A stretch of DNA of 64,000 nt. Source: an uncultured Bacteroidota bacterium. Its GTDB lineage: Bacteria; Bacteroidota; Ignavibacteria; Kryptoniales; JAKASW01. The notes beneath the pieces were generated by a model. That model did no database searches. It worked only from the letters and a program-made list of their open reading frames with translations, and was not told where the DNA came from. The stretch spans positions 706,252-770,251 of the forward strand of contig CAWEES010000002.1 in the NCBI GenBank assembly GCA_963808245.1, in the 5' to 3' direction. Positions 1-64,000 of this stretch are shown here, one piece after another (the stretch's first letter is position 1; each line of letters begins with the position of its first letter). The position numbers were made by a program, and so were the translations under genes.

Positions 1-34
1 TTCATCTTGATCTGCATCGGCATCCAGTTCGCCA

Positions 35-1636
35 TCAACGGCGTACGGGACCTTGTGCTGGATACAAGTTTCTGGCAAGGTTAGACGCCCGTTCGAATAG
101 TACATAGTTAGCGTCCTCCCAACGCACATCATTATCACGGAGGAGCATCTTCATCTCTCCCAGCCACCTATCGACGTAAAGTGCAGATTCAGGTGTTCGA
201 TCTTTTCCGATGACCAAGAAATTCTCCTTGTTGGTGATGGAGCCGAGGGGCTCTTCCTCCGCGATGTTATGTAGTATGTCGAAGGCCTTCAATGGTATTC
301 CACTCGAGACCATGATTCGCTGTGCCTGCCCGTACCCGGCAATCAATGCGATATCACCTCCATGATATCTTCTGGCCAGTTGTTCACCGACCGCTGCGCC
401 CGCACGTGGATCTCCTGAGAAACATCGCTTTGCATCGTCGAACGTCGCCACACCTACAGATGGCACAGTAAGCTGCAGGACGGGCATAAGAAGAAGGACG
501 GCGACCAGCGCACCGCGTCCCCATGCCGAACGAACCCGATCAAGTACCTCCTTGAGGCCGCACCCTGCTGATACCGATAGTAACAACCCGATCGTAAGTA
601 CGTAGCGCCAATTCCACCGCCACTGGTCCATCTGAACAAAACCCGCGAGGATTGAAGTTAGGACAAAAAATGCGGGGAGGGTGAAGTACAGGAGAAGCGG
701 AAACCGTTCTTTCTGTGCAAACCCGAACGATGAGTGAAGAAATATTCCCGCACTTGCGAGAATCACGATCGGACCAAAGATAACAAGGATGGCGCGAAGA
801 AAATTTTCAAGTATCTGCACCGGAAGATGTCCCGGGGCGTTGTGAACAGCGGTAGTGGCCGCGTCGTATGTCCACCGTGCAAATGTCAGCGCATCTCCGT
901 ATCGGAAGAGATTCCACGCGAACCAGAAGAGGATGCCTGCAAATGAAATCAGTGCCACTGCGACTGTCATACTTGCAACATGCCCGGGGCGCTCCTTCCA
1001 TACCTTCCGGCCATACCAGGCTGAAACCAGGATGAGATATGGGGCCAGCAGCCACGCTTCATAACGACAAAGTGTCGCGAGCATGACAGATGCTGCACTC
1101 ATGATGATCCACCATGTGGATCGATTCTCCAGCCACCGAAGAAGCGCATACCCACCCAGTGTAACGAAGAAGAATAAAGTAGGCTCGTCCATTGGCGTGA
1201 GAGATATATACACAACATTTGGGTTCAGGCAGAATAGGCAGGCAGATAAAAAGGCTATCGGCTCGGAAGCGGTCAAGCGGCGGACGATTAGGAAAAGGAA
1301 CAAGCCTGTTCCTACATAACACGGAATACCAACCACCATCCCCGCGATGCCGGAATAAAAGAGAGAATTGATCGCAACAGCGGGAATAAGAAGAAGATGT
1401 GGAAGAGGGAGCCACACAGTCCCCAGATTTCCAAGTCCCGGATGCAGCGCATCGAAGATGGCACGCGCTTTGACGATATGGGAAGCAGCGTCGCCGAAGT
1501 ACAGAAATGAATATCTGTCGTTGTGGAACAAAACTATTGCGGTAACTGAGGCGACGGCAAAAAGGAGGAGAACAAGAAGAAATTCAGACTTCCCTTTCAA
1601 GAAACTCCACCGGTACGCCGCGAGTGACCTACGCAT
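35..1636 (-). CDS. Polytopic membrane glycosyltransferase, ArnT/PMT (GT39/GT83)-like, putative
   Basis: 533-aa ORF. Many hydrophobic helices span the first ~400 aa, followed by a soluble C-terminal domain, as in lipid-linked-sugar transferases. The family call rests on overall resemblance only. The start overlaps the stop of the response regulator gene by 8 nt. Confidence 0.45.
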   Translation of the reverse strand: MRRSLAAYRWSFLKGKSEFLLVLLLFAVASVTAIVLFHNDRYSFLYFGDAASHIVKARAIFDALHPGLGNLGTVWLPLPHLLLIPAVAINSLFYSGIAGMVVGIPCYVGTGLFLFLIVRRLTASEPIAFLSACLFCLNPNVVYISLTPMDEPTLFFFVTLGGYALLRWLENRSTWWIIMSAASVMLATLCRYEAWLLAPYLILVSAWYGRKVWKERPGHVASMTVAVALISFAGILFWFAWNLFRYGDALTFARWTYDAATTAVHNAPGHLPVQILENFLRAILVIFGPIVILASAGIFLHSSFGFAQKERFPLLLYFTLPAFFVLTSILAGFVQMDQWRWNWRYVLTIGLLLSVSAGCGLKEVLDRVRSAWGRGALVAVLLLMPVLQLTVPSVGVATFDDAKRCFSGDPRAGAAVGEQLARRYHGGDIALIAGYGQAQRIMVSSGIPLKAFDILHNIAEEEPLGSITNKENFLVIGKDRTPESALYVDRWLGEMKMLLRDNDVRWEDANYVLFERASNLARNLYPAQGPVRR

Positions 1637-2321
1637 TAATCAAAGTCGGCGCACTGGCCGTGGTGCTGACAGTTCCATTATCATGGACGTATCTGGCGAT
1701 TTGAAGCCTGGAGTGGAGTGCCAGCTTTTCCAGAATGTTATGAATATGACTCTTGACGGTGTGAGTTGACAGGTGAAGTTTTTGGGCAATTTCCTTGTTC
1801 GACATAGCGCTTGTGATTAATTCAATCACCTGCTGCTCACGTTGCGTCATGTCTACAGATTCCATGACTTTCACCGATCCCGGCCCATTGACTGCACATT
1901 TGACAATTTGAGTGAAAAGCGATTCGGTAAGATGTGTCGGCAAAACTTTCTCACCGCGCGCGACAGATCGAACGGCGCTGAAAAGATCCTCGATCGACGC
2001 ATTCTTCAGGATGAATCCCGATACTCCGGCCTTAACATAGTCCAGTATATCCGCCTGTGTAGGGACAAGGTTCATAACTATAATCCCGACCTCTTTTGAT
2101 TTTTTCTTGATCGAGCGGATTACCTCTAAGCTGTTTTGGCTTCGTAATCCTGGGTCGAGAAGCATGATGTCGAGTTTTAGAGCGGGTATTTTTTGTAAAA
2201 TATTCTCACTCGTTCCAAATGCAGCGACCAGTTTGAATTCAGAATGCTGATTGAGCATCGCCGTGATGCCCTCTCGCAAGAGGCGGTTGTCTTCAATAAC
2301 AAGTAATCGGATTTTTTCCAT
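1629..2321 (-). CDS. Two-component response regulator, NarL/FixJ family (LuxR-type HTH)
   Basis: 230 aa. N-terminal receiver domain (LLVIEDN; acceptor Asp context DIMLLDPGL). C-terminal LuxR HTH (LTQREQQVIELITSAMSNKEIAQKLHLSTHTVKSHIHNILEKL). No histidine kinase in the window. Confidence 0.9.
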   Translation of the reverse strand: MEKIRLLVIEDNRLLREGITAMLNQHSEFKLVAAFGTSENILQKIPALKLDIMLLDPGLRSQNSLEVIRSIKKKSKEVGIIVMNLVPTQADILDYVKAGVSGFILKNASIEDLFSAVRSVARGEKVLPTHLTESLFTQIVKCAVNGPGSVKVMESVDMTQREQQVIELITSAMSNKEIAQKLHLSTHTVKSHIHNILEKLALHSRLQIARYVHDNGTVSTTASAPTLINA

Positions 2322-2453
2322 TGTTTGATTTACGTTTTAATGCCTGTAAGTCACACACCGTGATAATTACAATGTCCCTATATAGCCTTCTTCAAAACGT
2401 TGACTACAGAAAGAGTTATTAAAAAATTTAATCGCCAAGATCCGAAAGCAATC

Positions 2454-2579
2454 TTACTTCACGAGAACCGACTCGTTCTCCTTTTCATTCTTCTTCTCTC
2501 TTTTAGCTGCTTTTTTTTCTTTCATTGTTTTAGCCGGTTCTTTTTTAGAACCTCTTTTGCTGTTCTGGCCTTTGCTCAT
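2454..2579 (-). CDS. Small lysine-rich protein (41 aa), hypothetical
   Basis: Hand translation. ATG at 2579 lies ~6 nt after AAGAGGA. Product MSKGQNSKRGSKKEPAKTMKEKKAAKREKKNEKENESVLVK, TAA at 2454-2456. It is below the ORF-track size cutoff, and + strand ORF 2400..2615 is its mirror image. Confidence 0.3.
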   Translation of the reverse strand: MSKGQNSKRGSKKEPAKTMKEKKAAKREKKNEKENESVLVK

Positions 2580-2638
2580 ATTTTTTCCTCTTGTTGTTTT
2601 TCTTTTGGACTTTAATTCTTATCCGTTGAAACAGATTT

Positions 2639-2995
2639 TTACATACTCTTTAGCACGCTATGCTCTATCAGGTCTAATCCAACCAGCACACGCTCTGTAT
2701 TAGAAAGATCGCCAATGATTCTCCTTACCGGCTGAGGTAACTTACGGACTAATGTAGGAACGGCGAGGATTTGGTTATCACGGGCAAGCTGTGGATTTTT
2801 CAATAGGTCAATCACTTCTATACGGTATTTCCCCTTCAATTGTTCTTCGCAAATTAATTTGAGATTGTTGAATGCGGTAACGGTTTTTAGAGTTTGGCCG
2901 GCAACATACAAACGCAAGACCCATTTATCTCTTCCTGTTTCGGTTGGCTTCGCTTTCCGCTTGCCGGGTTTTAATTTCTCATCTTTGATTTTCAC
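2639..2995 (-). CDS. kaiB: Circadian clock protein KaiB homolog
   Basis: 118 aa. Thioredoxin-like KaiB core: [72 protein letters not shown]. Lies 24 nt downstream of kaiC. Confidence 0.9.
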
Positions 2996-3019
2996 AGAAC
3001 ATACCTTTAACTATTTGTT

Positions 3020-4771
3020 TTATTCTCGTTTGTTCCCGTTGCTTTTTCCATTACCATAACCTTTTCGACTCTTAGCCATCTCTACCTTGCCTTGAGAGAA
3101 AATTACATTCCTATCTTTTTCAATCCCGATAACTTTGAGTGCTTCCGATTCTTCGGCTTCAAATTCGGACCGTAATAAAACAATTTGAGCCTCTACGGCT
3201 TCACGCTTTCTCTCTAACTCAAATTGCTTGCGCTTGATTTCTTCCTGGCGAAAAGTTTGTTCCGCATCGTCCTTCGTCTCTTGTGATAACCGCGCCGAAC
3301 CGGTCAAGACTCCTTCCGGACCAACATAGACATCCAGCAGCTCAATACCATGGTTTGTCAGCTTAAATTCGCTAATCTGATTTGAGTGTGCCATCCCGCG
3401 TGATTTAAGAACATACAATCCTCTGTTACGTTCACCGCCGATCTCAATATCACGAAGAAGCAGCCACGTATCTATCAAAGATGAGATGTAAACATTAGTA
3501 TTCTCAATATTCTCGCCGGCGGAAGTGAGACTTGTGAAAAATGCGGTTATCCGTTTCATCTTTAGAAAATCCACAAGACGCAGTAACATTGACCTGACTT
3601 CAGTTTGGTTTTCTCCTATTACGAAAGAATTGATGGGATCGAGGATAACGATATTTGGTTCAAATTTGTTGATCAATTTGATAATAGTCGTCAGATGAGT
3701 CTCCAGGCCAAAGAGTGTGGGGCGTGTTGCCTGAAACCGAAGCAATCCTTTTTTCACCCACGGTTCTAAATTTATTCCAATGGAACACATATTGCGCATA
3801 AGCTGGCTTGAGGATTCTTCGAAAGTAAAAAAGAGGACACGTTCTCCCCTCTCGCATGCCGCTTCAACAAATTGCGCGGCCATGCTCGTCTTGCCCGTAC
3901 CGGCGGTACCTGAAACAAGAACTGTGCTTGAACGGAAGTAACCTTTACCGGAAAGCATTGTGTCAAGACGCGGAATACCGGAGGAAATTCTCTCCTTGGA
4001 TGAGGTATAATTCAGTCCCAGGGATGTGACAGGCAAAACAGAAAAGCCATCTTCATCAATAAGGAAAGGATACTCGTTTGTGCCGTGCGTTGAACCGCGA
4101 TACTTGACAATTCGCAGCCGCCGTATGGATGATTGATCGTCTACGCGATGATCGAGCAGGATGACACAATCGGAAACATATTCTTCCAATCCTTCACGAG
4201 TTAAGGAACCATCCCCTCGTTCTGCAGTGATTATCGTTGTCACGCCTTTCTTTTTCAACCAGTGCAATAACCGGCGCAATTCGGCGCGCAGTATAAGAGG
4301 GTTTGGTAAACCTGAAAAGAGTGATTCGACTGTATCCAGCACAACACGTTTAGCGCCGATGCTCTCTATTGCATGATGGATCCTGATAAACAAACCTTCC
4401 AAATTGTATTCACCACTTTGTTCGATCTCACCCCGTTCAACGTAAATGTGCTCAACCCAAATCTTTTTTTCCTCCACAAGGCTGTTCAAATCTAAACCCA
4501 ACGAAGTAACATTTGCCGTGAGTTCTTTCTCTGTTTCTTCGAATGACAAAAAGACCCCCGGTTCGTTGTACTCCGTTGCTCCGCGGACTAGAAACTCCAT
4601 AGCAAAGAGGGTCTTTCCGCAACCTGCTCCCCCGCATACAAGCGTCGGTCTTCCTTTCGGCAATCCTCCGCCCGTGATTTCGTCTAATCCCTGGATACTT
4701 GTCGGAGATTTTGGAAGTGCCTTACGTTGAAATTTTACTTCTTTTTTATTCATGATGTTATGTCCGAACAT
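3020..4771 (-). CDS. kaiC: KaiC homolog (double RecA/DnaB-like ATPase) with ~95-aa C-terminal coiled-coil-like extension
   Basis: 583 aa. Two Walker A motifs (GGAGCGKT, GTAGTGKT), each followed by an EE catalytic pair (FLSFEETE, FTFEESS). The phosphosite region reads YISSLIDTW (Ser-Ser). The C-terminus is charged and heptad-like (QEEIKRKQFELERKREAVEAQIVLLRSEFEAEESEALK). An alternative start is the ATG at 4753. Confidence 0.92.
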   Translation of the reverse strand: MFGHNIMNKKEVKFQRKALPKSPTSIQGLDEITGGGLPKGRPTLVCGGAGCGKTLFAMEFLVRGATEYNEPGVFLSFEETEKELTANVTSLGLDLNSLVEEKKIWVEHIYVERGEIEQSGEYNLEGLFIRIHHAIESIGAKRVVLDTVESLFSGLPNPLILRAELRRLLHWLKKKGVTTIITAERGDGSLTREGLEEYVSDCVILLDHRVDDQSSIRRLRIVKYRGSTHGTNEYPFLIDEDGFSVLPVTSLGLNYTSSKERISSGIPRLDTMLSGKGYFRSSTVLVSGTAGTGKTSMAAQFVEAACERGERVLFFTFEESSSQLMRNMCSIGINLEPWVKKGLLRFQATRPTLFGLETHLTTIIKLINKFEPNIVILDPINSFVIGENQTEVRSMLLRLVDFLKMKRITAFFTSLTSAGENIENTNVYISSLIDTWLLLRDIEIGGERNRGLYVLKSRGMAHSNQISEFKLTNHGIELLDVYVGPEGVLTGSARLSQETKDDAEQTFRQEEIKRKQFELERKREAVEAQIVLLRSEFEAEESEALKVIGIEKDRNVIFSQGKVEMAKSRKGYGNGKSNGNKRE

Positions 4772-4887
4772 ATGTTTTTATTTCTCTTCAAATGTGAAAT
4801 CTCTGGTCCCTCTCAGGGAATATCTTTGTGCTCTACGGCAGTTCCTTAATAAATTATGGGATAAACCGTAAAGTAAAACAATAGTCC

Positions 4888-4916
4888 AAAGGGATAAGAA
4901 AAGGATTAGTTCTCTT
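4888..4916 (-). repeat. GGATGAAA hairpin module, copy A (degenerate)
   Basis: + strand AAAGGGATAAGAAAAGGATTAGTTCTCTT, 117 nt upstream of the kaiC start. The core is ATAAG instead of ATGAA. Confidence 0.4.
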
Positions 4917-5024
4917 GGATGAGATCGGGATCAATATGAACGCGGTGGAACAGGGAGCTACGCGGCATTAAATAATAAATTAACGGCTACTCTCTAAAAT
5001 GACCTGCGAACTACTGTTGGCGCC

Positions 5025-5567
5025 TTAGTGTCTGGTTCGTACGCTTTTTTGCCTGTTATCTTTTTTCCCGGCATTTCCATTGTTTCTTTTATCTCCACCG
5101 CTGTGCTTACCTTTGTCGTGTTGCTGTTGCTGCAGCCAGTCTTTATGCTGGGGGTGGTCCTTGTTTGCAAAATATTTTGGATCCCGGCTATCGCGGATTA
5201 CCTGCTGATCGTGACGGCCTTTATACGAGGCATATCTTTCCCTATACATTTCATTATTTCGCCACGGTTCCCGATCATTTACCACTACTTTATAAGAGTG
5301 ATATAAGTCAAAATCATGGAAACGTGCCGGCAGAGATGAGCTGTAAATCCAACGCCCACCATCACTATAGTAATAACGATGTTGAGGAACATTGTAGTAA
5401 ATATCGATATCCGGGAAATAATAATTTTCGACACGGTCATAACCGGTAGGACCCCAAACCGGTTGAGTAGCTATGTTTAAGTTGACACGAACACGTACCT
5501 GTGCATCTGAAGTACTCGATGCGCTCGACAAGGATAGTGCTACGATTAATACCAAAAAATAACGCAT
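5025..5567 (-). CDS. Secreted hypothetical protein (aromatic-rich core, basic/polar tail)
   Basis: 180 aa. N-terminal signal peptide (MRYFLVLIVALSLSSASS). Core QPVWGPTGYDRVENYYFPDIDIYYNVPQHRYYY. I cannot name a family. Confidence 0.6.
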   Translation of the reverse strand: MRYFLVLIVALSLSSASSTSDAQVRVRVNLNIATQPVWGPTGYDRVENYYFPDIDIYYNVPQHRYYYSDGGRWIYSSSLPARFHDFDLYHSYKVVVNDREPWRNNEMYRERYASYKGRHDQQVIRDSRDPKYFANKDHPQHKDWLQQQQHDKGKHSGGDKRNNGNAGKKDNRQKSVRTRH

Positions 5568-5741
5568 AATGTTTTTCCTGTCTTTTTTGCTGGCCCATCC
5601 ATCTATAGTCGAGATGGGCAGTGCTCATTTAACTAATTGTTGATCCTTGAAATACTTTTGCTTAAGCCGATGTATAATTATTAAATCATCAAAAGAAGCA
5701 TCTGCTATCTTAAAAAACATACTAATGAATGGCATGGAAGA

Positions 5742-5781
5742 GAATCGACCGAAAGGATGAAAGAGTAGTTAATCCTCTTTT
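5742..5781 (-). repeat. GGATGAAA hairpin module, copy B
   Basis: + strand GAATCGACCGAAAGGATGAAAGAGTAGTTAATCCTCTTTT. Stem AGGAT/ATCCT. A TATGTT (-10-like, minus strand) lies at 5716-5721. The module is 175 nt upstream of the 5567 start. Confidence 0.6.
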
Positions 5782-5914
5782 GTTCACCGGATGAGAACGA
5801 CGGTCTATTATTGAAAAGTGAAAATGATTGCTGCTGCTATTTTTATATTAACTACTTCTTTGATGAATAATACGACGATAGCATACTACATTGTGAAATG
5901 TATCGCTCGCTTTT

Positions 5915-6550
5915 TCATCGTTCAGAAGCGATGATACCCCGCCGTGTCAATTCCGACATAACAAGCTTGACGATTCCCGGCCGGACTGTGTGTGCTGAAT
6001 TTGGCTCGGGGGTCTCGCTCGTAGCACTCCAAATCAATTGCCCTTCATTCTTAGTCATCCATACATCAATGGCTCGAAAATCGACTTTTTGAGAATCGAT
6101 GTACGCGGCGTGCGCTATATTCCCATAATATGTCATAAATCTATCATCGCGTGGATTATATCTCGAGTCCTGTTCTTTCGTCACATCCCCCCTCAGGTTT
6201 TCCGTCGTCATTTCCGGAGGAAGCCAGCGGTTAACCAGGATTCCGTCGAAGCCATCCGATTGCACGGCCTGGATAACCTGGTTTGTATCCGGTAGAGTAT
6301 CCGGGAACAGGAGATACGAAGGGGTTGCATCAACATCATGTTTTGCAAGCTCAACACTGAAAGCATCTTCCCAAAGGCGGCGCGGTCCGGGCTTCTTGCC
6401 GACGGAAATAACAAGAATTTTCTTCAGAGAAGGAGTTTGAATTGATGAATCGCTCCATACTTTAACAAGTTCCGATGATGAACACCCAGCCATCAGGGCG
6501 AAGAATAAGGAGAGAACTCCTCCGATAACGAAAGCTTTATATGATTTCAT
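5915..6550 (-). CDS. Lipoprotein, hypothetical
   Basis: 211 aa. Lipobox-like signal (LFFALMAGCSSS). Confidence 0.6.
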   Translation of the reverse strand: MKSYKAFVIGGVLSLFFALMAGCSSSELVKVWSDSSIQTPSLKKILVISVGKKPGPRRLWEDAFSVELAKHDVDATPSYLLFPDTLPDTNQVIQAVQSDGFDGILVNRWLPPEMTTENLRGDVTKEQDSRYNPRDDRFMTYYGNIAHAAYIDSQKVDFRAIDVWMTKNEGQLIWSATSETPEPNSAHTVRPGIVKLVMSELTRRGIIASER

Positions 6551-6677
6551 AGTGCTACCTTCTTTTCCACTTCGTGAGAATGACGGCTACTACTTTTTCT
6601 TGTGAAGCATTTCCAATTGTGCCAGGAATACCGACCGCACGGATGACCACATTAATCCCCTCACCAAGAGAGCTTAA

Positions 6678-7802
6678 TTATGGCATCTTCAAAACTGTAG
6701 ATGTCTTGGCATCTTCTTCCCAGCATTCCCAGCCGGAATGGCTGAGTTTGTTTTTAAGACGGCCAAATTGCGGAGGGCGGTACAATATGTACACTCCGTC
6801 GCTCATACCGGGTCGCACATAGGCCGAGTCTTCTGCGCAATCACAGTGGTCAGCCGGAGGCGCAAATCTATCTTTCTCGAGTAATCTCAAAGTTTCGCTG
6901 TAGACGCTGTCAACGCTCCACAGATACCCCTGCACACGATTCACATCGTACACCGCAACGGTGACCGATGTTTGCACATCATGCTCTAAGCGATCAAAGG
7001 CTTCCTGAGCAAATTTCCCTGCAAATATTGGTACATCCTCTCTTGTAAGCCGGGTATTAAGATTCTCCAGTGAACCGAGATAAAAATATGACAGGTGAAG
7101 ATTGTCGGGAGACGCGACGATATAGCGCGCGTAAGGAGAAAGAGCTGCAACGGAATACGGCGTACCGTTAAAGCACGTAGAGAGTATCAACAAGTCAAAC
7201 TTCGAGGAGCCCTGTGTAATTGCCCCCAATGCAGCAGCAAGATTGTGGATCGTGAATTCCCTTTCGGGATAAGATGCGTCGTACCCTTGCCCCCCGTATT
7301 CCGGAATTTCGTGACCAAAATAGAGGAACAACTTTATTAAGTTGCGAGGAGTTTGTTCCCGTGAACGATCATACAGTTCCACTTCAGTCTTGAAATCTCC
7401 GTTCCCACGCCAGTATGATTTTTTAGTTATTAAGGATCCGTTGCGATAATAATAAAATTCCCCATCGGGGAGCGGGAAGAAAAACAGAAGGTGTCTCCTC
7501 GTTTTCTCATGAAAAATAAACACTTCGGCATTTGGATTTTTTTGGGCTATCTTCGTCGCAGCAGCAAGAGTGTTTTCGTCCGCCTGAATTTCATTACCGT
7601 TTCGATCATGATAAAGGTAATCCCCATCGCCATGGATGATAAAGATCATTGAATACACGAGCGTCGGCGCAACTGCGGGAGGACTGATGTCGTAAATCGA
7701 TCCACATGAACACAAGAATGCCACTGCCAGGCAGCAAATTATTCCCGCGGAGCTTTTAGCTGCCACTAAGAATTGTCTGGTCTGCCGGCGTCGCATCTTC
7801 AC
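6678..7802 (-). CDS. Putative clan CD (clostripain/C11-like) cysteine peptidase, lipoprotein
   Basis: 374 aa. Signal peptide with Cys (AFLCSCGS). A His-Gly and Cys dyad context like C11 peptidases (LYFGHEIPEYGG ... LLILSTCFNGTPYSVAALSPYARYIVASPDNLH). The family call is tentative. Confidence 0.4.
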   Translation of the reverse strand: MKMRRRQTRQFLVAAKSSAGIICCLAVAFLCSCGSIYDISPPAVAPTLVYSMIFIIHGDGDYLYHDRNGNEIQADENTLAAATKIAQKNPNAEVFIFHEKTRRHLLFFFPLPDGEFYYYRNGSLITKKSYWRGNGDFKTEVELYDRSREQTPRNLIKLFLYFGHEIPEYGGQGYDASYPEREFTIHNLAAALGAITQGSSKFDLLILSTCFNGTPYSVAALSPYARYIVASPDNLHLSYFYLGSLENLNTRLTREDVPIFAGKFAQEAFDRLEHDVQTSVTVAVYDVNRVQGYLWSVDSVYSETLRLLEKDRFAPPADHCDCAEDSAYVRPGMSDGVYILYRPPQFGRLKNKLSHSGWECWEEDAKTSTVLKMP

Positions 7803-7819
7803 AGGTCTAAGTCGAAAAA

Positions 7820-8257
7820 TTAGTGTACGATCAGCACAACGAGAAGAATTATCAACAGTAATGTGACAACACTGATCGTGATATATTGCGAAGCCTGTTC
7901 CGTATCCTGCACAACATAATCGGCAAAATTATTCAACTTCTGATCCGGCACACGTTCGAAGCCGTTACGGCCTGCAAGTTCGTCCTGCTTTTCAATGAGA
8001 GTGGATTCGAATCGCTTAATCCCGGTTTTGTCCTTTTCGGAGACGAGTGGAGAATTCTCCGCGATTTCCAACGCTTTCGACATCTTGTTCAATGAGCTAT
8101 TCAGTATCTCACGTTTCTCCGCCGGATTTGTAGCTGCCTTCACTTTCATTGCGGCACTGTTAAAGAAATTCTGCAGGTCACTTCTTTCTCCGGATATAGC
8201 CGGACCAGCTATGACAAACATGGCGACAACAATCGCAAAAATCGTTCGTACTTTCAT
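7820..8257 (-). CDS. Hypothetical protein with signal peptide and C-terminal TM anchor
   Basis: 145 aa. N-terminal signal (MKVRTIFAIVVAMFVIAGPAISG). C-terminal hydrophobic helix (ITISVVTLLLIILLVVLIV). Lies 17 nt upstream of the C11-like gene. Confidence 0.55.
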   Translation of the reverse strand: MKVRTIFAIVVAMFVIAGPAISGERSDLQNFFNSAAMKVKAATNPAEKREILNSSLNKMSKALEIAENSPLVSEKDKTGIKRFESTLIEKQDELAGRNGFERVPDQKLNNFADYVVQDTEQASQYITISVVTLLLIILLVVLIVH

Positions 8258-8332
8258 GACATTCTCCTGATTTGAGTGGAATATTTATTTGTTATTTAAC
8301 TGAAGAAGTATACCGATGATTCATAGGAAAGG

Positions 8333-8369
8333 GAATCGCCCGAAGGGATGAAAGAGTAATTAATCCCTA
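8333..8369 (-). repeat. GGATGAAA hairpin module, copy C
   Basis: + strand GAATCGCCCGAAGGGATGAAAGAGTAATTAATCCCTA. Perfect 6-bp stem AGGGAT/ATCCCT with a 13-nt loop. A TATACT (-10-like, minus strand) lies at 8307-8312, 50 nt before the 8257 start. Confidence 0.65.
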
Positions 8370-8565
8370 TTAGTTCGCTAGAAGATTGCTTAGATACATT
8401 GCATAGAAAGTCGGTGAGACGCGCGGCAGGCGTTCCTCTTTGAGGAGGGTCAAACTTTTAGAAGTTACTCCACCTGTTCAACTCCAGGTGCTAAACATAT
8501 TTTGTCAGCGAACGGCGCGCGGTGTCTTGTGAGAGGTAATCTTTTTCGTTTTCCAAATCATCAGA

Positions 8566-9492
8566 CTATTTCCGTAGTGCCGCCAATTTTTTGAAGAGCT
8601 CTATTTCTTGTTCCGTAAGATGGTTCGGCACTTGGATGACGACTTTGACAAAGAGATCTCCGAAGTCCATCTTCTTGCCATAGACCGGCATTCCGAGTCC
8701 CCGTAGTCGGAGCTCCCTGCCGTTCGGCGTCCCCTTCGGAATATTGACTGCGACTTTGCCTTTCGGTGTTTTTATCTGAGTCTTTCCGCCAAGGACGGCA
8801 GTGTACAATTCAACGGGAAGGTCACATTGAAGATCGTTTCCTTTCCTCTGAAATTCCGGATGCGGCCCAATCTTTATGGTAAGGTAGAGGTCGCCGTTTG
8901 GGCCCCCATTTAAGCCGCTCCCCCCTTTGGTCGGAATCCTCAGAGTCTGCTGATCTGCGACCCCCGGTTTGATCGTCACTTTAATCGTTTGACCGTCGAG
9001 CTTGATGAGCCTTGTCGTGCCATGATATGCCTCTTCAAGCGAGAGGATGGTCTCTGTTTCAAAATCCTCGCCTTTGACGACAACGTTCCCTCTTCCACGC
9101 TGCCGGCTGGCCCGTTGTCCAAACAACGTCTCAAAGAGATCGTCGATGCTGATATCGCTAAATGCCGTATCAGGGTCACTCGTTCCCGTCCGGCGTGTTT
9201 TCCCGCCGCGAGCACTTGCATACTTCGACCAATCAAATCCTCCCGGTTGTGCACCGGCTTCTTCGTAATGTTTCCAATCCGCACCGAACTCATCGTACTT
9301 TTTCCGTTTCACCGGATCGCTGAGGACTTCGTTCGCCTCGTTGATGTCCTTGAACTTCTCTTCAGACGTTTTGTCTCCCTTGGTCTTGTCGGGATGATAT
9401 TTCTTGGCAAGCGTTCGATATGCCTTCTTTATCTCTGCAGGCGTTGCTGTCTTTCCAACTCCCAAAACATTGTAATAATCTTTATAGATCAT
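8566..9492 (-). CDS. cbpA: J-domain co-chaperone, CbpA-type DnaJ (no zinc-finger domain)
   Basis: 308 aa. J domain ([32 protein letters not shown]). No CxxCxGxG repeats. DnaJ C-terminal beta domains are present. Confidence 0.88.
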
Positions 9493-9542
9493 AACCTCGC
9501 CCTTTTGTGTTCATGCCCCGATTCCACCAGATAAGATGATTA

Positions 9543-10040
9543 TCATTCGGCCACTCGTACTTGTGCCGTACGTAGTAATTCATTGTTCCAGAAATAGCCG
9601 CGGCGCAGCTCACCGACAACTATTCCCGGTTCACTACCCTCATGCCTCGTCATCGCTACGGCTTCATGCAAATTATGGTTGAACGGTATGCCGATGCTTA
9701 CAAATGGAATGACTCCATGCGATTCCAGGAGTGAAAGAATTTTTTTATGGATATTACGCACTCCCCGCTCGAACGGTTCTTTTTTACCGCTTGCCCACCG
9801 CATTGCATTCTCCAAATCGTCGATGATGTCCAGGAGTGGGAGTATAATCTCGCGCTTCCCTTCCCCGGCAAGCTTAGTGCTGTCACGCTCAACGCGGCGA
9901 CGATAATTGCTAAAGTCCGCAAGTGTACGAAGTGTCCGGTCACGCTCATTTATTAGCTCTTCTTGCAGCTTTTGTATTTCTGCCGACCAATTAGCCGGCG
10001 GCAGGATGTTCTGGTCGTTCTCATGTATCAGTATTTCCAT
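9543..10040 (-). CDS. grpE: Nucleotide exchange factor GrpE
   Basis: 165 aa. GrpE signature region (RTLADFSNYRRRVERD ... HEAVAM). Directly upstream of the J-protein gene. No dnaK in the window. Confidence 0.9.
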   Translation of the reverse strand: MEILIHENDQNILPPANWSAEIQKLQEELINERDRTLRTLADFSNYRRRVERDSTKLAGEGKREIILPLLDIIDDLENAMRWASGKKEPFERGVRNIHKKILSLLESHGVIPFVSIGIPFNHNLHEAVAMTRHEGSEPGIVVGELRRGYFWNNELLRTAQVRVAE

Positions 10041-10079
10041 GGTACTCCTATTTTACTATTCTTCAACTAACTTTCACAA
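9956..10079. repeat. 124-bp direct repeat, copy 1 (grpE 5' end, leader, and 17-nt remnant of an oxidoreductase 3' end)
   Basis: Aligned by eye to 29161..29284 with ~7 mismatches and no gaps. Covers grpE codons 1-28, the 22-nt leader, and the sequence ATTGTGAAAGTTAGTTGA (IVKVS-stop). Confidence 0.85.
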
Positions 10080-10349
10080 TTGATATTCTCAAGTCGATCC
10101 CTTGTGTCTTGCTTGTTATTTAACACCCTGTTCGTTGTTGTTGAATTACGGATACAACAGACTTAAAACATCTCACATCCGGTATTCTGGTTTGTCTCCT
10201 GGCCATGGAGACTTGTCTGTTAATCTGCTGTTTCACACTATCCCGATTCGCGACTCTATACGTTCTCAGGAAATGATAAATCTTACGGTTTGAACCGTTT
10301 AACTGACCTATCACCACTATTTATGATACAACTATATCGACCGTAAAAT

Positions 10350-10387
10350 CAATCGTGCTAAGGGATGAAAAAGGGATTACCTCTTTG
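10350..10387 (-). repeat. GGATGAAA hairpin module, copy D
   Basis: + strand CAATCGTGCTAAGGGATGAAAAAGGGATTACCTCTTTG. The right stem arm is degenerate. A TATCAT (-10-like, minus strand) lies at 10323-10328. The module is 310 nt upstream of the grpE start. Confidence 0.55.
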
Positions 10388-10435
10388 AAGTGAACCCGCA
10401 GTTCGCTGCTGCTGACGCCTTACCTGCTGCGCATT

Positions 10436-11707
10436 TTACTTGTTTGTCAGTTGCAGATAAATCAGCGCAAAAGCGGCAACGCTCATTGATATTAGCGTTA
10501 TCGATCCAAGAACATTTGACCATCTTTTGTTCGTAAATTTCCCCATTACTTTTTTGTTGTTAGAAATGTGTATAATTATGGCAATCATCACCGGAGCTGT
10601 TAAGCCATACAAAACAGCAGTGTAAATAAGCGCTTGTATCGGACTTATGCCTAGAAAATCCAGAGACAACCCGATTATGAGTGATACGATAAGCGTGATG
10701 TAAAAACCTTTGGCATCATGAAATTTTCTATCCAGCCCTTCCTTCCAATTAAAAGTCTCAGCTAAAATATAGGAAAGTGAGCCGGCTAAGACAGGTATCG
10801 CTAAGAACCCTGTGCCAATTATACCGACAGCAAAGAGCAAATAAGTAAGTTTGCCTGTCAATGGCTCTAATGCTTTTGCGGCTTGTCCTACCGTATCAAC
10901 TTGCCTGATACCTGCCCGATACAATACAGCGCCCGTTGTAAGGATTATGAAGAACATAACCAGGTTTGAAAACAACATCCCGAAATCGATATCCATTTTC
11001 ATGTCGTCCAAGATATGCTTGTTGATTATGATTTTCCTACGGTTATGTGAAATGTCTTCTGCTTCCATAGTGGCTTGCCAAAAGAACAAATAAGGAGAAA
11101 TCGTGGCGCCAAGAATGGCAACAAGTATCTCGAAAAAATTCCTACTGAAAAGAATAGTCGGGACAAAAGTACTTTTCATGACTTCCAACCAATCCGCATG
11201 TACAAGAAACGGAACTATGACATACAAAAGCAACGAAAGGCAAAGCCATTTCAGCACCACAGCAAGTTTTTGATATGGAAAATTGATAATAAAGAAAATA
11301 AGTACGAATGTAAAAAATGTGCTGAAGGCAAAAGATGGAATTTGATGTATAAGTAAATTGGCAACGGCTCCCATTCCCTGAATGTCGGCGCCTATATTGA
11401 GCGTAATAGCTGGAAAACTAAACACAGCCATTAGATATAAAATGGTTTTCGGATATTTCTTTTTTACAATTCCCGTCAATCCCTCCTGCGTTACCATACC
11501 GATTCGTGCGCTCATCTCCTGCATCGCAGCCATAAGAGGAAAAGTAATGACCGCAGTCCAAAGAGCTGCAAAACCAAAACCGGCACCCGCCTGCGAATAG
11601 GTTGCAATCCCTGAAGGATCATCGTCGCTTGCGCCTGTAATAAGTCCGGGACCGAGTATGTGCCAGTATCTTTTAATTCTTGTTAAAAGCATCGTGGGTA
11701 GATTCAT
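10436..11707 (-). CDS. Nramp-family divalent metal cation transporter
   Basis: 423 aa, ~11 TM helices. N-terminal Nramp motif GPGLITGASDDDPSGIATYSQAGAGFGF. Confidence 0.85.
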   Translation of the reverse strand: MNLPTMLLTRIKRYWHILGPGLITGASDDDPSGIATYSQAGAGFGFAALWTAVITFPLMAAMQEMSARIGMVTQEGLTGIVKKKYPKTILYLMAVFSFPAITLNIGADIQGMGAVANLLIHQIPSFAFSTFFTFVLIFFIINFPYQKLAVVLKWLCLSLLLYVIVPFLVHADWLEVMKSTFVPTILFSRNFFEILVAILGATISPYLFFWQATMEAEDISHNRRKIIINKHILDDMKMDIDFGMLFSNLVMFFIILTTGAVLYRAGIRQVDTVGQAAKALEPLTGKLTYLLFAVGIIGTGFLAIPVLAGSLSYILAETFNWKEGLDRKFHDAKGFYITLIVSLIIGLSLDFLGISPIQALIYTAVLYGLTAPVMIAIIIHISNNKKVMGKFTNKRWSNVLGSITLISMSVAAFALIYLQLTNK

Positions 11708-11882
11708 TACAGATAGGCTTTCACCGCTTGTTGTTATAGCTCTTTATTTGCCATGATTCTTTCTCCAGATCAGTTCGAAACAATTTTTAGGATTAATTTT
11801 CATCTTCATTCTTTCGGTTATGTCAGCAGTGTTGTTCCCGTCTGTTTATTCATAGGGTTCAGATTTAGGCTCGACTTCGGCT

Positions 11883-14609
11883 TCATCTTTTCGGCTTTTC
11901 CTGCTCCGCCTGCTCCCAGTCCTGAACTGCCCTACCGTCTTTGCGACCTCGTTCTTCGTAGATTTCATAGGCACGCTTAGCGATCTGCGACTTCAAATCC
12001 GAAGGAGTCTCTGACTTGGCTTCAGGCTTGTCCCCAGCTTTAGCTTCGAGTTTGTCGTCAGTTTTGATTTCAGTTTTGGTTTCGGCTCGGGCTTTGACTT
12101 CGGGCTTAGCCGCGGCTTTGGTGTGATCGAAAATCCGGTACGCGAGCAGTTTCACGCGGTCATTCAAGAGGAACCACAGCAGCGCATATCCCCATACGAA
12201 CCCGGCCCAACCCCAGCCCAATGGTGTCATAAACATTCCGTAAACCGCTATCAACGTCGCCACAATTTGAGTGCCGAGCACTGCCACCCATAAAATCTTT
12301 GCCGGGCGAATAGACCAGAACGGGCGTCGCGTGCGCGTGAGAAAGATCGTCAGATGTCCGGCAACTGACAGCTTCAGGTACATCAGCGTCTGGATGTGCG
12401 CGCGATCGAGATGAAAGACGCGCTCACCGAGATAAAACAAGGCGAATGCGGAGACGACCCCGATGATGCCCAGCACCGTGGAGATCCCCAGCACCATGCG
12501 CATGTTCCATGCCTCGGGCTTATCCTTGTAATGAACGTTATCGTATGCAATGGACAGGATGGCGCCATCGTTGAGCAGCGCCAGCATCACGATCATCACA
12601 GCAGTCAGCGGATAGAAATTAAAGATCAGGATCGACAGCGTCATGAAGAACAGCACACGCAACGTTTCGGAGATTCGGTAGATCGCGTAGCTATTCATCC
12701 GCTGGAAAATTTTCCGGCTCTCCTTGATCGCGTCGATAATCACCGACAAGCCGGGCATCGTCAGCACGATAGACGCCGCCGCGCGCGCCGCGTCAGTCGC
12801 GTCCGAAACGGCGATGCCGCAGTCGGCTTTCTTCAGCGCAGGTGCGTCATTCACGCCGTCACCGGTCATGCCGACCATGTGACCCAGCTTTTGCAGGACA
12901 TCCACAATATGGAACTTGTGTTCGGGGAACACTTGAGCGAAGCCATCGGCCTTTTCAATGGACTTGGCCACGTCTGTTGTCTCTTCTTTTTTCGAGTCGC
13001 CCAGGCTGGCGGCCTCGAGGATGTTCGTGCCCATGTCCAACTTCTTGGCGGTTTCCTGGGCGATGGCCAGTGCATCGCCAGTGACCATCTTGACCTTAAC
13101 ACCCATCGCTAGTGCGGTCGCGATAGTTGCCTTTGCATCTTCCCTTGGCGGATCGAACAAGGGTAAAACGCCAACAAACTGCCATAGGCCGTCTCCTTCA
13201 GCCCGCGCCACGCCCAACGAACGAAAACCACGAGCGGCAAATTCGTTGACAGCCTTCTCGATGGCAGGCTTCAGCTGTCCGGCATTGGCCGCCAATTTCA
13301 AAATCACCTGCGGCGCACCCTTCGTGACCTTGAACGTCTTTCCGTCTTTTCCTTTGACGGTGGCCTCGGTGCGTTTATGTACCGGGTCGAACGGCTGGAA
13401 ATGAACCACCTCGTACGACTTCAGTGAATCTTTGTCTTTCAGTCCGGCCAGAACTGCAAGATCAATGGTGTCGTTATTGTCCGTACGCGACGCCAGCGCA
13501 CCGTTGAGGATGACTTGATCGGCGGGGAGATTGTCCACACCGAACGGATCGCCCAGCGTCAACTTATTTTGGGTCAAGGTTCCGGTCTTGTCCGCGCACA
13601 GCACATCGACCCCTGCCAGTTCCTCGATAGCCACCAGCTTACTCACGATTGCTTTTTTCCTTGCGAGCAGGCGCGCCCCGACCGCCATGGTCACCGATAA
13701 TACTGTCGGCATCGCCACGGGAATCGCGGCAACGGTCAGTACCAGAGCGAACTGCAACGTCGAGAGGATCGGATCGCCGCGGAGTATGGCCACGGTAATA
13801 ATCACCGCCACCAGAGCTACCGCAAGGATGATCAGGTAATTGCCGATCTTCATAACCGCCTTTTGAAAGTGACTGACGGTGTGCGCCTCTTGAACCAACT
13901 GCGCCGTCTTGCCGAAGTATGTGTTCGCACCCGTGGCATAGACAAGCGCGCCGATTTCGCCGCGTCGAACGATCGAACCTGAAAACACCGCCTCGCCGGA
14001 TTTGCGCTCGGCGGGCAACGACTCTCCCGTCAGCGCCGACTGATCAACCTCCACCGAATCACCCTCCAGCAGGCGCGCATCAGCCGGCACAATGTCACCC
14101 AGGCGCATGCGTATGACATCGCCCGGCACCAGCTCACGCGCCGCCGGGTTGACCCACTTCCCATCACGTTTCACTCTGGCCTTGACTGCCAGCTTGGCTT
14201 TGAGGGCTTCGATGGCGTTGCCTGCCTGGCGTTCTTCCCAAAATCCGACCACAGCGTTTGCGAGAAGCAGAAGGAGGATAATAAAAAAATCCGGCCAGTG
14301 CCGAACCACGGCGGACAGTATCACCGCAATCTCGATCATCCACGGAATGGGGCCCCAGAAATAGGTGAGGAATTTCAGGAGCGGACTTGTTTTCTTTTCT
14401 TCAATCTCGTTTGGCCCGTATTGGGTCAGCCGCTTCTCCGCCTCGGCTTGAGTGAGGCCGTCCGGGGATGATTCTAATTTTCTCTCCACCTCCGAAATGG
14501 GAAGAGATTTCAGATCATCCTTGATTTCAGGCTTTGCTCCGTCCTTGGCATCGGGTTTTGACCCCCGCTTCGATTCGGGAGCCTTTGGATCATCGGTATT
14601 TGAATTCAT
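11883..14609 (-). CDS. P-type ATPase, plasma-membrane H+-ATPase (P3A) type, with C-terminal DUF2934-like domain
   Basis: 908 aa. Motifs DKTGTLTQNKLTL, MVTGDALAIAQETAKKL, GDGVNDAPALKKADCGIAV. The N-terminal region resembles PMA/AHA pumps (GLTQAEAEKRLTQYGPNEIEEKKTSPLLKFL). K/E/D-rich tails at both ends. The terminal IAKRAYEIYEERGRKDGRAVQDWEQAEQE matches the DUF2934 pattern. Confidence 0.85.
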   Translation of the reverse strand: MNSNTDDPKAPESKRGSKPDAKDGAKPEIKDDLKSLPISEVERKLESSPDGLTQAEAEKRLTQYGPNEIEEKKTSPLLKFLTYFWGPIPWMIEIAVILSAVVRHWPDFFIILLLLLANAVVGFWEERQAGNAIEALKAKLAVKARVKRDGKWVNPAARELVPGDVIRMRLGDIVPADARLLEGDSVEVDQSALTGESLPAERKSGEAVFSGSIVRRGEIGALVYATGANTYFGKTAQLVQEAHTVSHFQKAVMKIGNYLIILAVALVAVIITVAILRGDPILSTLQFALVLTVAAIPVAMPTVLSVTMAVGARLLARKKAIVSKLVAIEELAGVDVLCADKTGTLTQNKLTLGDPFGVDNLPADQVILNGALASRTDNNDTIDLAVLAGLKDKDSLKSYEVVHFQPFDPVHKRTEATVKGKDGKTFKVTKGAPQVILKLAANAGQLKPAIEKAVNEFAARGFRSLGVARAEGDGLWQFVGVLPLFDPPREDAKATIATALAMGVKVKMVTGDALAIAQETAKKLDMGTNILEAASLGDSKKEETTDVAKSIEKADGFAQVFPEHKFHIVDVLQKLGHMVGMTGDGVNDAPALKKADCGIAVSDATDAARAAASIVLTMPGLSVIIDAIKESRKIFQRMNSYAIYRISETLRVLFFMTLSILIFNFYPLTAVMIVMLALLNDGAILSIAYDNVHYKDKPEAWNMRMVLGISTVLGIIGVVSAFALFYLGERVFHLDRAHIQTLMYLKLSVAGHLTIFLTRTRRPFWSIRPAKILWVAVLGTQIVATLIAVYGMFMTPLGWGWAGFVWGYALLWFLLNDRVKLLAYRIFDHTKAAAKPEVKARAETKTEIKTDDKLEAKAGDKPEAKSETPSDLKSQIAKRAYEIYEERGRKDGRAVQDWEQAEQEKPKR

Positions 14610-14651
14610 GATATGGCTTCTTTTGAGGTTTTGAATTTTCGGAACCAGGCG

Positions 14652-15761
14652 CTACACCTTTGCTCCCGGCGGGTCGGCGACTTTTCCCGGCGGCAGGATT
14701 TCCGGCACGTCAAGACGTGCCACACCGATCCGGTTGTCAGCCATCCCGTAATAAACATCGAAGCGATCAGGTAAGCCAAGGTCGTCACGCCGGTCGATGC
14801 CGGTTGGGAACACAACGTTAGCGATGGTTCCACAGCGTTCTTGCGGCAGCTCCGGCATCAACACAGGTTCCGTCGAACGATAGCGGATCTCGCGCGGATG
14901 CTCCTCCGAAAGAACCATCACCCCTGCAGAGTAGCATAGTTGGCAACCGTCGCTGCCCGGCTCCGCCATTTTACTTACGCCATGGTACAGGATCATCCAG
15001 CCGTGCTTGGTTAGAATGGGCGGAGTGCCACCGCCGATTTTTAGCCGTTCCCACGGCGATACCGGACTTGCCAGCCGATGATGCGAATTGAACAGGCCAG
15101 GACGATGCGGCACCAGACCTTTGGGCGGCATTGGACAATAAGAAATCCAGATGCTTTCATGCTCGCGATCCACTACCCGGGATTCGGCCTGAGAGGCGGT
15201 TTCTTCGGGATGGGTGCCGGGAAAAAGCGGACGATGGAGAAGGGCCAACTGCATCTTCCCGGCGTGATTGGGAATTGCGACGGGAAAGATGCTGGCATCC
15301 TTGTTGTCCACATGGACGAAATCAATGTCTTGAAAAGGCTCAAAGGTCGCCAACCCGATCCGCTCCCAGTGGAACAAATCCTCCGACATCGCCAGGGCAA
15401 TTCGGGGTCCGCTCGGCGAAAGCGCCGTATAAGTCATGACGTAATGTTGGAGCGGTTCGACAAAGGTAATGCGCGGATCTTCACAGCCGCCGCTGCCGTC
15501 AGATCGCCGCTCATAATCAGCTTCCGGCTCGATCGCAATGCCGAGCCGTTCGACTCCGATCGGGTCACCGGCTTCGTTGAATTTTACACGGGCAATGCCG
15601 ATACGTGAATAATTGCCGCGGGCGACGAGCCGTGGGAACAGGTAAAGTTTGCCGTCAGGACCGCGAGCGGCAGCCGGGTTCAGGACTCCTTCGACCTCCA
15701 TTGGATTCCCCGGCTCCGGCTCCATCAACATTCCGAGGCGCTGCAACTGGAAGCCGCTCAT
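14652..15761 (-). CDS. GH130-family glycoside phosphorylase/glycosidase (beta-mannoside phosphorylase-like)
   Basis: 369 aa. N-terminus typical of GH130/DUF377 (GVLNPAAARGPDGKLYLFPRLVARGNYSRIGIARV). The start overlaps the upstream gene stop by 4 nt. Confidence 0.7.
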   Translation of the reverse strand: MSGFQLQRLGMLMEPEPGNPMEVEGVLNPAAARGPDGKLYLFPRLVARGNYSRIGIARVKFNEAGDPIGVERLGIAIEPEADYERRSDGSGGCEDPRITFVEPLQHYVMTYTALSPSGPRIALAMSEDLFHWERIGLATFEPFQDIDFVHVDNKDASIFPVAIPNHAGKMQLALLHRPLFPGTHPEETASQAESRVVDREHESIWISYCPMPPKGLVPHRPGLFNSHHRLASPVSPWERLKIGGGTPPILTKHGWMILYHGVSKMAEPGSDGCQLCYSAGVMVLSEEHPREIRYRSTEPVLMPELPQERCGTIANVVFPTGIDRRDDLGLPDRFDVYYGMADNRIGVARLDVPEILPPGKVADPPGAKV

Positions 15762-16540
15762 CGCTTCTCCTCCTCAACAGGTTCTGTGTGTTGAACCCCA
15801 TCCAAACAAGCAACGATAGCCTCAATCACCCGTTTCGATTCGTTGGGATCTCTGACCCGGATAGAAAGGGCGCCCGCTTGCTCAGCTGGATAGTCGTTTC
15901 CGCCGGGGAACAATGCATCTCCGATAAAAATCATCTCCTGAATTGTAACGCCAAGAACGTCCCGGAGTTTTCTAATTCCGTAGGCTTTGTCGATGCCCGG
16001 CTTGGTGACGTCAATGGATGTTGTGCCACCAAGACGAACAGAAAATTCGGGAATGAGTTTGTCTAAGAGTGATTTTATCTTCTTCCTCTTGGCGAAGTCA
16101 GGGTCCCATTTTTTCTTTTCTTCGATGGGAGCTTGCTGCCCTAATGCGGAGAACGTAATCTGGCTTCCCCGATCTTCAATTGCATCTCCCCAGATCTTTT
16201 CAACCGTGAAACCCGCTGACTCAATCGCCTGCTTCAATGAACTGATAATCTTCTTTCTCTCTTCGTCGGTGAAGTCTTCCGAATAGATTTTTTTCCAATC
16301 GACCGCGTACTGGTAAAACTTTGTTCCACAGGTTGGAAGGAGAGACAGATTCTTCAGATGTTCGTCGTGAGGAAGATTAGATAGCACCTGTTTCTCAAAC
16401 TGCGGCCAATCGCCTCCGGAAATCACCGCCACCTTCACGATATTCAGAAGAGCACTGAGCAGCGCGGCCATCTCGGCATCGATAGACGATTTGCTCTCGG
16501 CAAGCGTACCATCCAGATCAAAGACGATTAGTTTCTTCAT
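15758..16540 (-). CDS. HAD-IIB family hydrolase, phosphomannomutase-like
   Basis: 260 aa. Motif I FDLDGTLAESK, then VAVISGGDWPQFEKQVL, which resembles eukaryotic-type PMM (GGSD..KQ..QL). The activity is not proven. Confidence 0.6.
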   Translation of the reverse strand: MKKLIVFDLDGTLAESKSSIDAEMAALLSALLNIVKVAVISGGDWPQFEKQVLSNLPHDEHLKNLSLLPTCGTKFYQYAVDWKKIYSEDFTDEERKKIISSLKQAIESAGFTVEKIWGDAIEDRGSQITFSALGQQAPIEEKKKWDPDFAKRKKIKSLLDKLIPEFSVRLGGTTSIDVTKPGIDKAYGIRKLRDVLGVTIQEMIFIGDALFPGGNDYPAEQAGALSIRVRDPNESKRVIEAIVACLDGVQHTEPVEEEKR

Positions 16541-16544
16541 TATA

Positions 16545-17561
16545 TTATGTCCCTTCCGGTATCGAAATTTCCAACAAGGTCACTTCACTGCGCGGTAGAA
16601 AAGCACACACTCCGACCATGGCCGGCAAGAGCATCACGTCGCCTTTGCCAACGGCGTAATTGGCACTATCGTGCTCCAACTGACCGTCGCCGGCAATGCA
16701 CACCAGCACGCGCGGCAATCCCTCGGCGCCGACTGTAAACGTTGATTCTCCGTTGAGCCTCCACAATTCAAAATGTTCACAATCAAAGAGTCGCTCTCGC
16801 TGCACCGGCTTCACCTCTTCCACTACCGGTACAACGGGAACTACCGCACCTTGCTCATAATCAACGCAGGCAATTGCTTGATCGACTTGCAGAGGTCGTG
16901 GCTCACCGGTTTTGGCATCAACGCGGTCCCAGTCGTAAAGACGAAACGTCACGTCGCTGTTTTCCTGCACTTCGAAAACCACAAGGTTGCCCAGCGTGTG
17001 AACGGTCCCGGCTCTCAGGAATATGGCGTCACCAAGCTTTGGCCTGAAGCTGGCCAGGTGTTCCACCACCGTTCCGCTTGTGAGCGCCTGCCGCAGATTG
17101 TCCGCGGTACTGCCCGGTTTTAGGCCTGCGTAGATGCGGCTTTCGGGCCCCGCCTCCAGCACAACCCACGCTTCGGTCTTGCCGCTCTCGCCCGCCGGCA
17201 AAAACTTCGTTTGCAGGTCCGATGGATGCACTTGAACCGAAAGCACTTCGTGAGCATCGAGGAACTTCAGCAGCAGTGGAAATTTGCGGAAGCGTCCGGC
17301 CGGCTTTCCCAACAATTCCTCCGGATACTGCTTAAGCAATTGCCGGATAGTCCGCCCTTTGAGCGGTCCATCGGCTACTTGACTCGGATGGTCCTCACGG
17401 TCGCTGAGCACCCAGGCTTCACCGATGGGGCCATCACCCGGCAACGGCGCGGTGAGCAGGTTGGCCAGACGACGACCACCCCAGACCCGATATTCATAGA
17501 TCGGTTCGAATCGTAGTGGATACAGAGGTACTTGATCCATGGCATGTTTCCTAGTCGTCAT
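16545..17561 (-). CDS. manA: Class I mannose-6-phosphate isomerase (cupin)
   Basis: 338 aa. YPLRFEPIYEYRVWGG, LSVQVHP, KTEAWVVLEA, VHTLG motifs. Confidence 0.85.
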   Translation of the reverse strand: MTTRKHAMDQVPLYPLRFEPIYEYRVWGGRRLANLLTAPLPGDGPIGEAWVLSDREDHPSQVADGPLKGRTIRQLLKQYPEELLGKPAGRFRKFPLLLKFLDAHEVLSVQVHPSDLQTKFLPAGESGKTEAWVVLEAGPESRIYAGLKPGSTADNLRQALTSGTVVEHLASFRPKLGDAIFLRAGTVHTLGNLVVFEVQENSDVTFRLYDWDRVDAKTGEPRPLQVDQAIACVDYEQGAVVPVVPVVEEVKPVQRERLFDCEHFELWRLNGESTFTVGAEGLPRVLVCIAGDGQLEHDSANYAVGKGDVMLLPAMVGVCAFLPRSEVTLLEISIPEGT

Positions 17562-17872
17562 ACTTGCGTCATCTCCATCGATGCCTTGTAACCACGATGG
17601 CGTGCATCTTTATAAATGATAATTCCTTGGTCGTGAAAGACTAAGGTGTTCCGCTCTTTTCCAAAGATGCCTGACAGCGGCTGCCGCCTGCGAGGCCGTA
17701 ACGACAAGTCTTGGCTTAGCACATAGATAACCATGCAGACGACCATCAAAAACACGGCGACCCAGACACGCCAATCTCGATGCGCACGTTTCCAATAAGG
17801 GCGATGATCCTTCTGAACACTGTTGCTATTCGGTCTTCCCTGCAAGTGGTGATTCCAATTATTATTACTCAT
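17558..17872 (-). CDS. Small single-pass membrane protein, hypothetical
   Basis: 104 aa. His/Asn-rich N-terminus, then one TM helix (WRVWVAVFLMVVCMVIYVL). The stop overlaps the manA start (ATGA). Confidence 0.5.
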   Translation of the reverse strand: MSNNNWNHHLQGRPNSNSVQKDHRPYWKRAHRDWRVWVAVFLMVVCMVIYVLSQDLSLRPRRRQPLSGIFGKERNTLVFHDQGIIIYKDARHRGYKASMEMTQV

Positions 17873-17915
17873 TTGTTCCCTTCACTATTGATACCTTCCC
17901 GGACGGTGTCGATGC

Positions 17916-18938
17916 TCATTTCTTTTCCATCGCGGCACTATAATCGCCGCGGCGCGCAGCGCGGTTGCACTTAGCTCGATGATGCAGAGCTTGCTGTGCC
18001 GCCACAACGCTGGCTTCATTACCCTGCCAAATCTCCAATGCCGGTTGCTGGATGGCACGGGCAAACGAAAAGGCCAACGCCCAAGGGAGTTGCGACTTGA
18101 ACCGAACATTCATGGCATTCAAACGTGCCGAGGCAAGTTCTGCGGTTTGACCGCCTGATAGGAACGCAATCCCCGGAACAGCAGCCGGGACGGCCCGCAA
18201 GAGGCACTTCACCGTCGCATCGGCTACCTCGTCCACAGTTTCTTCCTTGGGACAGGTCAATCCTGGTACCACCATGTTGGGCTTCAGGATCATACCCTCC
18301 AGCATTACCCGTTGCGTGTGAAGCTGGTTAAAAACGGTTCGCAGGACTTCTTCCGTCACCTCGCGGCATCGCTCCATGGTATGCTCGCCGTCCATGAGCA
18401 CTTCCGGCTCGACGACGGGAACCAGTCCAGCTTCCTGGCACAGCGCGGCATAGCGGGCCAGCGCATGCGCGTTCGCCTCAATGCAACCCCGGCTGGGGAT
18501 ACCATCGCCTATGGCAATCACCGCCCGCCACTTTGCAAAACGAGCACCCATATTGAAATATTCTTTGAGGCGGTCCCGCAGCCCGTCCAGGCCTTCCGTT
18601 ATTTTCTCACCAGGATGACTCGCCATATCCTTCGCGCCGGTGTCCACCTTGATACCGGGAATGATTCTTGCATCAGCGAGAACTTTGACGAAGGGAGTTC
18701 CATCTTTCTTCTGCTGGCGGATCGTCTCGTCGTAGAGAATCACGCCACTGATAGACTCGCCCAAATCCGGCGTTGTTATAATTAACTCCCGATAGGCGCG
18801 CCGCGCCTCCTCGGTTTGGGGAATCCCCAACTTAGCAAATCGTTTGTTGCACGTTGGATTGCTTTCATCCATCGCCAGGATGCCTTTGTCGCCTGCGACC
18901 AGCTTCCTCGCTGTGTCTATAAGCTCCTGTGTGTTCAT
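17916..18938 (-). CDS. fba: Fructose-bisphosphate aldolase, class I
   Basis: 340 aa. GILAMDESNPTCNKRFAKLGI and a Schiff-base lysine region (MILKPNMV), typical of class I aldolases. Confidence 0.9.
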   Translation of the reverse strand: MNTQELIDTARKLVAGDKGILAMDESNPTCNKRFAKLGIPQTEEARRAYRELIITTPDLGESISGVILYDETIRQQKKDGTPFVKVLADARIIPGIKVDTGAKDMASHPGEKITEGLDGLRDRLKEYFNMGARFAKWRAVIAIGDGIPSRGCIEANAHALARYAALCQEAGLVPVVEPEVLMDGEHTMERCREVTEEVLRTVFNQLHTQRVMLEGMILKPNMVVPGLTCPKEETVDEVADATVKCLLRAVPAAVPGIAFLSGGQTAELASARLNAMNVRFKSQLPWALAFSFARAIQQPALEIWQGNEASVVAAQQALHHRAKCNRAARRGDYSAAMEKK

Positions 18939-18960
18939 CTCTGTTACCTCCGCATTTCTG

Positions 18961-19320
18961 TCATTTATTTTTCGGCTCGTCCCGAGGCGGGTCAGTCCTA
19001 TGTCTCTTCTGGTCGCGCTGCCGCTCGAGAGTGCTCTCTATTAGCTTGATCAACTTATCAGAGGCGTCTCCGATAGCCTGGTCCAAGGTCTCTGCCTCGC
19101 AAGTGACTGCGATGGGTTGCCGTCCTTCAAGGCGGGCTTCCATCATGCAGCGTTTGTCGCCACGACTGTTCTTGTGCCTGGTCTGGTCGCTCAGATGGAC
19201 TTCTACTTGCGTGATGTGACTGCTGAATCGACTCAGGGCACTCTCCACTTTTCCGCTGACTTCAGCAATCAGGGTCTCGTGACCTACTATATTGTGGTCT
19301 GTGTTAATTTGGATCTGCAT
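18961..19320 (-). CDS. hpf: Ribosome hibernation factor HPF/RaiA family
   Basis: 119 aa. MQIQINTDH...ITQVEVHLSD... pattern of the sigma-54 modulation/RaiA fold. Confidence 0.85.
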   Translation of the reverse strand: MQIQINTDHNIVGHETLIAEVSGKVESALSRFSSHITQVEVHLSDQTRHKNSRGDKRCMMEARLEGRQPIAVTCEAETLDQAIGDASDKLIKLIESTLERQRDQKRHRTDPPRDEPKNK

Positions 19321-19432
19321 TATATCCTCCGTCGTGATTGTTGTTGGCTCAATCCAGCAAGCGCGTTCCCAAATTTCATCGATCGGCAGTGCGTCGGAAT
19401 TGAGGTGTGCGTATTGTTCCTTCTTTCATCAT

Positions 19433-21847
19433 TCATTCCTTGTCCCACTTCCAGTTCCGGATTTCCGGCATATCTTCTCCATGCTTGTCTATGTACTGTT
19501 TATGCTCGACAAGCTTGTCCTGCACCATCTGCTTCAGATAAGCCCCCTTTGAACCCAGATGCGGCAGCCGATCGACTACATCCTGAACCAGATGAAAACG
19601 GTCCAGATCATTTTGCACCCTCATGTCAAAGGGAGTCGTTATCGTACCTTCCTCCTTGTAACCACGGACGTGGAGGTTGCGATTAGTTCTTCGATAGGTC
19701 AGGCGATGGACCAGCCACGGGTATCCATGGAAGCCAAAGATGATGTGCTTGTCTTTGGTAAAAAGCGAATCGAAATCCGCTTCGCTCAGCCCGTGCGGGT
19801 GCTCACTCGCAGACTGCAGCTTCATCAAATCAACGACATTGATCACCCGTATTTTCAAATCGGGCAGATGTTTTCGAAGTATGGAGACGGCAGCCAATAT
19901 TTCCAGTGTGGGTGTGTCCCCGCAACAGGCCATGACCACATCCGGTTCGGCGCCCTGGTCGTTGCTGGCCCATTGCCAGATGCCGATTCCTTCCGTGCAA
20001 TGCACGACCGCCGCATCCATGTTCAGCCATTGAGGCAGCGGGTGCTTTCCAGCAATTACAACGTTCACGTAGTGCTTGCTGCGCAAGCAGTGATCAACAA
20101 CCGACAGCAGGCAATTCGCGTCTGGCGGTAGATAAACGCGTACGATATCCGCCTTTTTGTTTATAACGTGGTCGATGAACCCGGGATCCTGGTGCGTGAA
20201 TCCGTTGTGATCCTGCTGCCAGACGTGTGAGGCGAGGAGATAGTTTAGCGACGCAATTTTCCGCCGCCATGGCAGTTCCGACGTTACCTTCAGCCACTTG
20301 GCGTGCTGGTTGAACATCGAGTCGACGATGTGAATAAACGCTTCGTAGCAGTTGAACAACCCGTGCCGTCCGGTGAGAAGATATCCTTCCAACCAACCCT
20401 CCGACTGGTGCTCGCTGAGCATCGAGTCGAGCACGCGTCCGTCGGGCGCGAGGAATTCGTCGTTCTTTGCCGTTCGTGCATCCCATTGACGATTGGTAGC
20501 TTCAAAGACCGCACCCAGAAGATTCGAGAGCGTCTCATCGGGTCCGAAGATACGGAAATTGCGCTGGTCCTGATTCAACTTTTCTACGTCACTCAGGAAC
20601 TTACCGAGCACGAGTGTATCCTGGCCGTTGACGGCGCCGGGCGAAGGCACATTCACTGCATGGTCGTGGAAGTCCGGCATTCTCAGGTCGTGCAGCAGAA
20701 CACCTCCGTTGGCATGCAGATTGGCTCCCATCCGACGGTCACCCTTAGGCGCCAGCTCTGCCAACTCCGGCATGAGTTTGCCGTTTTTATCGAACAGTTC
20801 TTCTGGCTTGTAACTCTTCATCCAGCTTTCGAGCTGCTTGAGATGATCAGGATGATCGGCATCCACAAGTATCGGGACCTGGTGCGCACGGAACGTGCCC
20901 TCAATCTGCAGACCATCGACAACTTTCGGTCCGGTCCAGCCCTTTGGTGACCTCAGGACGATCATCGGCCAGTGCGGCCGTGTTGTGTCGTTCTTGTTTC
21001 GTGCGTTCTTTTGGATTCGCCGGATGTCTTCGATCGCCTTTTCCAAAGTACCAGCCATGAGTTGATGCATCACTTCCGGCTCATCACCCTCCACAAAGTG
21101 GGGCGTCCATCCGCAGCCGCGAAAGAACTGTTCAAGCTCCTCATGCTCAATGCGTGCTAGGACGGTCGGGTTGCTGATCTTGTAGCCGTTGAGATGAAGA
21201 ATCGGCAACACCGCACCGTCCGTAATTGGATTGAGAAATTTGTTGGAGTGCCACGCCGTGGCCAGCGGACCCGTCTCCGCCTCGCCGTCACCAATGACAC
21301 AGGCGACCGTCAGACCCGGATTGTCGAACGCGGCACCAAAGGCATGACTCAGCGAATATCCCAGCTCGCCACCTTCGTGGATTGATCCCGGCGTCGTCGG
21401 CGCTACGTGACTGGAAATCCCGCCGGGAAATGAGAACTGCGTGAACAGCTTTTTCAGCCCGGCTTCATCCTGGGTCACGTTCGGATAAACTTCACTCCAG
21501 GTTCCTTCAAGGTAAACGTTTCCCACAATCGCGGGGCCCCCGTGACCGGGACCTGCGATGTAGAACATATCGAGATCATACTTCTTGATGACCCGGTTCA
21601 AATGCACATAGATAAAGTTCTGACCCGGCGTCGTGCCCCAGTGTCCGACCACCAAAGGCTTCACGTGAGAAAGTTTCAACGGCTCCTTCAGCAGCGGATT
21701 GTCATAGAGATAGATCTGGCCCACCGAGAGATAGTTCGCGGCACGCCAATATGCGTTCATCTTCTGTAACAGATCGGGTGACAACGGTTTGTCCACCTTC
21801 TCAGTTGCTACACCTGCGTTCTCATTGGTCTCATTTCTGACTTTCAT
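19433..21847 (-). CDS. xfp: Phosphoketolase (xylulose-5-P/fructose-6-P)
   Basis: 804 aa. [39 protein letters not shown] and a length typical of Xfp. Confidence 0.95.
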
Positions 21848-21878
21848 AACAACGTTCCTTTCAAATGCTCTTTCTGAC

Positions 21879-21894
21879 GTTCATGAACATGTTC
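21879..21894. promoter_or_regulatory. Overlapping 10-bp palindromes GTTCATGAAC / GAACATGTTC upstream of xfp
   Basis: GTTCATGAACATGTTC, 32-47 nt upstream of the xfp start codon. Both 10-mers are perfect palindromes. Confidence 0.3.
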
Positions 21895-22032
21895 TTTTTA
21901 AATTGCAAGAGTCAAGATATGGCAGACCATATCAATGATCATCCATTCATTATCTTTGTGAATGAATCAGACGCCAACAAGATTGGCCACCACGAATCGG
22001 CCTAACCATTTCTTCACATGCTAATGTCCGGT

Positions 22033-22803
22033 TCACCTGGAATGCTCCCTGTCAGCCGGCTCATTGATCCAGTATTCTAAGCGATTATAATGTCGATATA
22101 GGCTGGCCTCATAATCTCGAGTTAGCAAGAACTCTGATGTGTAACCAGGAAACTCCTTGATGGTCTCGCGGGAAACATTGACAAAGACTTTTGACTCGCT
22201 CCAATCAATGCGTTCAATCCAATCGGGTGAAACCAGTATCTTTTTCCCTGGCCACCAGTTCTGTGTATCAACGATCAGATAACGAATAGCCCACGTCTTA
22301 TCATCGATGATGAAATCCTCCACGTGCCCCACCTCACCGTCCGCGGCCTGGATGTGATAGCCGCTTACCTCGCGAGTGCTTCGTAAATTTCGATCCCAGG
22401 TTTTCTCACTTTCAGTGAACTCTTTCCATCTTTCACGGTCACGCACTGGATAAGGATAAGATCCCCAACTGTCAGGCCCGCCCCAATACATCGGCCATCC
22501 ATAATATCCGTAGTAAGATTCCTCGAATTGTTGCGATACAGGCTTGTCACTGTCCAGGGATGGACTGTCCTCAATTTGCTTTTTGACCAAATCAATTGAG
22601 ATGTACTGGTTCTCTCTGTTCACGGCAGCCAGCGCGTACGGAGAGATCAACACCTGCCTGCAAGTGAGCCAGTTTCCCGTATCGGCGACTAAATAGCGGA
22701 CCGTCCAGTGGTGGTCATCGAAATAGAATTCCTTGACGCTGCCGATTTCTCCGTCGAGGCCGTGCAATTTATAACCTTTCAGTGTTTTGGCTCTGTTCAG
22801 CAT
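22033..22803 (-). CDS. PRC-barrel domain protein (two PRC barrels)
   Basis: 256 aa. Two repeats of the pattern G..IG.V.DF..DD..W..RYL..DT..W, joined by an aromatic linker (YYGYYGWPMYWGGPDSWGSYPYP). Confidence 0.75.
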   Translation of the reverse strand: MLNRAKTLKGYKLHGLDGEIGSVKEFYFDDHHWTVRYLVADTGNWLTCRQVLISPYALAAVNRENQYISIDLVKKQIEDSPSLDSDKPVSQQFEESYYGYYGWPMYWGGPDSWGSYPYPVRDRERWKEFTESEKTWDRNLRSTREVSGYHIQAADGEVGHVEDFIIDDKTWAIRYLIVDTQNWWPGKKILVSPDWIERIDWSESKVFVNVSRETIKEFPGYTSEFLLTRDYEASLYRHYNRLEYWINEPADREHSR

Positions 22804-22822
22804 AACAGTGTTCCTTTTGTTC

Positions 22823-24022
22823 TTATTTTATTTTGCCAAGGTCAAGAGTGCGGTAAACCATCCTGGCTATCATTTGCTCTTCGTCTGTGTGTATGACGCG
22901 TACTATGACCCGGCTTGCCAAAGCCGAAATCACTCCATCATTCGTCGAGTTTCGTTTTTCATCGAGTTCAATTCCATCGAATCCTAACCCTTCACAAACA
23001 CGAGACCTAATCACCGGAGAGTTTTCACCAATACCGCCGGCAAAAACCAGCGTGTCTAATCCTCCAAGTACGGCGGCGAAAGCTCCTATCCACTTCTTCG
23101 TCTGATAACAAAATAATGCCACGGCTTCCGCCGCACGGATATCATCGGTTTCCTTCTCAAGCAGATCCCGCATATCGGAACTGGTTTCAGAAATGCCGAG
23201 GAGGCCGGATTCATGATTTATTAATTTATTGAACTCTTTGAGTGTTAGATTCTCCGACTTCATAATGTACCATGCAACACCCGGATCTAAATCGCCGGGC
23301 CGGGTGCCCATCGGCAGCCCTCCGGCAGGCGTGAAGCCCATACTGGTATCAATACTCTTGCCATCATGGACGGCAGCCAGACTCGCCCCGCTCCCGAGAT
23401 GAGCCAGTATCACCCGGCCTTGAGCTGTCATCGTGCCCGCTATGCGAGCGAGTTCTTCAATGAGGTAAGCATAGGATAGGCCGTGGAAGCCGTTTCGCTG
23501 GATCCCCATCGAGTCGAATCGACGTGGAATAGGGAGCAATTTAGCAACTTGCGGCATTGTGCAATGAAATGCCGAGTCGAAACATGCAACCTGGAGAAGC
23601 TGCGGATGACGTTGACGAAAAGCCTCTATCAATTCCACCTCAACAGGCATATGATCCGTATCGTAAGGGATGTTGATGTGAAGTTCATCCAGCAATTCAT
23701 TTGTGATGCGTTCGGGTTCAGTGTGTTTCATACCGAAAACTACCCGATGGCCGATCCCTTCGACTAAAGAAAAGTCAATCTGCTTTTCGAGCCAATCAAT
23801 CAGCGAACTTGATACCGACCTGGTATCAGGGGAATCAAGAAGGAGATTACCTTTCTGGTTTCCTGCTGGGTCGCTGAAAGTTAATTTCGTTCCGGGCAAA
23901 CCGATTCGGTCAACGCATCCATGAAGACTTTGTTCCAGTGGTTCGCAGGCCCCATACAAAGCAAACTTGATGCTCGATGATCCACCGTTAATCGACAGGA
24001 TGTGCGAGTCATCTGGTTTCAT
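22823..24022 (-). CDS. ackA: Acetate kinase
   Basis: The ORF-track ORF runs to 24298, but the homologous region begins at M93 (MKPDDSHILSINGGSSSIKFALY). The ATG at 24022 avoids a long overlap with the HAD gene. 399 aa. Confidence 0.88.
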   Translation of the reverse strand: MKPDDSHILSINGGSSSIKFALYGACEPLEQSLHGCVDRIGLPGTKLTFSDPAGNQKGNLLLDSPDTRSVSSSLIDWLEKQIDFSLVEGIGHRVVFGMKHTEPERITNELLDELHINIPYDTDHMPVEVELIEAFRQRHPQLLQVACFDSAFHCTMPQVAKLLPIPRRFDSMGIQRNGFHGLSYAYLIEELARIAGTMTAQGRVILAHLGSGASLAAVHDGKSIDTSMGFTPAGGLPMGTRPGDLDPGVAWYIMKSENLTLKEFNKLINHESGLLGISETSSDMRDLLEKETDDIRAAEAVALFCYQTKKWIGAFAAVLGGLDTLVFAGGIGENSPVIRSRVCEGLGFDGIELDEKRNSTNDGVISALASRVIVRVIHTDEEQMIARMVYRTLDLGKIK

Positions 24023-24668
24023 GGACAGCTCCTTCGTCGATCTGCAATCCCAATGAGGCAAGTTTCGCGTGCGTTGACGTATAATCAACGTGAAGAATAC
24101 TGCGAATCCCCAGACCTTCCGCGATCTCGACGAACATCGGAGTGTTTTCGATATAGACCACCTGCCGGGCTGAAACTTGGGCGACGTCCAGCGCAAGCCG
24201 AAAGATTTCCGCGTCGGGTTTGCGGATATGCACATAACATGAGGAAATGAAAAAGTCCACGAGGCCATCAAGCTTGAACCGGCGAATCCGATACTCATTG
24301 AACTCGCGCCCTTCGTTACTGACCACGATGATCTTCAATCCATATCGTGCCTTGAGCTGGCGGATCAATTCGATCATTTCGGGATATGACTTTGACTGGT
24401 CAAACATAAATTTTCGGAATTGAGCCGGGGTAAATGCCCGTTCCTCAAAAAACACCAGCCGCCTCAAAAATTCCTTAAGGGTAAGCTTATCCAACTCGTA
24501 CGTTTCGATAGCCTGTACGTGGCGTCTTTCCATTTCGTCAAAATCGACGCCGAACTTATTGCATGCCATTCTGGCGGCCTCATGACTCCACCCATCGGTT
24601 AGCAAGACGCCGCCTATATCCAGAAAAACTGTCGTAATTTGTTTTGATCGCTTCATCATGGATCTCAA
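24009..24668 (-). CDS. HAD-IA family hydrolase
   Basis: 219 aa. Motif I VFLDIGGVLLTDGW, with later VVSNEGRE and a C-terminal DD-equivalent region. Confidence 0.75.
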   Translation of the reverse strand: MRSMMKRSKQITTVFLDIGGVLLTDGWSHEAARMACNKFGVDFDEMERRHVQAIETYELDKLTLKEFLRRLVFFEERAFTPAQFRKFMFDQSKSYPEMIELIRQLKARYGLKIIVVSNEGREFNEYRIRRFKLDGLVDFFISSCYVHIRKPDAEIFRLALDVAQVSARQVVYIENTPMFVEIAEGLGIRSILHVDYTSTHAKLASLGLQIDEGAVHETR

Positions 24669-24686
24669 GTTTCAGTTGTAATTTAG

Positions 24687-25883
24687 TCATGTTCCCAATT
24701 CTTTAAGCATGCGCAGGAAAGTGACGACATCTTCCCGGCTTAACATGCCGATGACACGGTGATCCCGGGTAACCGGCAATTGGTTGACTCCATTGCGGTC
24801 CATCTTCTCAAGCGCAGCCCACAGTTCGGAATCAGGCTCGACGCGCTTCAGCTGGTCAAGGGGAAGCATCACCTCACCGGCTTTGGTCGTCCCCCACTCA
24901 CTTCGGGGCACTTCCTTAATCCGATGCAATGTCATCATGCCAACGGTGTTGTCTCCGCGGTTGACAAGGAAACAGCGCCGTCCGCTGCTGAGGACATGTT
25001 CATCTATCAACTTTTGCAGAGTCAGATCTTCCGGAATGGCAGGGTACTGGGTGCCCATGGCCTGCGAGACCGTGTAGCCCGCCATCAGACCCTGAGACAT
25101 CGCTCGCTGCACCTGACTGGAAGCTGCATTGTCGAGGAACCAGCCGATGAACGCAATCCATATTCCTTGACCAAAATTGCCGGTGAGCATCAGCCAGACG
25201 CCGAGGAAAATAAACCCAAAAGCAAAGAACCTGCCGACGTTTGCGGCGATGAGGGTTGCGCGGCGCATGTCTTTCGTTATCCCCCACAAGATAGACCGGA
25301 ACACGCCTCCTCCGTCGAGTGGGTAGCCGGGAATCAAGTTGAAGAGCACCAGGGCTAGGTTAATGTAGGCAAGGTACTTTGCCAATCCGAAGAGGGGCTC
25401 CATGCCGGTCACCAACGACTTTACCGCATAGAAAAGGACAGCCAGGGCCAAGCTCACAATCGGGCCCGCGATAGCAATAAGAAACTCGGCAATGGCGCTG
25501 GGCGGTTCCGCCCCAATCTGAGCTACACCCCCGAATAGGAAAAGCGTAATGCTCCGCACCGGAATCCTGTACCGCAGCGCAACTGCAGAATGCCCTAGTT
25601 CATGGAGAAGCACGCTCACAAAGAGCATGATGGTCGTCGCCGCGCCAACAGACCAGTACAGCGGCACCGTCCAATGCTTGAACTCGGCGGGATAGTAACT
25701 ATCCGCCAGCATCCAGGTGAGCAGCGCGAACACTACGAACCATGAGTAATCCAAACCTACCGGGATTCCCAGGATCCTGCCTACCGGGATGTTATGCCGC
25801 GTCAAGAACGTTCTCGCCTTCTGGCCGGACTGCCGTTGGGCAGTTTCTAATTTGAGTTGGTCGTACGTTTTCGTAGGCATCAC
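24687..25883 (-). CDS. Site-2 (M50) metalloprotease with tandem CBS domains
   Basis: 398 aa. HELGH zinc motif (LLHELGHSAVA). Multiple TM helices, LDGG motif (PGYPLDGG), and a C-terminal CBS pair. Confidence 0.85.
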   Translation of the reverse strand: MMPTKTYDQLKLETAQRQSGQKARTFLTRHNIPVGRILGIPVGLDYSWFVVFALLTWMLADSYYPAEFKHWTVPLYWSVGAATTIMLFVSVLLHELGHSAVALRYRIPVRSITLFLFGGVAQIGAEPPSAIAEFLIAIAGPIVSLALAVLFYAVKSLVTGMEPLFGLAKYLAYINLALVLFNLIPGYPLDGGGVFRSILWGITKDMRRATLIAANVGRFFAFGFIFLGVWLMLTGNFGQGIWIAFIGWFLDNAASSQVQRAMSQGLMAGYTVSQAMGTQYPAIPEDLTLQKLIDEHVLSSGRRCFLVNRGDNTVGMMTLHRIKEVPRSEWGTTKAGEVMLPLDQLKRVEPDSELWAALEKMDRNGVNQLPVTRDHRVIGMLSREDVVTFLRMLKELGT

Positions 25884-25922
25884 TGCCTTTCCCTTTCCGC
25901 TTGAGTCATGTTATTATTTAAT

Positions 25923-26861
25923 TTATTCTGGCTTTCGGGTTCGGCTTTCTTTCTTTTTATTTGCTTGCTCCTGGCCAATTCCCATGGTCAAGGCTGTTAG
26001 ACCCGCCATACCCCCGAGTTGCATGGTTTCTACAACGGTGCTGGGTACAATTACGATAGTCGCGTTCTCCTTCAGTCCCTCATAAAGCATGTTCATAGCT
26101 CTCAAGTGAAGGGCGACGGGATTGTTTGTATAGGTCTTTGCAGCTTCTTCAAACTTTTCGGCAACCTGTCGTTCTGAATCTCCAAGAATCACCCTGGCCT
26201 GACGTTCTCTTTCAGCCTGTGCCTGCATCGACATCGCGTCCTCCAGTGCCGGGGGAATAAGTACATCCTTGACTTCCACCGAAATGACATTGATGCCCCA
26301 CGGCTCGGTGCGTTCATCAATGATCTTCTGCAGCTCGCTGCTAATCTTATCCCTCCCTTCCAGCATGTCCGAAAGCATTGTCTTGCCGATGACATCACGT
26401 AAAGCCGTTTGGGATGCCCAATTTATAGCTGTTTGATAGTCGGCTACATCCAAAGCCGCCTTCTTGGGGTCTAAAACTTTCCAGAATAATACCGCATCTA
26501 CATCCACTGGAACTGTATCTTTTGTAAGGGTCTTTTCTGCCTTGAAACCGGTCGTGATGACGCGGGTGTCAATCCAGTAAACTATCTGGTCGATGATCGG
26601 GATAATAAAAAATAGTCCCGGTCCCTTAAGGCAGCGAAATTTCCCTAACCGCAATATTACCGCCTTGTCCCACTGATCTGCAACCTTAATTGCGAGAGAG
26701 ACAAGGAGGGCGATAACAAAGGCAATGATTCCGATCCATGTGCTTACGCTGTTGCCCGTGACACTGTACATGGCAAATGCTAATCCTAAACCAATGCCAA
26801 GGATTACAATAAAGACTAATACTGCAAATGAACTGGTCTTTCTCATTTCAATTTCCTCCAT
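25923..26861 (-). CDS. SPFH/band 7 (stomatin-like, slipin) protein
   Basis: 312 aa. N-terminal TM helices, then an SPFH core (VILRLGKF...GPGLFFIIPIIDQI...TKDTVPVDVDAVLFWKV). Confidence 0.88.
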   Translation of the reverse strand: MEEIEMRKTSSFAVLVFIVILGIGLGLAFAMYSVTGNSVSTWIGIIAFVIALLVSLAIKVADQWDKAVILRLGKFRCLKGPGLFFIIPIIDQIVYWIDTRVITTGFKAEKTLTKDTVPVDVDAVLFWKVLDPKKAALDVADYQTAINWASQTALRDVIGKTMLSDMLEGRDKISSELQKIIDERTEPWGINVISVEVKDVLIPPALEDAMSMQAQAERERQARVILGDSERQVAEKFEEAAKTYTNNPVALHLRAMNMLYEGLKENATIVIVPSTVVETMQLGGMAGLTALTMGIGQEQANKKKESRTRKPE

Positions 26862-26996
26862 AATTTTAGATAATTAAATTTGATTGCTGTGATTTATTTT
26901 TCTTGAACTCGCGCGCGAATTCGCTACTCGCTTTTTAATCAGCACTCATTAAGCACAATGAATCAATTCAATTTTGTTGGGCTAATGCTTAATTTG

Positions 26997-27215
26997 TTAA
27001 GTGTGCTTTTCCTTGAGGATTGTTCTCGCTTCCTCTTCGTCAATTTCAGCGACTAACAGTTTTACGCCTTCTGTGGTCTGTAATGATGGGAACGTTCCGC
27101 CCCCATCATCCTTAATAATGAATGCTTCAACGCCTTCCGACTCAAGGTGTCCTTTTGCAATTTCAGCGTCTATCTCATTTCTAAATTCGCCAACCACTAC
27201 TTGATCACGTTCCAT
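26997..27215 (-). CDS. DUF2007-like small protein (putative signal-transducing fold)
   Basis: 72 aa. Pattern EIDAEIAKGHLESEGVEAFI...LLVAEIDEEEARTIL. Confidence 0.55.
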   Translation of the reverse strand: MERDQVVVGEFRNEIDAEIAKGHLESEGVEAFIIKDDGGGTFPSLQTTEGVKLLVAEIDEEEARTILKEKHT

Positions 27216-27235
27216 TTACTAACCTCGTTCTTTTC

Positions 27236-27571
27236 TTAAATGCTTATACTCACTGACGCATTGGTTATATAATTCACGGTTTCCGTCAATTTCGGATGTG
27301 ATGGTTCAACACCTTTCACTGATGCCGACAAACCATCAGTTGCTAATTTTAAAAGTGTCGGATTCTTTTCCTGCCGCAGCGATTCATGCGTTGAGTGCTC
27401 GATAAATCCGGCGACACTCTCTACATGCTCTTCTTGAACCTCCGAGAGCTTATTTATTTCAGGCTTCAATGTCGACAGTAGATTCGGAAGCTGGGTCTTA
27501 TTTCATTCATCGAGAGATTTGTTTATTTCGATCATCCCTTCGATTTTTTCAATTGTGCTTTGTCCTATCAC
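27236..27571 (-). pseudogene. DUF4404-like gene interrupted by an in-frame TGA (or a shorter gene starting at 27469)
   Basis: GTG at 27571 follows a GGAGG by 4 nt. Twenty-two codons later an in-frame TGA lies at 27503-27505. The same frame continues through the track ORF 27236..27469, whose C-terminus HPKLTETVNYITNASVSISI resembles DUF4404 ends. Confidence 0.4.
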
Positions 27572-27641
27572 ATTACCTCCCGGATTTTACAATGATATAC
27601 TTTAACTAACTCTGCAATGTGTCCGCCGATACCCCTTCAAG

Positions 27642-28670
27642 TCAATTCGCGAGAATGACCTTCAACGCTTTTTCTTTTGCCGCGTTCCCAAAAGTATCGT
27701 ATGCTCTCATGATCTGATCGAGTGCAAACCGGTGGGTGATCAATTTCTGCGGCTGGAGCTTTCCTGATTGAACAACCTTCATCAGCATGGAGGTCGACAC
27801 GGCATCGACAAGTCGCGTTGTGATAGTAACATTCCTTGACCATAGTTTTTCCAGATGCAGCCCAACCATCTTGCCGTGCACCCCGACATTTGCAATATGT
27901 CCACCGGCCGCCACAATCGATTGGCAGATATCAAATGTATCGGGAATTCCAACGGCTTCAATGGCTACATCAACACCCTTCCCATTAGTAAGTTTCATTA
28001 TCTCGTTGGCTGCATTGCCATGAATGAGTTTCGTTGCGCCGAAAGTCTTTGCCACGTCAAGTCGATTTACATCATTATCAACCATGATGATTTCCGCAGG
28101 AGAATAAAATTGTGCCGTTAGCAGTATCGCAAGCCCAATGGGGCCCGCGCCAATGATGGCGAGTGTATCTCCTGGTTTGATCTGACCGTTGAGAACCCCG
28201 CATTCAAATCCTGTCGGCAGGATGTCACTTAACATCACAAACGCTTCCTCGTTGGCATCGTCAGGAACATGGTACAGGCTCGTGTCGGCATAAGGTATCC
28301 TGACATACTCTGCCTGCGTTCCATCGATAAGATGCCCGAGTATCCAACCGCCCTTCTCGCAATGAGAATACATTCCCCTCCTGCAAGCATCACACTTCGC
28401 GCAAGAGGTGATACATGAAATCAACACCCTGTCGCCGACTTTAAAATTTGATACAGCCGCCCCTGACTCAACAACGATACCGACTCCTTCGTGGCCTAGG
28501 GTGAGTCCATCGGGGACTTCGGGAACATCTCCTTTCATAATGTGAAGATCGGTTCCGCAAATTGTGGTCTTCGTTACCTTGATTATTGCATCCGTCGCAT
28601 CTTTTAGGTTAGGCTTTGACTTTTCTTCCCATGCGCGTTTGTCAGGTCCGTGATATACTAGTGCCTTCAT
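27642..28670 (-). CDS. Zinc-dependent alcohol dehydrogenase (MDR family)
   Basis: 342 aa. GHEGVGIV catalytic zinc motif, structural zinc Cys cluster (CITSCAKCDACRRGMYSHC), GAGPIG Rossmann motif. Confidence 0.9.
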   Translation of the reverse strand: MKALVYHGPDKRAWEEKSKPNLKDATDAIIKVTKTTICGTDLHIMKGDVPEVPDGLTLGHEGVGIVVESGAAVSNFKVGDRVLISCITSCAKCDACRRGMYSHCEKGGWILGHLIDGTQAEYVRIPYADTSLYHVPDDANEEAFVMLSDILPTGFECGVLNGQIKPGDTLAIIGAGPIGLAILLTAQFYSPAEIIMVDNDVNRLDVAKTFGATKLIHGNAANEIMKLTNGKGVDVAIEAVGIPDTFDICQSIVAAGGHIANVGVHGKMVGLHLEKLWSRNVTITTRLVDAVSTSMLMKVVQSGKLQPQKLITHRFALDQIMRAYDTFGNAAKEKALKVILAN

Positions 28671-28826
28671 GACTAATTTCTCGATTCTTCCTGTTACTTG
28701 TTGACAATTTCTATTTTAGTCTCGTCCGGTCCGGCGACCGAGATCCATTTGGGAAAATCCGTTCCAGCCCGCCGAATTCTATCCGAAATGTCGTAGTAGA
28801 AGTGTACATATGATCGTGTCATTAGA

Positions 28827-28865
28827 GAATGCCTCCAAAGGATGAAAAAGGAACTAATTCCTTTT
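28827..28865 (-). repeat. GGATGAAA hairpin module, copy E
   Basis: + strand GAATGCCTCCAAAGGATGAAAAAGGAACTAATTCCTTTT. Stem AAAGGA/TCCTTT. A TACACT (-10-like, minus strand) lies at 28801-28806. The module is 157 nt upstream of the ADH start. Confidence 0.6.
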
Positions 28866-29039
28866 GGGTAAGAAGTGAAAAGATTTGCAGATTCCAGAAA
28901 TTTGTTCAGACATTTTCAACGTCTCTAGAATAAAGATGGATCCCCCGCTAAATGCCAACCTATTGCTGCCAACCTGATCTCAAGTACTACATGTTCCTGC
29001 GCCTTACCTTATTCTGTTTCTAGGAAGTGTTCCTCTATT

Positions 29040-29260
29040 CATTTAAAATTCCAAACACGCTGCGATATTGAGATTAAGGCAGTGGCTACCGTTTTGTACC
29101 CGTTGATTTTGTCGGGATGATATCTCTTGGCAAGGTTGTTACTGCCGTTCTATTTTAATTGCTCTTCTTGCAGCTTTTGTATTTCTGCCGACCAATTAGC
29201 CGGCGGTAGGACGTTCTGGTCGTTCTCATGCATGAGTATTTCCATGGTACTCCTATTTTA
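29040..29260 (-). pseudogene. Remnant of a second grpE-dnaJ locus (31-codon grpE 5' fragment fused to a J-domain fragment)
   Basis: The minus strand reads MEILMHENDQNVLPPANWSAEIQKLQEEQLK-stop, against MEILIHENDQNILPPANWSAEIQKLQEE in the intact grpE. It is followed by LAKRYHPDK (29111-29134 matches 9388-9411 with 1 mismatch in 24). Confidence 0.75.
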
Positions 29261-29284
29261 CTATTTGTCAACTCACTTTCACAA
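29161..29284. repeat. 124-bp direct repeat, copy 2
   Basis: ~94% identical by eye to 9956..10079. Includes the last 5 codons and stop of the intact oxidoreductase gene (LVKVS-stop). Confidence 0.85.
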
Positions 29285-30278
29285 GTCGTTTGCCGAGATT
29301 CTCTCCTGCAAACAATCCTATAAAAGCCTTCGGAGCATTTTCCAGCCCTTCAACGAGGTCCTCGACATACTTCAGTTTCTTTTCCTTCAGCCATCCCGCC
29401 AATTGACGTGTCGCTTCATCGAACCGGCTTGCGTAATCATGTACTAAGAAGCCTTTCATGAGAGCGCTATGTGCAAGCAATTGAGGCTGGATGCGAGGGC
29501 CTGTAGGAATTTGTGTCTCATTGTATAACGAAATCTGTCCGCATAATGGAATGCGGGCGTTATTCTTTATCAAAGAAAGAACCGCATCCGAGATGTCACC
29601 ACCGACATTGTCAAAGTAAATGTCGACGCCCTCCGGACAAGATTCCTTCAATGCTATCCCCAAATTAGAAGCAACTTTATAATTGATTGCGTCATCAAAT
29701 CCTAATTCATTAATCAAGTACTTCGTCTTCTTCTCGGACCCGGCAACGCCGACAACACGACAACCATGTATCCTGGCGATCTGCCCGACAATTGTACCTA
29801 CCGCTCCTGCCGCGCCGGAGACGACGACTGTTTCATTTTGCTTTGGCTGTCCAATTTCTATCAATCCGAAATACGCTGTAAGCCCGGGCATTCCCAAAAC
29901 TCCCAACGCCGTACTAACCGGAGCAATGTCAGGATTTATCGTGCGCACTTCGTTCTCACCAGCCACTGCGTAATCCTGCCAGCCGAGATTTCCGACTACA
30001 AAATCCCCCTTGACGAAATTCTTCGACTCTGACTCAATGACCTCTCCGACAATCCTTCCATTCAATACTTCGTTAAGCTGGAAAGGCGCAACGTAGGACT
30101 TTCGATCGTTCATCCTGCCCCGCATGTACGGATCAACGGAAATAAATTTCGTCTTTACCAACACCTGCGCTTTCATCGGTTGAGGCATTTCGGATGTAAC
30201 CAGCTTGAAACAATCCTCGCCCGGTATTCCAGTAGGTCTCTTGACCAGGAGGATTTGCCTGTTTAGTTGCCGTTGCAC
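29268..30278 (-). CDS. NADP-dependent oxidoreductase (alkenal/enone reductase, PTGR1/YncB/CurA-like MDR)
   Basis: 336 aa. VVSGAAGAVGTIVGQIARIHGCRVVGVAGS cofactor motif. N-terminal GIPGEDCFKL pattern. Confidence 0.85.
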   Translation of the reverse strand: MQRQLNRQILLVKRPTGIPGEDCFKLVTSEMPQPMKAQVLVKTKFISVDPYMRGRMNDRKSYVAPFQLNEVLNGRIVGEVIESESKNFVKGDFVVGNLGWQDYAVAGENEVRTINPDIAPVSTALGVLGMPGLTAYFGLIEIGQPKQNETVVVSGAAGAVGTIVGQIARIHGCRVVGVAGSEKKTKYLINELGFDDAINYKVASNLGIALKESCPEGVDIYFDNVGGDISDAVLSLIKNNARIPLCGQISLYNETQIPTGPRIQPQLLAHSALMKGFLVHDYASRFDEATRQLAGWLKEKKLKYVEDLVEGLENAPKAFIGLFAGENLGKRLVKVS

Positions 30279-31381
30279 TTTATCTCCGTTTCTTCATTCG
30301 TGTATAACGGATAATCTGTGTATCCCTCTTCTCCCGGAGAATAAAACGAAGCCATATGAAGTTCTTTCGAGAGTGGCCAGCCGTTAACAAGTCGTTCGAC
30401 GAAGTCGGGATTATTAATAAATGGACGGCCGAATGCGATAAGGTCTGCAAGCCCGCCCTGCAATTCTTTTTCCGCAAGTTCCTTTGTATACCCACCGCTA
30501 AGAATAATTGTACCATGAAACTTTTTACGGATAGTCTTTTTGATTTCGACCGGCACTTCCGGCGCACCCATGCCGCTGTGGTCCACTATATGAACGTATA
30601 ATATTCCCATGAGATTCAGCTGCTCAGAAAGATATTTATATGTGCCGGCAATTTCGGGATATTGCTGCATATCGCTCGCCACCCCATAAGGAGATAAGCG
30701 GATCCCGACACGCTCCTTACCAATTGCTTCAACCGCGCCTCTTATTACTTCCAATGGAAAACGGCAGCGGTTTTCAATGGTGCCTCCGTAGTTGTCATTT
30801 CTTGTGTTACTCCTCGGGGACAGGAATTGCTCCAACAAGTATCCGTTCGCACCATGAAGTTCTATTCCGTCAAAATCCGCTTTTAATGAATTAATGGCAG
30901 CAGTGGCGTATTCTTGTTTCGTATGCTCTATTTCTTCATTGACCATTGCGGTTGGAATAGGATAGTCCTGCAATCCCAGCATATCTGTCCACATTTGCCC
31001 GACAGGTTTGACCGCGGAGGGTGCAATGATTGTTGCATTTTGGACCATGTTCGCAGGATGGCTGATGCGACCGGTGTGCATAAGCTGGACAAATATTTTT
31101 CCGCCTTTGGAATGAACAGCATTCGTAGTTTGCTTCCACCCTTCCACTTGTTCTTCGCTAAAGATGCCAAGGATCCGGCTATAGCCAAGTCCATTTGGCG
31201 AAGGAGATGTCCCTTCTGTAATAATGAGTCCTGCAGCAGCACGCTGTCCGTAGAATTTAGCCATTAATTCATTTGGGATGTTGCCAATCGCGCGAGACCG
31301 AGTCATTGGAGACATAACGATTCGATTTCTTAGATCAATGTTACCCAGTTTATAAGGGTCCAACAATCCAATGTTTTTCAA
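30263..31381 (-). CDS. Old Yellow Enzyme family NADH:flavin oxidoreductase (alkene reductase)
   Basis: 372 aa. LRNRIVMSPMTRSRA, HGANGYLLEQFLS and RFPLEV motifs. The stop overlaps the next gene start by 16 nt. Confidence 0.9.
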   Translation of the reverse strand: MKNIGLLDPYKLGNIDLRNRIVMSPMTRSRAIGNIPNELMAKFYGQRAAAGLIITEGTSPSPNGLGYSRILGIFSEEQVEGWKQTTNAVHSKGGKIFVQLMHTGRISHPANMVQNATIIAPSAVKPVGQMWTDMLGLQDYPIPTAMVNEEIEHTKQEYATAAINSLKADFDGIELHGANGYLLEQFLSPRSNTRNDNYGGTIENRCRFPLEVIRGAVEAIGKERVGIRLSPYGVASDMQQYPEIAGTYKYLSEQLNLMGILYVHIVDHSGMGAPEVPVEIKKTIRKKFHGTIILSGGYTKELAEKELQGGLADLIAFGRPFINNPDFVERLVNGWPLSKELHMASFYSPGEEGYTDYPLYTNEETEIKCNGN

Positions 31382-31485
31382 TTTACATTTCCTTCTATAA
31401 AATTAGTATGGGTTTTATATTCGTATCGTACTTCCTGATGGGCAAGATAAGAGCATTACTCATCTGTTTATCAAGCAACATTAGA

Positions 31486-31668
31486 TCAACCTATGCCGCC
31501 TTCAGTCTGATCTGCCAGGTATTTCTCAATACTGATTTGTGCTTTCCCGTCAAAGCGTATCCAGCTTAATGCGACGATGCTCGCCATAACCTCGGTGCCG
31601 AAGAGGGGGAAATAGACCAGTAGGACACTCGACCTGACGACGAACAATGTATTAGATGTCGTGTTCAT
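31486..31668 (-). CDS. Hypothetical 60-aa protein (only the C-terminal part of track ORF 31486..31818)
   Basis: The ATG at 31668 lies 68 nt downstream of the -10-like box of module F. The upstream part of the track ORF runs through the module itself and is unlikely to be coding. No family recognised. Confidence 0.25.
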   Translation of the reverse strand: MNTTSNTLFVVRSSVLLVYFPLFGTEVMASIVALSWIRFDGKAQISIEKYLADQTEGGIG

Positions 31669-31770
31669 GAGACTAATATCCTTTGGGGTCTCTCTTATTA
31701 GTCGACAATTTATCCTGGGACCAGTACTATGATTAACTGTACCAACATCGGAAGAAAAGTGAGGCTGGTA

Positions 31771-31808
31771 AATAGGCCAAAAGGATGAAAAGAGAGCTAC
31801 ATCCTTCT
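31771..31808 (-). repeat. GGATGAAA hairpin module, copy F
   Basis: + strand AATAGGCCAAAAGGATGAAAAGAGAGCTACATCCTTCT. Stem AAGGAT/ATCCTT. About 95 nt, including the downstream box TTGGTACAGTTAATCA (31736-31741 = TACAGT), aligns with copy G. Confidence 0.6.
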
Positions 31809-31946
31809 CTCTAACCAAATGATCGGAGAATTACCGAAAGTTCTCTATCCTTGTTGATTTTAAGAACAGTTCATGATCAATTAGACCTCTTAGTTTCTAA
31901 TCCGTTTCTGACCGGCGAACCTTGAGGATAACGTTGACTTAACTTC

Positions 31947-33422
31947 TTATCCTACCTTTTTGAAATCAATATATCCACGCTCTATATCTGTGCGCAGTAA
32001 CTGCACACGGCACTTGTGACCGACATCCAAGCCTTCAAAGCCGCTCACCACCTTTCCTTCCACGGGCGGATGCAAAAGACGGACCCACGTCCCTTTTACA
32101 GACGCGCCCGTAACGATGGCATCGAATTGCTGATTTATCTTCGAACCGAGTACCATGGCTGCTGCCGACTTTTCAACCTGTCGCTCGACCTTTTTCGCTA
32201 CATCCTCTTCTTCGGTACAGTGTTTTGCAAGCGTCTCTAATTCATCGGTCGTATACGGAATAGGATTTCCAGTCATCGCTGCCTTTAGTAACCGCTGCGT
32301 GATCAGATCGGGATACCGGCGGTTCGGTGCAGTGGAGTGAGCGTAGTCTTTGACCGCAAGACCGAAGTGTCCGGCTGAACTCCCTCCCGGAAGCTCGACG
32401 ACATATTCACCTGCACCTAAAAGTTTGATGACACTGAGAGAAAGATCGGGGAAACGGAGAGGATCGGCAGATTTTGCCGATAACAAGAATGCATCCAGCG
32501 CTTTTGAATCGGGCTCTTTAGGAAGTTTGAAATCCTGCTCCAGGGCAAGCTCGACGATTCGATCCCAGCGTTTTGGGGTCCGGACAACGCGCCGCAGCGA
32601 CGGCAATTTTTTAGCAGCGAGATATCGTGCCGTCACGCCGTTTGCCGTGATCATGAAGTCCTCTATAATATCTTTGGCGGCGTTCCTTTTCTCAGCTTCC
32701 AAGTCCTTTATCTCATCTTCCTCAAATACGGGGCGAGCTTCTACAGTTTCGAGATCGAGCGCACCATGTTCGTGCCGGAGGGATTTAAGTTTCTGGGCCG
32801 CGCGATACTGAAGTCGTAGATTTTCTTCGAGACCGCTAACTGCGCCGATGGCCTGCGGCATCGGCCCGCATCCTTCCAGCCAATCGCCAACGCTGTTGTA
32901 GGCAAGCTTCGCGCGATTGCGAACTGTTGCTCCATAAATATCTGAGGTTTGAAGCGATCCATCCCCAGCAATAACTATTTCAATGACGATAGCGAGCCGG
33001 TCTGATTCAAGGTTGAGAGATGTAAGATCGGTCGAGAGTTTATCGGGGAGCATCGGGAATATCTCCGCGGCGGTATAGACCGACGTGGTGTTATGCTTTG
33101 CGTGCTCGTCAATGGCAGATTGTTTCTTGACGATCGCATCGACATCTGCAATGGCGACAAGGATTTTCACTGCCCCGTCGGGCATAGTTTCGGCAACAGT
33201 AAGCTGGTCCAGATCAAGCGAGTCGTCGTTATCTATCGAGCACCATGCGAGATTTCTTAGATCATGTGTCGAACCGTCAACTATCACTGCAGGTCCGTGG
33301 ATTCCGGCGAGCTCAGCAATAGCCTGGGAGGTGAAATCAGGAAGAAGCCCTCTTTCCATCATTACCCTGCGTGCAATTCTTTGTAAGATGGAACGGTGCT
33401 GCTTGTCGTTTGTATTCGTCAT
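31947..33422 (-). CDS. RNB-domain exoribonuclease (RNase II/R family)
   Basis: 491 aa. IDNDDSLDLDQL and HFGLAVKDYAHSTAPNRRYPDLITQRLL RNB motifs. C-terminal S1-like domain. Confidence 0.88.
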   Translation of the reverse strand: MTNTNDKQHRSILQRIARRVMMERGLLPDFTSQAIAELAGIHGPAVIVDGSTHDLRNLAWCSIDNDDSLDLDQLTVAETMPDGAVKILVAIADVDAIVKKQSAIDEHAKHNTTSVYTAAEIFPMLPDKLSTDLTSLNLESDRLAIVIEIVIAGDGSLQTSDIYGATVRNRAKLAYNSVGDWLEGCGPMPQAIGAVSGLEENLRLQYRAAQKLKSLRHEHGALDLETVEARPVFEEDEIKDLEAEKRNAAKDIIEDFMITANGVTARYLAAKKLPSLRRVVRTPKRWDRIVELALEQDFKLPKEPDSKALDAFLLSAKSADPLRFPDLSLSVIKLLGAGEYVVELPGGSSAGHFGLAVKDYAHSTAPNRRYPDLITQRLLKAAMTGNPIPYTTDELETLAKHCTEEEDVAKKVERQVEKSAAAMVLGSKINQQFDAIVTGASVKGTWVRLLHPPVEGKVVSGFEGLDVGHKCRVQLLRTDIERGYIDFKKVG

Positions 33423-33760
33423 ACCATCTCTAATAATTAATTATCGTTTAGTTCCTTGATGATTTCGATATCATGCAAGAGGATGTTTTTTATCTTTCCC
33501 ACCGTGACAATATATCCTATGGAGGTCATCTTTATAAAGAGAACTTCTAAAACTGTTAATTTCTATTTTAAACATTACTGTCTGATTATTGCTACAATCT
33601 GACTGCTAATCATTTCACCGACCCTTTCAATTTCACATAAGCGTTTCTTAACCTCAATCCCCGCCTCACCAGAGTCGACGCACAAGTCGTAAATCGACAT
33701 AACGCAGGAAGACGACACTGTCGAGATCGAAGGTGACAAATTCACAACGTGGTACGCTTA

Positions 33761-34822
33761 CTAACTCTGTTTACCGTGGTCGTCCTGTTTCTTTGGCTCT
33801 TGCCTGGGCTGAGTGGCCCTGGGTCGTGAAGGTTGCGGCCCGCCATTTTTCTTGGGTGGAGACATATGCGGTGGATGCTTTCCAGTATTGTTGTTTGGAT
33901 TCACTTGTGGTTGAGAAGTCCCACCATTTCTTTTGGGGGGAACTACACTCGGTGGTGCCTTTCCACCATTGTCGGCTGGATTTACTTTCGGCGGCCGTTT
34001 GCCACCGTTTCTTACCGAAACCGGTTTTACTTCATTCAACTTCATTACCTTGGTTGGAGCAGGCCTCTGTCCGCCGCCGTTGTTTTTTTGCACTCGAGGT
34101 CTGTAAATTTGCAATTCGCCATTGTTCATCTGCTGACCTGGCTGAGTGCCTTCCCGAATAACAACTGACCTCACCGGTGTATGCGTAACTTTTCGGACAT
34201 CGTTAACGTCAGGACCCGCGATATAACTGGCGCCGCGACTGTCGTCTTTTCGTATATTTACAATTACCGTCGAGTTCTTGATGAACCCGGTGTTTCTAGT
34301 CCGTTGGATATAATGGCTACTAATATCGGGCCGTGTAATATCCATGTCTCTAACAAAAATCCAGTGTTTACCCGTCTCATGGTAACCGTTGCCAAAAGCT
34401 ATATCCATGCTGATGCCAGGCCCTAAGGGTGCCCAACCATAATAGCCGGGAGATCTTCTCCACAATACCCAGGCAGGACCCCATTCATTATCGGGAATCC
34501 AAAACCAACCGTAAACATTATCGTAACCCCAGCGACCATAATGGAAAGGTGCCCATCCCCATGGATAATTGGAAACCCATGTCCAACCGTCATCGGTAAA
34601 TGCCCAGTAGCCGTTAGTAGCGTAAGGCCTAAATCCTGGCTCTACATTTGGTATCCAAACATATCCGTAGTTTTGATAATCTACCCACATTCCATAGGGG
34701 CTCAAGTCATCATAAAAAAGTTGAAAACTCGCAGGCCCCTGCTGTGCATAGGCTCCTTGTGGTACTATCCATGCACACGTTACAAGTGCTACAAGCACGG
34801 CAAGTATTTTTAAATATCTCAT
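33761..34822 (-). CDS. YXWGXW-repeat secreted protein with Pro/Gly/Asn-rich tail
   Basis: Start moved to the ATG at 34822 (MRYLKILAVLVALVTCAW signal peptide). Repeats YGYVWIP, WTWVSNYPWGWAPFHYGRWGY, YGWFWIP. The low-complexity tail has repeated NGG-x-x-PP units. Confidence 0.75.
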   Translation of the reverse strand: MRYLKILAVLVALVTCAWIVPQGAYAQQGPASFQLFYDDLSPYGMWVDYQNYGYVWIPNVEPGFRPYATNGYWAFTDDGWTWVSNYPWGWAPFHYGRWGYDNVYGWFWIPDNEWGPAWVLWRRSPGYYGWAPLGPGISMDIAFGNGYHETGKHWIFVRDMDITRPDISSHYIQRTRNTGFIKNSTVIVNIRKDDSRGASYIAGPDVNDVRKVTHTPVRSVVIREGTQPGQQMNNGELQIYRPRVQKNNGGGQRPAPTKVMKLNEVKPVSVRNGGKRPPKVNPADNGGKAPPSVVPPKRNGGTSQPQVNPNNNTGKHPPHMSPPKKNGGPQPSRPRATQPRQEPKKQDDHGKQS

Positions 34823-34903
34823 TGTTATGTCTTTCATTATTATGTAATTAACAGACAGGAAATCCCTCATCTTAACAATTCCAATTGCGGCTCCGCTAAA
34901 TGG

Positions 34904-35053
34904 TTAGAGGGGTTTTCGTCCGCTAATGACTCTAACCAGGATGACTACCACTGCAATCACCAGAAGAACGTGAATGAATCCACCCATTGTGTGCGAGGTG
35001 ATGAACCCCAGGAGCCATAATGCAACCAAAACAACAGCGATAATGTACATCAT
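34904..35053 (-). CDS. lmo0937-family small membrane protein
   Basis: 49 aa from the ATG at 35053: MMYIIAVVLVALWLLGFITSHTMGGFIHVLLVIAVVVILVRVISGRKPL. An AAGGA lies upstream. Confidence 0.65.
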   Translation of the reverse strand: MMYIIAVVLVALWLLGFITSHTMGGFIHVLLVIAVVVILVRVISGRKPL

Positions 35054-35203
35054 AAGAAAATCCTTTTCCCTTTTTGTATTAAGTGTCCGACACACTTGAG
35101 ATTCAACGAGCAAGCTGGCATGCCGCCGATCCATTACGTCCGAAGAATCATCTCTTCTTTCTTCTGTTTGATTTTTTGGAATAAGCCTCTTTCGTTTTTC
35201 CGG

Positions 35204-35431
35204 CTATGTCAGCGCGTTCTCCCGCCTTCTATCTCCGGACCCCGTCCTCGCCCGGCGGAGGGACGGTTTGGCGGCTTGCGCCCTTACGAACAAGGGCGAT
35301 TCTGCCACCTTCTTGAAGAAAATCCAACAGAAGAGGAGGATCCCCGTCATCACCTCGCCTCCAAGGAGCAAAAAATACACCACAACAAATAAAAAACCAA
35401 TGACGGGGAGCAAACTGTTTATTGTCTTCAC
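35204..35431 (-). CDS. Hypothetical small membrane protein
   Basis: 75 aa. Two hydrophobic helices, then an Arg-rich tail. No family recognised. Confidence 0.35.
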   Translation of the reverse strand: MKTINSLLPVIGFLFVVVYFLLLGGEVMTGILLFCWIFFKKVAESPLFVRAQAAKPSLRRARTGSGDRRRENALT

Positions 35432-35473
35432 GAGATTTGCCTCCTAAAGAAATAGACTGATCTCATTCCTAAC

Positions 35474-36553
35474 TCACTTCATGAGAATCATCTTCTTGAT
35501 GGAAACGAATGATCCGTCATTCAGACGATAGAAGTATAAACCGCTTGCGAATTTGCTGCCGTCGAACGTAGCTATGTGTGTACCCGCCGTCTGTTGACCT
35601 GCAAATAATGCGGCAACTTTCTCACCCAAAACGTTGTAAACATTCAATGTCATAAACCCGTTCTGTGGAACCGAGTAGTTGATCTGTGTTGTCGGGTTGA
35701 ATGGATTCGGGTAGTTCTGCGAAAGTGAGAAGTCTGCCGGCGCAGATACATGTTCTTTGACAGCAGTCACTACTCCTGGATCTGTAACCGCATTGGCTTC
35801 TAATGTAATTGCGGTCTGTGCCAACGCTTTGCCTTCTAATGTTGCACCGGTATTCAGGGCGATCAACGTTTGACACAGTATATCTCCTTTGAAGTCAGCT
35901 GTTGTTCCGATCGTTACTTTACCGGCGACCTGCCAGAAGATGTTCTTAGCCTGTGCGCTGCCAATCATGACTTTCATGCCGTTGGATTCGGTGAGATTTC
36001 CTGATATCTGGAATATCCAGACATCATTTGCTCCACCGCTGAGAGTAACATTCGTCGAAATCGTTACATTGGTCGTCCACTTATATAGGCCGGGAACAAG
36101 AGTCTGCCCGCCCATTTCGCCAGCACCGACATTCAAAAACGTTCCGGTAGGTATCGGTGTTCGTCCTGCAGCGTCGGTGTACGCAGTTTGCATGTCACCT
36201 ATGGCCGTGGTCAGGTTCGCGGGGCTTGGCACTGCATAGTTTGATGCATATATCTTTCCGGTTACCGCACTCGATGTCGCAAACACATTCGTCGCATCCG
36301 CTATCAATGAAAATCCAGTAATGAATGTTGCGGCGGCTGGACTAATTCCGATGTTGCCGGTAATCGCGGTGGTCCCCGTAGTCGAGACTCCCGTTTTTGC
36401 CAGGATGACGAAATTCCCGGCTGTCTTAAGATTTACTGGCAATTGTTGTGAAATAGCAACTGCATTCACGATTAAGACAGTTGCCAACATTAAGCCGAAA
36501 AGGCGGCCCCATTCGGTTAACGTATTTGTCAAATTTTTAGTATGAATCTTCAT
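35474..36553 (-). CDS. Ice-binding-like protein (DUF3494) with T9SS C-terminal sorting domain
   Basis: Start moved to the ATG at 36553 (MKIHTKNL..., signal peptide). DUF3494 core LKTAGNFVILAKTGVSTTGTTAITGNIGISPAAATFITGF ... NDVWIFQISGNL ... AKNIFWQVAG. C-terminus NYPNPFNPTTQINYSV...GLYFYRL is typical of T9SS type A tails. Confidence 0.85.
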   Translation of the reverse strand: MKIHTKNLTNTLTEWGRLFGLMLATVLIVNAVAISQQLPVNLKTAGNFVILAKTGVSTTGTTAITGNIGISPAAATFITGFSLIADATNVFATSSAVTGKIYASNYAVPSPANLTTAIGDMQTAYTDAAGRTPIPTGTFLNVGAGEMGGQTLVPGLYKWTTNVTISTNVTLSGGANDVWIFQISGNLTESNGMKVMIGSAQAKNIFWQVAGKVTIGTTADFKGDILCQTLIALNTGATLEGKALAQTAITLEANAVTDPGVVTAVKEHVSAPADFSLSQNYPNPFNPTTQINYSVPQNGFMTLNVYNVLGEKVAALFAGQQTAGTHIATFDGSKFASGLYFYRLNDGSFVSIKKMILMK

Positions 36554-36700
36554 AAGGTTATCCTTGTGGTCAATTGGTTTGACCTGTTTTATTGAGTCGT
36601 TTATCCCAACTTGAGTTGACACGCCAGTCCGGCGTGACAACTCAGATGGAAGATTATTTTTGTACTTGAACATTTCTTGTTGAGTTTTCATGAAAGGTTA

Positions 36701-37981
36701 TTACTGAACGAAGAATTCCATTCGTCGATTCTCTGACCGGCCTTCATCGGTTTTGTTCGAGGCTATGGGTTCGTTTTCGCCTCTTCCGATAGTTCTCATG
36801 CGGTTAGATGCGATGCCTTCACTGACGAGCCAATTCTTTACTGCCTGCGCACGCTTCAATGAAAGTACTTGATTGGATTTCTCGCTTCCCACATTGTCCG
36901 TATAGCCGGTAATTACTACCCTCACACCAGGATTTGCGACCATTGCATTGAAGGCTCTCATTAATATAATCTCTGAACCATCCGTGAGCGTCGTCTTGTT
37001 GGACGCGAAATTGATGCCTCTAAGAATGACGGTCTTTCCTTTAATAAGAACGATAAGGGTATCACGATTCTTTTGTTCCGACAACGCCAATGTTGCTGCA
37101 TTGGTCGAATCTTTCAGGCGCAGCGTCTCTGCGGTCGCCGCGTTAGTTGAATCCTTTACATTCGTGGCCGCTACCATTGCATTGGTTGAATCCTTAACAT
37201 GTGCCGCCGCTGTCGACGCGCTGGTCGAATCTTGTATACGCCTCGCCTCAGCCACGTTGGCTTCCTTCACACGTAACGCCTCTGATGCCGCATTGGTCGA
37301 GTCCTGTACATGTTGTGCCAAGGCAGTGTTTGCTGCATTTATACGATTAGCCTCTACGGCCGCATCGGTAGAATCCTTTACACGTTGTGCTTCCTCCTCG
37401 TCCGCGTTATTATCACCAAGACTAAATGCAAGCCCCAGAGAAAAAGCAAAGAATCCGTCTTCTTTGTTATTCGTGACAGAGTTTAAGTTAGAATTCGATC
37501 GCGTCTGTCCGTTTAATTGATCCGAAAGGGACAAATCATATCCGCCGCTAACTTGCAGCATGAGTCCGCTGTTGATTCTGCTTTGAATACCGATACCGAT
37601 CGGAACCATCGGTAAAAAATTCGAGTTGCCAATGTTTAGGGTTTTAGATAGACCTAAACCTGCATAAAGGAACGGGTTCAAATTTGGTAATGAAAAAGGA
37701 ACGTAGAGTAATCGGAGGTCGGCCATAAGGACCTGTGCCGAGTACGAAGGCGCGTTGAGATCGGTGTAGCCCACACCAACCTGGCCCAGTAGAGCGGACA
37801 TGAATTCATGTTGAAAATACCCGCGATACTGCATCACCCATTTATCACCGGGGGCGTTATCTCCCTGAGCGCCGCCCATTGAAACACCCCATGCGTTCAC
37901 AGGGTCCTTGAACTGGGCTTGAACCTGGCTATACCCCACAAGGGTCATAACCAACATTGAACATACAATAAACTGTTTCAT
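36701..37981 (-). CDS. OmpA-family outer membrane protein with internal KDSTNA repeats
   Basis: Start moved to the ATG at 37981 (MKQFIVCSMLVMTLVGYSQVQAQ). N-terminal beta-barrel-like region. C-terminal OmpA domain (ITGYTDNVGSEKSNQVLSLKRAQAVKNWL...NRRMEFFVQ). Confidence 0.85.
   Translation of the reverse strand: MKQFIVCSMLVMTLVGYSQVQAQFKDPVNAWGVSMGGAQGDNAPGDKWVMQYRGYFQHEFMSALLGQVGVGYTDLNAPSYSAQVLMADLRLLYVPFSLPNLNPFLYAGLGLSKTLNIGNSNFLPMVPIGIGIQSRINSGLMLQVSGGYDLSLSDQLNGQTRSNSNLNSVTNNKEDGFFAFSLGLAFSLGDNNADEEEAQRVKDSTDAAVEANRINAANTALAQHVQDSTNAASEALRVKEANVAEARRIQDSTSASTAAAHVKDSTNAMVAATNVKDSTNAATAETLRLKDSTNAATLALSEQKNRDTLIVLIKGKTVILRGINFASNKTTLTDGSEIILMRAFNAMVANPGVRVVITGYTDNVGSEKSNQVLSLKRAQAVKNWLVSEGIASNRMRTIGRGENEPIASNKTDEGRSENRRMEFFVQ
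37076..37390 (-). repeat. Degenerate tandem repeats inside the OmpA-family CDS
   Basis: Six copies of the motif [VLI][KQ]DST[NDS]A across aa 211-315. At DNA level GCATTGGTCGAATC-like units recur. Confidence 0.7.
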
Positions 37982-38066
37982 CTGGAACCTCTCTTTGATT
38001 ATAAGTTGCTTCGTGATCACTTCAGTGATTCACTGTACCAAAGTAGAACGGAACATGAGGCGGGCA

Positions 38067-38103
38067 AATAAGACAAAGGGATGAAAAGGGAGCTAGACCC
38101 TAT
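38067..38103 (-). repeat. GGATGAAA hairpin module, copy G
   Basis: + strand AATAAGACAAAGGGATGAAAAGGGAGCTAGACCCTAT. Stem AGGG/CCCT. A TACAGT box lies at 38033-38038, 52 nt before the 37981 start. Confidence 0.6.
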
Positions 38104-38303
38104 GGCTAAGTAATCTCGAAAAAATCCTGATTTTCTCGAGTGAGCCAATTGTTACTGGCTAAGTCTGCTATAAAGTGGTACACCTGTAGATATGTTAGAT
38201 TGGATTTTAGAGGTACATCAGAGTACACTGGGCCATTGAAAAAATAAATAGATCATGAATCACACAAAGAACGATACGACAAGAAGTAAATGGCAGAGAT
38301 AGT

Positions 38304-38327
38304 GCATCTTCGTCGATCGACGAATGC
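38304..38327 (-). terminator. Palindrome/hairpin downstream of mgtA (candidate terminator or binding site)
   Basis: Perfect 16-bp palindrome TTCGTCGATCGACGAA (38309-38324), extended by GCA/TGC, 33 nt after the mgtA stop. No U-tract follows, so its terminator status is uncertain. Confidence 0.3.
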
Positions 38328-38356
38328 GCAGTGATTGCCCTTCGCGTTCTCACCCT

Positions 38357-40879
38357 TCAGATTTTCACCCTCTTGTAGAAAATTCTCTTCACCATTTCTG
38401 CAGAGATGATGTACAACACTATGACAATTCCTATTAAGAGAAGATACGAAACCGGAAGCGAGCTGAATCCGAATAATATGCCGAGCGGCGTGTAAGGTAA
38501 AACAAAAGTCGCGGCAACTACCGACAGTGTCGCTATCAACAGGTATTTCCCCGGTTTGCTCCTGAAGAAAGGTTTACGGCTTCTGATGACCAGCACAATC
38601 AACGACGCCGAAACGACCGACTCGATAAACCAGCCGGTCCTGAACTGGACATCTGCCGCATGCAGAACCAGGAGAAGTATGCCGAAGGTAATGTAATCAA
38701 ATACAGAGCTCACAACGCCGAAGGTAATCATGAATTTCCGAATTGCCTTGATGTCCCAGCGCCGAGGATAGTCCACCATTTCTTTATCCACTCTGTCGGT
38801 GGCGATGGTCATCTCAGGAAAATCCGTCATGAGGTTCGTGAGCAAAATCTGCTTCGGCAGCAGAGGCAGAAAAGGAAGAAAGAGAGACGCCCCGGCCATG
38901 CTGAACATGTTTCCGAAATTAGCGCTGGTCGCCATGAACACGTACTTCAAAGTGTTGGCAAACGTCATTCTTCCTTCGCGCACGCCCTGCACAAGAACGC
39001 CAAGATCCTTTTCGAGCAAAACTATATCGGCAGCCTCCTTAGCAACATCCACCGCGCTGTCCACAGAAATCCCCACATCCGCCGCATGAAGAGCCGAGGC
39101 GTCGTTGATGCCATCTCCAATATATCCTACCACATTCCCTGCTTTTCTGAATGCCATGATGATGCGTTCTTTCTGGTTCGGTTCTATCTCGGCAAAGATG
39201 TCAACTTCAGCTACACGTTTGAGCAATGCACCATCACTCATTTTATGAAGGTCCGGACCCGTGGCAATGTTCGCATTGGATAATCCCATTTGCTTTCCGA
39301 CCGTGGCGGCAATCAGGTGATTGTCCCCCGTAATGATTTTCAGCGTGACACCGAGTCCTTTCAAGCTTTCTATTGTTTCTTTCATGTTCGCCTTCGGGGG
39401 ATCGAAAAGCACAAGAAAACCTAAGAAGGTCATGTTGGTCTCATCGTCTTTCGTTATGCGCGATTCAGATCCAATGTTCTTGTATGCAATGCCCAAAGTG
39501 CGGTAACCTTTGCTGCTGAACTCCTCAAGATGCTTCTGAATTTCGTCACGTACCACGGCAATATCAACGGGTGTACCGCCTTTGGATTCCGCCGATGCGC
39601 AGGCTTCGAGCACATTCGGAAGCGCACCCTTTGTTATCATCAAGCCTGCGTTGTCATGAGAAACCATGATGCTTAAGCGCTTGCGAAGAAAATCATAGGG
39701 GATTTCATCCTTCTTTTGGTAATCGGCCACATCAAATTTGCGATAAGTTCGGATGGCTTCGTCGATGGGGTTCGTAAAACCGGTCTCATAGAACGCATTG
39801 AGGTAGGAATAGAGAAGGACCTTCTCGCTTGCAACACTATCGACGTCGAGCGCAGATTGCAAGTGTACTGTACCTTCGGTTAGTGTTCCGGTCTTGTCAG
39901 AGCAGATCACGTTCATGCTCCCAAAATTTTCAATCGACGCAAGTCTTTTGACGATTACTTTCGCTTGAGCCATCCGTTTGGCACCGTGAGAAAGATTGAT
40001 GCTGATAATTGCCGGGAGCAATTGAGGAGTCAGGCCGACTGCAAGAGCAAGTGAGAATAGAAATGAATCCAGAACCGGGCGTGCCAGGTAAACGTTGATG
40101 GCAAAGATGGCAATCACGAGAACCAGTGTAACCTCCACGAGGAAGTAGCCGAATCGCCGTATTCCGTGCTCAAATTCAGTTTCCTCCGGCCTGAGTTTCA
40201 GCCGGTCTGATACTTTCCCGAATTCGGTCTCCCTGCCGGTGTGCACAACGATCGCCTGAGCGCTTCCGCTTACAACGTGCGTTCCCATCCATATGGCATT
40301 TGTCCGCTGGGCAAGCGGTGTTTCTCTAGGAAGCACGGCGGCGGCCTTTTCGACAGGATATGTTTCACCTGTCAGCGTTGCCTCATCGACAAATAGATCC
40401 TTCGATTCCTGAAGCAGGCAATCTCCGGGAACCACGTCTCCGGCTTTTAGAATCACAATATCACCGGGTACAATTTCCTCGACCGGAATTTCTTTTGAAC
40501 TTCCATCACGAAGTACGGCGGCTTTAATCTGAACGATAGCAAGAAGCCTTTCCACGGCATTTGCCGCGCCGCGCTCTTGCCAAAATCCAAGGAGTCCACT
40601 TACGAGAACAATTCCCAAGATAATCAGAGCGTCAACGGGATCATGTAGAAAAAACGACAACCCCGTTGCAAACAAAAGTATGAGGATAAGTGGACTCTTG
40701 AATTGGGAAATCAGGAGCGCAGAAGCGTCCGAGCGCTTTTTGGGCTTAAGGAGATTAGAACCGTAACGTGCGAGCCGCCGTTCGGCTTCACCGTTTGTCA
40801 ATCCCTCTTTTCTTGTTTCAAGCTGGTGCAACATCTCAGTCCCGGAGATGCTCCAGAACGCAGCAGGATGATCGTTCAC
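38357..40879 (-). CDS. mgtA: Magnesium-translocating P-type ATPase (MgtA/MgtB, P3B)
   Basis: 840 aa. CSDKTGTLTEGTV, ITGDNHLIA, GDGINDASALHAADVGISV. C-terminal PRRWDIKAIRKFMITFGVVSSVFDYITF matches the MgtA-specific region. Confidence 0.9.
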   Translation of the reverse strand: MNDHPAAFWSISGTEMLHQLETRKEGLTNGEAERRLARYGSNLLKPKKRSDASALLISQFKSPLILILLFATGLSFFLHDPVDALIILGIVLVSGLLGFWQERGAANAVERLLAIVQIKAAVLRDGSSKEIPVEEIVPGDIVILKAGDVVPGDCLLQESKDLFVDEATLTGETYPVEKAAAVLPRETPLAQRTNAIWMGTHVVSGSAQAIVVHTGRETEFGKVSDRLKLRPEETEFEHGIRRFGYFLVEVTLVLVIAIFAINVYLARPVLDSFLFSLALAVGLTPQLLPAIISINLSHGAKRMAQAKVIVKRLASIENFGSMNVICSDKTGTLTEGTVHLQSALDVDSVASEKVLLYSYLNAFYETGFTNPIDEAIRTYRKFDVADYQKKDEIPYDFLRKRLSIMVSHDNAGLMITKGALPNVLEACASAESKGGTPVDIAVVRDEIQKHLEEFSSKGYRTLGIAYKNIGSESRITKDDETNMTFLGFLVLFDPPKANMKETIESLKGLGVTLKIITGDNHLIAATVGKQMGLSNANIATGPDLHKMSDGALLKRVAEVDIFAEIEPNQKERIIMAFRKAGNVVGYIGDGINDASALHAADVGISVDSAVDVAKEAADIVLLEKDLGVLVQGVREGRMTFANTLKYVFMATSANFGNMFSMAGASLFLPFLPLLPKQILLTNLMTDFPEMTIATDRVDKEMVDYPRRWDIKAIRKFMITFGVVSSVFDYITFGILLLVLHAADVQFRTGWFIESVVSASLIVLVIRSRKPFFRSKPGKYLLIATLSVVAATFVLPYTPLGILFGFSSLPVSYLLLIGIVIVLYIISAEMVKRIFYKRVKI

Positions 40880-41049
40880 GCTATACTCCTCTTTTGGAAA
40901 TGTTGCCTAACGCCCTGACAACCTAAATATTTCGACTAGTAAAACTCAAGAAAAACTCGTTGATCACGGGAACCGAAGGTAGAACAGACCCCAGACCATT
41001 CAGGAGTTTCACCCCCGAAAGCGATTACCTAATAGACAAAATCCCGAGA

Positions 41050-42671
41050 TCAGCGACCGGATCTGCCGGCGCGCTGCGCTTTCCTCTCTTCCACATATTC
41101 CGGTACTAAGACGGGTTCTCCGACCGATACTTTCGCGGCCCGACTATTTTCAGCTTTGAGGTAAGCGTTAGGATCGTGGTACATCGCTCCCGCCGGAAGC
41201 CAGTCCCACAATGGACCTAGATCTTTTCTCACCTGGTCCGAATAAAAAGTCGGGAGTTTCGTTGTCTCTTGTTCGTAGTAACGCCGGAACTCCTTATCGG
41301 CCTGCAACAATCGCCGTACTTCGGTGAAGTATTTAATTCTCCCAAACCCTTCCGAGGAAATCGCCCTAACTACATTCATCAAGCGCGGCTTAATCGCTCC
41401 GTTCGCTCTGAATCGGTTGATGATGGCCTTCGTGGTGAACGTGTACTTCGTTAGGTCAATGACATTGTCATAAAACTCGGTCCAGGAATAATTCTTCGGC
41501 TTCACATTCATCGCGTGATTATTATCCAGGAAGTGGAACGGGAACGGCAGGACATGGTTGGCTCGTTGGTATTCCAAATTCAACGGCGCCGCTTGCCCGA
41601 AGGCCGAAAGGAGCGAGTAACCGGGAAAGGCGCCCGGGGCCATATCCAGAAATCTTTTGGTAAGCTCGAAAGGTTCGGAGCCCTCATCCGTGTCGAGCCC
41701 CAACACGAAGTTGGTCTGTATGTAAGGAATGTAATGCAGGATCATGTTTACATGTTCGGAAACTCGGTCGACCTTGGATATCCCGGAAATTCCATTTGTC
41801 TTGGACTTACCCCCCAACTCGTACCATGATTCAATTCCGGGGAGCAAAGCTTTGAAGCCGTTTCGTTTCATCCTTTTCAGATGTGGTTCGGATAACAACG
41901 AGAGGCTGCTCTCGGCGATAAAGTCTATTCTGTCTGGCGGCACCGCATCCTCGATGGCGTTCATGAAATCGTCGAACCTTATCCCGAAATTTGGATCATG
42001 CCATCCGACAAGAGGACGTTTGAATTTCTTCAAAAGAAACGAAAGGTCTTCCTTAAGTAAATCGAAATCGAGAGCCTGGTAAGGTATAACCGAATCTATG
42101 CAGAAGCTACAAGTGTAGGGACATCCAAGGCTTCCGATCATCGGAACAAGTTTTATCAGTGGTGCCTTTTTGAGTGTCGACTCGATAAACTTCCAACGCT
42201 CCTGGACCCGGGGAGCGAGTTGGGTTGCTGCTTCGCAGTGATGTGCAAGCCAAGTGGCCTGTGCTGCGAGCAATCACCAAGCACTTCCTGAATGACATCT
42301 TTATCGGTAAGTCCAACCACATAGTCAAAATACTTTTGCGCATCCTGCGGGTAACAACGTGCATGCGGACCGCCAAGTACGGTGACCGCACCGCGTGACC
42401 GGAATAAGTTGCTCAACGCGTATGCGGTCTGCGCGGCCTCACTGAAGGCGCCGATGAAGACTATATCGACATTTTCGGGAAGCTCGTCGACCAGGTTCTC
42501 AAAACCCGTATAGCATACAAATGTGACGTCGTGTCCGAGCTCTTCACACCATACTCCAAGAACCTGCGGCATTATGCTTGCAAAGTTTGCGTACATCACA
42601 CGTGCCCACAATGCCTTTGTTGGTCCCTTTGTTACGAGATCGATTATTCCTATCCGCAGCTTACGTTTCAT
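41050..42671 (-). pseudogene. B12-binding-domain radical SAM protein, split by a -1/+1 frameshift
   Basis: The N-terminal part (42156..42671) has a B12-binding-like Rossmann layout. The C-terminal part (41050..42273, other frame) has CPYTCSFC (CX3CX2C). The frames overlap at 42156-42273. One extra C in the C4/G3 run at 42207-42213 would give a continuous ...AKQQPNSLPRVQERWKFIE. Confidence 0.7.
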
Positions 42672-42796
42672 ATGAGGTCCTACTATTGTTCTTTCATTCT
42701 TGGAATTATTCTCAAAGGAAAGAATAGGCTCTTTTGTTCCTCTTACCTTTTCGCCAGCAGAAAAAATATAGAATCCGATTTCAAGATAAAATCGGT

Positions 42797-42815
42797 CAAT
42801 GGAACTAATCCTTTA
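42797..42815 (-). repeat. Partial GGATGAAA-module right arm (copy H, fragment)
   Basis: CAATGGAACTAATCCTTTA resembles the AAGGAACTAATTCCTTT part of copy E. The GGATGAAA core is absent. Confidence 0.25.
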
Positions 42816-42827
42816 GATTGATTGGTA

Positions 42828-42837
42828 CCCCCCCCCC
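42828..42837. repeat. Homopolymer C10 (G10 on the coding strand side)
   Basis: Ten consecutive C residues, ~160 nt upstream of the radical SAM start codon. Confidence 0.9.
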
Positions 42838-42996
42838 GAAAGGAATTTGGTGATGTTAGAGTCGAGAATCCATCTGGAGGCTTCACGGATCCCTGGACTG
42901 ATCAGTTATCTCCCTCTGCGCCATAATCGCTTTTCACCACCGGCACAGGCTCGAAGCGTTTGGGCCGGAAATTATGACCCTACTTCGGCAGAAGTT

Positions 42997-43305
42997 CTAC
43001 TGTCGGTCTGAACCGTTTTGGAGAATATTGGAAGGAATCGGCCTTTGTCTATATAAAACCTGGACAAACTTCGAATCTTCTTTGGGCTTGAATATTTGGA
43101 TAAGCTCCCAGGATTTGTCGTAATTTGCTAATCCCCCCTGGAGCATTTTTATCCTGTCATCGACCGACCACTCCTCATCTTCTGGCTCCCAACGGAAAGC
43201 CTCCACGCGAAAGTTGTATTGCCTCTTTTTCCCGTTGATCTTTACCTCTATCTCGGCAATTTGTTTGTCCATAAAATCGGGCAATGGAATACTTACATCT
43301 TTCAT
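42997..43305 (-). CDS. Hypothetical cytoplasmic protein, last gene of the ABC permease operon
   Basis: 102 aa. No signal peptide or TM helix. The start lies 23 nt after the stop of the last permease. No family recognised. Confidence 0.55.
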   Translation of the reverse strand: MKDVSIPLPDFMDKQIAEIEVKINGKKRQYNFRVEAFRWEPEDEEWSVDDRIKMLQGGLANYDKSWELIQIFKPKEDSKFVQVLYRQRPIPSNILQNGSDRQ

Positions 43306-43328
43306 ATCAATTAACTCCTTTCAGTCCT

Positions 43329-45779
43329 CTATTCATATCTCAATGATTCGATCGGGTTTGCCGTCGCGGCTTTGATCGCATGATAGATGACCGTCGATAA
43401 TGCAATGAGCAGTGCCGTAACTCCCGAGATTACAAAAACCAGAATGCCGATATTTGTCCTGTATGCAAATTCCTGAAGCCATTTATTCATTGCATAGTAT
43501 GCCAACGGCCAGGCAACGACACTCGCGATGACGACCCATTTCGTAAACTCTTTTGAAAGCATATAAATAATCTCAGCGACTGACGCGCCAAGAACTTTCC
43601 GTATCCCGATCTCTTTGGTTCGCTGTTCTGTTGCAAAAGCTGCCAGCGCGAATAGGCCGAGGCAGGCGATGAATATTGTGAGGATCGAGAACACGAGGAA
43701 GACGTTTCCGAGCCGCATCGCGGGCTCGTATCCTGCCCTGAAATCGTTATCGACGAACGTATATTCGAAAGGCATACCTGGAGCGAAGGCCTCCCATTCG
43801 GATTTCAACATTGAGATCGTTCCCGGAATATCATCGGGGCGGACCCGAACAACGACTAATGAATTCGGAATTGAGTAAGATTTTGATGAGTGGTGGAAAA
43901 GAGCAAAGGGGGTGATAGGCGAATAGAGAGTCATGAAATTGAAATCCTTCACGACCCCGATGACTTTGTATTTCACTCCATTACTTACGTAAGTCACATA
44001 TTCTCCGATCGGATGCGAGAAGCCGAGGTATTTCACCGCTGCCTCGTTCAGGATGATGCTTGCGGAATCCGAATATCCTTTTTCGAATCCCCTTCCATCG
44101 GCAATCTTCAGTCCCATCGTGCGGATGAAATCGTCATCGGTCATGTATGAGAGGAGATCGAATTGTTTTTCCTGTTTTCCCTCTACCTCATATCCATCTT
44201 CGAAACCGTATGACGGCGGTACCCCGGTGGAGATGGAAGCATCGATCACTTGCGGATGAGTTTTCAACATGTCTCGGAAAGCTTCTGCCTGGCTGCCGAG
44301 TCTTTCATTCTCGTTGGAAATAGCTATAACGTTGTTTGCATTGAAGCCGAGATTCATCTGACAGACGAAATCCATTTGCTTTTTCACGAGCAATGTACAG
44401 GTGATGAGTCCGATGGCAATTGTAAACTGCGTGACGACGAGAACATTCCTGAGCAAGATCCTGCGTGACGAGGAGTTCGCCCCACCTTTCATCACGCTTG
44501 CCGGCTGTAATGCGGAGAGATAGAATCCCGGATAACTCCCGGAGGCGATTCCGACCGCTGCGCCAAGAAGGAAGAGTGTTACAGGAAACCACCATGGATA
44601 CAAGAGATTGAACTCCAGCGATTTCCCGGTAAGGTCGTTGAAAAGCGGCATAAACATCTCGACGAGGAAAACCGCGATCGTGAGTGACAGAAGACTGAAG
44701 AGCGTTGACTCGACAAGGAACTGTCCGATGAGTGCCTTCCTTTCGGAGCCCAGCACCTTCCTGACGCTTATTTCCTTAGAGCGGCTTCCGGAGCGGGCCG
44801 TTGTCAGGTTAATGAAATTTATACAGGCGATGAGAAGGATGAGGACGGCGATCACCGACATGAGATACACTTCGGTCATGTCCCCGAGCGGCCCGAGCCG
44901 GTTGCCGGTCAGGGAGGATCCCAGATATATGTCTCTCACCGGCTGAAGCACGAAATGCCAGTGTCCACCGCTTTTGATCATATCATCGTATGAATATCCG
45001 AGGCGCTTGAGCCCGGCGGGAAGATACTCTTTCTCGACTTCGGAAATCTTTGCTTGCACCGCGGAAGCTGGAACACCGTTTCTCAACTGGGCATAAGTGG
45101 CAACTTGCATCCAGACCCAGCTCCAGTCGCGCCATGCGACTTCCGGATAAGATGACATCGAAGTCAGCATGTTGAACTGAATGTGCGAATTATGCGGAGG
45201 GTCCTTCACGATTCCGGTCACCTTGAACAGACTCTGGTAGATTCCGTAGTGATTTTTCTCGTCCTGTCCAATGACCAAGTATTTGCCGACAGGCGATTCG
45301 TCGCCGAAGTACTTTCGTGCTGTCGACTCGGTCAAGACAACACTATTCGGAGCGCTCAATACGGTGGCGGGATTTCCCGATACCATAGGATAAGGGAAAA
45401 GCTCCAGGAAATTCGAGTCCGCCGAGACGATGCCGTCCTCGTCGAAGAACTGATTCCCATTGCGGACGACGGTCCTCAACATCGGACGGACTCGGGTTGC
45501 AGATTCGATCCCGGGAATTTCGTTCATAAGTTTACCGGCAAGAGGCGGCGGTGTACCCGGTCCGACTCCCTCGTTCCCATTCCACTTAAAATCCCAGTTC
45601 ACACGATAAAGCTTATTCACACCGGGAATAAATTTATCGTAGCTCAGCTCATCCTGAACCCAGAACAGGATCAGTATCGCGGAAGCCATTCCGATTGCAA
45701 GTCCAGCAATACTTATAAGCGAGTAGAGTCTGTTCTTGGAAATATTTCTAAGCGCGACCTTGAGGTAATTCTTTATCAT
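43329..45779 (-). CDS. ABC transporter permease, fused double FtsX/MacB-type (paralog 7 in transcription order)
   Basis: 816 aa. N-terminus MIKNYLKVALRNI. Two modules of TM, large periplasmic domain, then 3 TM. Two FtsX signatures (ACINFINLTTARS..., TEQRTKEIGIRKVLGAS). C-terminus AIKAATANPIESLRYE. Confidence 0.9.
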   Translation of the reverse strand: MIKNYLKVALRNISKNRLYSLISIAGLAIGMASAILILFWVQDELSYDKFIPGVNKLYRVNWDFKWNGNEGVGPGTPPPLAGKLMNEIPGIESATRVRPMLRTVVRNGNQFFDEDGIVSADSNFLELFPYPMVSGNPATVLSAPNSVVLTESTARKYFGDESPVGKYLVIGQDEKNHYGIYQSLFKVTGIVKDPPHNSHIQFNMLTSMSSYPEVAWRDWSWVWMQVATYAQLRNGVPASAVQAKISEVEKEYLPAGLKRLGYSYDDMIKSGGHWHFVLQPVRDIYLGSSLTGNRLGPLGDMTEVYLMSVIAVLILLIACINFINLTTARSGSRSKEISVRKVLGSERKALIGQFLVESTLFSLLSLTIAVFLVEMFMPLFNDLTGKSLEFNLLYPWWFPVTLFLLGAAVGIASGSYPGFYLSALQPASVMKGGANSSSRRILLRNVLVVTQFTIAIGLITCTLLVKKQMDFVCQMNLGFNANNVIAISNENERLGSQAEAFRDMLKTHPQVIDASISTGVPPSYGFEDGYEVEGKQEKQFDLLSYMTDDDFIRTMGLKIADGRGFEKGYSDSASIILNEAAVKYLGFSHPIGEYVTYVSNGVKYKVIGVVKDFNFMTLYSPITPFALFHHSSKSYSIPNSLVVVRVRPDDIPGTISMLKSEWEAFAPGMPFEYTFVDNDFRAGYEPAMRLGNVFLVFSILTIFIACLGLFALAAFATEQRTKEIGIRKVLGASVAEIIYMLSKEFTKWVVIASVVAWPLAYYAMNKWLQEFAYRTNIGILVFVISGVTALLIALSTVIYHAIKAATANPIESLRYE

Positions 45780-45799
45780 ATCCTACTTCCTAATAAGTC

Positions 45800-48238
45800 T
45801 TATTCGTATCTTAGCGACTCGATCGGGTTTGCCGTCGCCGCTTTGATTGAAAGCCAGCTCACCGTCAGCAAAGCAATCGTCAGCGCGAGGCCGCCTGACA
45901 GAAGGAAAATGAACAGGCTTATCTGCACGCGATACGCAAACTCACCGAGCCATTTATTCATGACGAAGTAAGCAACAGGCCAAGCAATCACGTTGGCAAG
46001 GAGAACAAGCACCATAAACTCCTTTGAAATCAATCGCAGGACATTCGTTATCGACGCTCCGAGAACTTTCCTTATCCCGATCTCCTTCGTTCTTTGCTCG
46101 ACACTGAACGATGCAAGACCGAATAGCCCAAGACATGCAACCAAAACCGCGATAACCGCGAATATTCCGAAGACATCGCCGATCTTCGCGTCTTTGACAT
46201 AGAGGCTCGCGAGTTGATCATCGAGAAATTTATAGTCAAAAGGATAGCCCGGTCTGTACTCTGCCCACTTCGATTTCAAGAATGCCAGAGTGGATGGGAT
46301 TTCCTTTCCGCTTATTCTCACCGCAACCTGTGTGTTGCCGCCTTGGGTTATCAGGAAAAGAATAGGTACGATCCCGTTATGCAGCGATTCAAAATTGAAG
46401 TCATGGACGACACCGATCACCCTTCCGTTTCTACGGCCGTAAATCATGGGTTTACCGATCGCTTCCTGCGGTGTCCATCCGAGTTGACGGACCGCGGTCT
46501 CATTCAGAATGAAGGCCTCACTGTCATCCGTCGGATGATCTCTCGAGAAGTCTCTCCCGGCAGTGAGAGGTATCTGGTAAGTCTGGAGAAAATCATAATC
46601 GACTTCATCGACTGCTAACCTGAAGTTGATCGGGACTGCATTGTTCCCCTCTACCACCTTGGCTCCCCAGTCGTTCAGGAGCATATTCGAGGGAACCAAC
46701 CTGGATGTCGCGATCATTTTCACTCCCGGATTCTGGAGAAGCTGACTCTTAAACGACTCAAGATTCGCCCGCATTCTCTGATTCGATGGAAGGAGAACGG
46801 TATGGTCTTTATTGTATCCAAGATTCTTATTGTTCACAAACTCCATCTGTTGAAACACGACGCCCATCGCGATAATGAGTCCCACCGAAATCGCGAATTG
46901 AAAAACGACTAGTGCAGTTCTGAATGTAGATTTTCGAGACGAAGTCTGGCCTCCCTTTAAAACTGCGGATGGTCGGAAGGATGAAAGCATCACCGCGGGA
47001 TAAGAGCCCGACAAAAAGCCGACAAGAATTGTTAGCACGATTATTCCGATCAAGAGAATAGGGTCGGACAAAATATCGAAATGCAGATCTCTCTTAGCAA
47101 ATTCGCCAAATGGCTTGATAGCAATCTCGACGATTAGGATCGAGATCACGAGCGAAAAAAGAACCGTGACCATAGATTCACCGATGAATTGCCCCACCAG
47201 CTGTTTCCTGTATGCTCCCATCACTTTTCTGACTCCGATTTCTCTTGCCCTCTTCGCCGATCTTGCCGTCGAAAGGTTCATGAAATTTATGCAGGCAATT
47301 AGAAGGATGAAGAACGCGACCGCCGAAAATATGTAAACATTCTTGATGTCGCCGTTCTCCTCGGCCTCGGTCGTGAGGTGAGAAAGGAGATGAATGTCGG
47401 TCAGTTTCTGAAAATGGAGAATCGTATAATTGTGAATTGCCTTCACCGGCAGAGGCACGAAGTCATTTCTAAAAGCCTCACCTAAGTGCGTATCGATGAA
47501 TCCAGGGATTTTGGCGTCAAGCTGCTTGATCGGAAACTGTTTCGGTAGCAAAAGGAAAGTCAAGTAGTTGTTGCTGCTCCAGCTCTCCTCAAGTTCTTTT
47601 CGCCCAACGATGGAGGAATCATATAGGGTGACGAAGGAGCCAAGAAAATCATAGTGGAAAAAGGAATTCTCCGGAACCTCTTTTATAACCCCGGTTATCT
47701 TCAAGTCTATTTGGTGTTCATATCTTATTGTTTTTCCTATCGGGTCTTCACTCCCGAAATATTTTTGTGCGGCCGATTGCGTAATCACAAGCGTGTTTGG
47801 TTCGTTTAATGCTGTGTTTGGGTCACCTTCAATAAAAGAGATCGTGAATATTTTGAATGCAGAAGGTTCAGCCCAATAAAATTTCTCCTCGATGACGGGA
47901 TTGTTTTTTATTTCAAGAAAAGTGTTATAGTCCTGCATGAATCGAACTTCATCGAGCACAATGTTGGGATAATCGTTCTTCAACATCGGACCGATCGGCG
48001 GAGCGACCCGGGCCAGGTATAAACTGGAAGTGCCATCTTCGTTAAACCACTGACGTGTCACTCTATAGATCCTGTCGGCGTTAGCATTGAACCTGTCGTA
48101 GCTCAATTCATACCTGACGAAAAGCAATATCAAAATGCAACAAGCGATTCCGACAGATAAACCAAAGATATTTATAAAGGAATACCTTGGCTGGCGAAGG
48201 ATATTCTTTAATGCGATTTTGAAATAGTTCTTCAGCAT
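45800..48238 (-). CDS. ABC transporter permease, fused double FtsX/MacB-type (paralog 6)
   Basis: 812 aa. Same architecture. MLKNYFKIALKNI ... SIKAATANPIESLRYE. Confidence 0.9.
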   Translation of the reverse strand: MLKNYFKIALKNILRQPRYSFINIFGLSVGIACCILILLFVRYELSYDRFNANADRIYRVTRQWFNEDGTSSLYLARVAPPIGPMLKNDYPNIVLDEVRFMQDYNTFLEIKNNPVIEEKFYWAEPSAFKIFTISFIEGDPNTALNEPNTLVITQSAAQKYFGSEDPIGKTIRYEHQIDLKITGVIKEVPENSFFHYDFLGSFVTLYDSSIVGRKELEESWSSNNYLTFLLLPKQFPIKQLDAKIPGFIDTHLGEAFRNDFVPLPVKAIHNYTILHFQKLTDIHLLSHLTTEAEENGDIKNVYIFSAVAFFILLIACINFMNLSTARSAKRAREIGVRKVMGAYRKQLVGQFIGESMVTVLFSLVISILIVEIAIKPFGEFAKRDLHFDILSDPILLIGIIVLTILVGFLSGSYPAVMLSSFRPSAVLKGGQTSSRKSTFRTALVVFQFAISVGLIIAMGVVFQQMEFVNNKNLGYNKDHTVLLPSNQRMRANLESFKSQLLQNPGVKMIATSRLVPSNMLLNDWGAKVVEGNNAVPINFRLAVDEVDYDFLQTYQIPLTAGRDFSRDHPTDDSEAFILNETAVRQLGWTPQEAIGKPMIYGRRNGRVIGVVHDFNFESLHNGIVPILFLITQGGNTQVAVRISGKEIPSTLAFLKSKWAEYRPGYPFDYKFLDDQLASLYVKDAKIGDVFGIFAVIAVLVACLGLFGLASFSVEQRTKEIGIRKVLGASITNVLRLISKEFMVLVLLANVIAWPVAYFVMNKWLGEFAYRVQISLFIFLLSGGLALTIALLTVSWLSIKAATANPIESLRYE

Positions 48239-48315
48239 ACCATTCCTCCATTTAATCGCAGACCGGAGACAGCAAACCGGAATCCGGTCTTCGGGCTCCT
48301 GTCCCCATTTTGTTT

Positions 48316-50676
48316 TTATTCATATCTTAACGATTCCACCGGATTTGCCGTCGCGGCTTTGATCGATTGATAACACACTGTAAGAAGGACAATCATTAAA
48401 GCCAACCCTCCCGACAAGACAAACACCCACCAGTTTATTTCAATTCGATAGGCAAAGCCTTGCAGCCATTTGTTCATTGCATAGTAAGCAATTGGCCATG
48501 CTATGATGCTGGATAGCAGAGTCCACAGGACAAAATCTTTTGTGAGCGTTGACACCACGTTAGCAACAGATGCGCCCAGCACTTTTCGGATTCCTATTTC
48601 TTTGGTCCTATTCTCGGAAACAAATGATACCAGCCCAAACAAACCGAGACAGGCGATGAATATTGCCAGGATTGAAAAATATCCAAATATGTTTTCCATT
48701 CTTCCTTCCGATTGATAAAGCTTATCGATCTCTTCATTGAAGAAATGCACGGTGAATTGGTGCTCAGGATATTGTTTATGATAAATCTGTTCCACCATCC
48801 CAATGGTCTTCCCAATATCATTGGATTTTATACGCAGATACAAATGCCGAAATCCGTAGAGAGATAACATTAAGGGCTCAACTTCACCGCGTAGCGACCT
48901 GAAATTAAAATTCTTTACCACCCCGACAATCTTTCCTTCTTTATTCCCGGCGTGTAACCGTTTGCCGATTGGATTCTGCATATGCATAGCTTTTACGGCC
49001 GCTTCATTTACTACAAAAGCCTCCGCCTCGTCGGATGGATACTCCTTTGAGAAGAACCTTCCCTCCGCCATTCTTAACTTAAACGTTTGTGCGAAATCTT
49101 CGGTAACATATAGACTTGGAAAGCTAATCCACTTCGCATTCTTATCCATTCCTTCCCAATCAGGAACGTTATTAGTACCGATATTCAAAAGCATATCTCC
49201 AGAGGCCGCCACACCAATGATCTCCGTATGCTGGAGCAATTCATTTTTTATGGCTTCGTATTTGCCGGCAAAATCTTCCGTCTCCAGATAGACCAGATTT
49301 TCTTTATCAAATCCCAAATCCTTGTTCTTCATATAATGGAGCTGTTGGTATATAATAATCGTCCCGATAATGAGCACCACAGAAATGGTGAACTGGCCAA
49401 TCACGAGTAACCGCCGGAGCAGCGACGAACGGGAACGTACGTCAGCCGGTCCTTTCAAAATCTTAACCGGAGTGAAGGAGGAGAGAAATATTGCAGGATA
49501 ACTTCCTGAAATGATGCCTGTAAAAACTAGGAGACAAATCAAGCCGATAAATATCTCAACGTTTGAAAAGTCAATGGACAACGGTTTACCGGTAAAATTA
49601 TTAAATGCCGGAAGAAATAATTCAACGACAGCCAGGGCGATCACAAAAGCAATGGCGGAAATGAGGATCGATTCTCCAAGGAACTGCTTTATGAGTTGAG
49701 AGCGATTTGCGCCGATGACCTTCCGCAACCCGACTTCTTTGGTACGTTTTATAGAACGCGCAGTTGCCAGGTTCATGAAATTGATGCACGCCATGAACAA
49801 TATGAATGCTGCAATAAGCGTAAAGAAAATCACATACTGAATGCTGCCTTCCTTATTTTCAAACTTGAAATCAGAGTCCAGATGTGCTTTAGTTATCGGC
49901 TGCAGAAAAAACTTTATATGGTTGCTTAATGCCGGGTTATATTTATCCAGAAATGTCTTGAACTCCGCGTTCATTCTTTCGCTCACCGTCGAATAAGAAA
50001 CACCCTTGTTCAGGAGGACGTAAGTTTTATAGTCCGCGTTTGGCTCGTACCAGCTATCGGGGTCCCGCGAAGTCCTGAGGAGTGCGAATGAAAGAAAGCA
50101 ATCAGTTTTCCTGAGGTATTCGTGCGTAAGCCGGGGAATGTCTTTCACAACTCCAGTGACTATGAGTGGACGTGGGTCGTCTGCTTGGGTGATGGTTTTG
50201 CCCATGGCATCTTCCCCGCCAAAGAGTGTTTGTGCAGTACTTTCAGTAATAACTATCGAACCAACATCGTTTAAAGCTGTTTTAGAATCACCCTTTATGA
50301 ATTGGGTTGGGAAAATGTCGAAAAAGCGAGGCTCAATATATCGAGCAGTTGCATCAAGTCCCTTATCCTTATACTGAATCTTTTTACCATCATGGTTCAC
50401 CCTGGTCACCTCCTGGATACCAGGGACAGATTCTTTCAGCCAGTTGGCAAATGGACCGGGCGTTGCAAAGATTTGAGTACCATCCATGTCCCAGATTACA
50501 CGGCAAATACGATCGGCATTTTTATTATAGCGCTCGTAGTTCAATTCATCCTGCACCCATAACATGATAAGGATAAAACATGCCATACCGATCGCAAGTC
50601 CCGCGATATTTATGAACGAATATATTTTATTTCGCGATATGTTTCTTATCGCAATCTTAAAATAATTCTTCAGCAT
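48316..50676 (-). CDS. ABC transporter permease, fused double FtsX/MacB-type (paralog 5)
   Basis: Start moved to the ATG at 50676 (MLKNYFKIAIRNI), preceded by GGAGGGAGGG. 786 aa. Ends SIKAATANPVESLRYE. Confidence 0.9.
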   Translation of the reverse strand: MLKNYFKIAIRNISRNKIYSFINIAGLAIGMACFILIMLWVQDELNYERYNKNADRICRVIWDMDGTQIFATPGPFANWLKESVPGIQEVTRVNHDGKKIQYKDKGLDATARYIEPRFFDIFPTQFIKGDSKTALNDVGSIVITESTAQTLFGGEDAMGKTITQADDPRPLIVTGVVKDIPRLTHEYLRKTDCFLSFALLRTSRDPDSWYEPNADYKTYVLLNKGVSYSTVSERMNAEFKTFLDKYNPALSNHIKFFLQPITKAHLDSDFKFENKEGSIQYVIFFTLIAAFILFMACINFMNLATARSIKRTKEVGLRKVIGANRSQLIKQFLGESILISAIAFVIALAVVELFLPAFNNFTGKPLSIDFSNVEIFIGLICLLVFTGIISGSYPAIFLSSFTPVKILKGPADVRSRSSLLRRLLVIGQFTISVVLIIGTIIIYQQLHYMKNKDLGFDKENLVYLETEDFAGKYEAIKNELLQHTEIIGVAASGDMLLNIGTNNVPDWEGMDKNAKWISFPSLYVTEDFAQTFKLRMAEGRFFSKEYPSDEAEAFVVNEAAVKAMHMQNPIGKRLHAGNKEGKIVGVVKNFNFRSLRGEVEPLMLSLYGFRHLYLRIKSNDIGKTIGMVEQIYHKQYPEHQFTVHFFNEEIDKLYQSEGRMENIFGYFSILAIFIACLGLFGLVSFVSENRTKEIGIRKVLGASVANVVSTLTKDFVLWTLLSSIIAWPIAYYAMNKWLQGFAYRIEINWWVFVLSGGLALMIVLLTVCYQSIKAATANPVESLRYE

Positions 50677-50769
50677 ACCCTCCCTCCAATTTTTCTTCGT
50701 ACAGCGCAAAGGGCAGAACCCATAGCGTACCGATTGGGCTTTGCTCCATGCTCTACGCCCCTCGCGAGT

Positions 50770-53187
50770 TTATTCATATCTCAACGACTCCACTGGATTT
50801 GCAGTCGCGGCTTTGATGGTACGGTACCCAATTGTGAGCCATGCTATCAGCATCGTTCCAAAAATTGTCAACGAGAAAAGACCCACTCCGATATTAATAT
50901 GGTAAGCGAAATTCTCCAGCCATCGATTCATTATATAATAACCGAGAGGAGCTGCTAGCGCGAATGCCACTGAAATCAAAAGCGCGAACTCTCTTGAGAA
51001 GAGGAGCAGTATGTTTCCACCTGACGCGCCCAACACCTTCCTTATCCCGACTTCTTTTGTCCGCTGCTCAGCCATAAATGAGGCCAATCCATAAAGACCT
51101 AAGGATGATATGAAGATTGCGATACCCGCGAATATTGCGTAGAGTTTTGAAAGTTGATCTTGCTGCTTGTAAAAGCCGTCAATCTTCGCATCCAGGAATT
51201 GATATTCATAAACATAGTCGGGATACGTATCTGTCCAAATTCGTTCTATAGCGGCGAGCGTGCGCCGTGTGTCGCCGGGATTGATCTTGATATTGATTTG
51301 GTCGTACTGCTCTTTCCAGGCGCCCATGATCACCGGCGACATCGGATCATCCAAAGGGTGGTCATTGAAATCTTTAACCACTCCAACAACTGGAGCCACT
51401 ATGCTCCCATCCCAAAAGTCGATCCTCTTCCCCAAGGCCGCCTGAGGATCGTTTATTCCCAGCCTCTTGAGCAGGGTCTCGTTTACTACAAAGCCGCGCG
51501 GAGTATCCGACTGGAGATACGAATTTCCCGCAACAAATTTTATATCATACGTTCTAAAATAGTCTGCATCCGACCACAAAAGGTCGGCGTTGAAATCGGT
51601 CGCCTTGCCTGAATTGTTGAACCTGAAATTGCTATCCCAATGTGAATTATCAGTCGGGCTAAATGCACTGAAGCTGACATCCCTGATGCCTGACTGCGTC
51701 AGCAGTCGATTCTTCAGGACTCCAATTTTGTTTATACTGACGCTATCGACCGGAATTGGCACAGTAACAACAGCGTCTTTATTGAAACCCAACGAAAGGT
51801 TCTTAAAGTAATCCATCTGATTAATGACGGCAAGCATTCCAAATATCAGGACCTGGGCAATCAGAAACTGGAACACGACTAGTCCTCTTCTAAGAGAAAT
51901 CCCGCCGAATGTTTTCACGGCTGCCTTCGATTTTATTGCCGTCACGGGGTCAAAGCCTGAAAGCACTATAGCCGGATAAGATCCGGAAATGGCAACCAAC
52001 GAGACAAAGACAATAATTAGAAATTCAATAATCTCCATGTTGGCAGAGGAATTCAAACTGAGTGGAACTTGAAGAAGGTTGTTCAGAAATGGAAGCGAGA
52101 TCTCAGCAAGCCCGAGCCCAATCAATACCGCAAAGAAAGTTATCAAGGCTGTTTCACTAAGAAATTGAATTGCGAGTTGCCGTCTATTCCCTCCCAAGAC
52201 TTTTCTAACTCCCACCTCCCGTCCCCGTTTGACAGCCTGTGCAGTAGACAGGTTGATGAAATTCGCGCACGCCACAATAAGCAGGAAGACCGCTATCAAT
52301 ATCAGTGCATCGATCAATCGTCGGCTGAAAGAGTGGTTATTATAGTTCCCAAACCGGCTGTCGAAATGCATATCGGCCAAAGGCTGCAACTGCAATTCAT
52401 CTTTCTGATATTCCGGCGGTTTGTGCTCCTTCACCAATGTTGCAAGAAAGGACTCTGCTTCTGGAACGGGTAACTTTTTAGAAAGAAGAAGGAAACAGTT
52501 ATTGCCATCGTAGACACTGACCCAGTCCTTGAAGAACCCGCGATTTCCATTCTCGTATGTCTTATATGAAATCAACACGCCAAGAGGGAAATCGCTGTTT
52601 GCCGGAGCATTCTGAATAATGCCGGTAATCCTCAGGACTTCATTGTTATCATCCTTGATGAACCGCCCGACTGCGTCCTCCCAATTACCAAAATACTTGT
52701 CCGCGTATTTTTGAGTTAGGACAACGGTGTTTGGTTCTGCGAGAGACGTCTTAGCTTCTCCAGCCAGCCATTTGAAATCGAATACCTCAAAGAATTGCTG
52801 CTCGACATAGAATACGCCGGACTTTTCTTTGAATTTGTTTCCGGAGACATCCTTCCCGCTTGCAAGAATTGTGATAAGCGCATCCGTTTGCTCATTAATA
52901 GCCGCTACTTTTCCAATCTGAGGAAATTCTGAACGAAGCCCATCCGCAACCGGGAAGGGAACTCCGGAAGAATAAGTCGTACCGTCAGAGTTCTTGGAAA
53001 CTGACACGACACGGTAAATCCGATCCCGATTTGAATGGAAGTTGTCGAAACTCAGCTCGAACTGGACGAGCACAAAAATGATGACGCACACGGCAATCCC
53101 AACGGCGAGCCCAACGACATTTATGAACGCATAACTTTTATTTCGCGACAGATTCCTTATCGCAACCCGGAAGTAGTTCTTAATCAT
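50770..53187 (-). CDS. ABC transporter permease, fused double FtsX/MacB-type (paralog 4)
   Basis: Start moved to the ATG at 53187 (MIKNYFRVAIRNL), with GGAG 8 nt upstream. 805 aa. Ends TIKAATANPVESLRYE. Confidence 0.9.
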   Translation of the reverse strand: MIKNYFRVAIRNLSRNKSYAFINVVGLAVGIAVCVIIFVLVQFELSFDNFHSNRDRIYRVVSVSKNSDGTTYSSGVPFPVADGLRSEFPQIGKVAAINEQTDALITILASGKDVSGNKFKEKSGVFYVEQQFFEVFDFKWLAGEAKTSLAEPNTVVLTQKYADKYFGNWEDAVGRFIKDDNNEVLRITGIIQNAPANSDFPLGVLISYKTYENGNRGFFKDWVSVYDGNNCFLLLSKKLPVPEAESFLATLVKEHKPPEYQKDELQLQPLADMHFDSRFGNYNNHSFSRRLIDALILIAVFLLIVACANFINLSTAQAVKRGREVGVRKVLGGNRRQLAIQFLSETALITFFAVLIGLGLAEISLPFLNNLLQVPLSLNSSANMEIIEFLIIVFVSLVAISGSYPAIVLSGFDPVTAIKSKAAVKTFGGISLRRGLVVFQFLIAQVLIFGMLAVINQMDYFKNLSLGFNKDAVVTVPIPVDSVSINKIGVLKNRLLTQSGIRDVSFSAFSPTDNSHWDSNFRFNNSGKATDFNADLLWSDADYFRTYDIKFVAGNSYLQSDTPRGFVVNETLLKRLGINDPQAALGKRIDFWDGSIVAPVVGVVKDFNDHPLDDPMSPVIMGAWKEQYDQINIKINPGDTRRTLAAIERIWTDTYPDYVYEYQFLDAKIDGFYKQQDQLSKLYAIFAGIAIFISSLGLYGLASFMAEQRTKEVGIRKVLGASGGNILLLFSREFALLISVAFALAAPLGYYIMNRWLENFAYHINIGVGLFSLTIFGTMLIAWLTIGYRTIKAATANPVESLRYE

Positions 53188-53242
53188 GTTCCGCTCCATC
53201 TCGTTTCAATTTTCAATGACCATCAATAATTGTTTATTACAT

Positions 53243-55669
53243 TTATTCATATCGCAGGCTTTCAATCGGATTTGCCGTCGCCGCTTTGATCGCACGAGAA
53301 CCCACAGTAAGCAGTGCAACAATCAATGCCAAGGCACCTGACACGATAAAAATCCAGAGACTAATGTCTGTCCTGTAAGCGAAGTTCTTCAGCCAATTAT
53401 TCATAACATAATACGCCAGAGGCCATGCAATCGCGTTTGCTATCAAAACCCATTTTGCAAACTGGACGGACAAAAGCGCGATTACTTCCGGCACAGATGC
53501 GCCGAGGACTTTTCGAATCCCGATTTCTTTAGTACGCTGCTCCGTGATGAAAGCGGCAAGACCAAGAAGGCCAAGACATGCTATGAAGATCGCGAGGATC
53601 GAGAACGCGCTGGCTATCTCACTTGTCCTTTGGTCCGCCGCATAGAGTTTCTGCAGGTTATCATTGAGAAAGTTGTAACTGAATCCTTCATCTCCGGCAT
53701 ATTTTTTCCAGACAGTCTCCATAAAAGATATGGTTGCCAGGTGATCACCCGGTGCCAGGCGAACTGTAACAAAACGACCGATGAATCCGCTTGACGGAAA
53801 GAGCCGAATAACCAGAGGCCGAATTGGCTCATGTAAGGATTCATAATTAAAATCCTTGATGACTCCGACTATTTCAAATTTATTCTCTGACTGCGGCGTG
53901 GGCCCGGGAGAAATGAGATACCTGCCGACGATGTTCTTGACACCGAACGCCCGCTCAACTTCTTCATTGACGACCACTGCCGCAGTATCCGAAGGGTGTT
54001 CAATTGAGAAGAACCTTCCATCCGCCATATTTAACCGGTATGTCTTAGCAAAATCATAATCGCAATACATTTGAAGAATATCTTCAAGCCGGTCCGCGGA
54101 TGTGCCGGAAAGCTTGTAAGCACTGTCGCCCTTCTGATCGCCGGGAATCGCATTCGAATTGGTGAGGCTGATAACGTCCTTGTCCGCCTTCAACTCGTCT
54201 TCAAAGGAATGTAGCCGATCGAAAAGATCGTCCGTCCTATTAATCACGATGGTTTCTTCCTTGTCAAACCCGAGGTTCTTTGTCTGGACATATCGCAGCT
54301 GCGAGTAGATGATCGCGGTTCCTATGAACAACGCGATCGAAATTGCAAACTGAGAAATCACCAGCCCATTCCTGAGTAGGGACTTTCGTCCACCTTTTTT
54401 CATCTCTGATCTTAAGACATCGATTGGACGGAATGACGATAGGTACAAAGCGGGATAACTTCCTGCGATGAGTCCGACGACAATGGCGAAGCAAATCAGG
54501 AGCGGAATTGATGATGGATCGCTGAACACATGAAAGGCCATCTTCTTGTTCGCGATTTCATTGAACAACGGAAGAAGTAGTTCCACAATCCCGACAGCCA
54601 GGATCACCGCTATCACACTCATCAAGATTGACTCAGACATGAATTGCCCGATGAGGTATGATCGGGTTGATCCCAGAGTTTTCCTGACGCCGACTTCTTT
54701 TGCTCGCCTCTCCGATCTAGCGGTTGCCAGATTTATGAAATTGATGCAGGCGATCAGCAATATCGAAATGGCGATCGCGGAAAAAATGTAAACATACATG
54801 ATATCGCTATTCGGTTCTATCTCATAATCCAGATGGGAATTAAGGTGAATCGAAGTAAGAGATTGAAGTATGTACCCATACCTGTTTCCAGCGGCCAGGA
54901 ACTGATCCATGGAAATTCCAACGACCGCTTTCAACTGTGGGCCGGCATAATTCTTTACTTCCTCATTCAGTTTGCGCTGAAAGTCGGCGGGAACTACGCC
55001 TTTCCGGAGAAGGAAATAAGTATAGTAATTGTTGCTCAACCATGTGGGGTTCTTGCTATCCTGCATCGTCGTGAGTGAGCCGATGAAATCCGGATGGAAA
55101 TGCGAAGCCTGAGGAATATCGTCAATCACACCGGTCACGATGTAATTATTCTGCTTATCCATATTTAGAATTTTGCCGATCGGATCTTCGCTGCCGAAGT
55201 ACTTCCGCGCCGTAGATTCGGTTATCACTACCGTGTTGGGTTCAGTTAGAGCAGTCTTCGGATTTCCTGCAATAAAAGGAAGCGTGAACACGTCAAAAAG
55301 CGTAGAGTCAGCCCAGAAAAATTTTTCTTCACTAAAGGTTTTGTCTTTGTACCGCATCACAGGAAAACCAGCCTTGAAGACGCGGACATAAGCTTCAACA
55401 TCGGGTATATCATGGGAAACCGTGGGCCCCATCGTCGCAGGGCTCATCGCTATATCGACATCATGTCCGTTAATTCTCCCGTGAAGAATTGGGCGATAGA
55501 TTCTATCCGCATCCTTGTTGAACCTGTCGTAACTTATCTCGTCTCGAACGTAAAGCATGATCGCAATACAGCATGCTATGCCGACCGCGAGACCGATTAT
55601 ATTTATAAGTGAGAAAGCCTTATAGTTCCTAATGTTTCTCAGCGCAACGCGCAGATAGTTCTTTATCAT
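53243..55669 (-). CDS. ABC transporter permease, fused double FtsX/MacB-type (paralog 3)
   Basis: Start moved to the ATG at 55669 (MIKNYLRVALRNI), preceded by GGAGGAGGAG. 808 aa. Closest relative of paralog 1 (roughly two-thirds identity over the N-terminal 200 aa, by eye). Confidence 0.9.
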   Translation of the reverse strand: MIKNYLRVALRNIRNYKAFSLINIIGLAVGIACCIAIMLYVRDEISYDRFNKDADRIYRPILHGRINGHDVDIAMSPATMGPTVSHDIPDVEAYVRVFKAGFPVMRYKDKTFSEEKFFWADSTLFDVFTLPFIAGNPKTALTEPNTVVITESTARKYFGSEDPIGKILNMDKQNNYIVTGVIDDIPQASHFHPDFIGSLTTMQDSKNPTWLSNNYYTYFLLRKGVVPADFQRKLNEEVKNYAGPQLKAVVGISMDQFLAAGNRYGYILQSLTSIHLNSHLDYEIEPNSDIMYVYIFSAIAISILLIACINFINLATARSERRAKEVGVRKTLGSTRSYLIGQFMSESILMSVIAVILAVGIVELLLPLFNEIANKKMAFHVFSDPSSIPLLICFAIVVGLIAGSYPALYLSSFRPIDVLRSEMKKGGRKSLLRNGLVISQFAISIALFIGTAIIYSQLRYVQTKNLGFDKEETIVINRTDDLFDRLHSFEDELKADKDVISLTNSNAIPGDQKGDSAYKLSGTSADRLEDILQMYCDYDFAKTYRLNMADGRFFSIEHPSDTAAVVVNEEVERAFGVKNIVGRYLISPGPTPQSENKFEIVGVIKDFNYESLHEPIRPLVIRLFPSSGFIGRFVTVRLAPGDHLATISFMETVWKKYAGDEGFSYNFLNDNLQKLYAADQRTSEIASAFSILAIFIACLGLLGLAAFITEQRTKEIGIRKVLGASVPEVIALLSVQFAKWVLIANAIAWPLAYYVMNNWLKNFAYRTDISLWIFIVSGALALIVALLTVGSRAIKAATANPIESLRYE

Positions 55670-55773
55670 CTCCTCCTCCACCTCAACTCTGTTTATGATT
55701 CCTTTTTTTTGATGACCATTTGATCATTCATAGTGCAGACTTTCAATCGGGTTTGCCGTCGCGGCTTTGATCG
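55632..55773. repeat. Permease junction repeat, copy a
   Basis: ~142 bp spanning the first ~13 codons of paralog 3, the spacer, and the last ~17 codons of paralog 2. ~90% identical by eye to 58071..58213, including the non-coding spacer. Confidence 0.8.
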
Positions 55774-58108
55774 CCTGAAAACTCATCGTGATAAATGCTA
55801 TAGTCACCGCAACAATACCGGCGGCCACAAACACCAGGACGCCTATGTTTATCCTGTATGCGAATTCCTGAAGCCATCTGCTCATGACAAAGTACGCAAT
55901 CGGCACAGCAACGAGCGAAGCGATTGTGACAAGCCATAGAAAGTCTTTCGCCAGAAGTACAACTATCCCTTTGACCGAAGCGCCGAGCACTTTCCTGATT
56001 CCAATTTCTTTAGTCCTCTGTTCAGCAGTGTATGTTGCCAGACCAAACAGCCCTAAGCAAGCGATGAAGATTGCGAGTGATGAAAAGAAATTGAATATCC
56101 TCTCGGTCCGAATATCGGTCTTGTACATCTCGTCCACAAACTGATCGAGGAACGAATAGTCGAATGGCTCTGTCGGAATAATCCTTTTCCATGTTGCTCC
56201 AATGAAATCTACCGCTTCCCTGGGTTTTCCCGGCTCCAGTCTCACCAGCATGTATTCGACGCGCTGTGGATCAATTCTCATAATCAACGGTCCGATCTTA
56301 TCATGGAGGCTGGCAAAGTTGAAATCTTTGACGACGCCAATAACCGTCCCGACCGGCGTTCCTTCGAACTGTTTTCCAATCGAATTCTTCCAGCCGAATT
56401 TGTGAGCGGCAGTCTCGTTGATTATGACTGCGGATGAATCGGATGCTATATCACGCGAAAAGTCCCTGCCCTGTACAATCTGCATCTGCATTGTCTTGAT
56501 GTAATCGTAATCGATGAAACTCCGTGTCATGTCCATCTGCACCTGGCTGTTCGTGCCGACAACTGTCTCAGTGCCGTCGTTCCCGCTTGCGCCTGTCAAC
56601 CCTGAACCCGCTGCAACATCCATGATGTCAGAATTCTTCAGCAGCTCCGTTTTTAACAGTCCGACTTTTTCGACCGCGTTCTTGCTGTGAAGCGGAATAT
56701 ACAAGACCTGCTGTCTGTTGAAACCAAGACCCATGCTTGCTACATAACTCATTTGACCCGAAACTATTTCCGTACATACGATCAAAGCTATTGCAATAGA
56801 AAATTGCAGCACCACAAGCGTCTTTCTGAAGTTCGCCCTCCTTGTCACAGAAATGGCGAGACCTTTCAAAGATTGGGCGGGTTGAAGACGTGAGAGAAAG
56901 AAAGCAGGATAGCTCCCGGCAACGATGCCGACCAGAATAGCGATCCCGAGCAGTTCAAGAAGAAACGATAAGCTGTCTCTGTATGTAAATATTATTCGCT
57001 CTTCGAAGATGCTCTTGAAATACGGGAATGCCAATTCCGCTAGAAGCAGCGATAGCATGAATGCTAACAGAGAAATGATCACCGACTCGCCGAGGAACTG
57101 GTAAATGAGATTCCGTCTGGTCGAGCCTAAAACCTTTCGCATGCCGATCTCTTTGAGTCTCTTTGTCGACCGCGCAGTTGCAAGATTCATGAAATTGATG
57201 CAGCCGATCAGCAAAATGAAGACCGCGATAATTGAAAAAATGTAGACTGTCGATGTACTACCAAAATTATGATTATAAGCCTGGTACGGAATATCCCCGG
57301 AGTGAAGGTGTATTTCTTTTAATGGTTGGAGAAATATTTGCAGGTGAGTCCACATATCCTTAGGTACAACCTTATCTACAAATCCCGGCAGTCCCTGTTC
57401 AACAGATTCACGAGTTATCCCTTTCTTCAGTAGAACATATGTTGCTAGACCGTTTGACCCCCAGCTGTTCAACCATCTTATGGAGTTCTCCACCGATTTG
57501 TACGACCCGAGAATTTCAAAATAGACATGGGAATTCTGGGGGCAATCTTTCATCACGCCCGTAACCGTGTAATTATTCGGCCCATTACCGTAATCGAGAC
57601 TGACTGTTCTACCTAACGGATCACTCCCTCCGAAGAATTTCTTCGCTACGCTCTGTGTGACCACTAAGGAATATGGTCCGTTCAGCGCCGTCTTCGGATC
57701 TCCTTCGATGAAGGGAAATGTAAAAATATCAAATGTGGAAGGATCCGCAAAGGATACATTTTTCTGATAATAACCGACGTCCCCAATCTTGCAGAATGAC
57801 GATGGGGCGGGCATGATTCTCGCTGAACTTTCTATCTGGGAAAAATACCCATTCAGCGCGGGTGCCAGTGGACCCATCGTGACCGCGACATTCATCTTTC
57901 CGATGCCGGGCTGATCTTGTATCTCGACTGTCCTGTATATTCTGTCTGCCTTCGTGTTGAATGTGTCATAACTCAACTCATTCTTGATGAAAATGGAAAC
58001 AAGAATAAAGCCGCCAAGACCGACAGCAAGCCCGGCAATATTTATGAATGAATATGTCCTATTGCGCACTATGTTTCTCAGCGCAACGCGAAGATAGTTC
58101 TTTATCAT
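55724..58108 (-). CDS. ABC transporter permease, fused double FtsX/MacB-type (paralog 2)
   Basis: 794 aa. MIKNYLRVALRNIV ... AIKAATANPIESLHYE (His variant of the terminal motif). Confidence 0.9.
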   Translation of the reverse strand: MIKNYLRVALRNIVRNRTYSFINIAGLAVGLGGFILVSIFIKNELSYDTFNTKADRIYRTVEIQDQPGIGKMNVAVTMGPLAPALNGYFSQIESSARIMPAPSSFCKIGDVGYYQKNVSFADPSTFDIFTFPFIEGDPKTALNGPYSLVVTQSVAKKFFGGSDPLGRTVSLDYGNGPNNYTVTGVMKDCPQNSHVYFEILGSYKSVENSIRWLNSWGSNGLATYVLLKKGITRESVEQGLPGFVDKVVPKDMWTHLQIFLQPLKEIHLHSGDIPYQAYNHNFGSTSTVYIFSIIAVFILLIGCINFMNLATARSTKRLKEIGMRKVLGSTRRNLIYQFLGESVIISLLAFMLSLLLAELAFPYFKSIFEERIIFTYRDSLSFLLELLGIAILVGIVAGSYPAFFLSRLQPAQSLKGLAISVTRRANFRKTLVVLQFSIAIALIVCTEIVSGQMSYVASMGLGFNRQQVLYIPLHSKNAVEKVGLLKTELLKNSDIMDVAAGSGLTGASGNDGTETVVGTNSQVQMDMTRSFIDYDYIKTMQMQIVQGRDFSRDIASDSSAVIINETAAHKFGWKNSIGKQFEGTPVGTVIGVVKDFNFASLHDKIGPLIMRIDPQRVEYMLVRLEPGKPREAVDFIGATWKRIIPTEPFDYSFLDQFVDEMYKTDIRTERIFNFFSSLAIFIACLGLFGLATYTAEQRTKEIGIRKVLGASVKGIVVLLAKDFLWLVTIASLVAVPIAYFVMSRWLQEFAYRINIGVLVFVAAGIVAVTIAFITMSFQAIKAATANPIESLHYE

Positions 58109-58213
58109 CTCCTCCTCAACCTCATACTCTGTTTATGATTCCGCTTTTTTGATGATCGCTTGGTCATTCATAGTGCAGACTCTCAATCGGGTTTGCCGTC
58201 GCGGCCTTGATAG
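58071..58213. repeat. Permease junction repeat, copy b
   Basis: Same as copy a, at the paralog 2 / paralog 1 junction. Confidence 0.8.
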
Positions 58214-60590
58214 CGTGTGAGCTCACCGTTGCGAGTGCGATTATTAAAGCAAGGACCCCTGAGGCAATGAAAATCCAAATACTCATGTCAGTTGTGTAAG
58301 CAAAATTTTGCATCCATTTGTTCATGACGTAGTAAGCCAGAGGCCACGCGAATAAGTTCGCAAGGAGTACCCACTTCGCGAATTGGGCAGACAAAAGCGA
58401 AATTACTTCGAGCACAGATGCACCCAGAACTTTTCTGATGCCAATCTCCTTTGTCCGTTGTTCCGTTATGAATGCAGCCAATCCCAGGAGGCCGAGAGAT
58501 GCAATGAATATCGCGAGGACAGAAAACGCACCCGCGATCTTGCTGGTCCTCTGATCCGCGATGTAGAGTTTTTGCAGGCTTTCATCGAGAAAGTTGAAAT
58601 CGAATTCTTCGTTCCCCGCATACTTCTTCCAGACCCCCTCGATAGAGGATATCGTGCTCAGATGATTACCCGGCGCGAAGCGAACGGTAACGAACGAGCC
58701 TGGAGAGCCACTCTCCGACTGGAGCCCGATAACAAGCGGTCGAATCGACTCATGAAGCGAGTGATAATTGAAATCTTTCACGACTCCCACCACTTCCAAT
58801 CTTCTCTGATCAGACATCTTCTCACCAGGCAACACGAGATATTTGCCGACTATATTCTTCACTCCGAAAGCCCTCTCAACTTCCTGGTTTACGACGACTG
58901 CTGCTGTATCGGATGGGTGTTCCTTTGAAAAGAATCTCCCCTCTGCCATCTGGAGTTTATATGTTTTTGCAAAATCGAAATCACTTCGCATCGTCTGTAA
59001 GTCTACAAGTTTGTCGACACCTGTTCCTTCGAGCCAGAATCCACTATCACTCCACTGGTTCCCGGGAATAGCACTCGAGTTGGAAACGCTTGTTATGTCT
59101 TTGTCCTCCTTCAATTCATGTATGAAGGACTGTAACTGGCCCGCTAATTCATCTGCTCGATAAATTACTACACTTTCTTCCTTGTCAAATCCCATATCTC
59201 TCGTCTGCACGTACTTAAGCTGATTATATATCACCAGGGTACCGATAAACAGAGCTATCGAAATCGCGAACTGGAAAACCACAAGGCCGTTCCTCAAGAA
59301 CGACTCTCTTCCACCTTTCCTTCTCTCCGACTTCAGCACGTCGATCGGACGGAAAGAGGAGAGGTAGAAAGCCGGATAACTTCCTGCAACAACTCCAACA
59401 ACGACCGCCAATCCGACAAGGATTGGAATCGATAATGGATTAGCGAAAAGATCAAGACTTAATTTCTTATTCGCGGTATCATTGAACAGAGGAAGGAGAA
59501 GCTCCACGATCCCGACGGCGAGTATTACGGCCGCAACGCTCATCAAGATTGATTCTGCTATAAATTGCCAGATAAGATGTGACCGCGGCGATCCAAGAGT
59601 TTTCCTTATTCCGACTTCCTTAGCGCGCTTCTGTGATCTGGCCGTTGCAAGGTTGACGAAGTTAATACAGGCAATCAACAATATCGCAATCGCAATTGCC
59701 GAGAAAACATAGACAGTCGAGATATTGCCGTTCTGTTCCAGCTCATAATCGAGATGCGAGTTGAGATGAATTGACGTGAGGGGCTGAAGCACGTATCCGA
59801 CCTTGTTGCCTGCCGCCAGGAATTGCTCTATCGATACGCCGGTAACGGCCTTCAGTTGCGGCCCGGCATGAGCGACGAGTTCCTCATTGAGCTTGCGTCC
59901 AAAGTCTGCCAGATCGGTTCCTTTCTTCAAAAGAAAATAAGTGTAATAATTATTGCTCAGCCAGTTTGGATTCCGGCTGTCTTCAACAGAAGTGAGCGAA
60001 GCGATAAAGTCAGGATGAAAATGCGAGTTCCGAGGAACATCCTTTATTACTCCCGTGATCATATAGTCGGTTCTCTTATCAACATTAAGAATTTTGCCAA
60101 GCGGATTTTCATCACCAAAGTACTTGCGCGCCGTTGACGCAGTGACCACCATCGTGTTTGGCTGATCAAGAGCAGTCTCGGGATTGCCCGCAATGAAAGG
60201 TAAAGTGAAGACGTCGAACAGGGTCGAGTCCGCCCAAAAAAATCCAGGCTCAACAAATGTTTTATTCTGGTATCTGATCGCAAATGGGCCTTCGTAATGC
60301 AACCGGGCATACGCGACCACTTCCGGTAAATCATGATAAATCGTGGCTCCCATGGGTGCCGGGCTCATCGCAGATTTAACATCGTGGCCATTGAACGTCG
60401 CAGAGATTGTTGGCCTGTAAATCTGATCAGCGTATTTATTGTATTTGTCGTAACTCAACTCATCCTGGACAAAAAGCATAATCGCGATGCAGCAAGCGAT
60501 GCCCACCGACAAGCCGGTAATATTTATGAACGAATAGACTTTGTAATTCTTGAGATTTCTAAATGCAACTCTTAAGTAATTCTTAATCAT
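58164..60590 (-). CDS. ABC transporter permease, fused double FtsX/MacB-type (paralog 1)
   Basis: 808 aa. MIKNYLRVAFRNL ... AIKAATANPIESLHYE. Confidence 0.9.
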   Translation of the reverse strand: MIKNYLRVAFRNLKNYKVYSFINITGLSVGIACCIAIMLFVQDELSYDKYNKYADQIYRPTISATFNGHDVKSAMSPAPMGATIYHDLPEVVAYARLHYEGPFAIRYQNKTFVEPGFFWADSTLFDVFTLPFIAGNPETALDQPNTMVVTASTARKYFGDENPLGKILNVDKRTDYMITGVIKDVPRNSHFHPDFIASLTSVEDSRNPNWLSNNYYTYFLLKKGTDLADFGRKLNEELVAHAGPQLKAVTGVSIEQFLAAGNKVGYVLQPLTSIHLNSHLDYELEQNGNISTVYVFSAIAIAILLIACINFVNLATARSQKRAKEVGIRKTLGSPRSHLIWQFIAESILMSVAAVILAVGIVELLLPLFNDTANKKLSLDLFANPLSIPILVGLAVVVGVVAGSYPAFYLSSFRPIDVLKSERRKGGRESFLRNGLVVFQFAISIALFIGTLVIYNQLKYVQTRDMGFDKEESVVIYRADELAGQLQSFIHELKEDKDITSVSNSSAIPGNQWSDSGFWLEGTGVDKLVDLQTMRSDFDFAKTYKLQMAEGRFFSKEHPSDTAAVVVNQEVERAFGVKNIVGKYLVLPGEKMSDQRRLEVVGVVKDFNYHSLHESIRPLVIGLQSESGSPGSFVTVRFAPGNHLSTISSIEGVWKKYAGNEEFDFNFLDESLQKLYIADQRTSKIAGAFSVLAIFIASLGLLGLAAFITEQRTKEIGIRKVLGASVLEVISLLSAQFAKWVLLANLFAWPLAYYVMNKWMQNFAYTTDMSIWIFIASGVLALIIALATVSSHAIKAATANPIESLHYE

Positions 60591-60678
60591 ACGGTTCTCC
60601 TTTTCAACGGCACAGCCCTAAGCGCGTTGCCCATACTATGCGGGTTTCCCCGCTTTGCTCGATGCCCTCTGTACTGTG

Positions 60679-61341
60679 TCACTTTTCGATCCATCCATCT
60701 TTCAATCTTATTATCCTATTTCCATACGCGGCATTCGTTTCGGAATGCGTAACCTGAATTATCGTTGTCCCTTGCTTATTCAATTCTTTCAGCAAATCCA
60801 TTATTGCCTTTCCCTGATCCGAATGAAGATTGCCGGTAGGTTCATCAGCAAGTATCAGTTTAGGCTCAGCAATGACCGCCCTGGCGATTGCCGCAAGCTG
60901 CTGCTGCCCACCGGAAAGCTGGTTAGGGAACAGATCTTTCTTCGCGACCATGTTAAATCTGTCGAGAGTTTCCGCGACTCTTCCCTTCCGTTCGTTAGCA
61001 TTTACTTTCTGGTAAAGAAGCGGCGTCTCAAGGTTCTCATAAACCGTCAGTTCGTCGATGAGATGATAGCTCTGAAAGACAAACCCGATATAAGTTTTGT
61101 GAAGCTCGGTCAATTTCTTCTCGTTCATTTTATGAACCGGCTCATTAAGGAAGTAATATTCGCCATTCGATGGCGCATCCAGCATCCCGATCATATTCAA
61201 CAGAGTCGTTTTCCCTGAACCGGACGGCCCCATGATGGAGATGAACTCACCTTGCTTAACTTCAAGGTTAATATTCCTGAGAACATAGGTTTTGATGACC
61301 TTGTTGGAGTAGTATTTCTCGATATTAGTCAACTTAATCAT
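60679..61341 (-). CDS. ABC transporter ATP-binding protein (MacB/LolD-type), variant D-loop
   Basis: 220 aa. Walker [11 protein letters not shown]-loop FQS, signature LSGGQQQ, Walker [14 protein letters not shown] (His where the D-loop Asp normally sits), H-loop VTHS. Confidence 0.92.
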
Positions 61342-61368
61342 TTTCTCTCCGGTTATGATGCAAAGCGC

Positions 61369-62058
61369 CTAAACGTGGAATTTCTCTTTATAATTTTCCG
61401 TCACGACGTGTCCGTCGAACAAGTGTATGATCCGATGCGCGAACTCGGAATCATGCGGCGAGTGGGTCACCATGATAATCGTGGTGCCACCTTCATTCAG
61501 TTGCGTCATAATGTTCATGACCTCTTCGCCATTTGCGGAGTCTAGGTTTCCTGTTGGCTCATCGGCGAGGATCAACGCTGGTTTCGCGACGACTGCCCGA
61601 CTGACAGCGACGCGCTGCTGCTGACCACCCGACAATTGTTGTGGGAAGTGATCTCTGCGGTGCATTATCTGCATTCGTTCAAGTACTTCACCAACCATCT
61701 TTTTCCTTTCCGTAGCCGAAACTCCGAGATAAAGCAGCGGCAATTCGACATTCTCGAACACAGTTAATTCGTCTATCAAATTGAAACTCTGGAAAACAAA
61801 ACCGATATTTGCCTTCCGAATGTTGGCGCGCTGCCTCTCAGTGTATTTCGAAACTTCTTCACCGAGAAAGTAATACTGCCCATCCGAGGGATTGTCAAGC
61901 ATGCCGATCAAGTTCAGCAACGTGGATTTCCCGCAGCCGGATGGACCCATTATCGCGACAAATTCTTTCTCTTTGATCTCGATGTTTACATTGTCCAGAG
62001 CAGTAGTTTCGACTTCTTCCGTGGTGTAAAGTTTTTTTAGGTTATTCGTCTTTATCAT
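61369..62058 (-). CDS. ABC transporter ATP-binding protein (MacB/LolD-type), canonical
   Basis: 229 aa. [33 protein letters not shown]. Confidence 0.92.
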   Translation of the reverse strand: MIKTNNLKKLYTTEEVETTALDNVNIEIKEKEFVAIMGPSGCGKSTLLNLIGMLDNPSDGQYYFLGEEVSKYTERQRANIRKANIGFVFQSFNLIDELTVFENVELPLLYLGVSATERKKMVGEVLERMQIMHRRDHFPQQLSGGQQQRVAVSRAVVAKPALILADEPTGNLDSANGEEVMNIMTQLNEGGTTIIMVTHSPHDSEFAHRIIHLFDGHVVTENYKEKFHV

Positions 62059-62076
62059 GGTTTCTCCTTTTGGCTA

Positions 62077-62102
62077 TCAGCTTTCAGCGGTCAGCATTCA
62101 GC
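62077..62102. repeat. Heptad array (TCAGCNN)x4 at the 3' edge of the four-helix-bundle cassette
   Basis: TCAGC at 62077, 62084, 62091 and 62098 (exact 7-nt period). Overlaps the last codons and stop of the CDS. Confidence 0.85.
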
Positions 62103-62443
62103 TTTTTAATTAAAGATGTGAGCATTTTCTTAACTTCAACTACTTTGTTTGAAAGATCATCATAGACATCATTACTGAGATACTTCAGGTCTTTTGCAAG
62201 CAACACCTGATATTCTAATTCACTTGACGAACCCATCGCGATTTGTGAAAACCTCGACAACTCCGCATCACTTCCCCTGCCACAACCTTCGGCAATATTC
62301 GATGGAGTAGAAATCGCTGCCCGCCTCATTTGATTTGTCAGTCCAAACATTTCCTCTTTTGGAAACGACTGCGTGTTCTTGTAAACACCCAACACAGCTT
62401 GATGAGCCTTGTTCCATACATCTAAGTTTCTAAAATCTTTCAC
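62084..62443 (-). CDS. Four-helix-bundle protein (23S rRNA intervening-sequence protein family)
   Basis: 119 aa. FRNLDVWNKAHQAVLGVYKNTQSFPKEEMFGLTNQMRRAAISTPSNIAEGCGRGSDAELSRFSQIAMGSSSELEYQVLLA matches the family consensus closely. Confidence 0.9.
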   Translation of the reverse strand: MKDFRNLDVWNKAHQAVLGVYKNTQSFPKEEMFGLTNQMRRAAISTPSNIAEGCGRGSDAELSRFSQIAMGSSSELEYQVLLAKDLKYLSNDVYDDLSNKVVEVKKMLTSLIKKLNADR

Positions 62444-62477
62444 TTAATAATCCTCCTTTAAAATTTCTGAGCCGACT

Positions 62478-62498
62478 GCTGATTGCTGAGTGCTGACA
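62478..62498. repeat. Heptad array (GCTGANN)x3 at the 5' edge of the four-helix-bundle cassette
   Basis: GCTGA at 62478, 62485 and 62492 (7-nt period). Inverted relative to the 62077-62102 array. Lies between the adaptor stop and the cassette start. Confidence 0.85.
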
Positions 62499-62499
62499 G

Positions 62500-63750
62500 C
62501 TATTTTATCACTAGTTCGTTTACGTCTCCAAAATTGTCGTACGATGAAGTGACGACTTTGTCTCCGGGCTTCAGTCCATTGAGAACTTCGAAGTAATCAG
62601 GATTTTGTCGACCAAGGCTGATGCTTTTCTTAGTCGCGATATTTCCCCCGTTATTGAGCAGGAACACCCACTGCCCACCCGTTTTCTGGTAAAATCCTCC
62701 TCGCGGCAGGAGGAGTGCTTTTGTTCTTTCACTCAATTGCAATCTTATCTGAAGCGTCTGACCTCTTCTGATTCCGTCAGGGACTTTACCGTCAAATTCC
62801 ATATCGACCTGAAACTTTCCGCTGGTAACTTCCGAATAGACCTTTGTCACTAATAGACTGTAGGTCTTCCCGTCAATATCTACCGATGCATGGAGTCCTC
62901 TAGCCACACGCGCAATGTAGAACTCGTCAATATCTGCTCTCACTTTAAACCCATCCAATGCATCTATCTGCCCGATTTGGTCACCGGGGTTTTTCGCCTG
63001 TCCCGTTTCTGCATTCAATGAAGTGAGCTGGCCATTTATTGGCGCCTTGATCGTGAGGTTATCGATATTCTCTCTTATCAGTTCCAGATTTTTTTGCAAC
63101 CGCTCAATCGAAGCCGCAATCTGCGTTAATTGAGTCAGCTTCAGGATTGAATCTGCCACGAAACTTTGGTAAGCCAATTTCTTTTGCTCGAGAGCGAGAT
63201 GATAGTTATTTTCCGCCTGTTCATAATCCTGCTGTGAAATCAAATTCTTCTCTCTCAGCGCTTTCTGACGATCGAAGATTTCTTTGGAATTGATGAGACC
63301 ATAGTTGGCAGATACAAGTGCGTTTTGGAGAGCGTTGCTGTTTTGCTCAATCTGTAATCTCGTATTCCTCGCGTCGTTAATCTGCTGGTATGCGAACGTT
63401 TCCTGCTGGAGTGTACTTAGCTGAACATTGGTATTGGATAGTTGTAGAATCTTGTCGCCTTTCTTGAGCATTGCACCTTCATCAACGAATTTCTTCTCAA
63501 CAGTGCCGCCTAGGATTGCATCGAGATAAAAAGTCGTGAGCGGCAGAACGGTTCCGGTTACCGGGATGAATTCCTGGAAGTCACCTTCTGCCACGGTTGA
63601 TATTGTAATTTTATCGGCTTCGACATTCAGTTTTGCACCGGTATCAGAAATAATTAAGATGACGAGGAACAAAAACATCGCGCCACCCCCGGCATAAGCC
63701 CAAAAACGACCTCGTTTGTAAAACACTTTTTTTTCAATTCTCTTATCCAA
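62500..63750 (-). CDS. Efflux transporter periplasmic adaptor (HlyD/MFP family)
   Basis: 416 aa. N-terminal TM anchor, long coiled-coil hairpin region, lipoyl/beta-barrel motifs (ISTVAEGDFQEFIPVTGTV, IKAPINGQLTSLN). The track start is a TTG; the next in-frame Met is residue 25. Confidence 0.88.
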   Translation of the reverse strand: MDKRIEKKVFYKRGRFWAYAGGGAMFLFLVILIISDTGAKLNVEADKITISTVAEGDFQEFIPVTGTVLPLTTFYLDAILGGTVEKKFVDEGAMLKKGDKILQLSNTNVQLSTLQQETFAYQQINDARNTRLQIEQNSNALQNALVSANYGLINSKEIFDRQKALREKNLISQQDYEQAENNYHLALEQKKLAYQSFVADSILKLTQLTQIAASIERLQKNLELIRENIDNLTIKAPINGQLTSLNAETGQAKNPGDQIGQIDALDGFKVRADIDEFYIARVARGLHASVDIDGKTYSLLVTKVYSEVTSGKFQVDMEFDGKVPDGIRRGQTLQIRLQLSERTKALLLPRGGFYQKTGGQWVFLLNNGGNIATKKSISLGRQNPDYFEVLNGLKPGDKVVTSSYDNFGDVNELVIK

Positions 63751-63910
63751 TGGTTTTCCTTTGAGTCATCTTGTTAATTTCGATGTAGAATAATCTCTCA
63801 CGACTAAGATTGTGCAATCGGTGTGCCCCGTCTCTCAACCCGGGATTAGTTTTGAATATGATTTTTCAAATCAAATTTGCTTATTTGCGTTTTTATTGCA
63901 AAGTTTAAGT

Positions 63911-63944
63911 GTCCGATAACGGACGGTTGTGTTCGGAAACGGAC
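63911..63944. promoter_or_regulatory. Two tandem palindromic operator-like sites upstream of the ABC operon
   Basis: GTCCGATAACGGAC (63911-63924; GTCCG-N4-CGGAC, perfect) and GTTCGGAAACGGAC (63931-63944; one mismatch). They are spaced 20 nt start to start, 160-195 nt upstream of the adaptor start. Confidence 0.35.
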
Positions 63945-64000
63945 GACAACTAAAGAAATGAGATGGAAAGCTTATCGCCTTCGAGTATTTCAAAGGAATG

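Follow-up and report, generated by a model that had tools for sequence, protein, structure and literature searches.

A conserved block joined to sigma70-type promoters heads a general-stress-type regulon in Ignavibacteria and their relatives and has a NarL/LuxR-type response regulator as its likeliest binder

Soils, sediments and wastewater harbor abundant Ignavibacteria and related bacteria, but to our knowledge almost nothing is known about gene regulation in this group. In a 64,000-nt stretch of DNA from an uncultured Bacteroidota bacterium, the whole of which was analyzed and is referred to here as the window, a short sequence recurs ahead of several genes of the minus strand, including kaiC and grpE. 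An earlier note on this DNA had offered two readings of the repeat, i.e. a promoter with an activator or operator site joined to it that defines a regulon, or a structured 5' RNA element. The locus thus raises the question of which kind of element the repeat is, which genes it serves and which protein may read it.

RESULTS

Seven Copies of the Repeat Precede Minus-strand Genes in the Window

When the window was searched with a 29-nt pattern, TANNNNYYYTTTCATCCYTTNGNNNNATT, allowing up to 2 mismatches, seven matches were obtained, all of them on the minus strand, whereas 100 dinucleotide shuffles used as a control yielded none, which confirms that the repeat is real. A position weight matrix (PWM) scan recovered the same seven copies and nothing else above threshold, six of them strong (B to G) and one degenerate (A), all read on the gene (minus) strand. 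Every copy is intergenic, has the same orientation and lies upstream of a minus-strand gene, and the PWM scan found no copy above threshold in the GC-rich 11.9-25.9 kb block, in agreement with what had been noted earlier. The 8-mer GGATGAAA, previously singled out as invariant in the six strong copies, turned out to be a poor signal when taken alone, being weakly enriched in the window (12 matches versus 4.8 expected), with three plus-strand matches and all three minus-strand matches located within genes. The proposed inverted relative at 11789-11817 fell under the PWM threshold and is directed into the 3' end of a gene.

The features described below are all on the minus strand, and the promoters and targets are predictions. 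Copy A (pattern 4880-4908, block 4882..4923; PWM score 37.5, 2 mismatches) is followed by a -35 box TTGTTT (4876-4881), a -10 box CATAAT (4853-4858) and a transcription start site (TSS) at about 4846, and its targets are kaiC (3020-4771), kaiB (2639-2995) and probably the response regulator gene (1629-2321), as assigned by the Pfam domains KaiC, KaiB and Response_reg plus GerE. The remaining copies, like copy A, were detected by both PWM and pattern. Copy B (pattern 5743-5771, block 5745..5786), with TTCTCT (5739-5744), TATGTT (5716-5721) and a start at about 5709, precedes the gene of a 180-aa protein (5025-5567). Copy C (pattern 8334-8362, block 8336..8377), with TTCCCT (8330-8335), TATACT (8307-8312) and a start at about 8300, heads a unit encoding a 145-aa protein (7820-8257), a Peptidase_C11 protein (6678-7802) and a 211-aa protein (5915-6550); the 145-aa protein is again found downstream of the motif in three other loci (L087, L117 and L203). 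Copy D (pattern 10351-10379, block 10353..10394), with TTGATT (10347-10352), an 18-nt spacer, TATCAT (10323-10328) and a start at about 10316, would serve grpE (9543-10040) and a dnaJ-like gene (8566-9492).

Beyond the GC-rich block, copy E (pattern 28828-28856, block 28830..28871), with TTCTCT (28824-28829), TACACT (28801-28806) and a start at about 28794, precedes a zinc alcohol dehydrogenase gene (27642-28670), and an alcohol dehydrogenase is present in the motif island of L203 too. Copy F (pattern 31771-31799, block 31773..31814), with TTTACC (31767-31772), GATGTT (31744-31749) and a start at about 31737, is placed ahead of genes for an OYE/FMN oxidoreductase (30263-31381) and an ADH_N_2 reductase (29268-30278), and copy G (pattern 38067-38095, block 38069..38110), with TTTGCC (38063-38068), TACTTT (38040-38045) and a start at about 38033, ahead of an OmpA-family gene (36701-38020, with an ATG at 37981) and a DUF3494 ice-binding gene (35474-36691). 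Fragment H (about 42770-42815), which had also been pointed out before, is a genuine deletion variant that reads AAAGGATTAGTTCC joined to ATTGACCGATTT: both flanks, AAAGGATTAGTTCC on the left and TTGACCGATT on the right, are kept, the TTTTTCATCC core of about 11-12 nt is missing, and a TATATT box comes after. The gene downstream of it is a split B12-binding/radical SAM gene (42156-42671 and 41050-42273), whose orthologues carry the full motif in four loci (L203, L205, L047 and L113).

The Block Is Held in Fixed Phase with a Housekeeping-type Promoter

The architecture of the element was analyzed in two sets of instances, 155 selected with the pattern and 197 selected with the PWM, with positions counted from the invariant TA of the block. 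The gene-strand consensus is cCAAAAGATG TAGTTCC TTTTTCATCC CTTTG nnCGA, i.e. cCAAAAGATG-TAGTTCCTTTTTCATCCCTTTGnnCGA, of about 42 bp, and in the 197 PWM-selected instances TTGAnn comes next, separated from TAnnnT by 17 nt. The TAnnnT box starts at exactly +50 in 153 of the 197 instances and within 1 nt of that position in 174. Because the sets were chosen with the motif itself, conservation inside the pattern is inflated. The block has invariant C12, C15, C16 and G21, and C5 and C6 stand at about 80%. Columns that had not been selected for are nevertheless conserved in the 155 pattern-selected instances, with G at -4 in 86%, TA at +50/+51 in 81% each and T at +55 in 86%, and within the TTGA at +27 to +30 the unselected G29 and A30 reach 66% and 47%, respectively. 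Purines are enriched at +62/+63 in the 197 instances, reaching 70% at +62, and in four regulator genes, from four genomes, the ATG lies at +61 to +63, the predicted transcription start, which suggests that these genes are leaderless. The fixed geometry of the -35 and -10 boxes, together with the leaderless regulator genes, would place the block at about -77 to -36 and leave it untranscribed, as predicted from the sequence.

The core promoter of the module thus has a sigma70/housekeeping-type geometry, in which a TTGnnn -35 is followed after 16-18 nt by TAnnnT at a fixed position, and all seven window copies fit this geometry. The TAnAnT boxes that had been recognized in copies B to E coincide with the family-wide -10 position. 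For copies F and G, in contrast, GATGTT and TACTTT, which have the canonical 17-nt spacing, are preferred as candidate -10 boxes to the TACAGT proposed 27 nt further on. The -35 box is poor in five of the seven window copies (TTCTCT, TTCCCT, TTTACC, TTTGCC), and a generic sigma70 scan of the window detected copy D as the sole copy. These two observations suggest that the promoters depend on an activator.

Several known promoter classes were compared with the module. An UP element, which would be A/T-rich at -40 to -60 and contain no invariant G/C, does not account for a block with invariant C and G. Bacteroidia-type promoters have -33 TTTG and -7 TAnnTTTG; the lineage is part of the same superphylum, in line with a type IX secretion sorting domain encoded in the window, and the fifth and seventh positions of the -10 somewhat favor T, but the geometry here is TTGA-17-TAnnnT, and the TAnnTTTG motif occurs at +50 in just 6 of 197 instances. 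The sigma54 consensus TGGCAC-N5-TTGC, with at most one mismatch, gave three matches in the window (1459, 3781, 63814), none at the copies. The HrcA/CIRCE element TTAGCACTC-N9-GAGTGCTAA, with up to 4 mismatches, had no match in the window, grpE-dnaJ included, and the consensus does not fit a FliA-type promoter, as judged by inspection.

The Downstream Genes Resemble a General Stress Regulon

Among the matches listed in the contig scan, the block was present in many metagenome-assembled genomes (MAGs) of Ignavibacteria and Melioribacteraceae and also in Caldithrix, Zixibacteria, Kryptoniota and one Gemmatimonadaceae MAG. The downstream gene is co-directional with the motif in 151 of 164 cases, and the upstream gene may be on either strand, with 20 divergent pairs. 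Pfam domains of 150 downstream proteins included OMP_b-brl (9), Response_reg plus GerE (8-9), CsbD (8), YtxH (7), KaiC, AI-2E and TSP3 (6 each) and DUF4382 (5), and the units of the window, which also contains grpE-dnaJ, agree with the families found downstream elsewhere. Although the existence of a regulon is in line with the earlier proposal, its label of clock, chaperone, redox, envelope and cold genes is less apt, and the gene set is better described as a general-stress-type regulon.

A Double-stranded DNA Site Rather than an RNA Hairpin or a Dispersed Repeat

The short inverted repeat, GATG...CATC or GGAT...ATCC, seen in many copies might raise the suspicion of a 5' leader that works as a riboswitch, an attenuator or a stem-loop bound by a protein. 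However, the conserved -35/-10 boxes, the predicted TSS and the leaderless start codons all come downstream of the block, and the stem does not behave as a stem. Compensatory changes had been reported for it; we found instead that the CATCC arm is invariant and that the left arm has two sub-types with different pairing registers, that Watson-Crick covariation is absent, mutual information being confined to neighboring bases, and that a 4-bp stem is formed in one register by 39% of the 197 instances, in the other by 19% and in neither by 42%. No stable fold was obtained either, since the minimum free energies of the window copies lay between -3.7 and -9.4 kcal/mol, their z-scores ranged from 0.11 to -1.45 and their folds differed among copies, and the comparison with Rfam gave no match at gathering thresholds in the whole window and none at E<=5 in 4700-10500. 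A structured RNA is therefore very improbable, and this reading is close to refuted. Two further identities were discarded: a small plus-strand peptide (ATG AAA ... from GGATGAAA), which in copies B and C stops after three codons and whose conservation is not 3-periodic, and an intrinsic terminator of the upstream gene, its stem being weak and AT-rich and the terminator scan having found none at the copies. The many clustered copies per genome would also suit a generic dispersed repeat (REP, BIME or MITE) devoid of a promoter role, a view left with hardly any probability and refuted by the orientation toward the downstream gene (151/164) and the fixed phase to the -35/-10 boxes; the same gene families follow the block across phyla, and there are no inverted pairs, target duplications or similarity beyond the block. 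Fixed phase with the sigma70-type boxes, co-directionality and shared downstream families in many genomes support, on the contrary, the reading of the element as an activator/operator site joined to a promoter.

An Activator Site Is Favored over a Sigma Factor Element or a Repressor Operator

We consider it probable that the block is a double-stranded DNA promoter site at about -77 to -36 and that an activator bound to it switches on the stress regulon, a NarL/LuxR-type regulator being the likeliest binder. A sequence-specific protein on the block would recruit or stabilize RNA polymerase at otherwise weak promoters, made up of a -35 TTGAnn that is often poor, a 17-nt spacer, a -10 TAnnnT and a start some 7 nt further on. 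Recruitment of the polymerase would in turn activate a general-stress-type regulon whose members may comprise kaiC-kaiB, grpE-dnaJ, CsbD, YtxH, OmpA/beta-barrel envelope proteins, redox enzymes, AI-2E transporters and the regulator's own gene. Positive control through the block is what this arrangement points to.

The resemblance of the gene set (CsbD, YtxH, Dps-like and envelope proteins) to the SigB, EcfG and RpoS regulons, the occurrence of the motif ahead of an ECF sigma gene in two lineages (L036 and L080) and the often non-canonical -35 hexamers of the window would be explained if the whole module were the promoter of an alternative general-stress sigma factor, with the block as an extended recognition element or the true -35. 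We regard this as unlikely, given that the best-conserved core is a housekeeping-type TTGA, 17-nt spacer and TAnnnT, that the block would become a "spacer" better conserved than any sigma element, and that sigma genes are rare beside the motif (about 2/150) and the LuxR-type regulator is common. Neither GGAAC-N16-17-CGT nor GG-N10-GC was found at the copies; the EcfG-like GGAAC-N16-17-CGTT matched the window at 27664-27688 and 23912-23936 only, away from the copies, and GGAAC is present in the consensus on the opposite strand only. To a similarly low degree we credit a repressor that would use the block as its operator and keep the stress genes off until release. The -35 (TTGAAT/TTGATT) and -10 boxes are reasonably good in many Ignavibacteriaceae copies and might fire unaided, and the block touches the -35; nevertheless, it is wholly upstream of that box and clear of the -10 and the start, the usual place of an activator, and the poor -35 hexamers of the window copies also speak against repression.

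A NarL/LuxR-type Regulator Gene Shows the Closest Linkage to the Motif

The response regulator encoded at 1629..2321 (minus strand; Pfam, NCBIfam) combines a receiver with a GerE helix-turn-helix and belongs to the NarL/LuxR family; its best NCBIfam match, NarL, scored 130 bits against a cut-off of 250. Orthologues with 43-58% identity were present in 27 of 119 motif-selected 8-kb loci, ten of them with the motif directly upstream and most of the others with the motif immediately after the regulator, and the linkage is kept in two MAGs from outside Ignavibacteria, one of Gemmatimonadaceae (L023) and one of Zixibacteria (L037). When loci were selected with the regulator, the motif was found in two independent ones to begin 18-19 nt past the regulator stop codon; over the following 10 kb it precedes four co-directional units, and the preceding 10 kb contain none. 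No other gene is linked to the motif nearly as tightly as the regulator, which for this reason is most likely the protein that binds the block. The suggestion that the adjacent LuxR-type regulator acts through the repeat is hence supported circumstantially, by a guilt-by-association argument that is confounded by phylogeny, and the regulator gene that looks autoregulated might just as well be controlled by some other factor. The presence of two paralogous regulators in some genomes (L045, L047, L074, L082, L108) counts against naming one binder, as does the block itself, which at about 42 bp and strongly asymmetric is unlike a classical NarL 7-2-7 site or a 20-bp lux box. It contains one TARYYMY heptamer, at 0 to +6, which we take to resemble a NarL half-site, and an imperfect dyad, CAAAAGATG-N12-CATCCCTTTG.

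KaiC Appears to Be a Regulon Member

The KaiC of the window passes the NCBIfam KaiC equivalog cut-off (737 versus 408 bits). Among 80 metagenome loci selected with KaiC, the motif was found only in the Ignavibacteria-like ones (KaiC identity of at least 76%), although not upstream of every kaiC there; motif and regulator orthologue co-occur in this group only, and neither was present in the about 65 loci of other lineages. KaiC was consequently discarded as the anchor of the motif, and its distribution indicates a regulon member rather than the defining partner.

DISCUSSION

NarL, RcsB, BvgA and LuxR act at activator-dependent sigma70 promoters from a site that abuts the -35. The block is likewise directly upstream of, and touching, a weak -35 in fixed helical phase, and the regulator, with its receiver and GerE helix-turn-helix, resembles NarL/FixJ/LuxR systems in having its gene preceded by the site and adjoining the targets. 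The block differs from NarL/LuxR sites in its length, in being pyrimidine-rich on the coding strand and nearly invariant across phyla, and in having neither a 7-2-7 heptamer pair nor a 20-bp palindrome. General stress responses in other bacteria employ a dedicated sigma factor with its own -35/-10, such as SigB in Bacillus, EcfG/PhyR in Alphaproteobacteria and RpoS in Enterobacteria. The regulon shares CsbD, YtxH, chaperones, Dps-/ferritin-like, PRC-barrel and envelope/OmpA-like proteins and redox enzymes with theirs, whereas the core promoter is of the housekeeping type and the specificity resides in the upstream block, which a two-component regulator probably reads. No previous description of the element was found in the literature on Ignavibacteria promoters or stress, Ignavibacterium/Melioribacter TSS or motifs, KaiC in Bacteroidota, KaiC-CsbD-LuxR or CsbD/YtxH promoters. 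An activator-dependent promoter with its regulon is a kind already known; this element itself is apparently undescribed.

The location of kaiC-kaiB beside a gene for a DNA-binding response regulator, and of kaiC within a stress-type gene set, recalls KaiC output pathways, both the cyanobacterial SasA/CikA-RpaA and those of non-cyanobacterial KaiBC. Unlike cyanobacterial Kai output, where RpaA is OmpR-type, the window regulator is NarL/LuxR-type and there is no kaiA, and the motif is missing from the KaiC homologues of other phyla (59-73% identity). Non-cyanobacterial KaiBC systems have been tied to stress resistance (bioRxiv 10.1101/2022.01.26.477890). A tentative and rather doubtful extension of the activator model would make the block the output cis-element of a non-cyanobacterial KaiBC system that sets the phosphorylation of the adjacent regulator through a partner kinase and, once the regulator has bound the block, turns on a regulon of general stress and dormancy. 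The motif islands also encode PAS histidine kinases, for example at 12695-15400 of L205. A regulon that includes kaiC and the regulator would form a positive feedback loop, and the system would span Ignavibacteria, Kryptoniota, Calditrichota, Zixibacteria and Gemmatimonadota. If this is true, a Kai timer or hourglass would gate a general stress response that is sigma-independent.

The block offers a phylum-wide marker of one large regulon that resembles the general stress response, and it indicates one candidate master regulator. Promoters and leaderless genes of MAGs can be annotated with its help, and the motif places many small proteins of unknown function, such as the 145-, 180- and 211-aa proteins of the window, in a stress regulon. 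Since kaiC-kaiB and the regulator gene are both regulon members and neighbors, the role of KaiBC in non-photosynthetic bacteria becomes directly testable, and the long-standing question of the KaiBC homologues can now be addressed with one candidate protein, a single DNA site and a delimited set of genes.

A conserved block at the head of seven transcription units

The earlier note had singled out the 8-mer GGATGAAA, which by itself is mildly over-represented in the window (12 matches versus 4.8 expected, 12 being reached in 1 of 100 shuffles); its claim stands better for a longer element. In the six intergenic plus-strand matches the common sequence extends far past the 8-mer, and the gene-strand 29-nt pattern TANNNNYYYTTTCATCCYTTNGNNNNATT, with at most 2 mismatches, gave seven matches in the window, all on the minus strand, and none in shuffles. 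A PWM built from these copies, which run from the degenerate copy A (4880-4908) to copy G (38067-38095), recovered the same seven and no others in the window, and agreed that the GC-rich block at 11.9-25.9 kb holds no copy. The observation of a repeat is mostly real. The supposed plus-strand relative at 11789-11817 was left out of the count, being under the PWM threshold and facing the 3' end of a gene. The likeness of F and G past the block was borne out, since their common sequence reaches the first transcribed bases (GGTACAGTKAATCA), which is consistent with a duplicated promoter.

Fragment H (about 42770-42815) is a genuine relative that keeps both flanks, about one helical turn with the TTTTTCATCC core being gone. 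The B12/radical SAM gene downstream of it looks split here but is whole, and motif-driven, elsewhere. In the window two overlapping minus-strand ORFs in different frames encode the B12-binding part (171 aa, 42156-42671) and the radical SAM part (407 aa, 41050-42273), and the orthologues in three other loci (L203, L204, L205) are each one protein of about 445-493 aa; the split falls together with the decayed motif and probably reflects a frameshift or pseudogene, or else a sequencing error.

Two further regions of the window were recorded. The block at about 11900-25900 has a G+C of 0.49-0.565 versus 0.41-0.48 in its flanks, opens with a P-type ATPase bearing a C-terminal DUF2934, and may be acquired DNA. 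Seven tandem MacB_PCD+FtsX permease paralogues of about 800 aa (43329-60590, minus strand) contain no motif copy; two ABC ATPase genes and an HlyD-type adaptor gene adjoin them on the higher-coordinate side (60679-62058, 62500-63750), with a minus-strand gene for a PF05635 '23S rRNA-intervening sequence protein' (bAvd-like) at 62084-62443 between the ATPase and HlyD genes.

Orientation and spread of the block

Because all large genes of the window lie on the minus strand, the orientation of the copies there proves little, and other genomes were therefore examined. When one genome of each GTDB species was scanned, at least 119 motif loci came up, versus about 17 chance matches expected on a rough estimate from the pattern's information content. 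Among the matches listed, nearly all were MAGs of Ignavibacteria, Ignavibacteriales or Melioribacteraceae, some MAGs being loosely labelled 'Bacteroidetes', and the others included Caldithrix (L039, three copies), Zixibacteria (L033, L037), Kryptoniota (L042) and a Gemmatimonadaceae MAG (L023); many of the loci carried 2-4 same-direction copies inside 8 kb. A few archaeal and Firmicutes matches were taken as chance because they are intragenic and lack the flanking signature. From this distribution the motif appears to be phylum-wide. Two closely related contigs (L130 and L134), counted as one observation, both have TACGCC..ATTCATCCC.ACG.GGGATCTCCACC about 220-260 nt upstream of kaiC (G+C 0.66-0.67), which looks like a diverged GC-rich form of the block.

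Gene context was determined for 182 instances with enough flank among the matches listed. The orientation bias towards the downstream gene holds outside the window: of 164 such genes whose strand could be determined, 151 share the strand of the motif, and the upstream gene lies on either strand (123 co-directional, 27 divergent). The first ATG-initiated ORF of 60 aa or more begins at a median of 95 nt past the predicted start. This context rules out an element in the 3' UTR of the preceding gene as well as a generic dispersed repeat, so that a REP/MITE origin is essentially excluded.

The block precedes a predicted promoter of classical geometry

When 155 instances among the matches listed were aligned on the invariant TA, with its T as position 0, conserved columns appeared outside the search pattern (cCAAAA at -9 to -5, G at -4 in 86%, C24, G25 and G29), together with two sharp distal peaks, TA at +50/+51 (81% each) and T at +55 (86%). 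Among 197 PWM-selected instances from the matches listed, TAnnnT falls exactly at +50 in 153 and within 1 nt in 174, TTGA lies at +27 to +30, and purines make up 70% at +62; the Bacteroidia-type TAnnTTTG was found in merely 6 of the 197. The predicted geometry is thus the classical one, with a -35 TTGAnn, a 17-nt spacer, a -10 TAnnnT and a start 7 nt on, and it places the block at about -77 to -36. This geometry holds for all seven window copies, the -10 boxes of A to G being CATAAT, TATGTT, TATACT, TATCAT (18-nt spacer), TACACT, GATGTT and TACTTT; those of B-E are the ones proposed earlier, and F and G are better assigned to these canonically spaced boxes.

In four genomes (L010, L074, L077, L082) a LuxR-type regulator gene has its start codon at +61 to +63, 6-7 nt past the -10 box of the motif promoter, as in TATAAT-TTTATC-ATG of L082. 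Since a transcript cannot start after its start codon, these four genes appear to be transcribed from the predicted +1 as leaderless mRNAs, and the block would then be untranscribed from this promoter. Unusually long minus-strand 5' leaders are predicted before grpE (about 276 nt, 10041-10316) and before the OYE gene (about 356 nt, 31382-31737, with a 60-aa ORF inside it); Rfam gave no match in the grpE leader at E<=5 or at gathering thresholds, nor in the OYE leader at gathering thresholds.

The location of the block upstream of the predicted start also bears on the earlier note's stem with compensatory changes and its alternative of a structured 5' RNA, neither of which was supported. Covariation is impossible for the right arm, CATCC, which is invariant. 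Two sub-types of left arm (..AGATG|TAG.. and ..GGAT|TAA...) pair with it in different registers, and the top pairs by mutual information were neighbouring bases separating these sub-types, not Watson-Crick partners. Among the matches listed, 39% of instances can form a 4-bp stem in register 12 and 19% in register 13, the other 42% having no such stem in either register. Folding of the seven window copies is weak and gives differing structures (-3.7 to -9.4 kcal/mol, z-scores 0.11 to -1.45), and Rfam gave no match in the whole window at gathering thresholds or in 4700-10500 at E<=5. A structured RNA is essentially excluded. What remains of the symmetry is an imperfect dyad, CAAAAGATG-N12-CATCCCTTTG, which has about two helical turns between the centres of its half-sites and surrounds an asymmetric conserved core (TAGTTCC TTTTT); dyad and core look like a protein-binding site, not RNA.

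Genes downstream of the promoters

Pfam was run on 150 first downstream proteins among the matches listed, and the families found were receiver + GerE (LuxR-type regulators, 8-9), outer-membrane beta-barrels (9), CsbD (8), YtxH (7), KaiC, AI-2E transporters and TSP3 repeats (6 each) and DUF4382 (5); no ribosomal or other housekeeping family was among the 25 most frequent. By eye, bacterioferritin- and rubrerythrin-like proteins, PRC-barrel proteins, DUF4398-like and glycine-zipper lipoproteins, SPFH-like proteins, MlaE-like permeases, B12/radical SAM enzymes and PAS histidine kinases also appear downstream, as does an ECF sigma factor in two lineages. The window units fit this set: kaiC-kaiB (A), a 180-aa protein (B), a 145-aa protein with a C11 peptidase and a 211-aa protein (C), grpE-dnaJ (D), a zinc ADH (E), OYE with enone reductase (F), and OmpA with an ice-binding protein (G). 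In content the gene set is like the well-established general stress regulons of SigB, EcfG and RpoS. A type IX secretion sorting domain is encoded in the window, at the C terminus of the DUF3494 ice-binding-like protein (35474-36691, minus strand), whose gene probably shares a transcript with the motif-driven OmpA-family gene. Taken with the spread of the motif, the sorting domain makes it likely that the genome is of Ignavibacteria type.

A candidate regulator linked to the block

Copy A heads kaiC (3020-4771) and kaiB (2639-2995), which are followed by a small, very basic ORF (MSKGQNSKRGSKKEPAKTMKEKKAAKREKKNEKENESVLVK, 2456-2581, minus strand; a 41-aa gene in L200-L202) and by a NarL/LuxR-family response regulator gene (1629-2321). 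Orthologues of this regulator (43-58% identity) occur in 27 of the 119 loci chosen by motif alone (about 867 kb), in two copies in some. Among the matches listed the motif lies directly upstream of ten orthologue copies and right behind most others, Gemmatimonadaceae and Zixibacteria loci included. In the reverse test, on loci of two independent genomes chosen by regulator (P0077, P0033), the motif begins 18-19 nt past the regulator stop codon in both; four motif-headed co-directional units follow within 10 kb (B12/radical SAM, ADH, a 144-aa protein with C11, Band_7 and PAS kinases), and the 10 kb before the regulator holds no motif. Among 80 KaiC-selected metagenome loci, motif and orthologue co-occur only in the Ignavibacteria-like group (KaiC at least 76% identical), and some 65 loci of other lineages, mostly high in GC, have neither. 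The association is strong, though confounded by phylogeny. In five loci (L045, L047, L074, L082, L108) two paralogous NarL/LuxR-type regulators lie within 8 kb, often one beside kaiC without a motif of its own and the other motif-driven; either paralogue, or a heterodimer, may be the binder.

Sigma factor genes are scarce near the motif. Five of the seven window copies have a poor -35, a generic sigma70 scan picking up copy D alone, which fits activator dependence. From the linkage to the motif, the rarity of sigma genes and the poor -35s, we infer that the phosphorylated regulator would bind the block and activate a housekeeping-type promoter. Recognition of the entire module by an alternative stress sigma factor is improbable: the TTGA-17-TAnnnT core suits it badly, and its 'spacer' would be more conserved than any sigma element. 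The bound protein could instead be a repressor, which we likewise consider unlikely, the poor -35s according with activation. The proposal of an activator or operator site defining a regulon is supported by promoter phase, orientation and gene set, and its binder is proposed by association that phylogeny confounds.

An activator-dependent promoter with its regulon is a familiar category. A full-text search of the literature found no account of the block, nor any of a general stress regulon in Ignavibacteria. What is unusual is how long the upstream block is and how little it varies across several phyla, and that kaiC-kaiB is at once regulon member and neighbour; a Kai-gated, sigma-independent general stress response is a tentative reading of this arrangement, to which we give some, if limited, credence.

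Follow-up and report, generated by a model that had tools for sequence, protein, structure and literature searches.

A putative ADOP-like Type VII ABC operon with seven duplicated permeases and two ATPase genes

Our ORF and domain analyses identified a minus-strand block (42,997-63,750 of the 64-kb window, that is, the whole stretch of DNA analysed) that encodes an adaptor, a four-helix-bundle protein, two ABC ATPases, seven permeases and a 102-aa protein (Table 1), recovering every element of the co-directional block laid out in an initial annotation. On balance we favour reading this block as a Type VII (MacB-superfamily) ABC operon, similar to the ADOP family, in which all seven permeases would run on one motor made of ATPa and ATPb. 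Each permease would constitute a complete pseudo-dimeric membrane unit with eight TM helices and two periplasmic domains, and ATPa and ATPb would most likely form a heterodimer able to dock on any one of the permeases, at its conserved N-terminal helix, its C-terminal tail and its pair of coupling loops, giving up to seven alternative 1:1:1 permease:ATPa:ATPb complexes per cell. The diverged, individually kept periplasmic domains would choose the periplasmic or outer-leaflet substrate or partner, with action by mechanotransmission. At least some of the complexes may work under the single MacA/DarC-like adaptor, with an outer-membrane channel encoded elsewhere, and the histidine kinase and the sigma-54 response regulator encoded alongside might switch on the whole set. 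Co-transcription, the physical sharing of ATPases and adaptor, the direction of efflux and the substrates are what we infer from the DNA.

Table 1. Features of the permease block and its flanks (window positions)
Feature	Position	Strand	Remarks
MFP adaptor	62500-63750	-	416 aa; N-terminal membrane anchor; Pfam HlyD_3 + HlyD_D23
Four-helix-bundle gene	62084-62443	-	119 aa; PF05635, TIGR02436
ATPa, type A ABC ATPase	61369-62058	-	229 aa; PF00005
ATPb, type B ABC ATPase	60679-61341	-	220 aa
Permease P1	58164-60590	-	808 aa; 2x MacB_PCD + 2x FtsX
Permease P2	55724-58108	-	794 aa
Permease P3	53243-55669	-	808 aa, counted from internal ATG
Permease P4	50770-53187	-	805 aa
Permease P5	48316-50676	-	786 aa
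Permease P6	45800-48238	-	812 aa
Permease P7	43329-45779	-	816 aa
orf102	42997-43305	-	Small conserved protein
Candidate sigma-54-type -24/-12 promoter	63813..63828	-	GGGCAC-N5-TTGCA; pattern search
5' heptad-repeat array	62467..62500	-	nnnTCAG x ~5; flanks four-helix-bundle gene
3' heptad-repeat array	62070..62101	-	GCTGAnn x ~4; inverted complement of 5' array
Terminator-like hairpin	42775..42795	-	Consensus scan

In Pfam, all seven permeases (786-816 aa) match MacB_PCD twice and FtsX twice (E 1e-24 to 1e-38), and within each of them the N- and C-terminal halves align at 25-33% identity. An AF2 model of P7 (pLDDT 83) has two periplasmic domains and eight TM helices in two groups of four, with the TM1-PCD-TM2-4 unit occurring twice, and the hydropathy profile also gives eight TM helices. 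When this model was compared with the PDB using Foldseek, YbbP was the best full-length match (E 1e-19), followed by MacB (1e-13), LolE of LolCDE (5e-10) and BceB of BceAB (1e-9). The fused pseudo-dimer proposed in the initial annotation is thus backed by the 4+4 TM model, the two periplasmic domains and the YbbP match. Moreover, three features that mark the Type VII or MacB superfamily are present here: a 4-TM FtsX module whose TM1 and TM2 flank a large extracytoplasmic domain, structural likeness to the solved MacB, LolCE, YbbP and BceB, and nucleotide-binding subunits of the MacB/LolD/FtsE type.

E. coli YbbAP-TesA (PDB 9GE6/9GE7/9GE8; PMC12646458), in which two YbbA NBDs bind per permease and YbbAP acts together with the periplasmic esterase TesA, is similar to the window system in having a single-chain duplicated Type VII permease, two periplasmic domains, separate NBDs and two NBDs to one permease. 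YbbP being the best full-length structural match, together with the partnership of YbbAP and TesA, speaks for a reading that we hold to be unlikely, namely that the permeases are mechanotransducers of the YbbAP-TesA or FtsEX-EnvC kind rather than efflux units under an adaptor. They would extract hydrophobic molecules from the inner membrane, or else act on various periplasmic enzymes by activating or supplying them, with the adaptor working for just one or a small number of the permeases. Consistent with it, one related array (locus L005; L numbers denote related loci) has interspersed alpha/beta hydrolases and an S9/esterase-type protein, in L089 a 1017-aa S9 peptidase with a signal peptide immediately follows the P7 ortholog, DUF1080 and DUF2807 proteins also occur in related arrays, and a cluster in Psychroflexus torquis has a TesA-like thioesterase (PMC3914696); such interspersed hydrolases, with the L089 peptidase as the one predicted to be exported, hint at partners besides the adaptor. 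However, YbbP has 10 TM helices (including two linker helices) as opposed to eight, shares only 13-14% identity, and gives no match to our sequence profile at E<0.01, the permease modules being nearer to MacB by sequence (best structural relatives at this level 5lil, 5gko and 5nik). YbbA is also a homodimer where the window operon has two ATPase types, and one permease gene there corresponds to seven here. Finally, the window operon has neither a TesA-like nor any other hydrolase gene and places its adaptor first, as do ~13/17 adaptor-bearing related loci (exceptions L012, L026, L042 and L057), among which the order adaptor-ATPase-permease(n) recurs.

Compared with MacAB-TolC, the window system has a similar MacB-type 4-TM module, Porter/Sabre-type periplasmic domains, a MacA-like adaptor and MacB-type NBDs, but MacB is a homodimerising 4-TM permease that carries its NBD at the N-terminus of the same chain, whereas here the NBDs have genes of their own, the permease joins two units in one chain, and seven permeases accompany one adaptor. 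None of the ORFs tested across the window has an OEP/TolC domain; E. coli tolC is encoded away from macAB, and a channel for this system may likewise lie elsewhere. The adaptor itself passes the RND_mfp model TIGR01730 (143 bits, cutoff 94.9), matches MacA weakly (1e-13), and has a full-length, below-cutoff match to DarC (E 9e-60). DarC and DarD are in fact the top NCBIfam names for adaptor and ATPases, and DarB comes second among the permease matches, aligned over all of its 777 positions, so that DarBCD offers the same set of duplicated permease, adaptor and separate ATPase. It is on this likeness, and on ORFs for a B12-binding domain and a radical SAM enzyme at 41050-42671, that one could read the block as a RiPP export or immunity system of the kind formed by DarBCD in the darobactin cluster, with the downstream B12-binding radical SAM enzyme belonging to it. 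We regard this as highly improbable: all Dar scores are far under their curated equivalog cutoffs (DarC 203 against 450, DarD 270-280 against 375, DarB 108-161 against 700), DarBCD has one permease to the seven here, and the block has no apparent darA/darE-type neighbours, only a radical SAM gene of the B12-binding type. In addition, the radical SAM gene is apparently split by a frameshift, is separated from the block by a 325-nt gap with a terminator-like hairpin, and is absent beside the related arrays inspected downstream (L005, L084-L086 and L089).

Central to the favoured reading of one motor serving seven permeases are the two ATPases, which are 56% identical to each other. Both have intact Walker A, Walker B, signature and H-loop motifs and match the MacB-NBD, LolD, FtsE, DevA and YbbA models (E 1e-51 to 1e-66), with DarD, MacB-NBD, FtsE and LolD as the best NCBIfam matches of ATPa. 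ATPa (type A) has the canonical LSGGQQQRV signature, an NLD D-loop and a C-terminal VTENYKEKFHV tail, whereas ATPb (type B) has LSGGQQQL[AV]A and NLH and ends without the tail. The two are distinct subtypes kept across phyla with fixed differences in signature and D-loop: the type-B peculiarities are retained in aligned orthologs from L005, L008 and L044, and in Bacteroidota loci type B is the best phmmer match of some ATPases, an assignment made by best match and not by motifs. Across 80 related loci (1.36 Mb) we counted 280 full-length permeases, 17 adaptors and ~26 ATPase genes, every one of the latter of type A or B, and no ATPase gene was found between permeases; for the source genome itself, the count of ATPases and adaptors covers the 64-kb window. 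With this many permeases per ATPase gene, sharing of ATPases must be the rule in the family, and gene counts and architecture give good support to the idea of a shared motor with many permeases, while one adaptor common to all seven permeases is less certain than the shared motor. In some related operons only a type-A ATPase is within reach (e.g. L027, L036 and L049), so a homodimeric motor is possible. Group II ECF transporters, with their exchangeable S components, and the multitask ATPases MsiK/MsmK likewise combine one energising module with several substrate-specific membrane components, but these are importers of unrelated fold classes, and we know of no demonstration of ATPase sharing in Type VII (MacB-type) systems.

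The permease family is ADOP-like (TIGR03434), forming an FCB-lineage sister group and not a core member. Homology to ADOP is full length (E 1e-86 to 1e-91), and similarities extend to the ~800-aa chain made up of MacB_PCD and FtsX units, two of each, the large paralogous family of internally duplicated permeases (the seven in the window and those of the 80 related loci) and the multi-copy clusters beside other transporter genes, yet P1, P4 and P7 score 290-306 bits, under the curated cutoff of 622.3 bits. ADOPs (acidobacterial duplicated orphan permeases) are defined by the absence of adjacent ATPase genes, and here the window departs from them, since its permeases follow an adaptor and two ATPase genes directly upstream of P1, as is also the case in at least 15 related loci. 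The orphan character of ADOPs nevertheless lends some weight to a looser arrangement, in which only the promoter-proximal permease or permeases would work with the ATPases and adaptor of this block, while the remaining ones are independently expressed and energised by ATPases elsewhere, as proposed for the acidobacterial orphans. An orphan permease in L087, which fits a shared motor as well, and long arrays with no visible ATPase in L004, L017, L029, L032 and L058 point the same way. We nonetheless find this arrangement decidedly unlikely, as all ATPases near any array are of type A or type B, and in L031, L044, L047 and L079 the type-B gene sits at the far end, leaving the array bracketed by two NBD genes. 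Furthermore, the permease-permease spacers in the window measure 20-93 nt, the values given in the initial annotation, and each ends in a GGAGG-type Shine-Dalgarno sequence, with no terminator-like sites found in any of them.

Tandem permease copies are present in 52/80 related loci, with arrays of up to at least nine, and arrays of this kind abound in Bacteroidota, Ignavibacteria and Kryptonia. This comparison of array length was one that the initial annotation had proposed; the arrays, of which it knew no functional description, are neither unusual nor unreported. The literature has a cluster of ~10 paralogs in P. torquis (PMC3914696) and gives copy numbers of 28-102 for two other cases, Dyadobacter and an acidobacterium (PMC11573002, PMC10564751).

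The seven paralogs are old and intact. They are 33-44% identical to each other, except for P1/P3 (71%), a younger pair whose synonymous sites are nevertheless saturated (pS ~0.8; dN 0.11-0.26). Most have closer relatives (53-65%; only 47% for P5) in the arrays of other genomes: P1 in L006 (59%), P2 in L008 and L006 (61%), P4 in L069, L005 and L011 (55-56%), P5 in L033 and P6 in L005 (65%), while among the P7 homologs listed 118/120 reach 50% identity or more, in most cases across the whole protein. One could still take the tandem arrangement and the P1/P3 pair as signs of recent amplification, with redundant or decaying copies and no functional differentiation. To us this is barely credible, as none of the seven ORFs is disrupted and each retains its complete set of domains, and it is contradicted by the cross-genome orthology, the conservation of PCDs within ortholog pairs and the saturated synonymous sites, the latter even in P1/P3. 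Between the non-recent paralogs, identity falls from 91% in the C-tail through 73% in cytoplasmic loop 2, 63% in the N-terminal helix and 56% in cytoplasmic loop 1 to 31% in PCD1 and 29% in PCD2, the best-conserved parts being the cytoplasmic, ATPase-facing elements. The initial annotation was correct in calling the periplasmic domains strongly diverged, as they are the lowest of all regions and, in the per-domain comparison it had asked for, more diverged than the TM segments (PCD/TM identity ratio 0.58). In cross-genome ortholog pairs this ratio is mostly 0.73-1.11 (0.64 for P5 and its best match, which is only 47% identical); the periplasmic domains thus diverge between paralogs and are well kept between orthologs, with the caveat that saturation could partly account for the excess PCD divergence between paralogs. 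The near-invariant termini noted initially (M[IL]KNY[LF][RK][VI]A and AIKAATANP[IV]ESL[RH]YE) are real, as is the conservation of the FtsX cytoplasmic loops, but both are traits of the whole family and not of this array; NBD-facing motifs common to the family do not specifically show co-adaptation inside the operon. Three permease ORFs as listed begin at upstream GTG, TTG or ATG codons, their true starts likely being the internal M[IL]KNY methionines.

From its sequence the block is probably a single sigma-54-driven operon. The candidate sigma-54 motif precedes the adaptor ORF by ~63 nt, and the argument for it rests on this position, the number of matches to the pattern across the window being at chance level. 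The motif is identical in L001-L003, with similar sites preceding the adaptor gene in L005, L009 and L044, and a divergent sigma-54 response regulator and histidine kinase pair lies just past the window end, as well as in L001-L003, L005 and L008. Scans gave no enrichment of sigma-70 promoter-like or terminator-like sites, and hence nothing to suggest separate transcription units inside the block. The terminator-like hairpin ~200 nt downstream of orf102, from a scan whose overall match count is at chance level, is a candidate for the end of the operon.

The four-helix-bundle protein is of the 23S rRNA IVS/TIGR02436 type and Avd-like (PF05635 E 1e-38, 132 bits against a cutoff of 33.8; TIGR02436 131 bits against 24; PHROG match to Avd). 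Its gene occupies the spacer between adaptor and ATPases and is missing from the homologous operons in L005, L008 and L034, so what the initial annotation listed as a cassette of the block is indeed present but is an insertion into the operon. In the predicted RNA fold, the flanking 5' and 3' heptad arrays pair as an interrupted closing stem of ~26 bp. At the other end of the block, orf102 has 196 homologs, of which the 120 listed are 66-90% identical and have no Pfam domain, and its AF2 model (pLDDT 75) gave no significant fold match in the PDB. In the window, L005, L044, L069 and L084-L089 it adjoins or lies inside arrays of duplicated permeases, with a further phmmer match in L063; it is a small conserved cytoplasmic protein linked specifically to duplicated-permease genes.

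We found that the long ORFs between 42,997 and 63,750 all lie on the minus strand and are read in the order adaptor, four-helix-bundle gene, ATPa and ATPb (the type-A and type-B ABC ATPases), the duplicated MacB-type permeases P1 to P7, and orf102, the small ORF that follows P7. The block of seven permeases with one adaptor and two ATPases described in the initial annotation was borne out in full by ORF calls, spacers and Pfam domains: 7/7 permeases (786-816 aa) carry two MacB_PCD and two FtsX stretches, and the spacers, 20-93 nt long, each contain a GGAGG-type ribosome-binding site. Three permease ORFs were trimmed to internal M[IL]KNY methionines for the coordinates used. No TolC-like gene was found among the ORFs tested across the 64-kb window. 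Every sizeable gene identified in these 64 kb is on the minus strand, the others including KaiC-like, DnaJ/GrpE, Nramp, two P-type ATPase, phosphoketolase and acetate kinase genes and one for an ice-binding-like protein with a T9SS sorting tail. Downstream of the operon, a B12-binding-domain ORF overlaps a radical SAM ORF by 118 nt in a different frame, and the stretch 41050-42671 has the look of a single B12-dependent radical SAM gene interrupted by a frameshift, whether it is a pseudogene or reflects an error in the assembly. A link of the array to this gene, or to a RiPP, is very improbable and was rejected, since the pair is not conserved beside the related arrays inspected and stands apart from the operon.

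Features of the permease operon and its flanks (window coordinates)
Feature	Coordinates	Strand	Remarks
Two similar elements, read by eye	63890-63945	minus	upstream of the sigma-54-like promoter
Sigma-54-type -24/-12 candidate	63813-63828	minus	GGGCAC-N5-TTGCA; ~63 nt upstream of adaptor ORF
Membrane-fusion protein (adaptor)	62500-63750	minus	416 aa; HlyD domains (Pfam)
Four-helix-bundle gene with flanking heptad arrays	62070-62500	minus	23S rRNA IVS protein / Avd-like
Four-helix-bundle protein	62084-62443	minus	119 aa; PF05635
ABC ATPase ATPa	61369-62058	minus	229 aa; ABC_tran (Pfam)
ABC ATPase ATPb	60679-61341	minus	220 aa; ABC_tran (Pfam)
ATPb-to-P1 spacer	60591-60678	minus	88 nt
P1	58164-60590	minus	
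P1-to-P2 spacer	58109-58163	minus	
P2	55724-58108	minus	
P2-to-P3 spacer	55670-55723	minus	
P3	53243-55669	minus	
P4	50770-53187	minus	
P4-to-P5 spacer	50677-50769	minus	93 nt
P5	48316-50676	minus	
P6	45800-48238	minus	
P7	43329-45779	minus	
orf102	42997-43305	minus	102 aa; no Pfam domain
B12-binding-domain ORF	42156-42671	minus	
Radical SAM ORF	41050-42273	minus	

Within each permease the N- and C-terminal halves are 25-33% identical, and the averaged hydropathy profile has eight hydrophobic segments. In an AlphaFold2 model of P7 (54 sequences; pLDDT 83, pTM 0.77), an amphipathic helix at the N-terminus leads into TM1, and periplasmic domain 1 and TM2-4 follow, the TM2-TM3 loop holding a short helix; after a short cytoplasmic linker come TM5, periplasmic domain 2 and TM6-8, with a second loop helix, and finally a short C-terminal helix. 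As modelled, the permease is a direct 4+4 fusion, whereas E. coli YbbP and BceB have 10 TM helices and two linker helices (PMC5985334, PMC12646458). In a Foldseek comparison of the P7 model with the PDB, YbbP was the top match over the full length (E 1e-19, TM 0.45, 13-14% identity), followed by MacB, the Porphyromonas gingivalis permease domain 3is6 (TM 0.8 on target), LolCDE and BceAB; a sequence-profile search of solved chains placed 3is6 and MacB nearest and left YbbP undetected.

Overall the paralogs are 33-44% identical to one another, the exception being P1 and P3 (71%), which are each other's nearest relatives. Averaged over pairs of the six non-recent paralogs, identity in the elements bounded by the P7 model falls from 91% in the C-terminal tail through 73% in the second cytoplasmic loop, 63% in the N-terminal helix and 56% in the first cytoplasmic loop to 38-56% in the TM helices, and reaches 31% and 29% in the periplasmic domains PCD1 and PCD2, in line with the initial annotation's impression, by eye, that the periplasmic domains are highly diverged. 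In MacB the parts that contact the nucleotide-binding domain (NBD) are an amphipathic helix at the N-terminus, a major coupling helix that links TM2 to TM3, and a minor coupling helix at the C-terminus (PMC5985334); the surfaces best kept in P1-P7 are therefore those that would face the ATPases. Along the PCDs, stretches with 40-54% identity are separated by stretches with 4-18%. When dN/dS was computed per domain, synonymous differences were saturated in the closest pair, P1/P3 (pS 0.70-1.07), and the ratio is therefore unusable; dN in this pair was 0.22-0.26 in the PCDs versus 0.11-0.16 in the TM regions.

Apart from P1 and P3, each window paralog has its nearest relative in the array of another genome and not in its own (53-65% identity for most, 47% for P5), and such relatives were found in the related loci L005, L006, L008, L033, L069 and L071. 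The order P3-like, P4-like, P6-like is kept in L005. For P7 there are at least 120 homologs among the matches listed, nearly all at least 50% identical and mostly full-length, from Ignavibacteria, KSB1, Saprospiraceae and Rhodothermia. Moreover, the ratio of PCD to TM identity is mostly 0.73-1.11 for cross-genome pairs (0.64 for P5 with its weak 47% match), compared with 0.58 ± 0.06 for the window paralogs, from which it follows that the PCDs are constrained within subfamilies and differ between them. These ratios fit a distinct periplasmic specificity for each subfamily, part of the effect possibly being due to saturation. Recent amplification or decay of the copies is excluded by the closer cross-genome relatives and by the constraint on the PCDs within subfamilies, and we give next to no weight to mere redundancy of the copies.

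The two ATPases are 56% identical and both keep Walker A, Walker B with its catalytic Glu, and the H-loop. Alignment with ATPases beside other arrays revealed two conserved types. Those of type A share the LSGGQQQRV signature, the D-loop NLD and a VTENYKEKFHV tail at the C-terminus, and type B has LSGGQQQL[AV]A and NLH or NLN, without the tail. Ignavibacteria-type loci and, going by best match for type B, Bacteroidota loci encode both. The type-B gene adjoins type A in the window, L005 and L008, and lies at the far end of the array in L031, L044, L047 and L079. This pattern fits a heterodimeric A/B motor matched to the asymmetric pseudo-dimeric permease; counting against it, type A is the sole type within reach in some operons.

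A pattern scan covering one genome for each species returned at least 595 stretches encoding relatives, the best 80 of which were analysed (at most 22 kb each, many ended by contig ends; 1.36 Mb in total) and come from Ignavibacteria, many Bacteroidota families, KSB1, Aminicenantes, Rhodothermales and Marinimicrobia. Tight tandem full-length copies number at least two in 52 of the 80 loci, at least four in 30 and at least seven in five, with a maximum of nine and a median spacer of 59 nt. The order adaptor, one or two ATPases, then permeases holds in about 13/17 adaptor-bearing loci, the exceptions being L012, L026, L042 and L057. Altogether the 80 loci encode 280 full-length permeases, about 26 ATPases, all of type A or B, and 17 adaptors, and in none of them does an ATPase gene stand between permeases. 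Since each permease needs two NBDs, 280 permeases against about 26 ATPases imply that ATPase sharing is normal for the family. The initial annotation had proposed seven permeases on one motor and one adaptor, and this count ratio is its strongest support; that proposal is a reasonable hypothesis and gains comparative backing. That the permeases are instead independently energised by ATPases encoded elsewhere we consider clearly unlikely; a lone permease without transporter neighbours does occur in L087.

The best-supported reading, towards which we lean slightly, is a modular Type VII ABC system in which one inducible operon would supply a single adaptor and an A/B pair of ATPases together with seven alternative permeases, each of which would have its specificity set by its periplasmic domains. 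ATPase sharing, judged from gene counts, is the firm part of this proposal, and the use of a single adaptor by all seven, with efflux through an outer-membrane channel, is the weaker.

In other genomes, genes for enzymes and other proteins that are likely exported are interspersed in the arrays (L005 17376-21503; L089 2786-5839; L008 12345-13028; L034 12556-13260). Their products are alpha/beta hydrolases, an S9 peptidase of 1017 aa that carries a signal peptide, a PQQ/BamB-like beta-propeller, and proteins of the DUF1080-like and DUF2807 kinds. The likely exported enzymes recall the transporter-hydrolase pairing of YbbAP-TesA, and the main rival to a modular exporter, rather unlikely in our judgement, is a YbbAP-TesA-like extractor or partner mode, which draws on these interspersed hydrolases and on a thioesterase gene in a cluster of Psychroflexus torquis. 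That 42-kb, highly expressed cluster also holds about ten paralogs of the ADOP family (TIGR03434) and other transporter genes (PMC3914696), and duplicated permeases have likewise been reported in 28-33 copies in Dyadobacter (PMC11573002) and in 102 copies, 80 of them transcribed, in an acidobacterial MAG (PMC10564751). In agreement with the initial annotation, which knew of no functional description of such arrays, our literature search returned descriptive reports only, with no function assigned.

Against NCBIfam, the permeases match ADOP first and (nearly) full-length, at 290-306 bits versus a cutoff of 622, with DarB second; DarC comes first for the adaptor and DarD first for the ATPases, all three Dar matches falling far below their cutoffs. 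By these profile matches the locus is related to the ADOP and darobactin exporter families and is a curated member of neither; unlike the ADOP "orphans", the window operon has its ATPases adjacent. To our knowledge, a role has been proposed for no duplicated MacB-type permease besides E. coli YbbP or DarB. Among the matches listed in a protein search, more than 7,800 were close homologs of these permeases, and the locus typifies a class of gene cluster that is widespread and has been noted before. As it stands it adds one further example and no new function, its value lying in a large family with a clear, testable architecture and not in any oddity of this locus.

A candidate sigma-54-type promoter precedes the adaptor and is argued for by its position, because its pattern is not enriched across the window. 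Just past the window end, on contigs with the same ATPase, lie a divergent sigma-54-dependent response regulator and a histidine kinase; the same pair occurs in L005 and L008, and similar -24/-12 motifs stand ahead of the adaptor gene in L005, L009 and L044. No sigma-54 promoter was found in Bacteroidota-type loci, so the proposal is limited to Kryptonia/Ignavibacteria-type operons, L009 and L044. Upstream of the candidate promoter, the two similar elements GTCCGTTTCCGAACAC and GTCCGTTATCGGACAC, the latter palindromic, could be putative sites for the neighbouring sigma-54 activator. In a weak test, sigma-70-like sites (33 vs 29) and terminator-like sites (23 vs 19; none within spacers) were at shuffle level. 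Hairpins predicted in the longer spacers were no better than shuffles (z -0.45 to -0.9). A terminator-like hairpin lies downstream of orf102. Co-transcription of the operon appears likely.

The orf102 family (about 90-100 aa; 196 homologs, 120 listed at 66-90% identity) is far better conserved than the permeases. None of its members carries a Pfam domain, and they are annotated as hypothetical proteins in MAGs of Kryptonia/Kryptoniota and Bacteroidota, the closest being labelled Candidatus Kryptonia/Kryptoniota. In every context inspected (the window, L005, L044, L069 and L084-L089, with L063 a match only) the gene adjoins or sits inside a duplicated-permease array, and in L087 it stands beside the lone orphan permease. 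Pairing with one fixed permease subfamily was rejected, as the upstream permease differs between genomes. No signal peptide was detected, and a model (pLDDT 75) with a four-stranded sheet and one helix had no significant PDB match. We best regard orf102 as an uncharacterised cytoplasmic accessory of the permease family.

A wider version of the modular reading, which taken jointly we regard as possible and somewhat short of an even chance, is that the adaptor and the type-A/type-B pair form an engine that would combine with many exchangeable duplicated permeases, both array-encoded and orphans elsewhere in the genome, with specificity set by the periplasmic domains and the highly conserved 90-100-aa orf102 protein acting as an unrecognised cytoplasmic accessory, an assembly or regulatory factor. 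Such a system would be an exporter or mechanotransducer counterpart of the group II ECF transporters and, if true, would account for the energy supply of the hundreds of ADOP-type "orphan" permeases that Acidobacteria and Bacteroidota encode. In soil and sediment bacteria, few unexplained paralog families are as large as the duplicated MacB-type permeases, and this locus and its relatives give a testable plan of one two-component switch, an adaptor, an A/B pair, n permeases and a small partner. One motor serving many permeases, if shown, would settle how "orphan" permeases work and add to Type VII ABC systems a modular principle relevant to how these phyla tolerate antibiotics and xenobiotics.

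Several smaller features concern the spacers. The four-helix-bundle gene is flanked by inverted heptad-repeat arrays (5' CTGTCAG CACTCAG CAATCAG CAGTCGG; 3' GCTGAAT GCTGACC GCTGAAA GCTGATA), whose pattern is confined to this site in 64 kb (4 matches vs 0.29 expected) and which are predicted to pair in an interrupted stem of about 26 bp around the ORF (MFE z = -2.7). It looks like an IVS-like cassette inserted in the adaptor-to-ATPase spacer, one that the homologous operons L005, L008 and L034 lack; cleavage of the predicted stem by RNase III would be speculation. The spacer between ATPb and P1 is similar to the one between P4 and P5, the two having AGAGCAT.GAGCAAAGC ... TATGGG ... GCTGT in common, and both give predicted GC-rich hairpins with folding energies no better than those of shuffles. 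The P1-to-P2 and P2-to-P3 spacers, for which no stable RNA structure was predicted, are about 85% identical and have in common a 30-nt core, TCATCAAAAAAnnGGAATCATAAACAGAGT, present at these two window sites only and in 0/90 fetched loci; since synonymous sites between P1 and P3 are saturated, spacers this alike are either constrained or recently converted.
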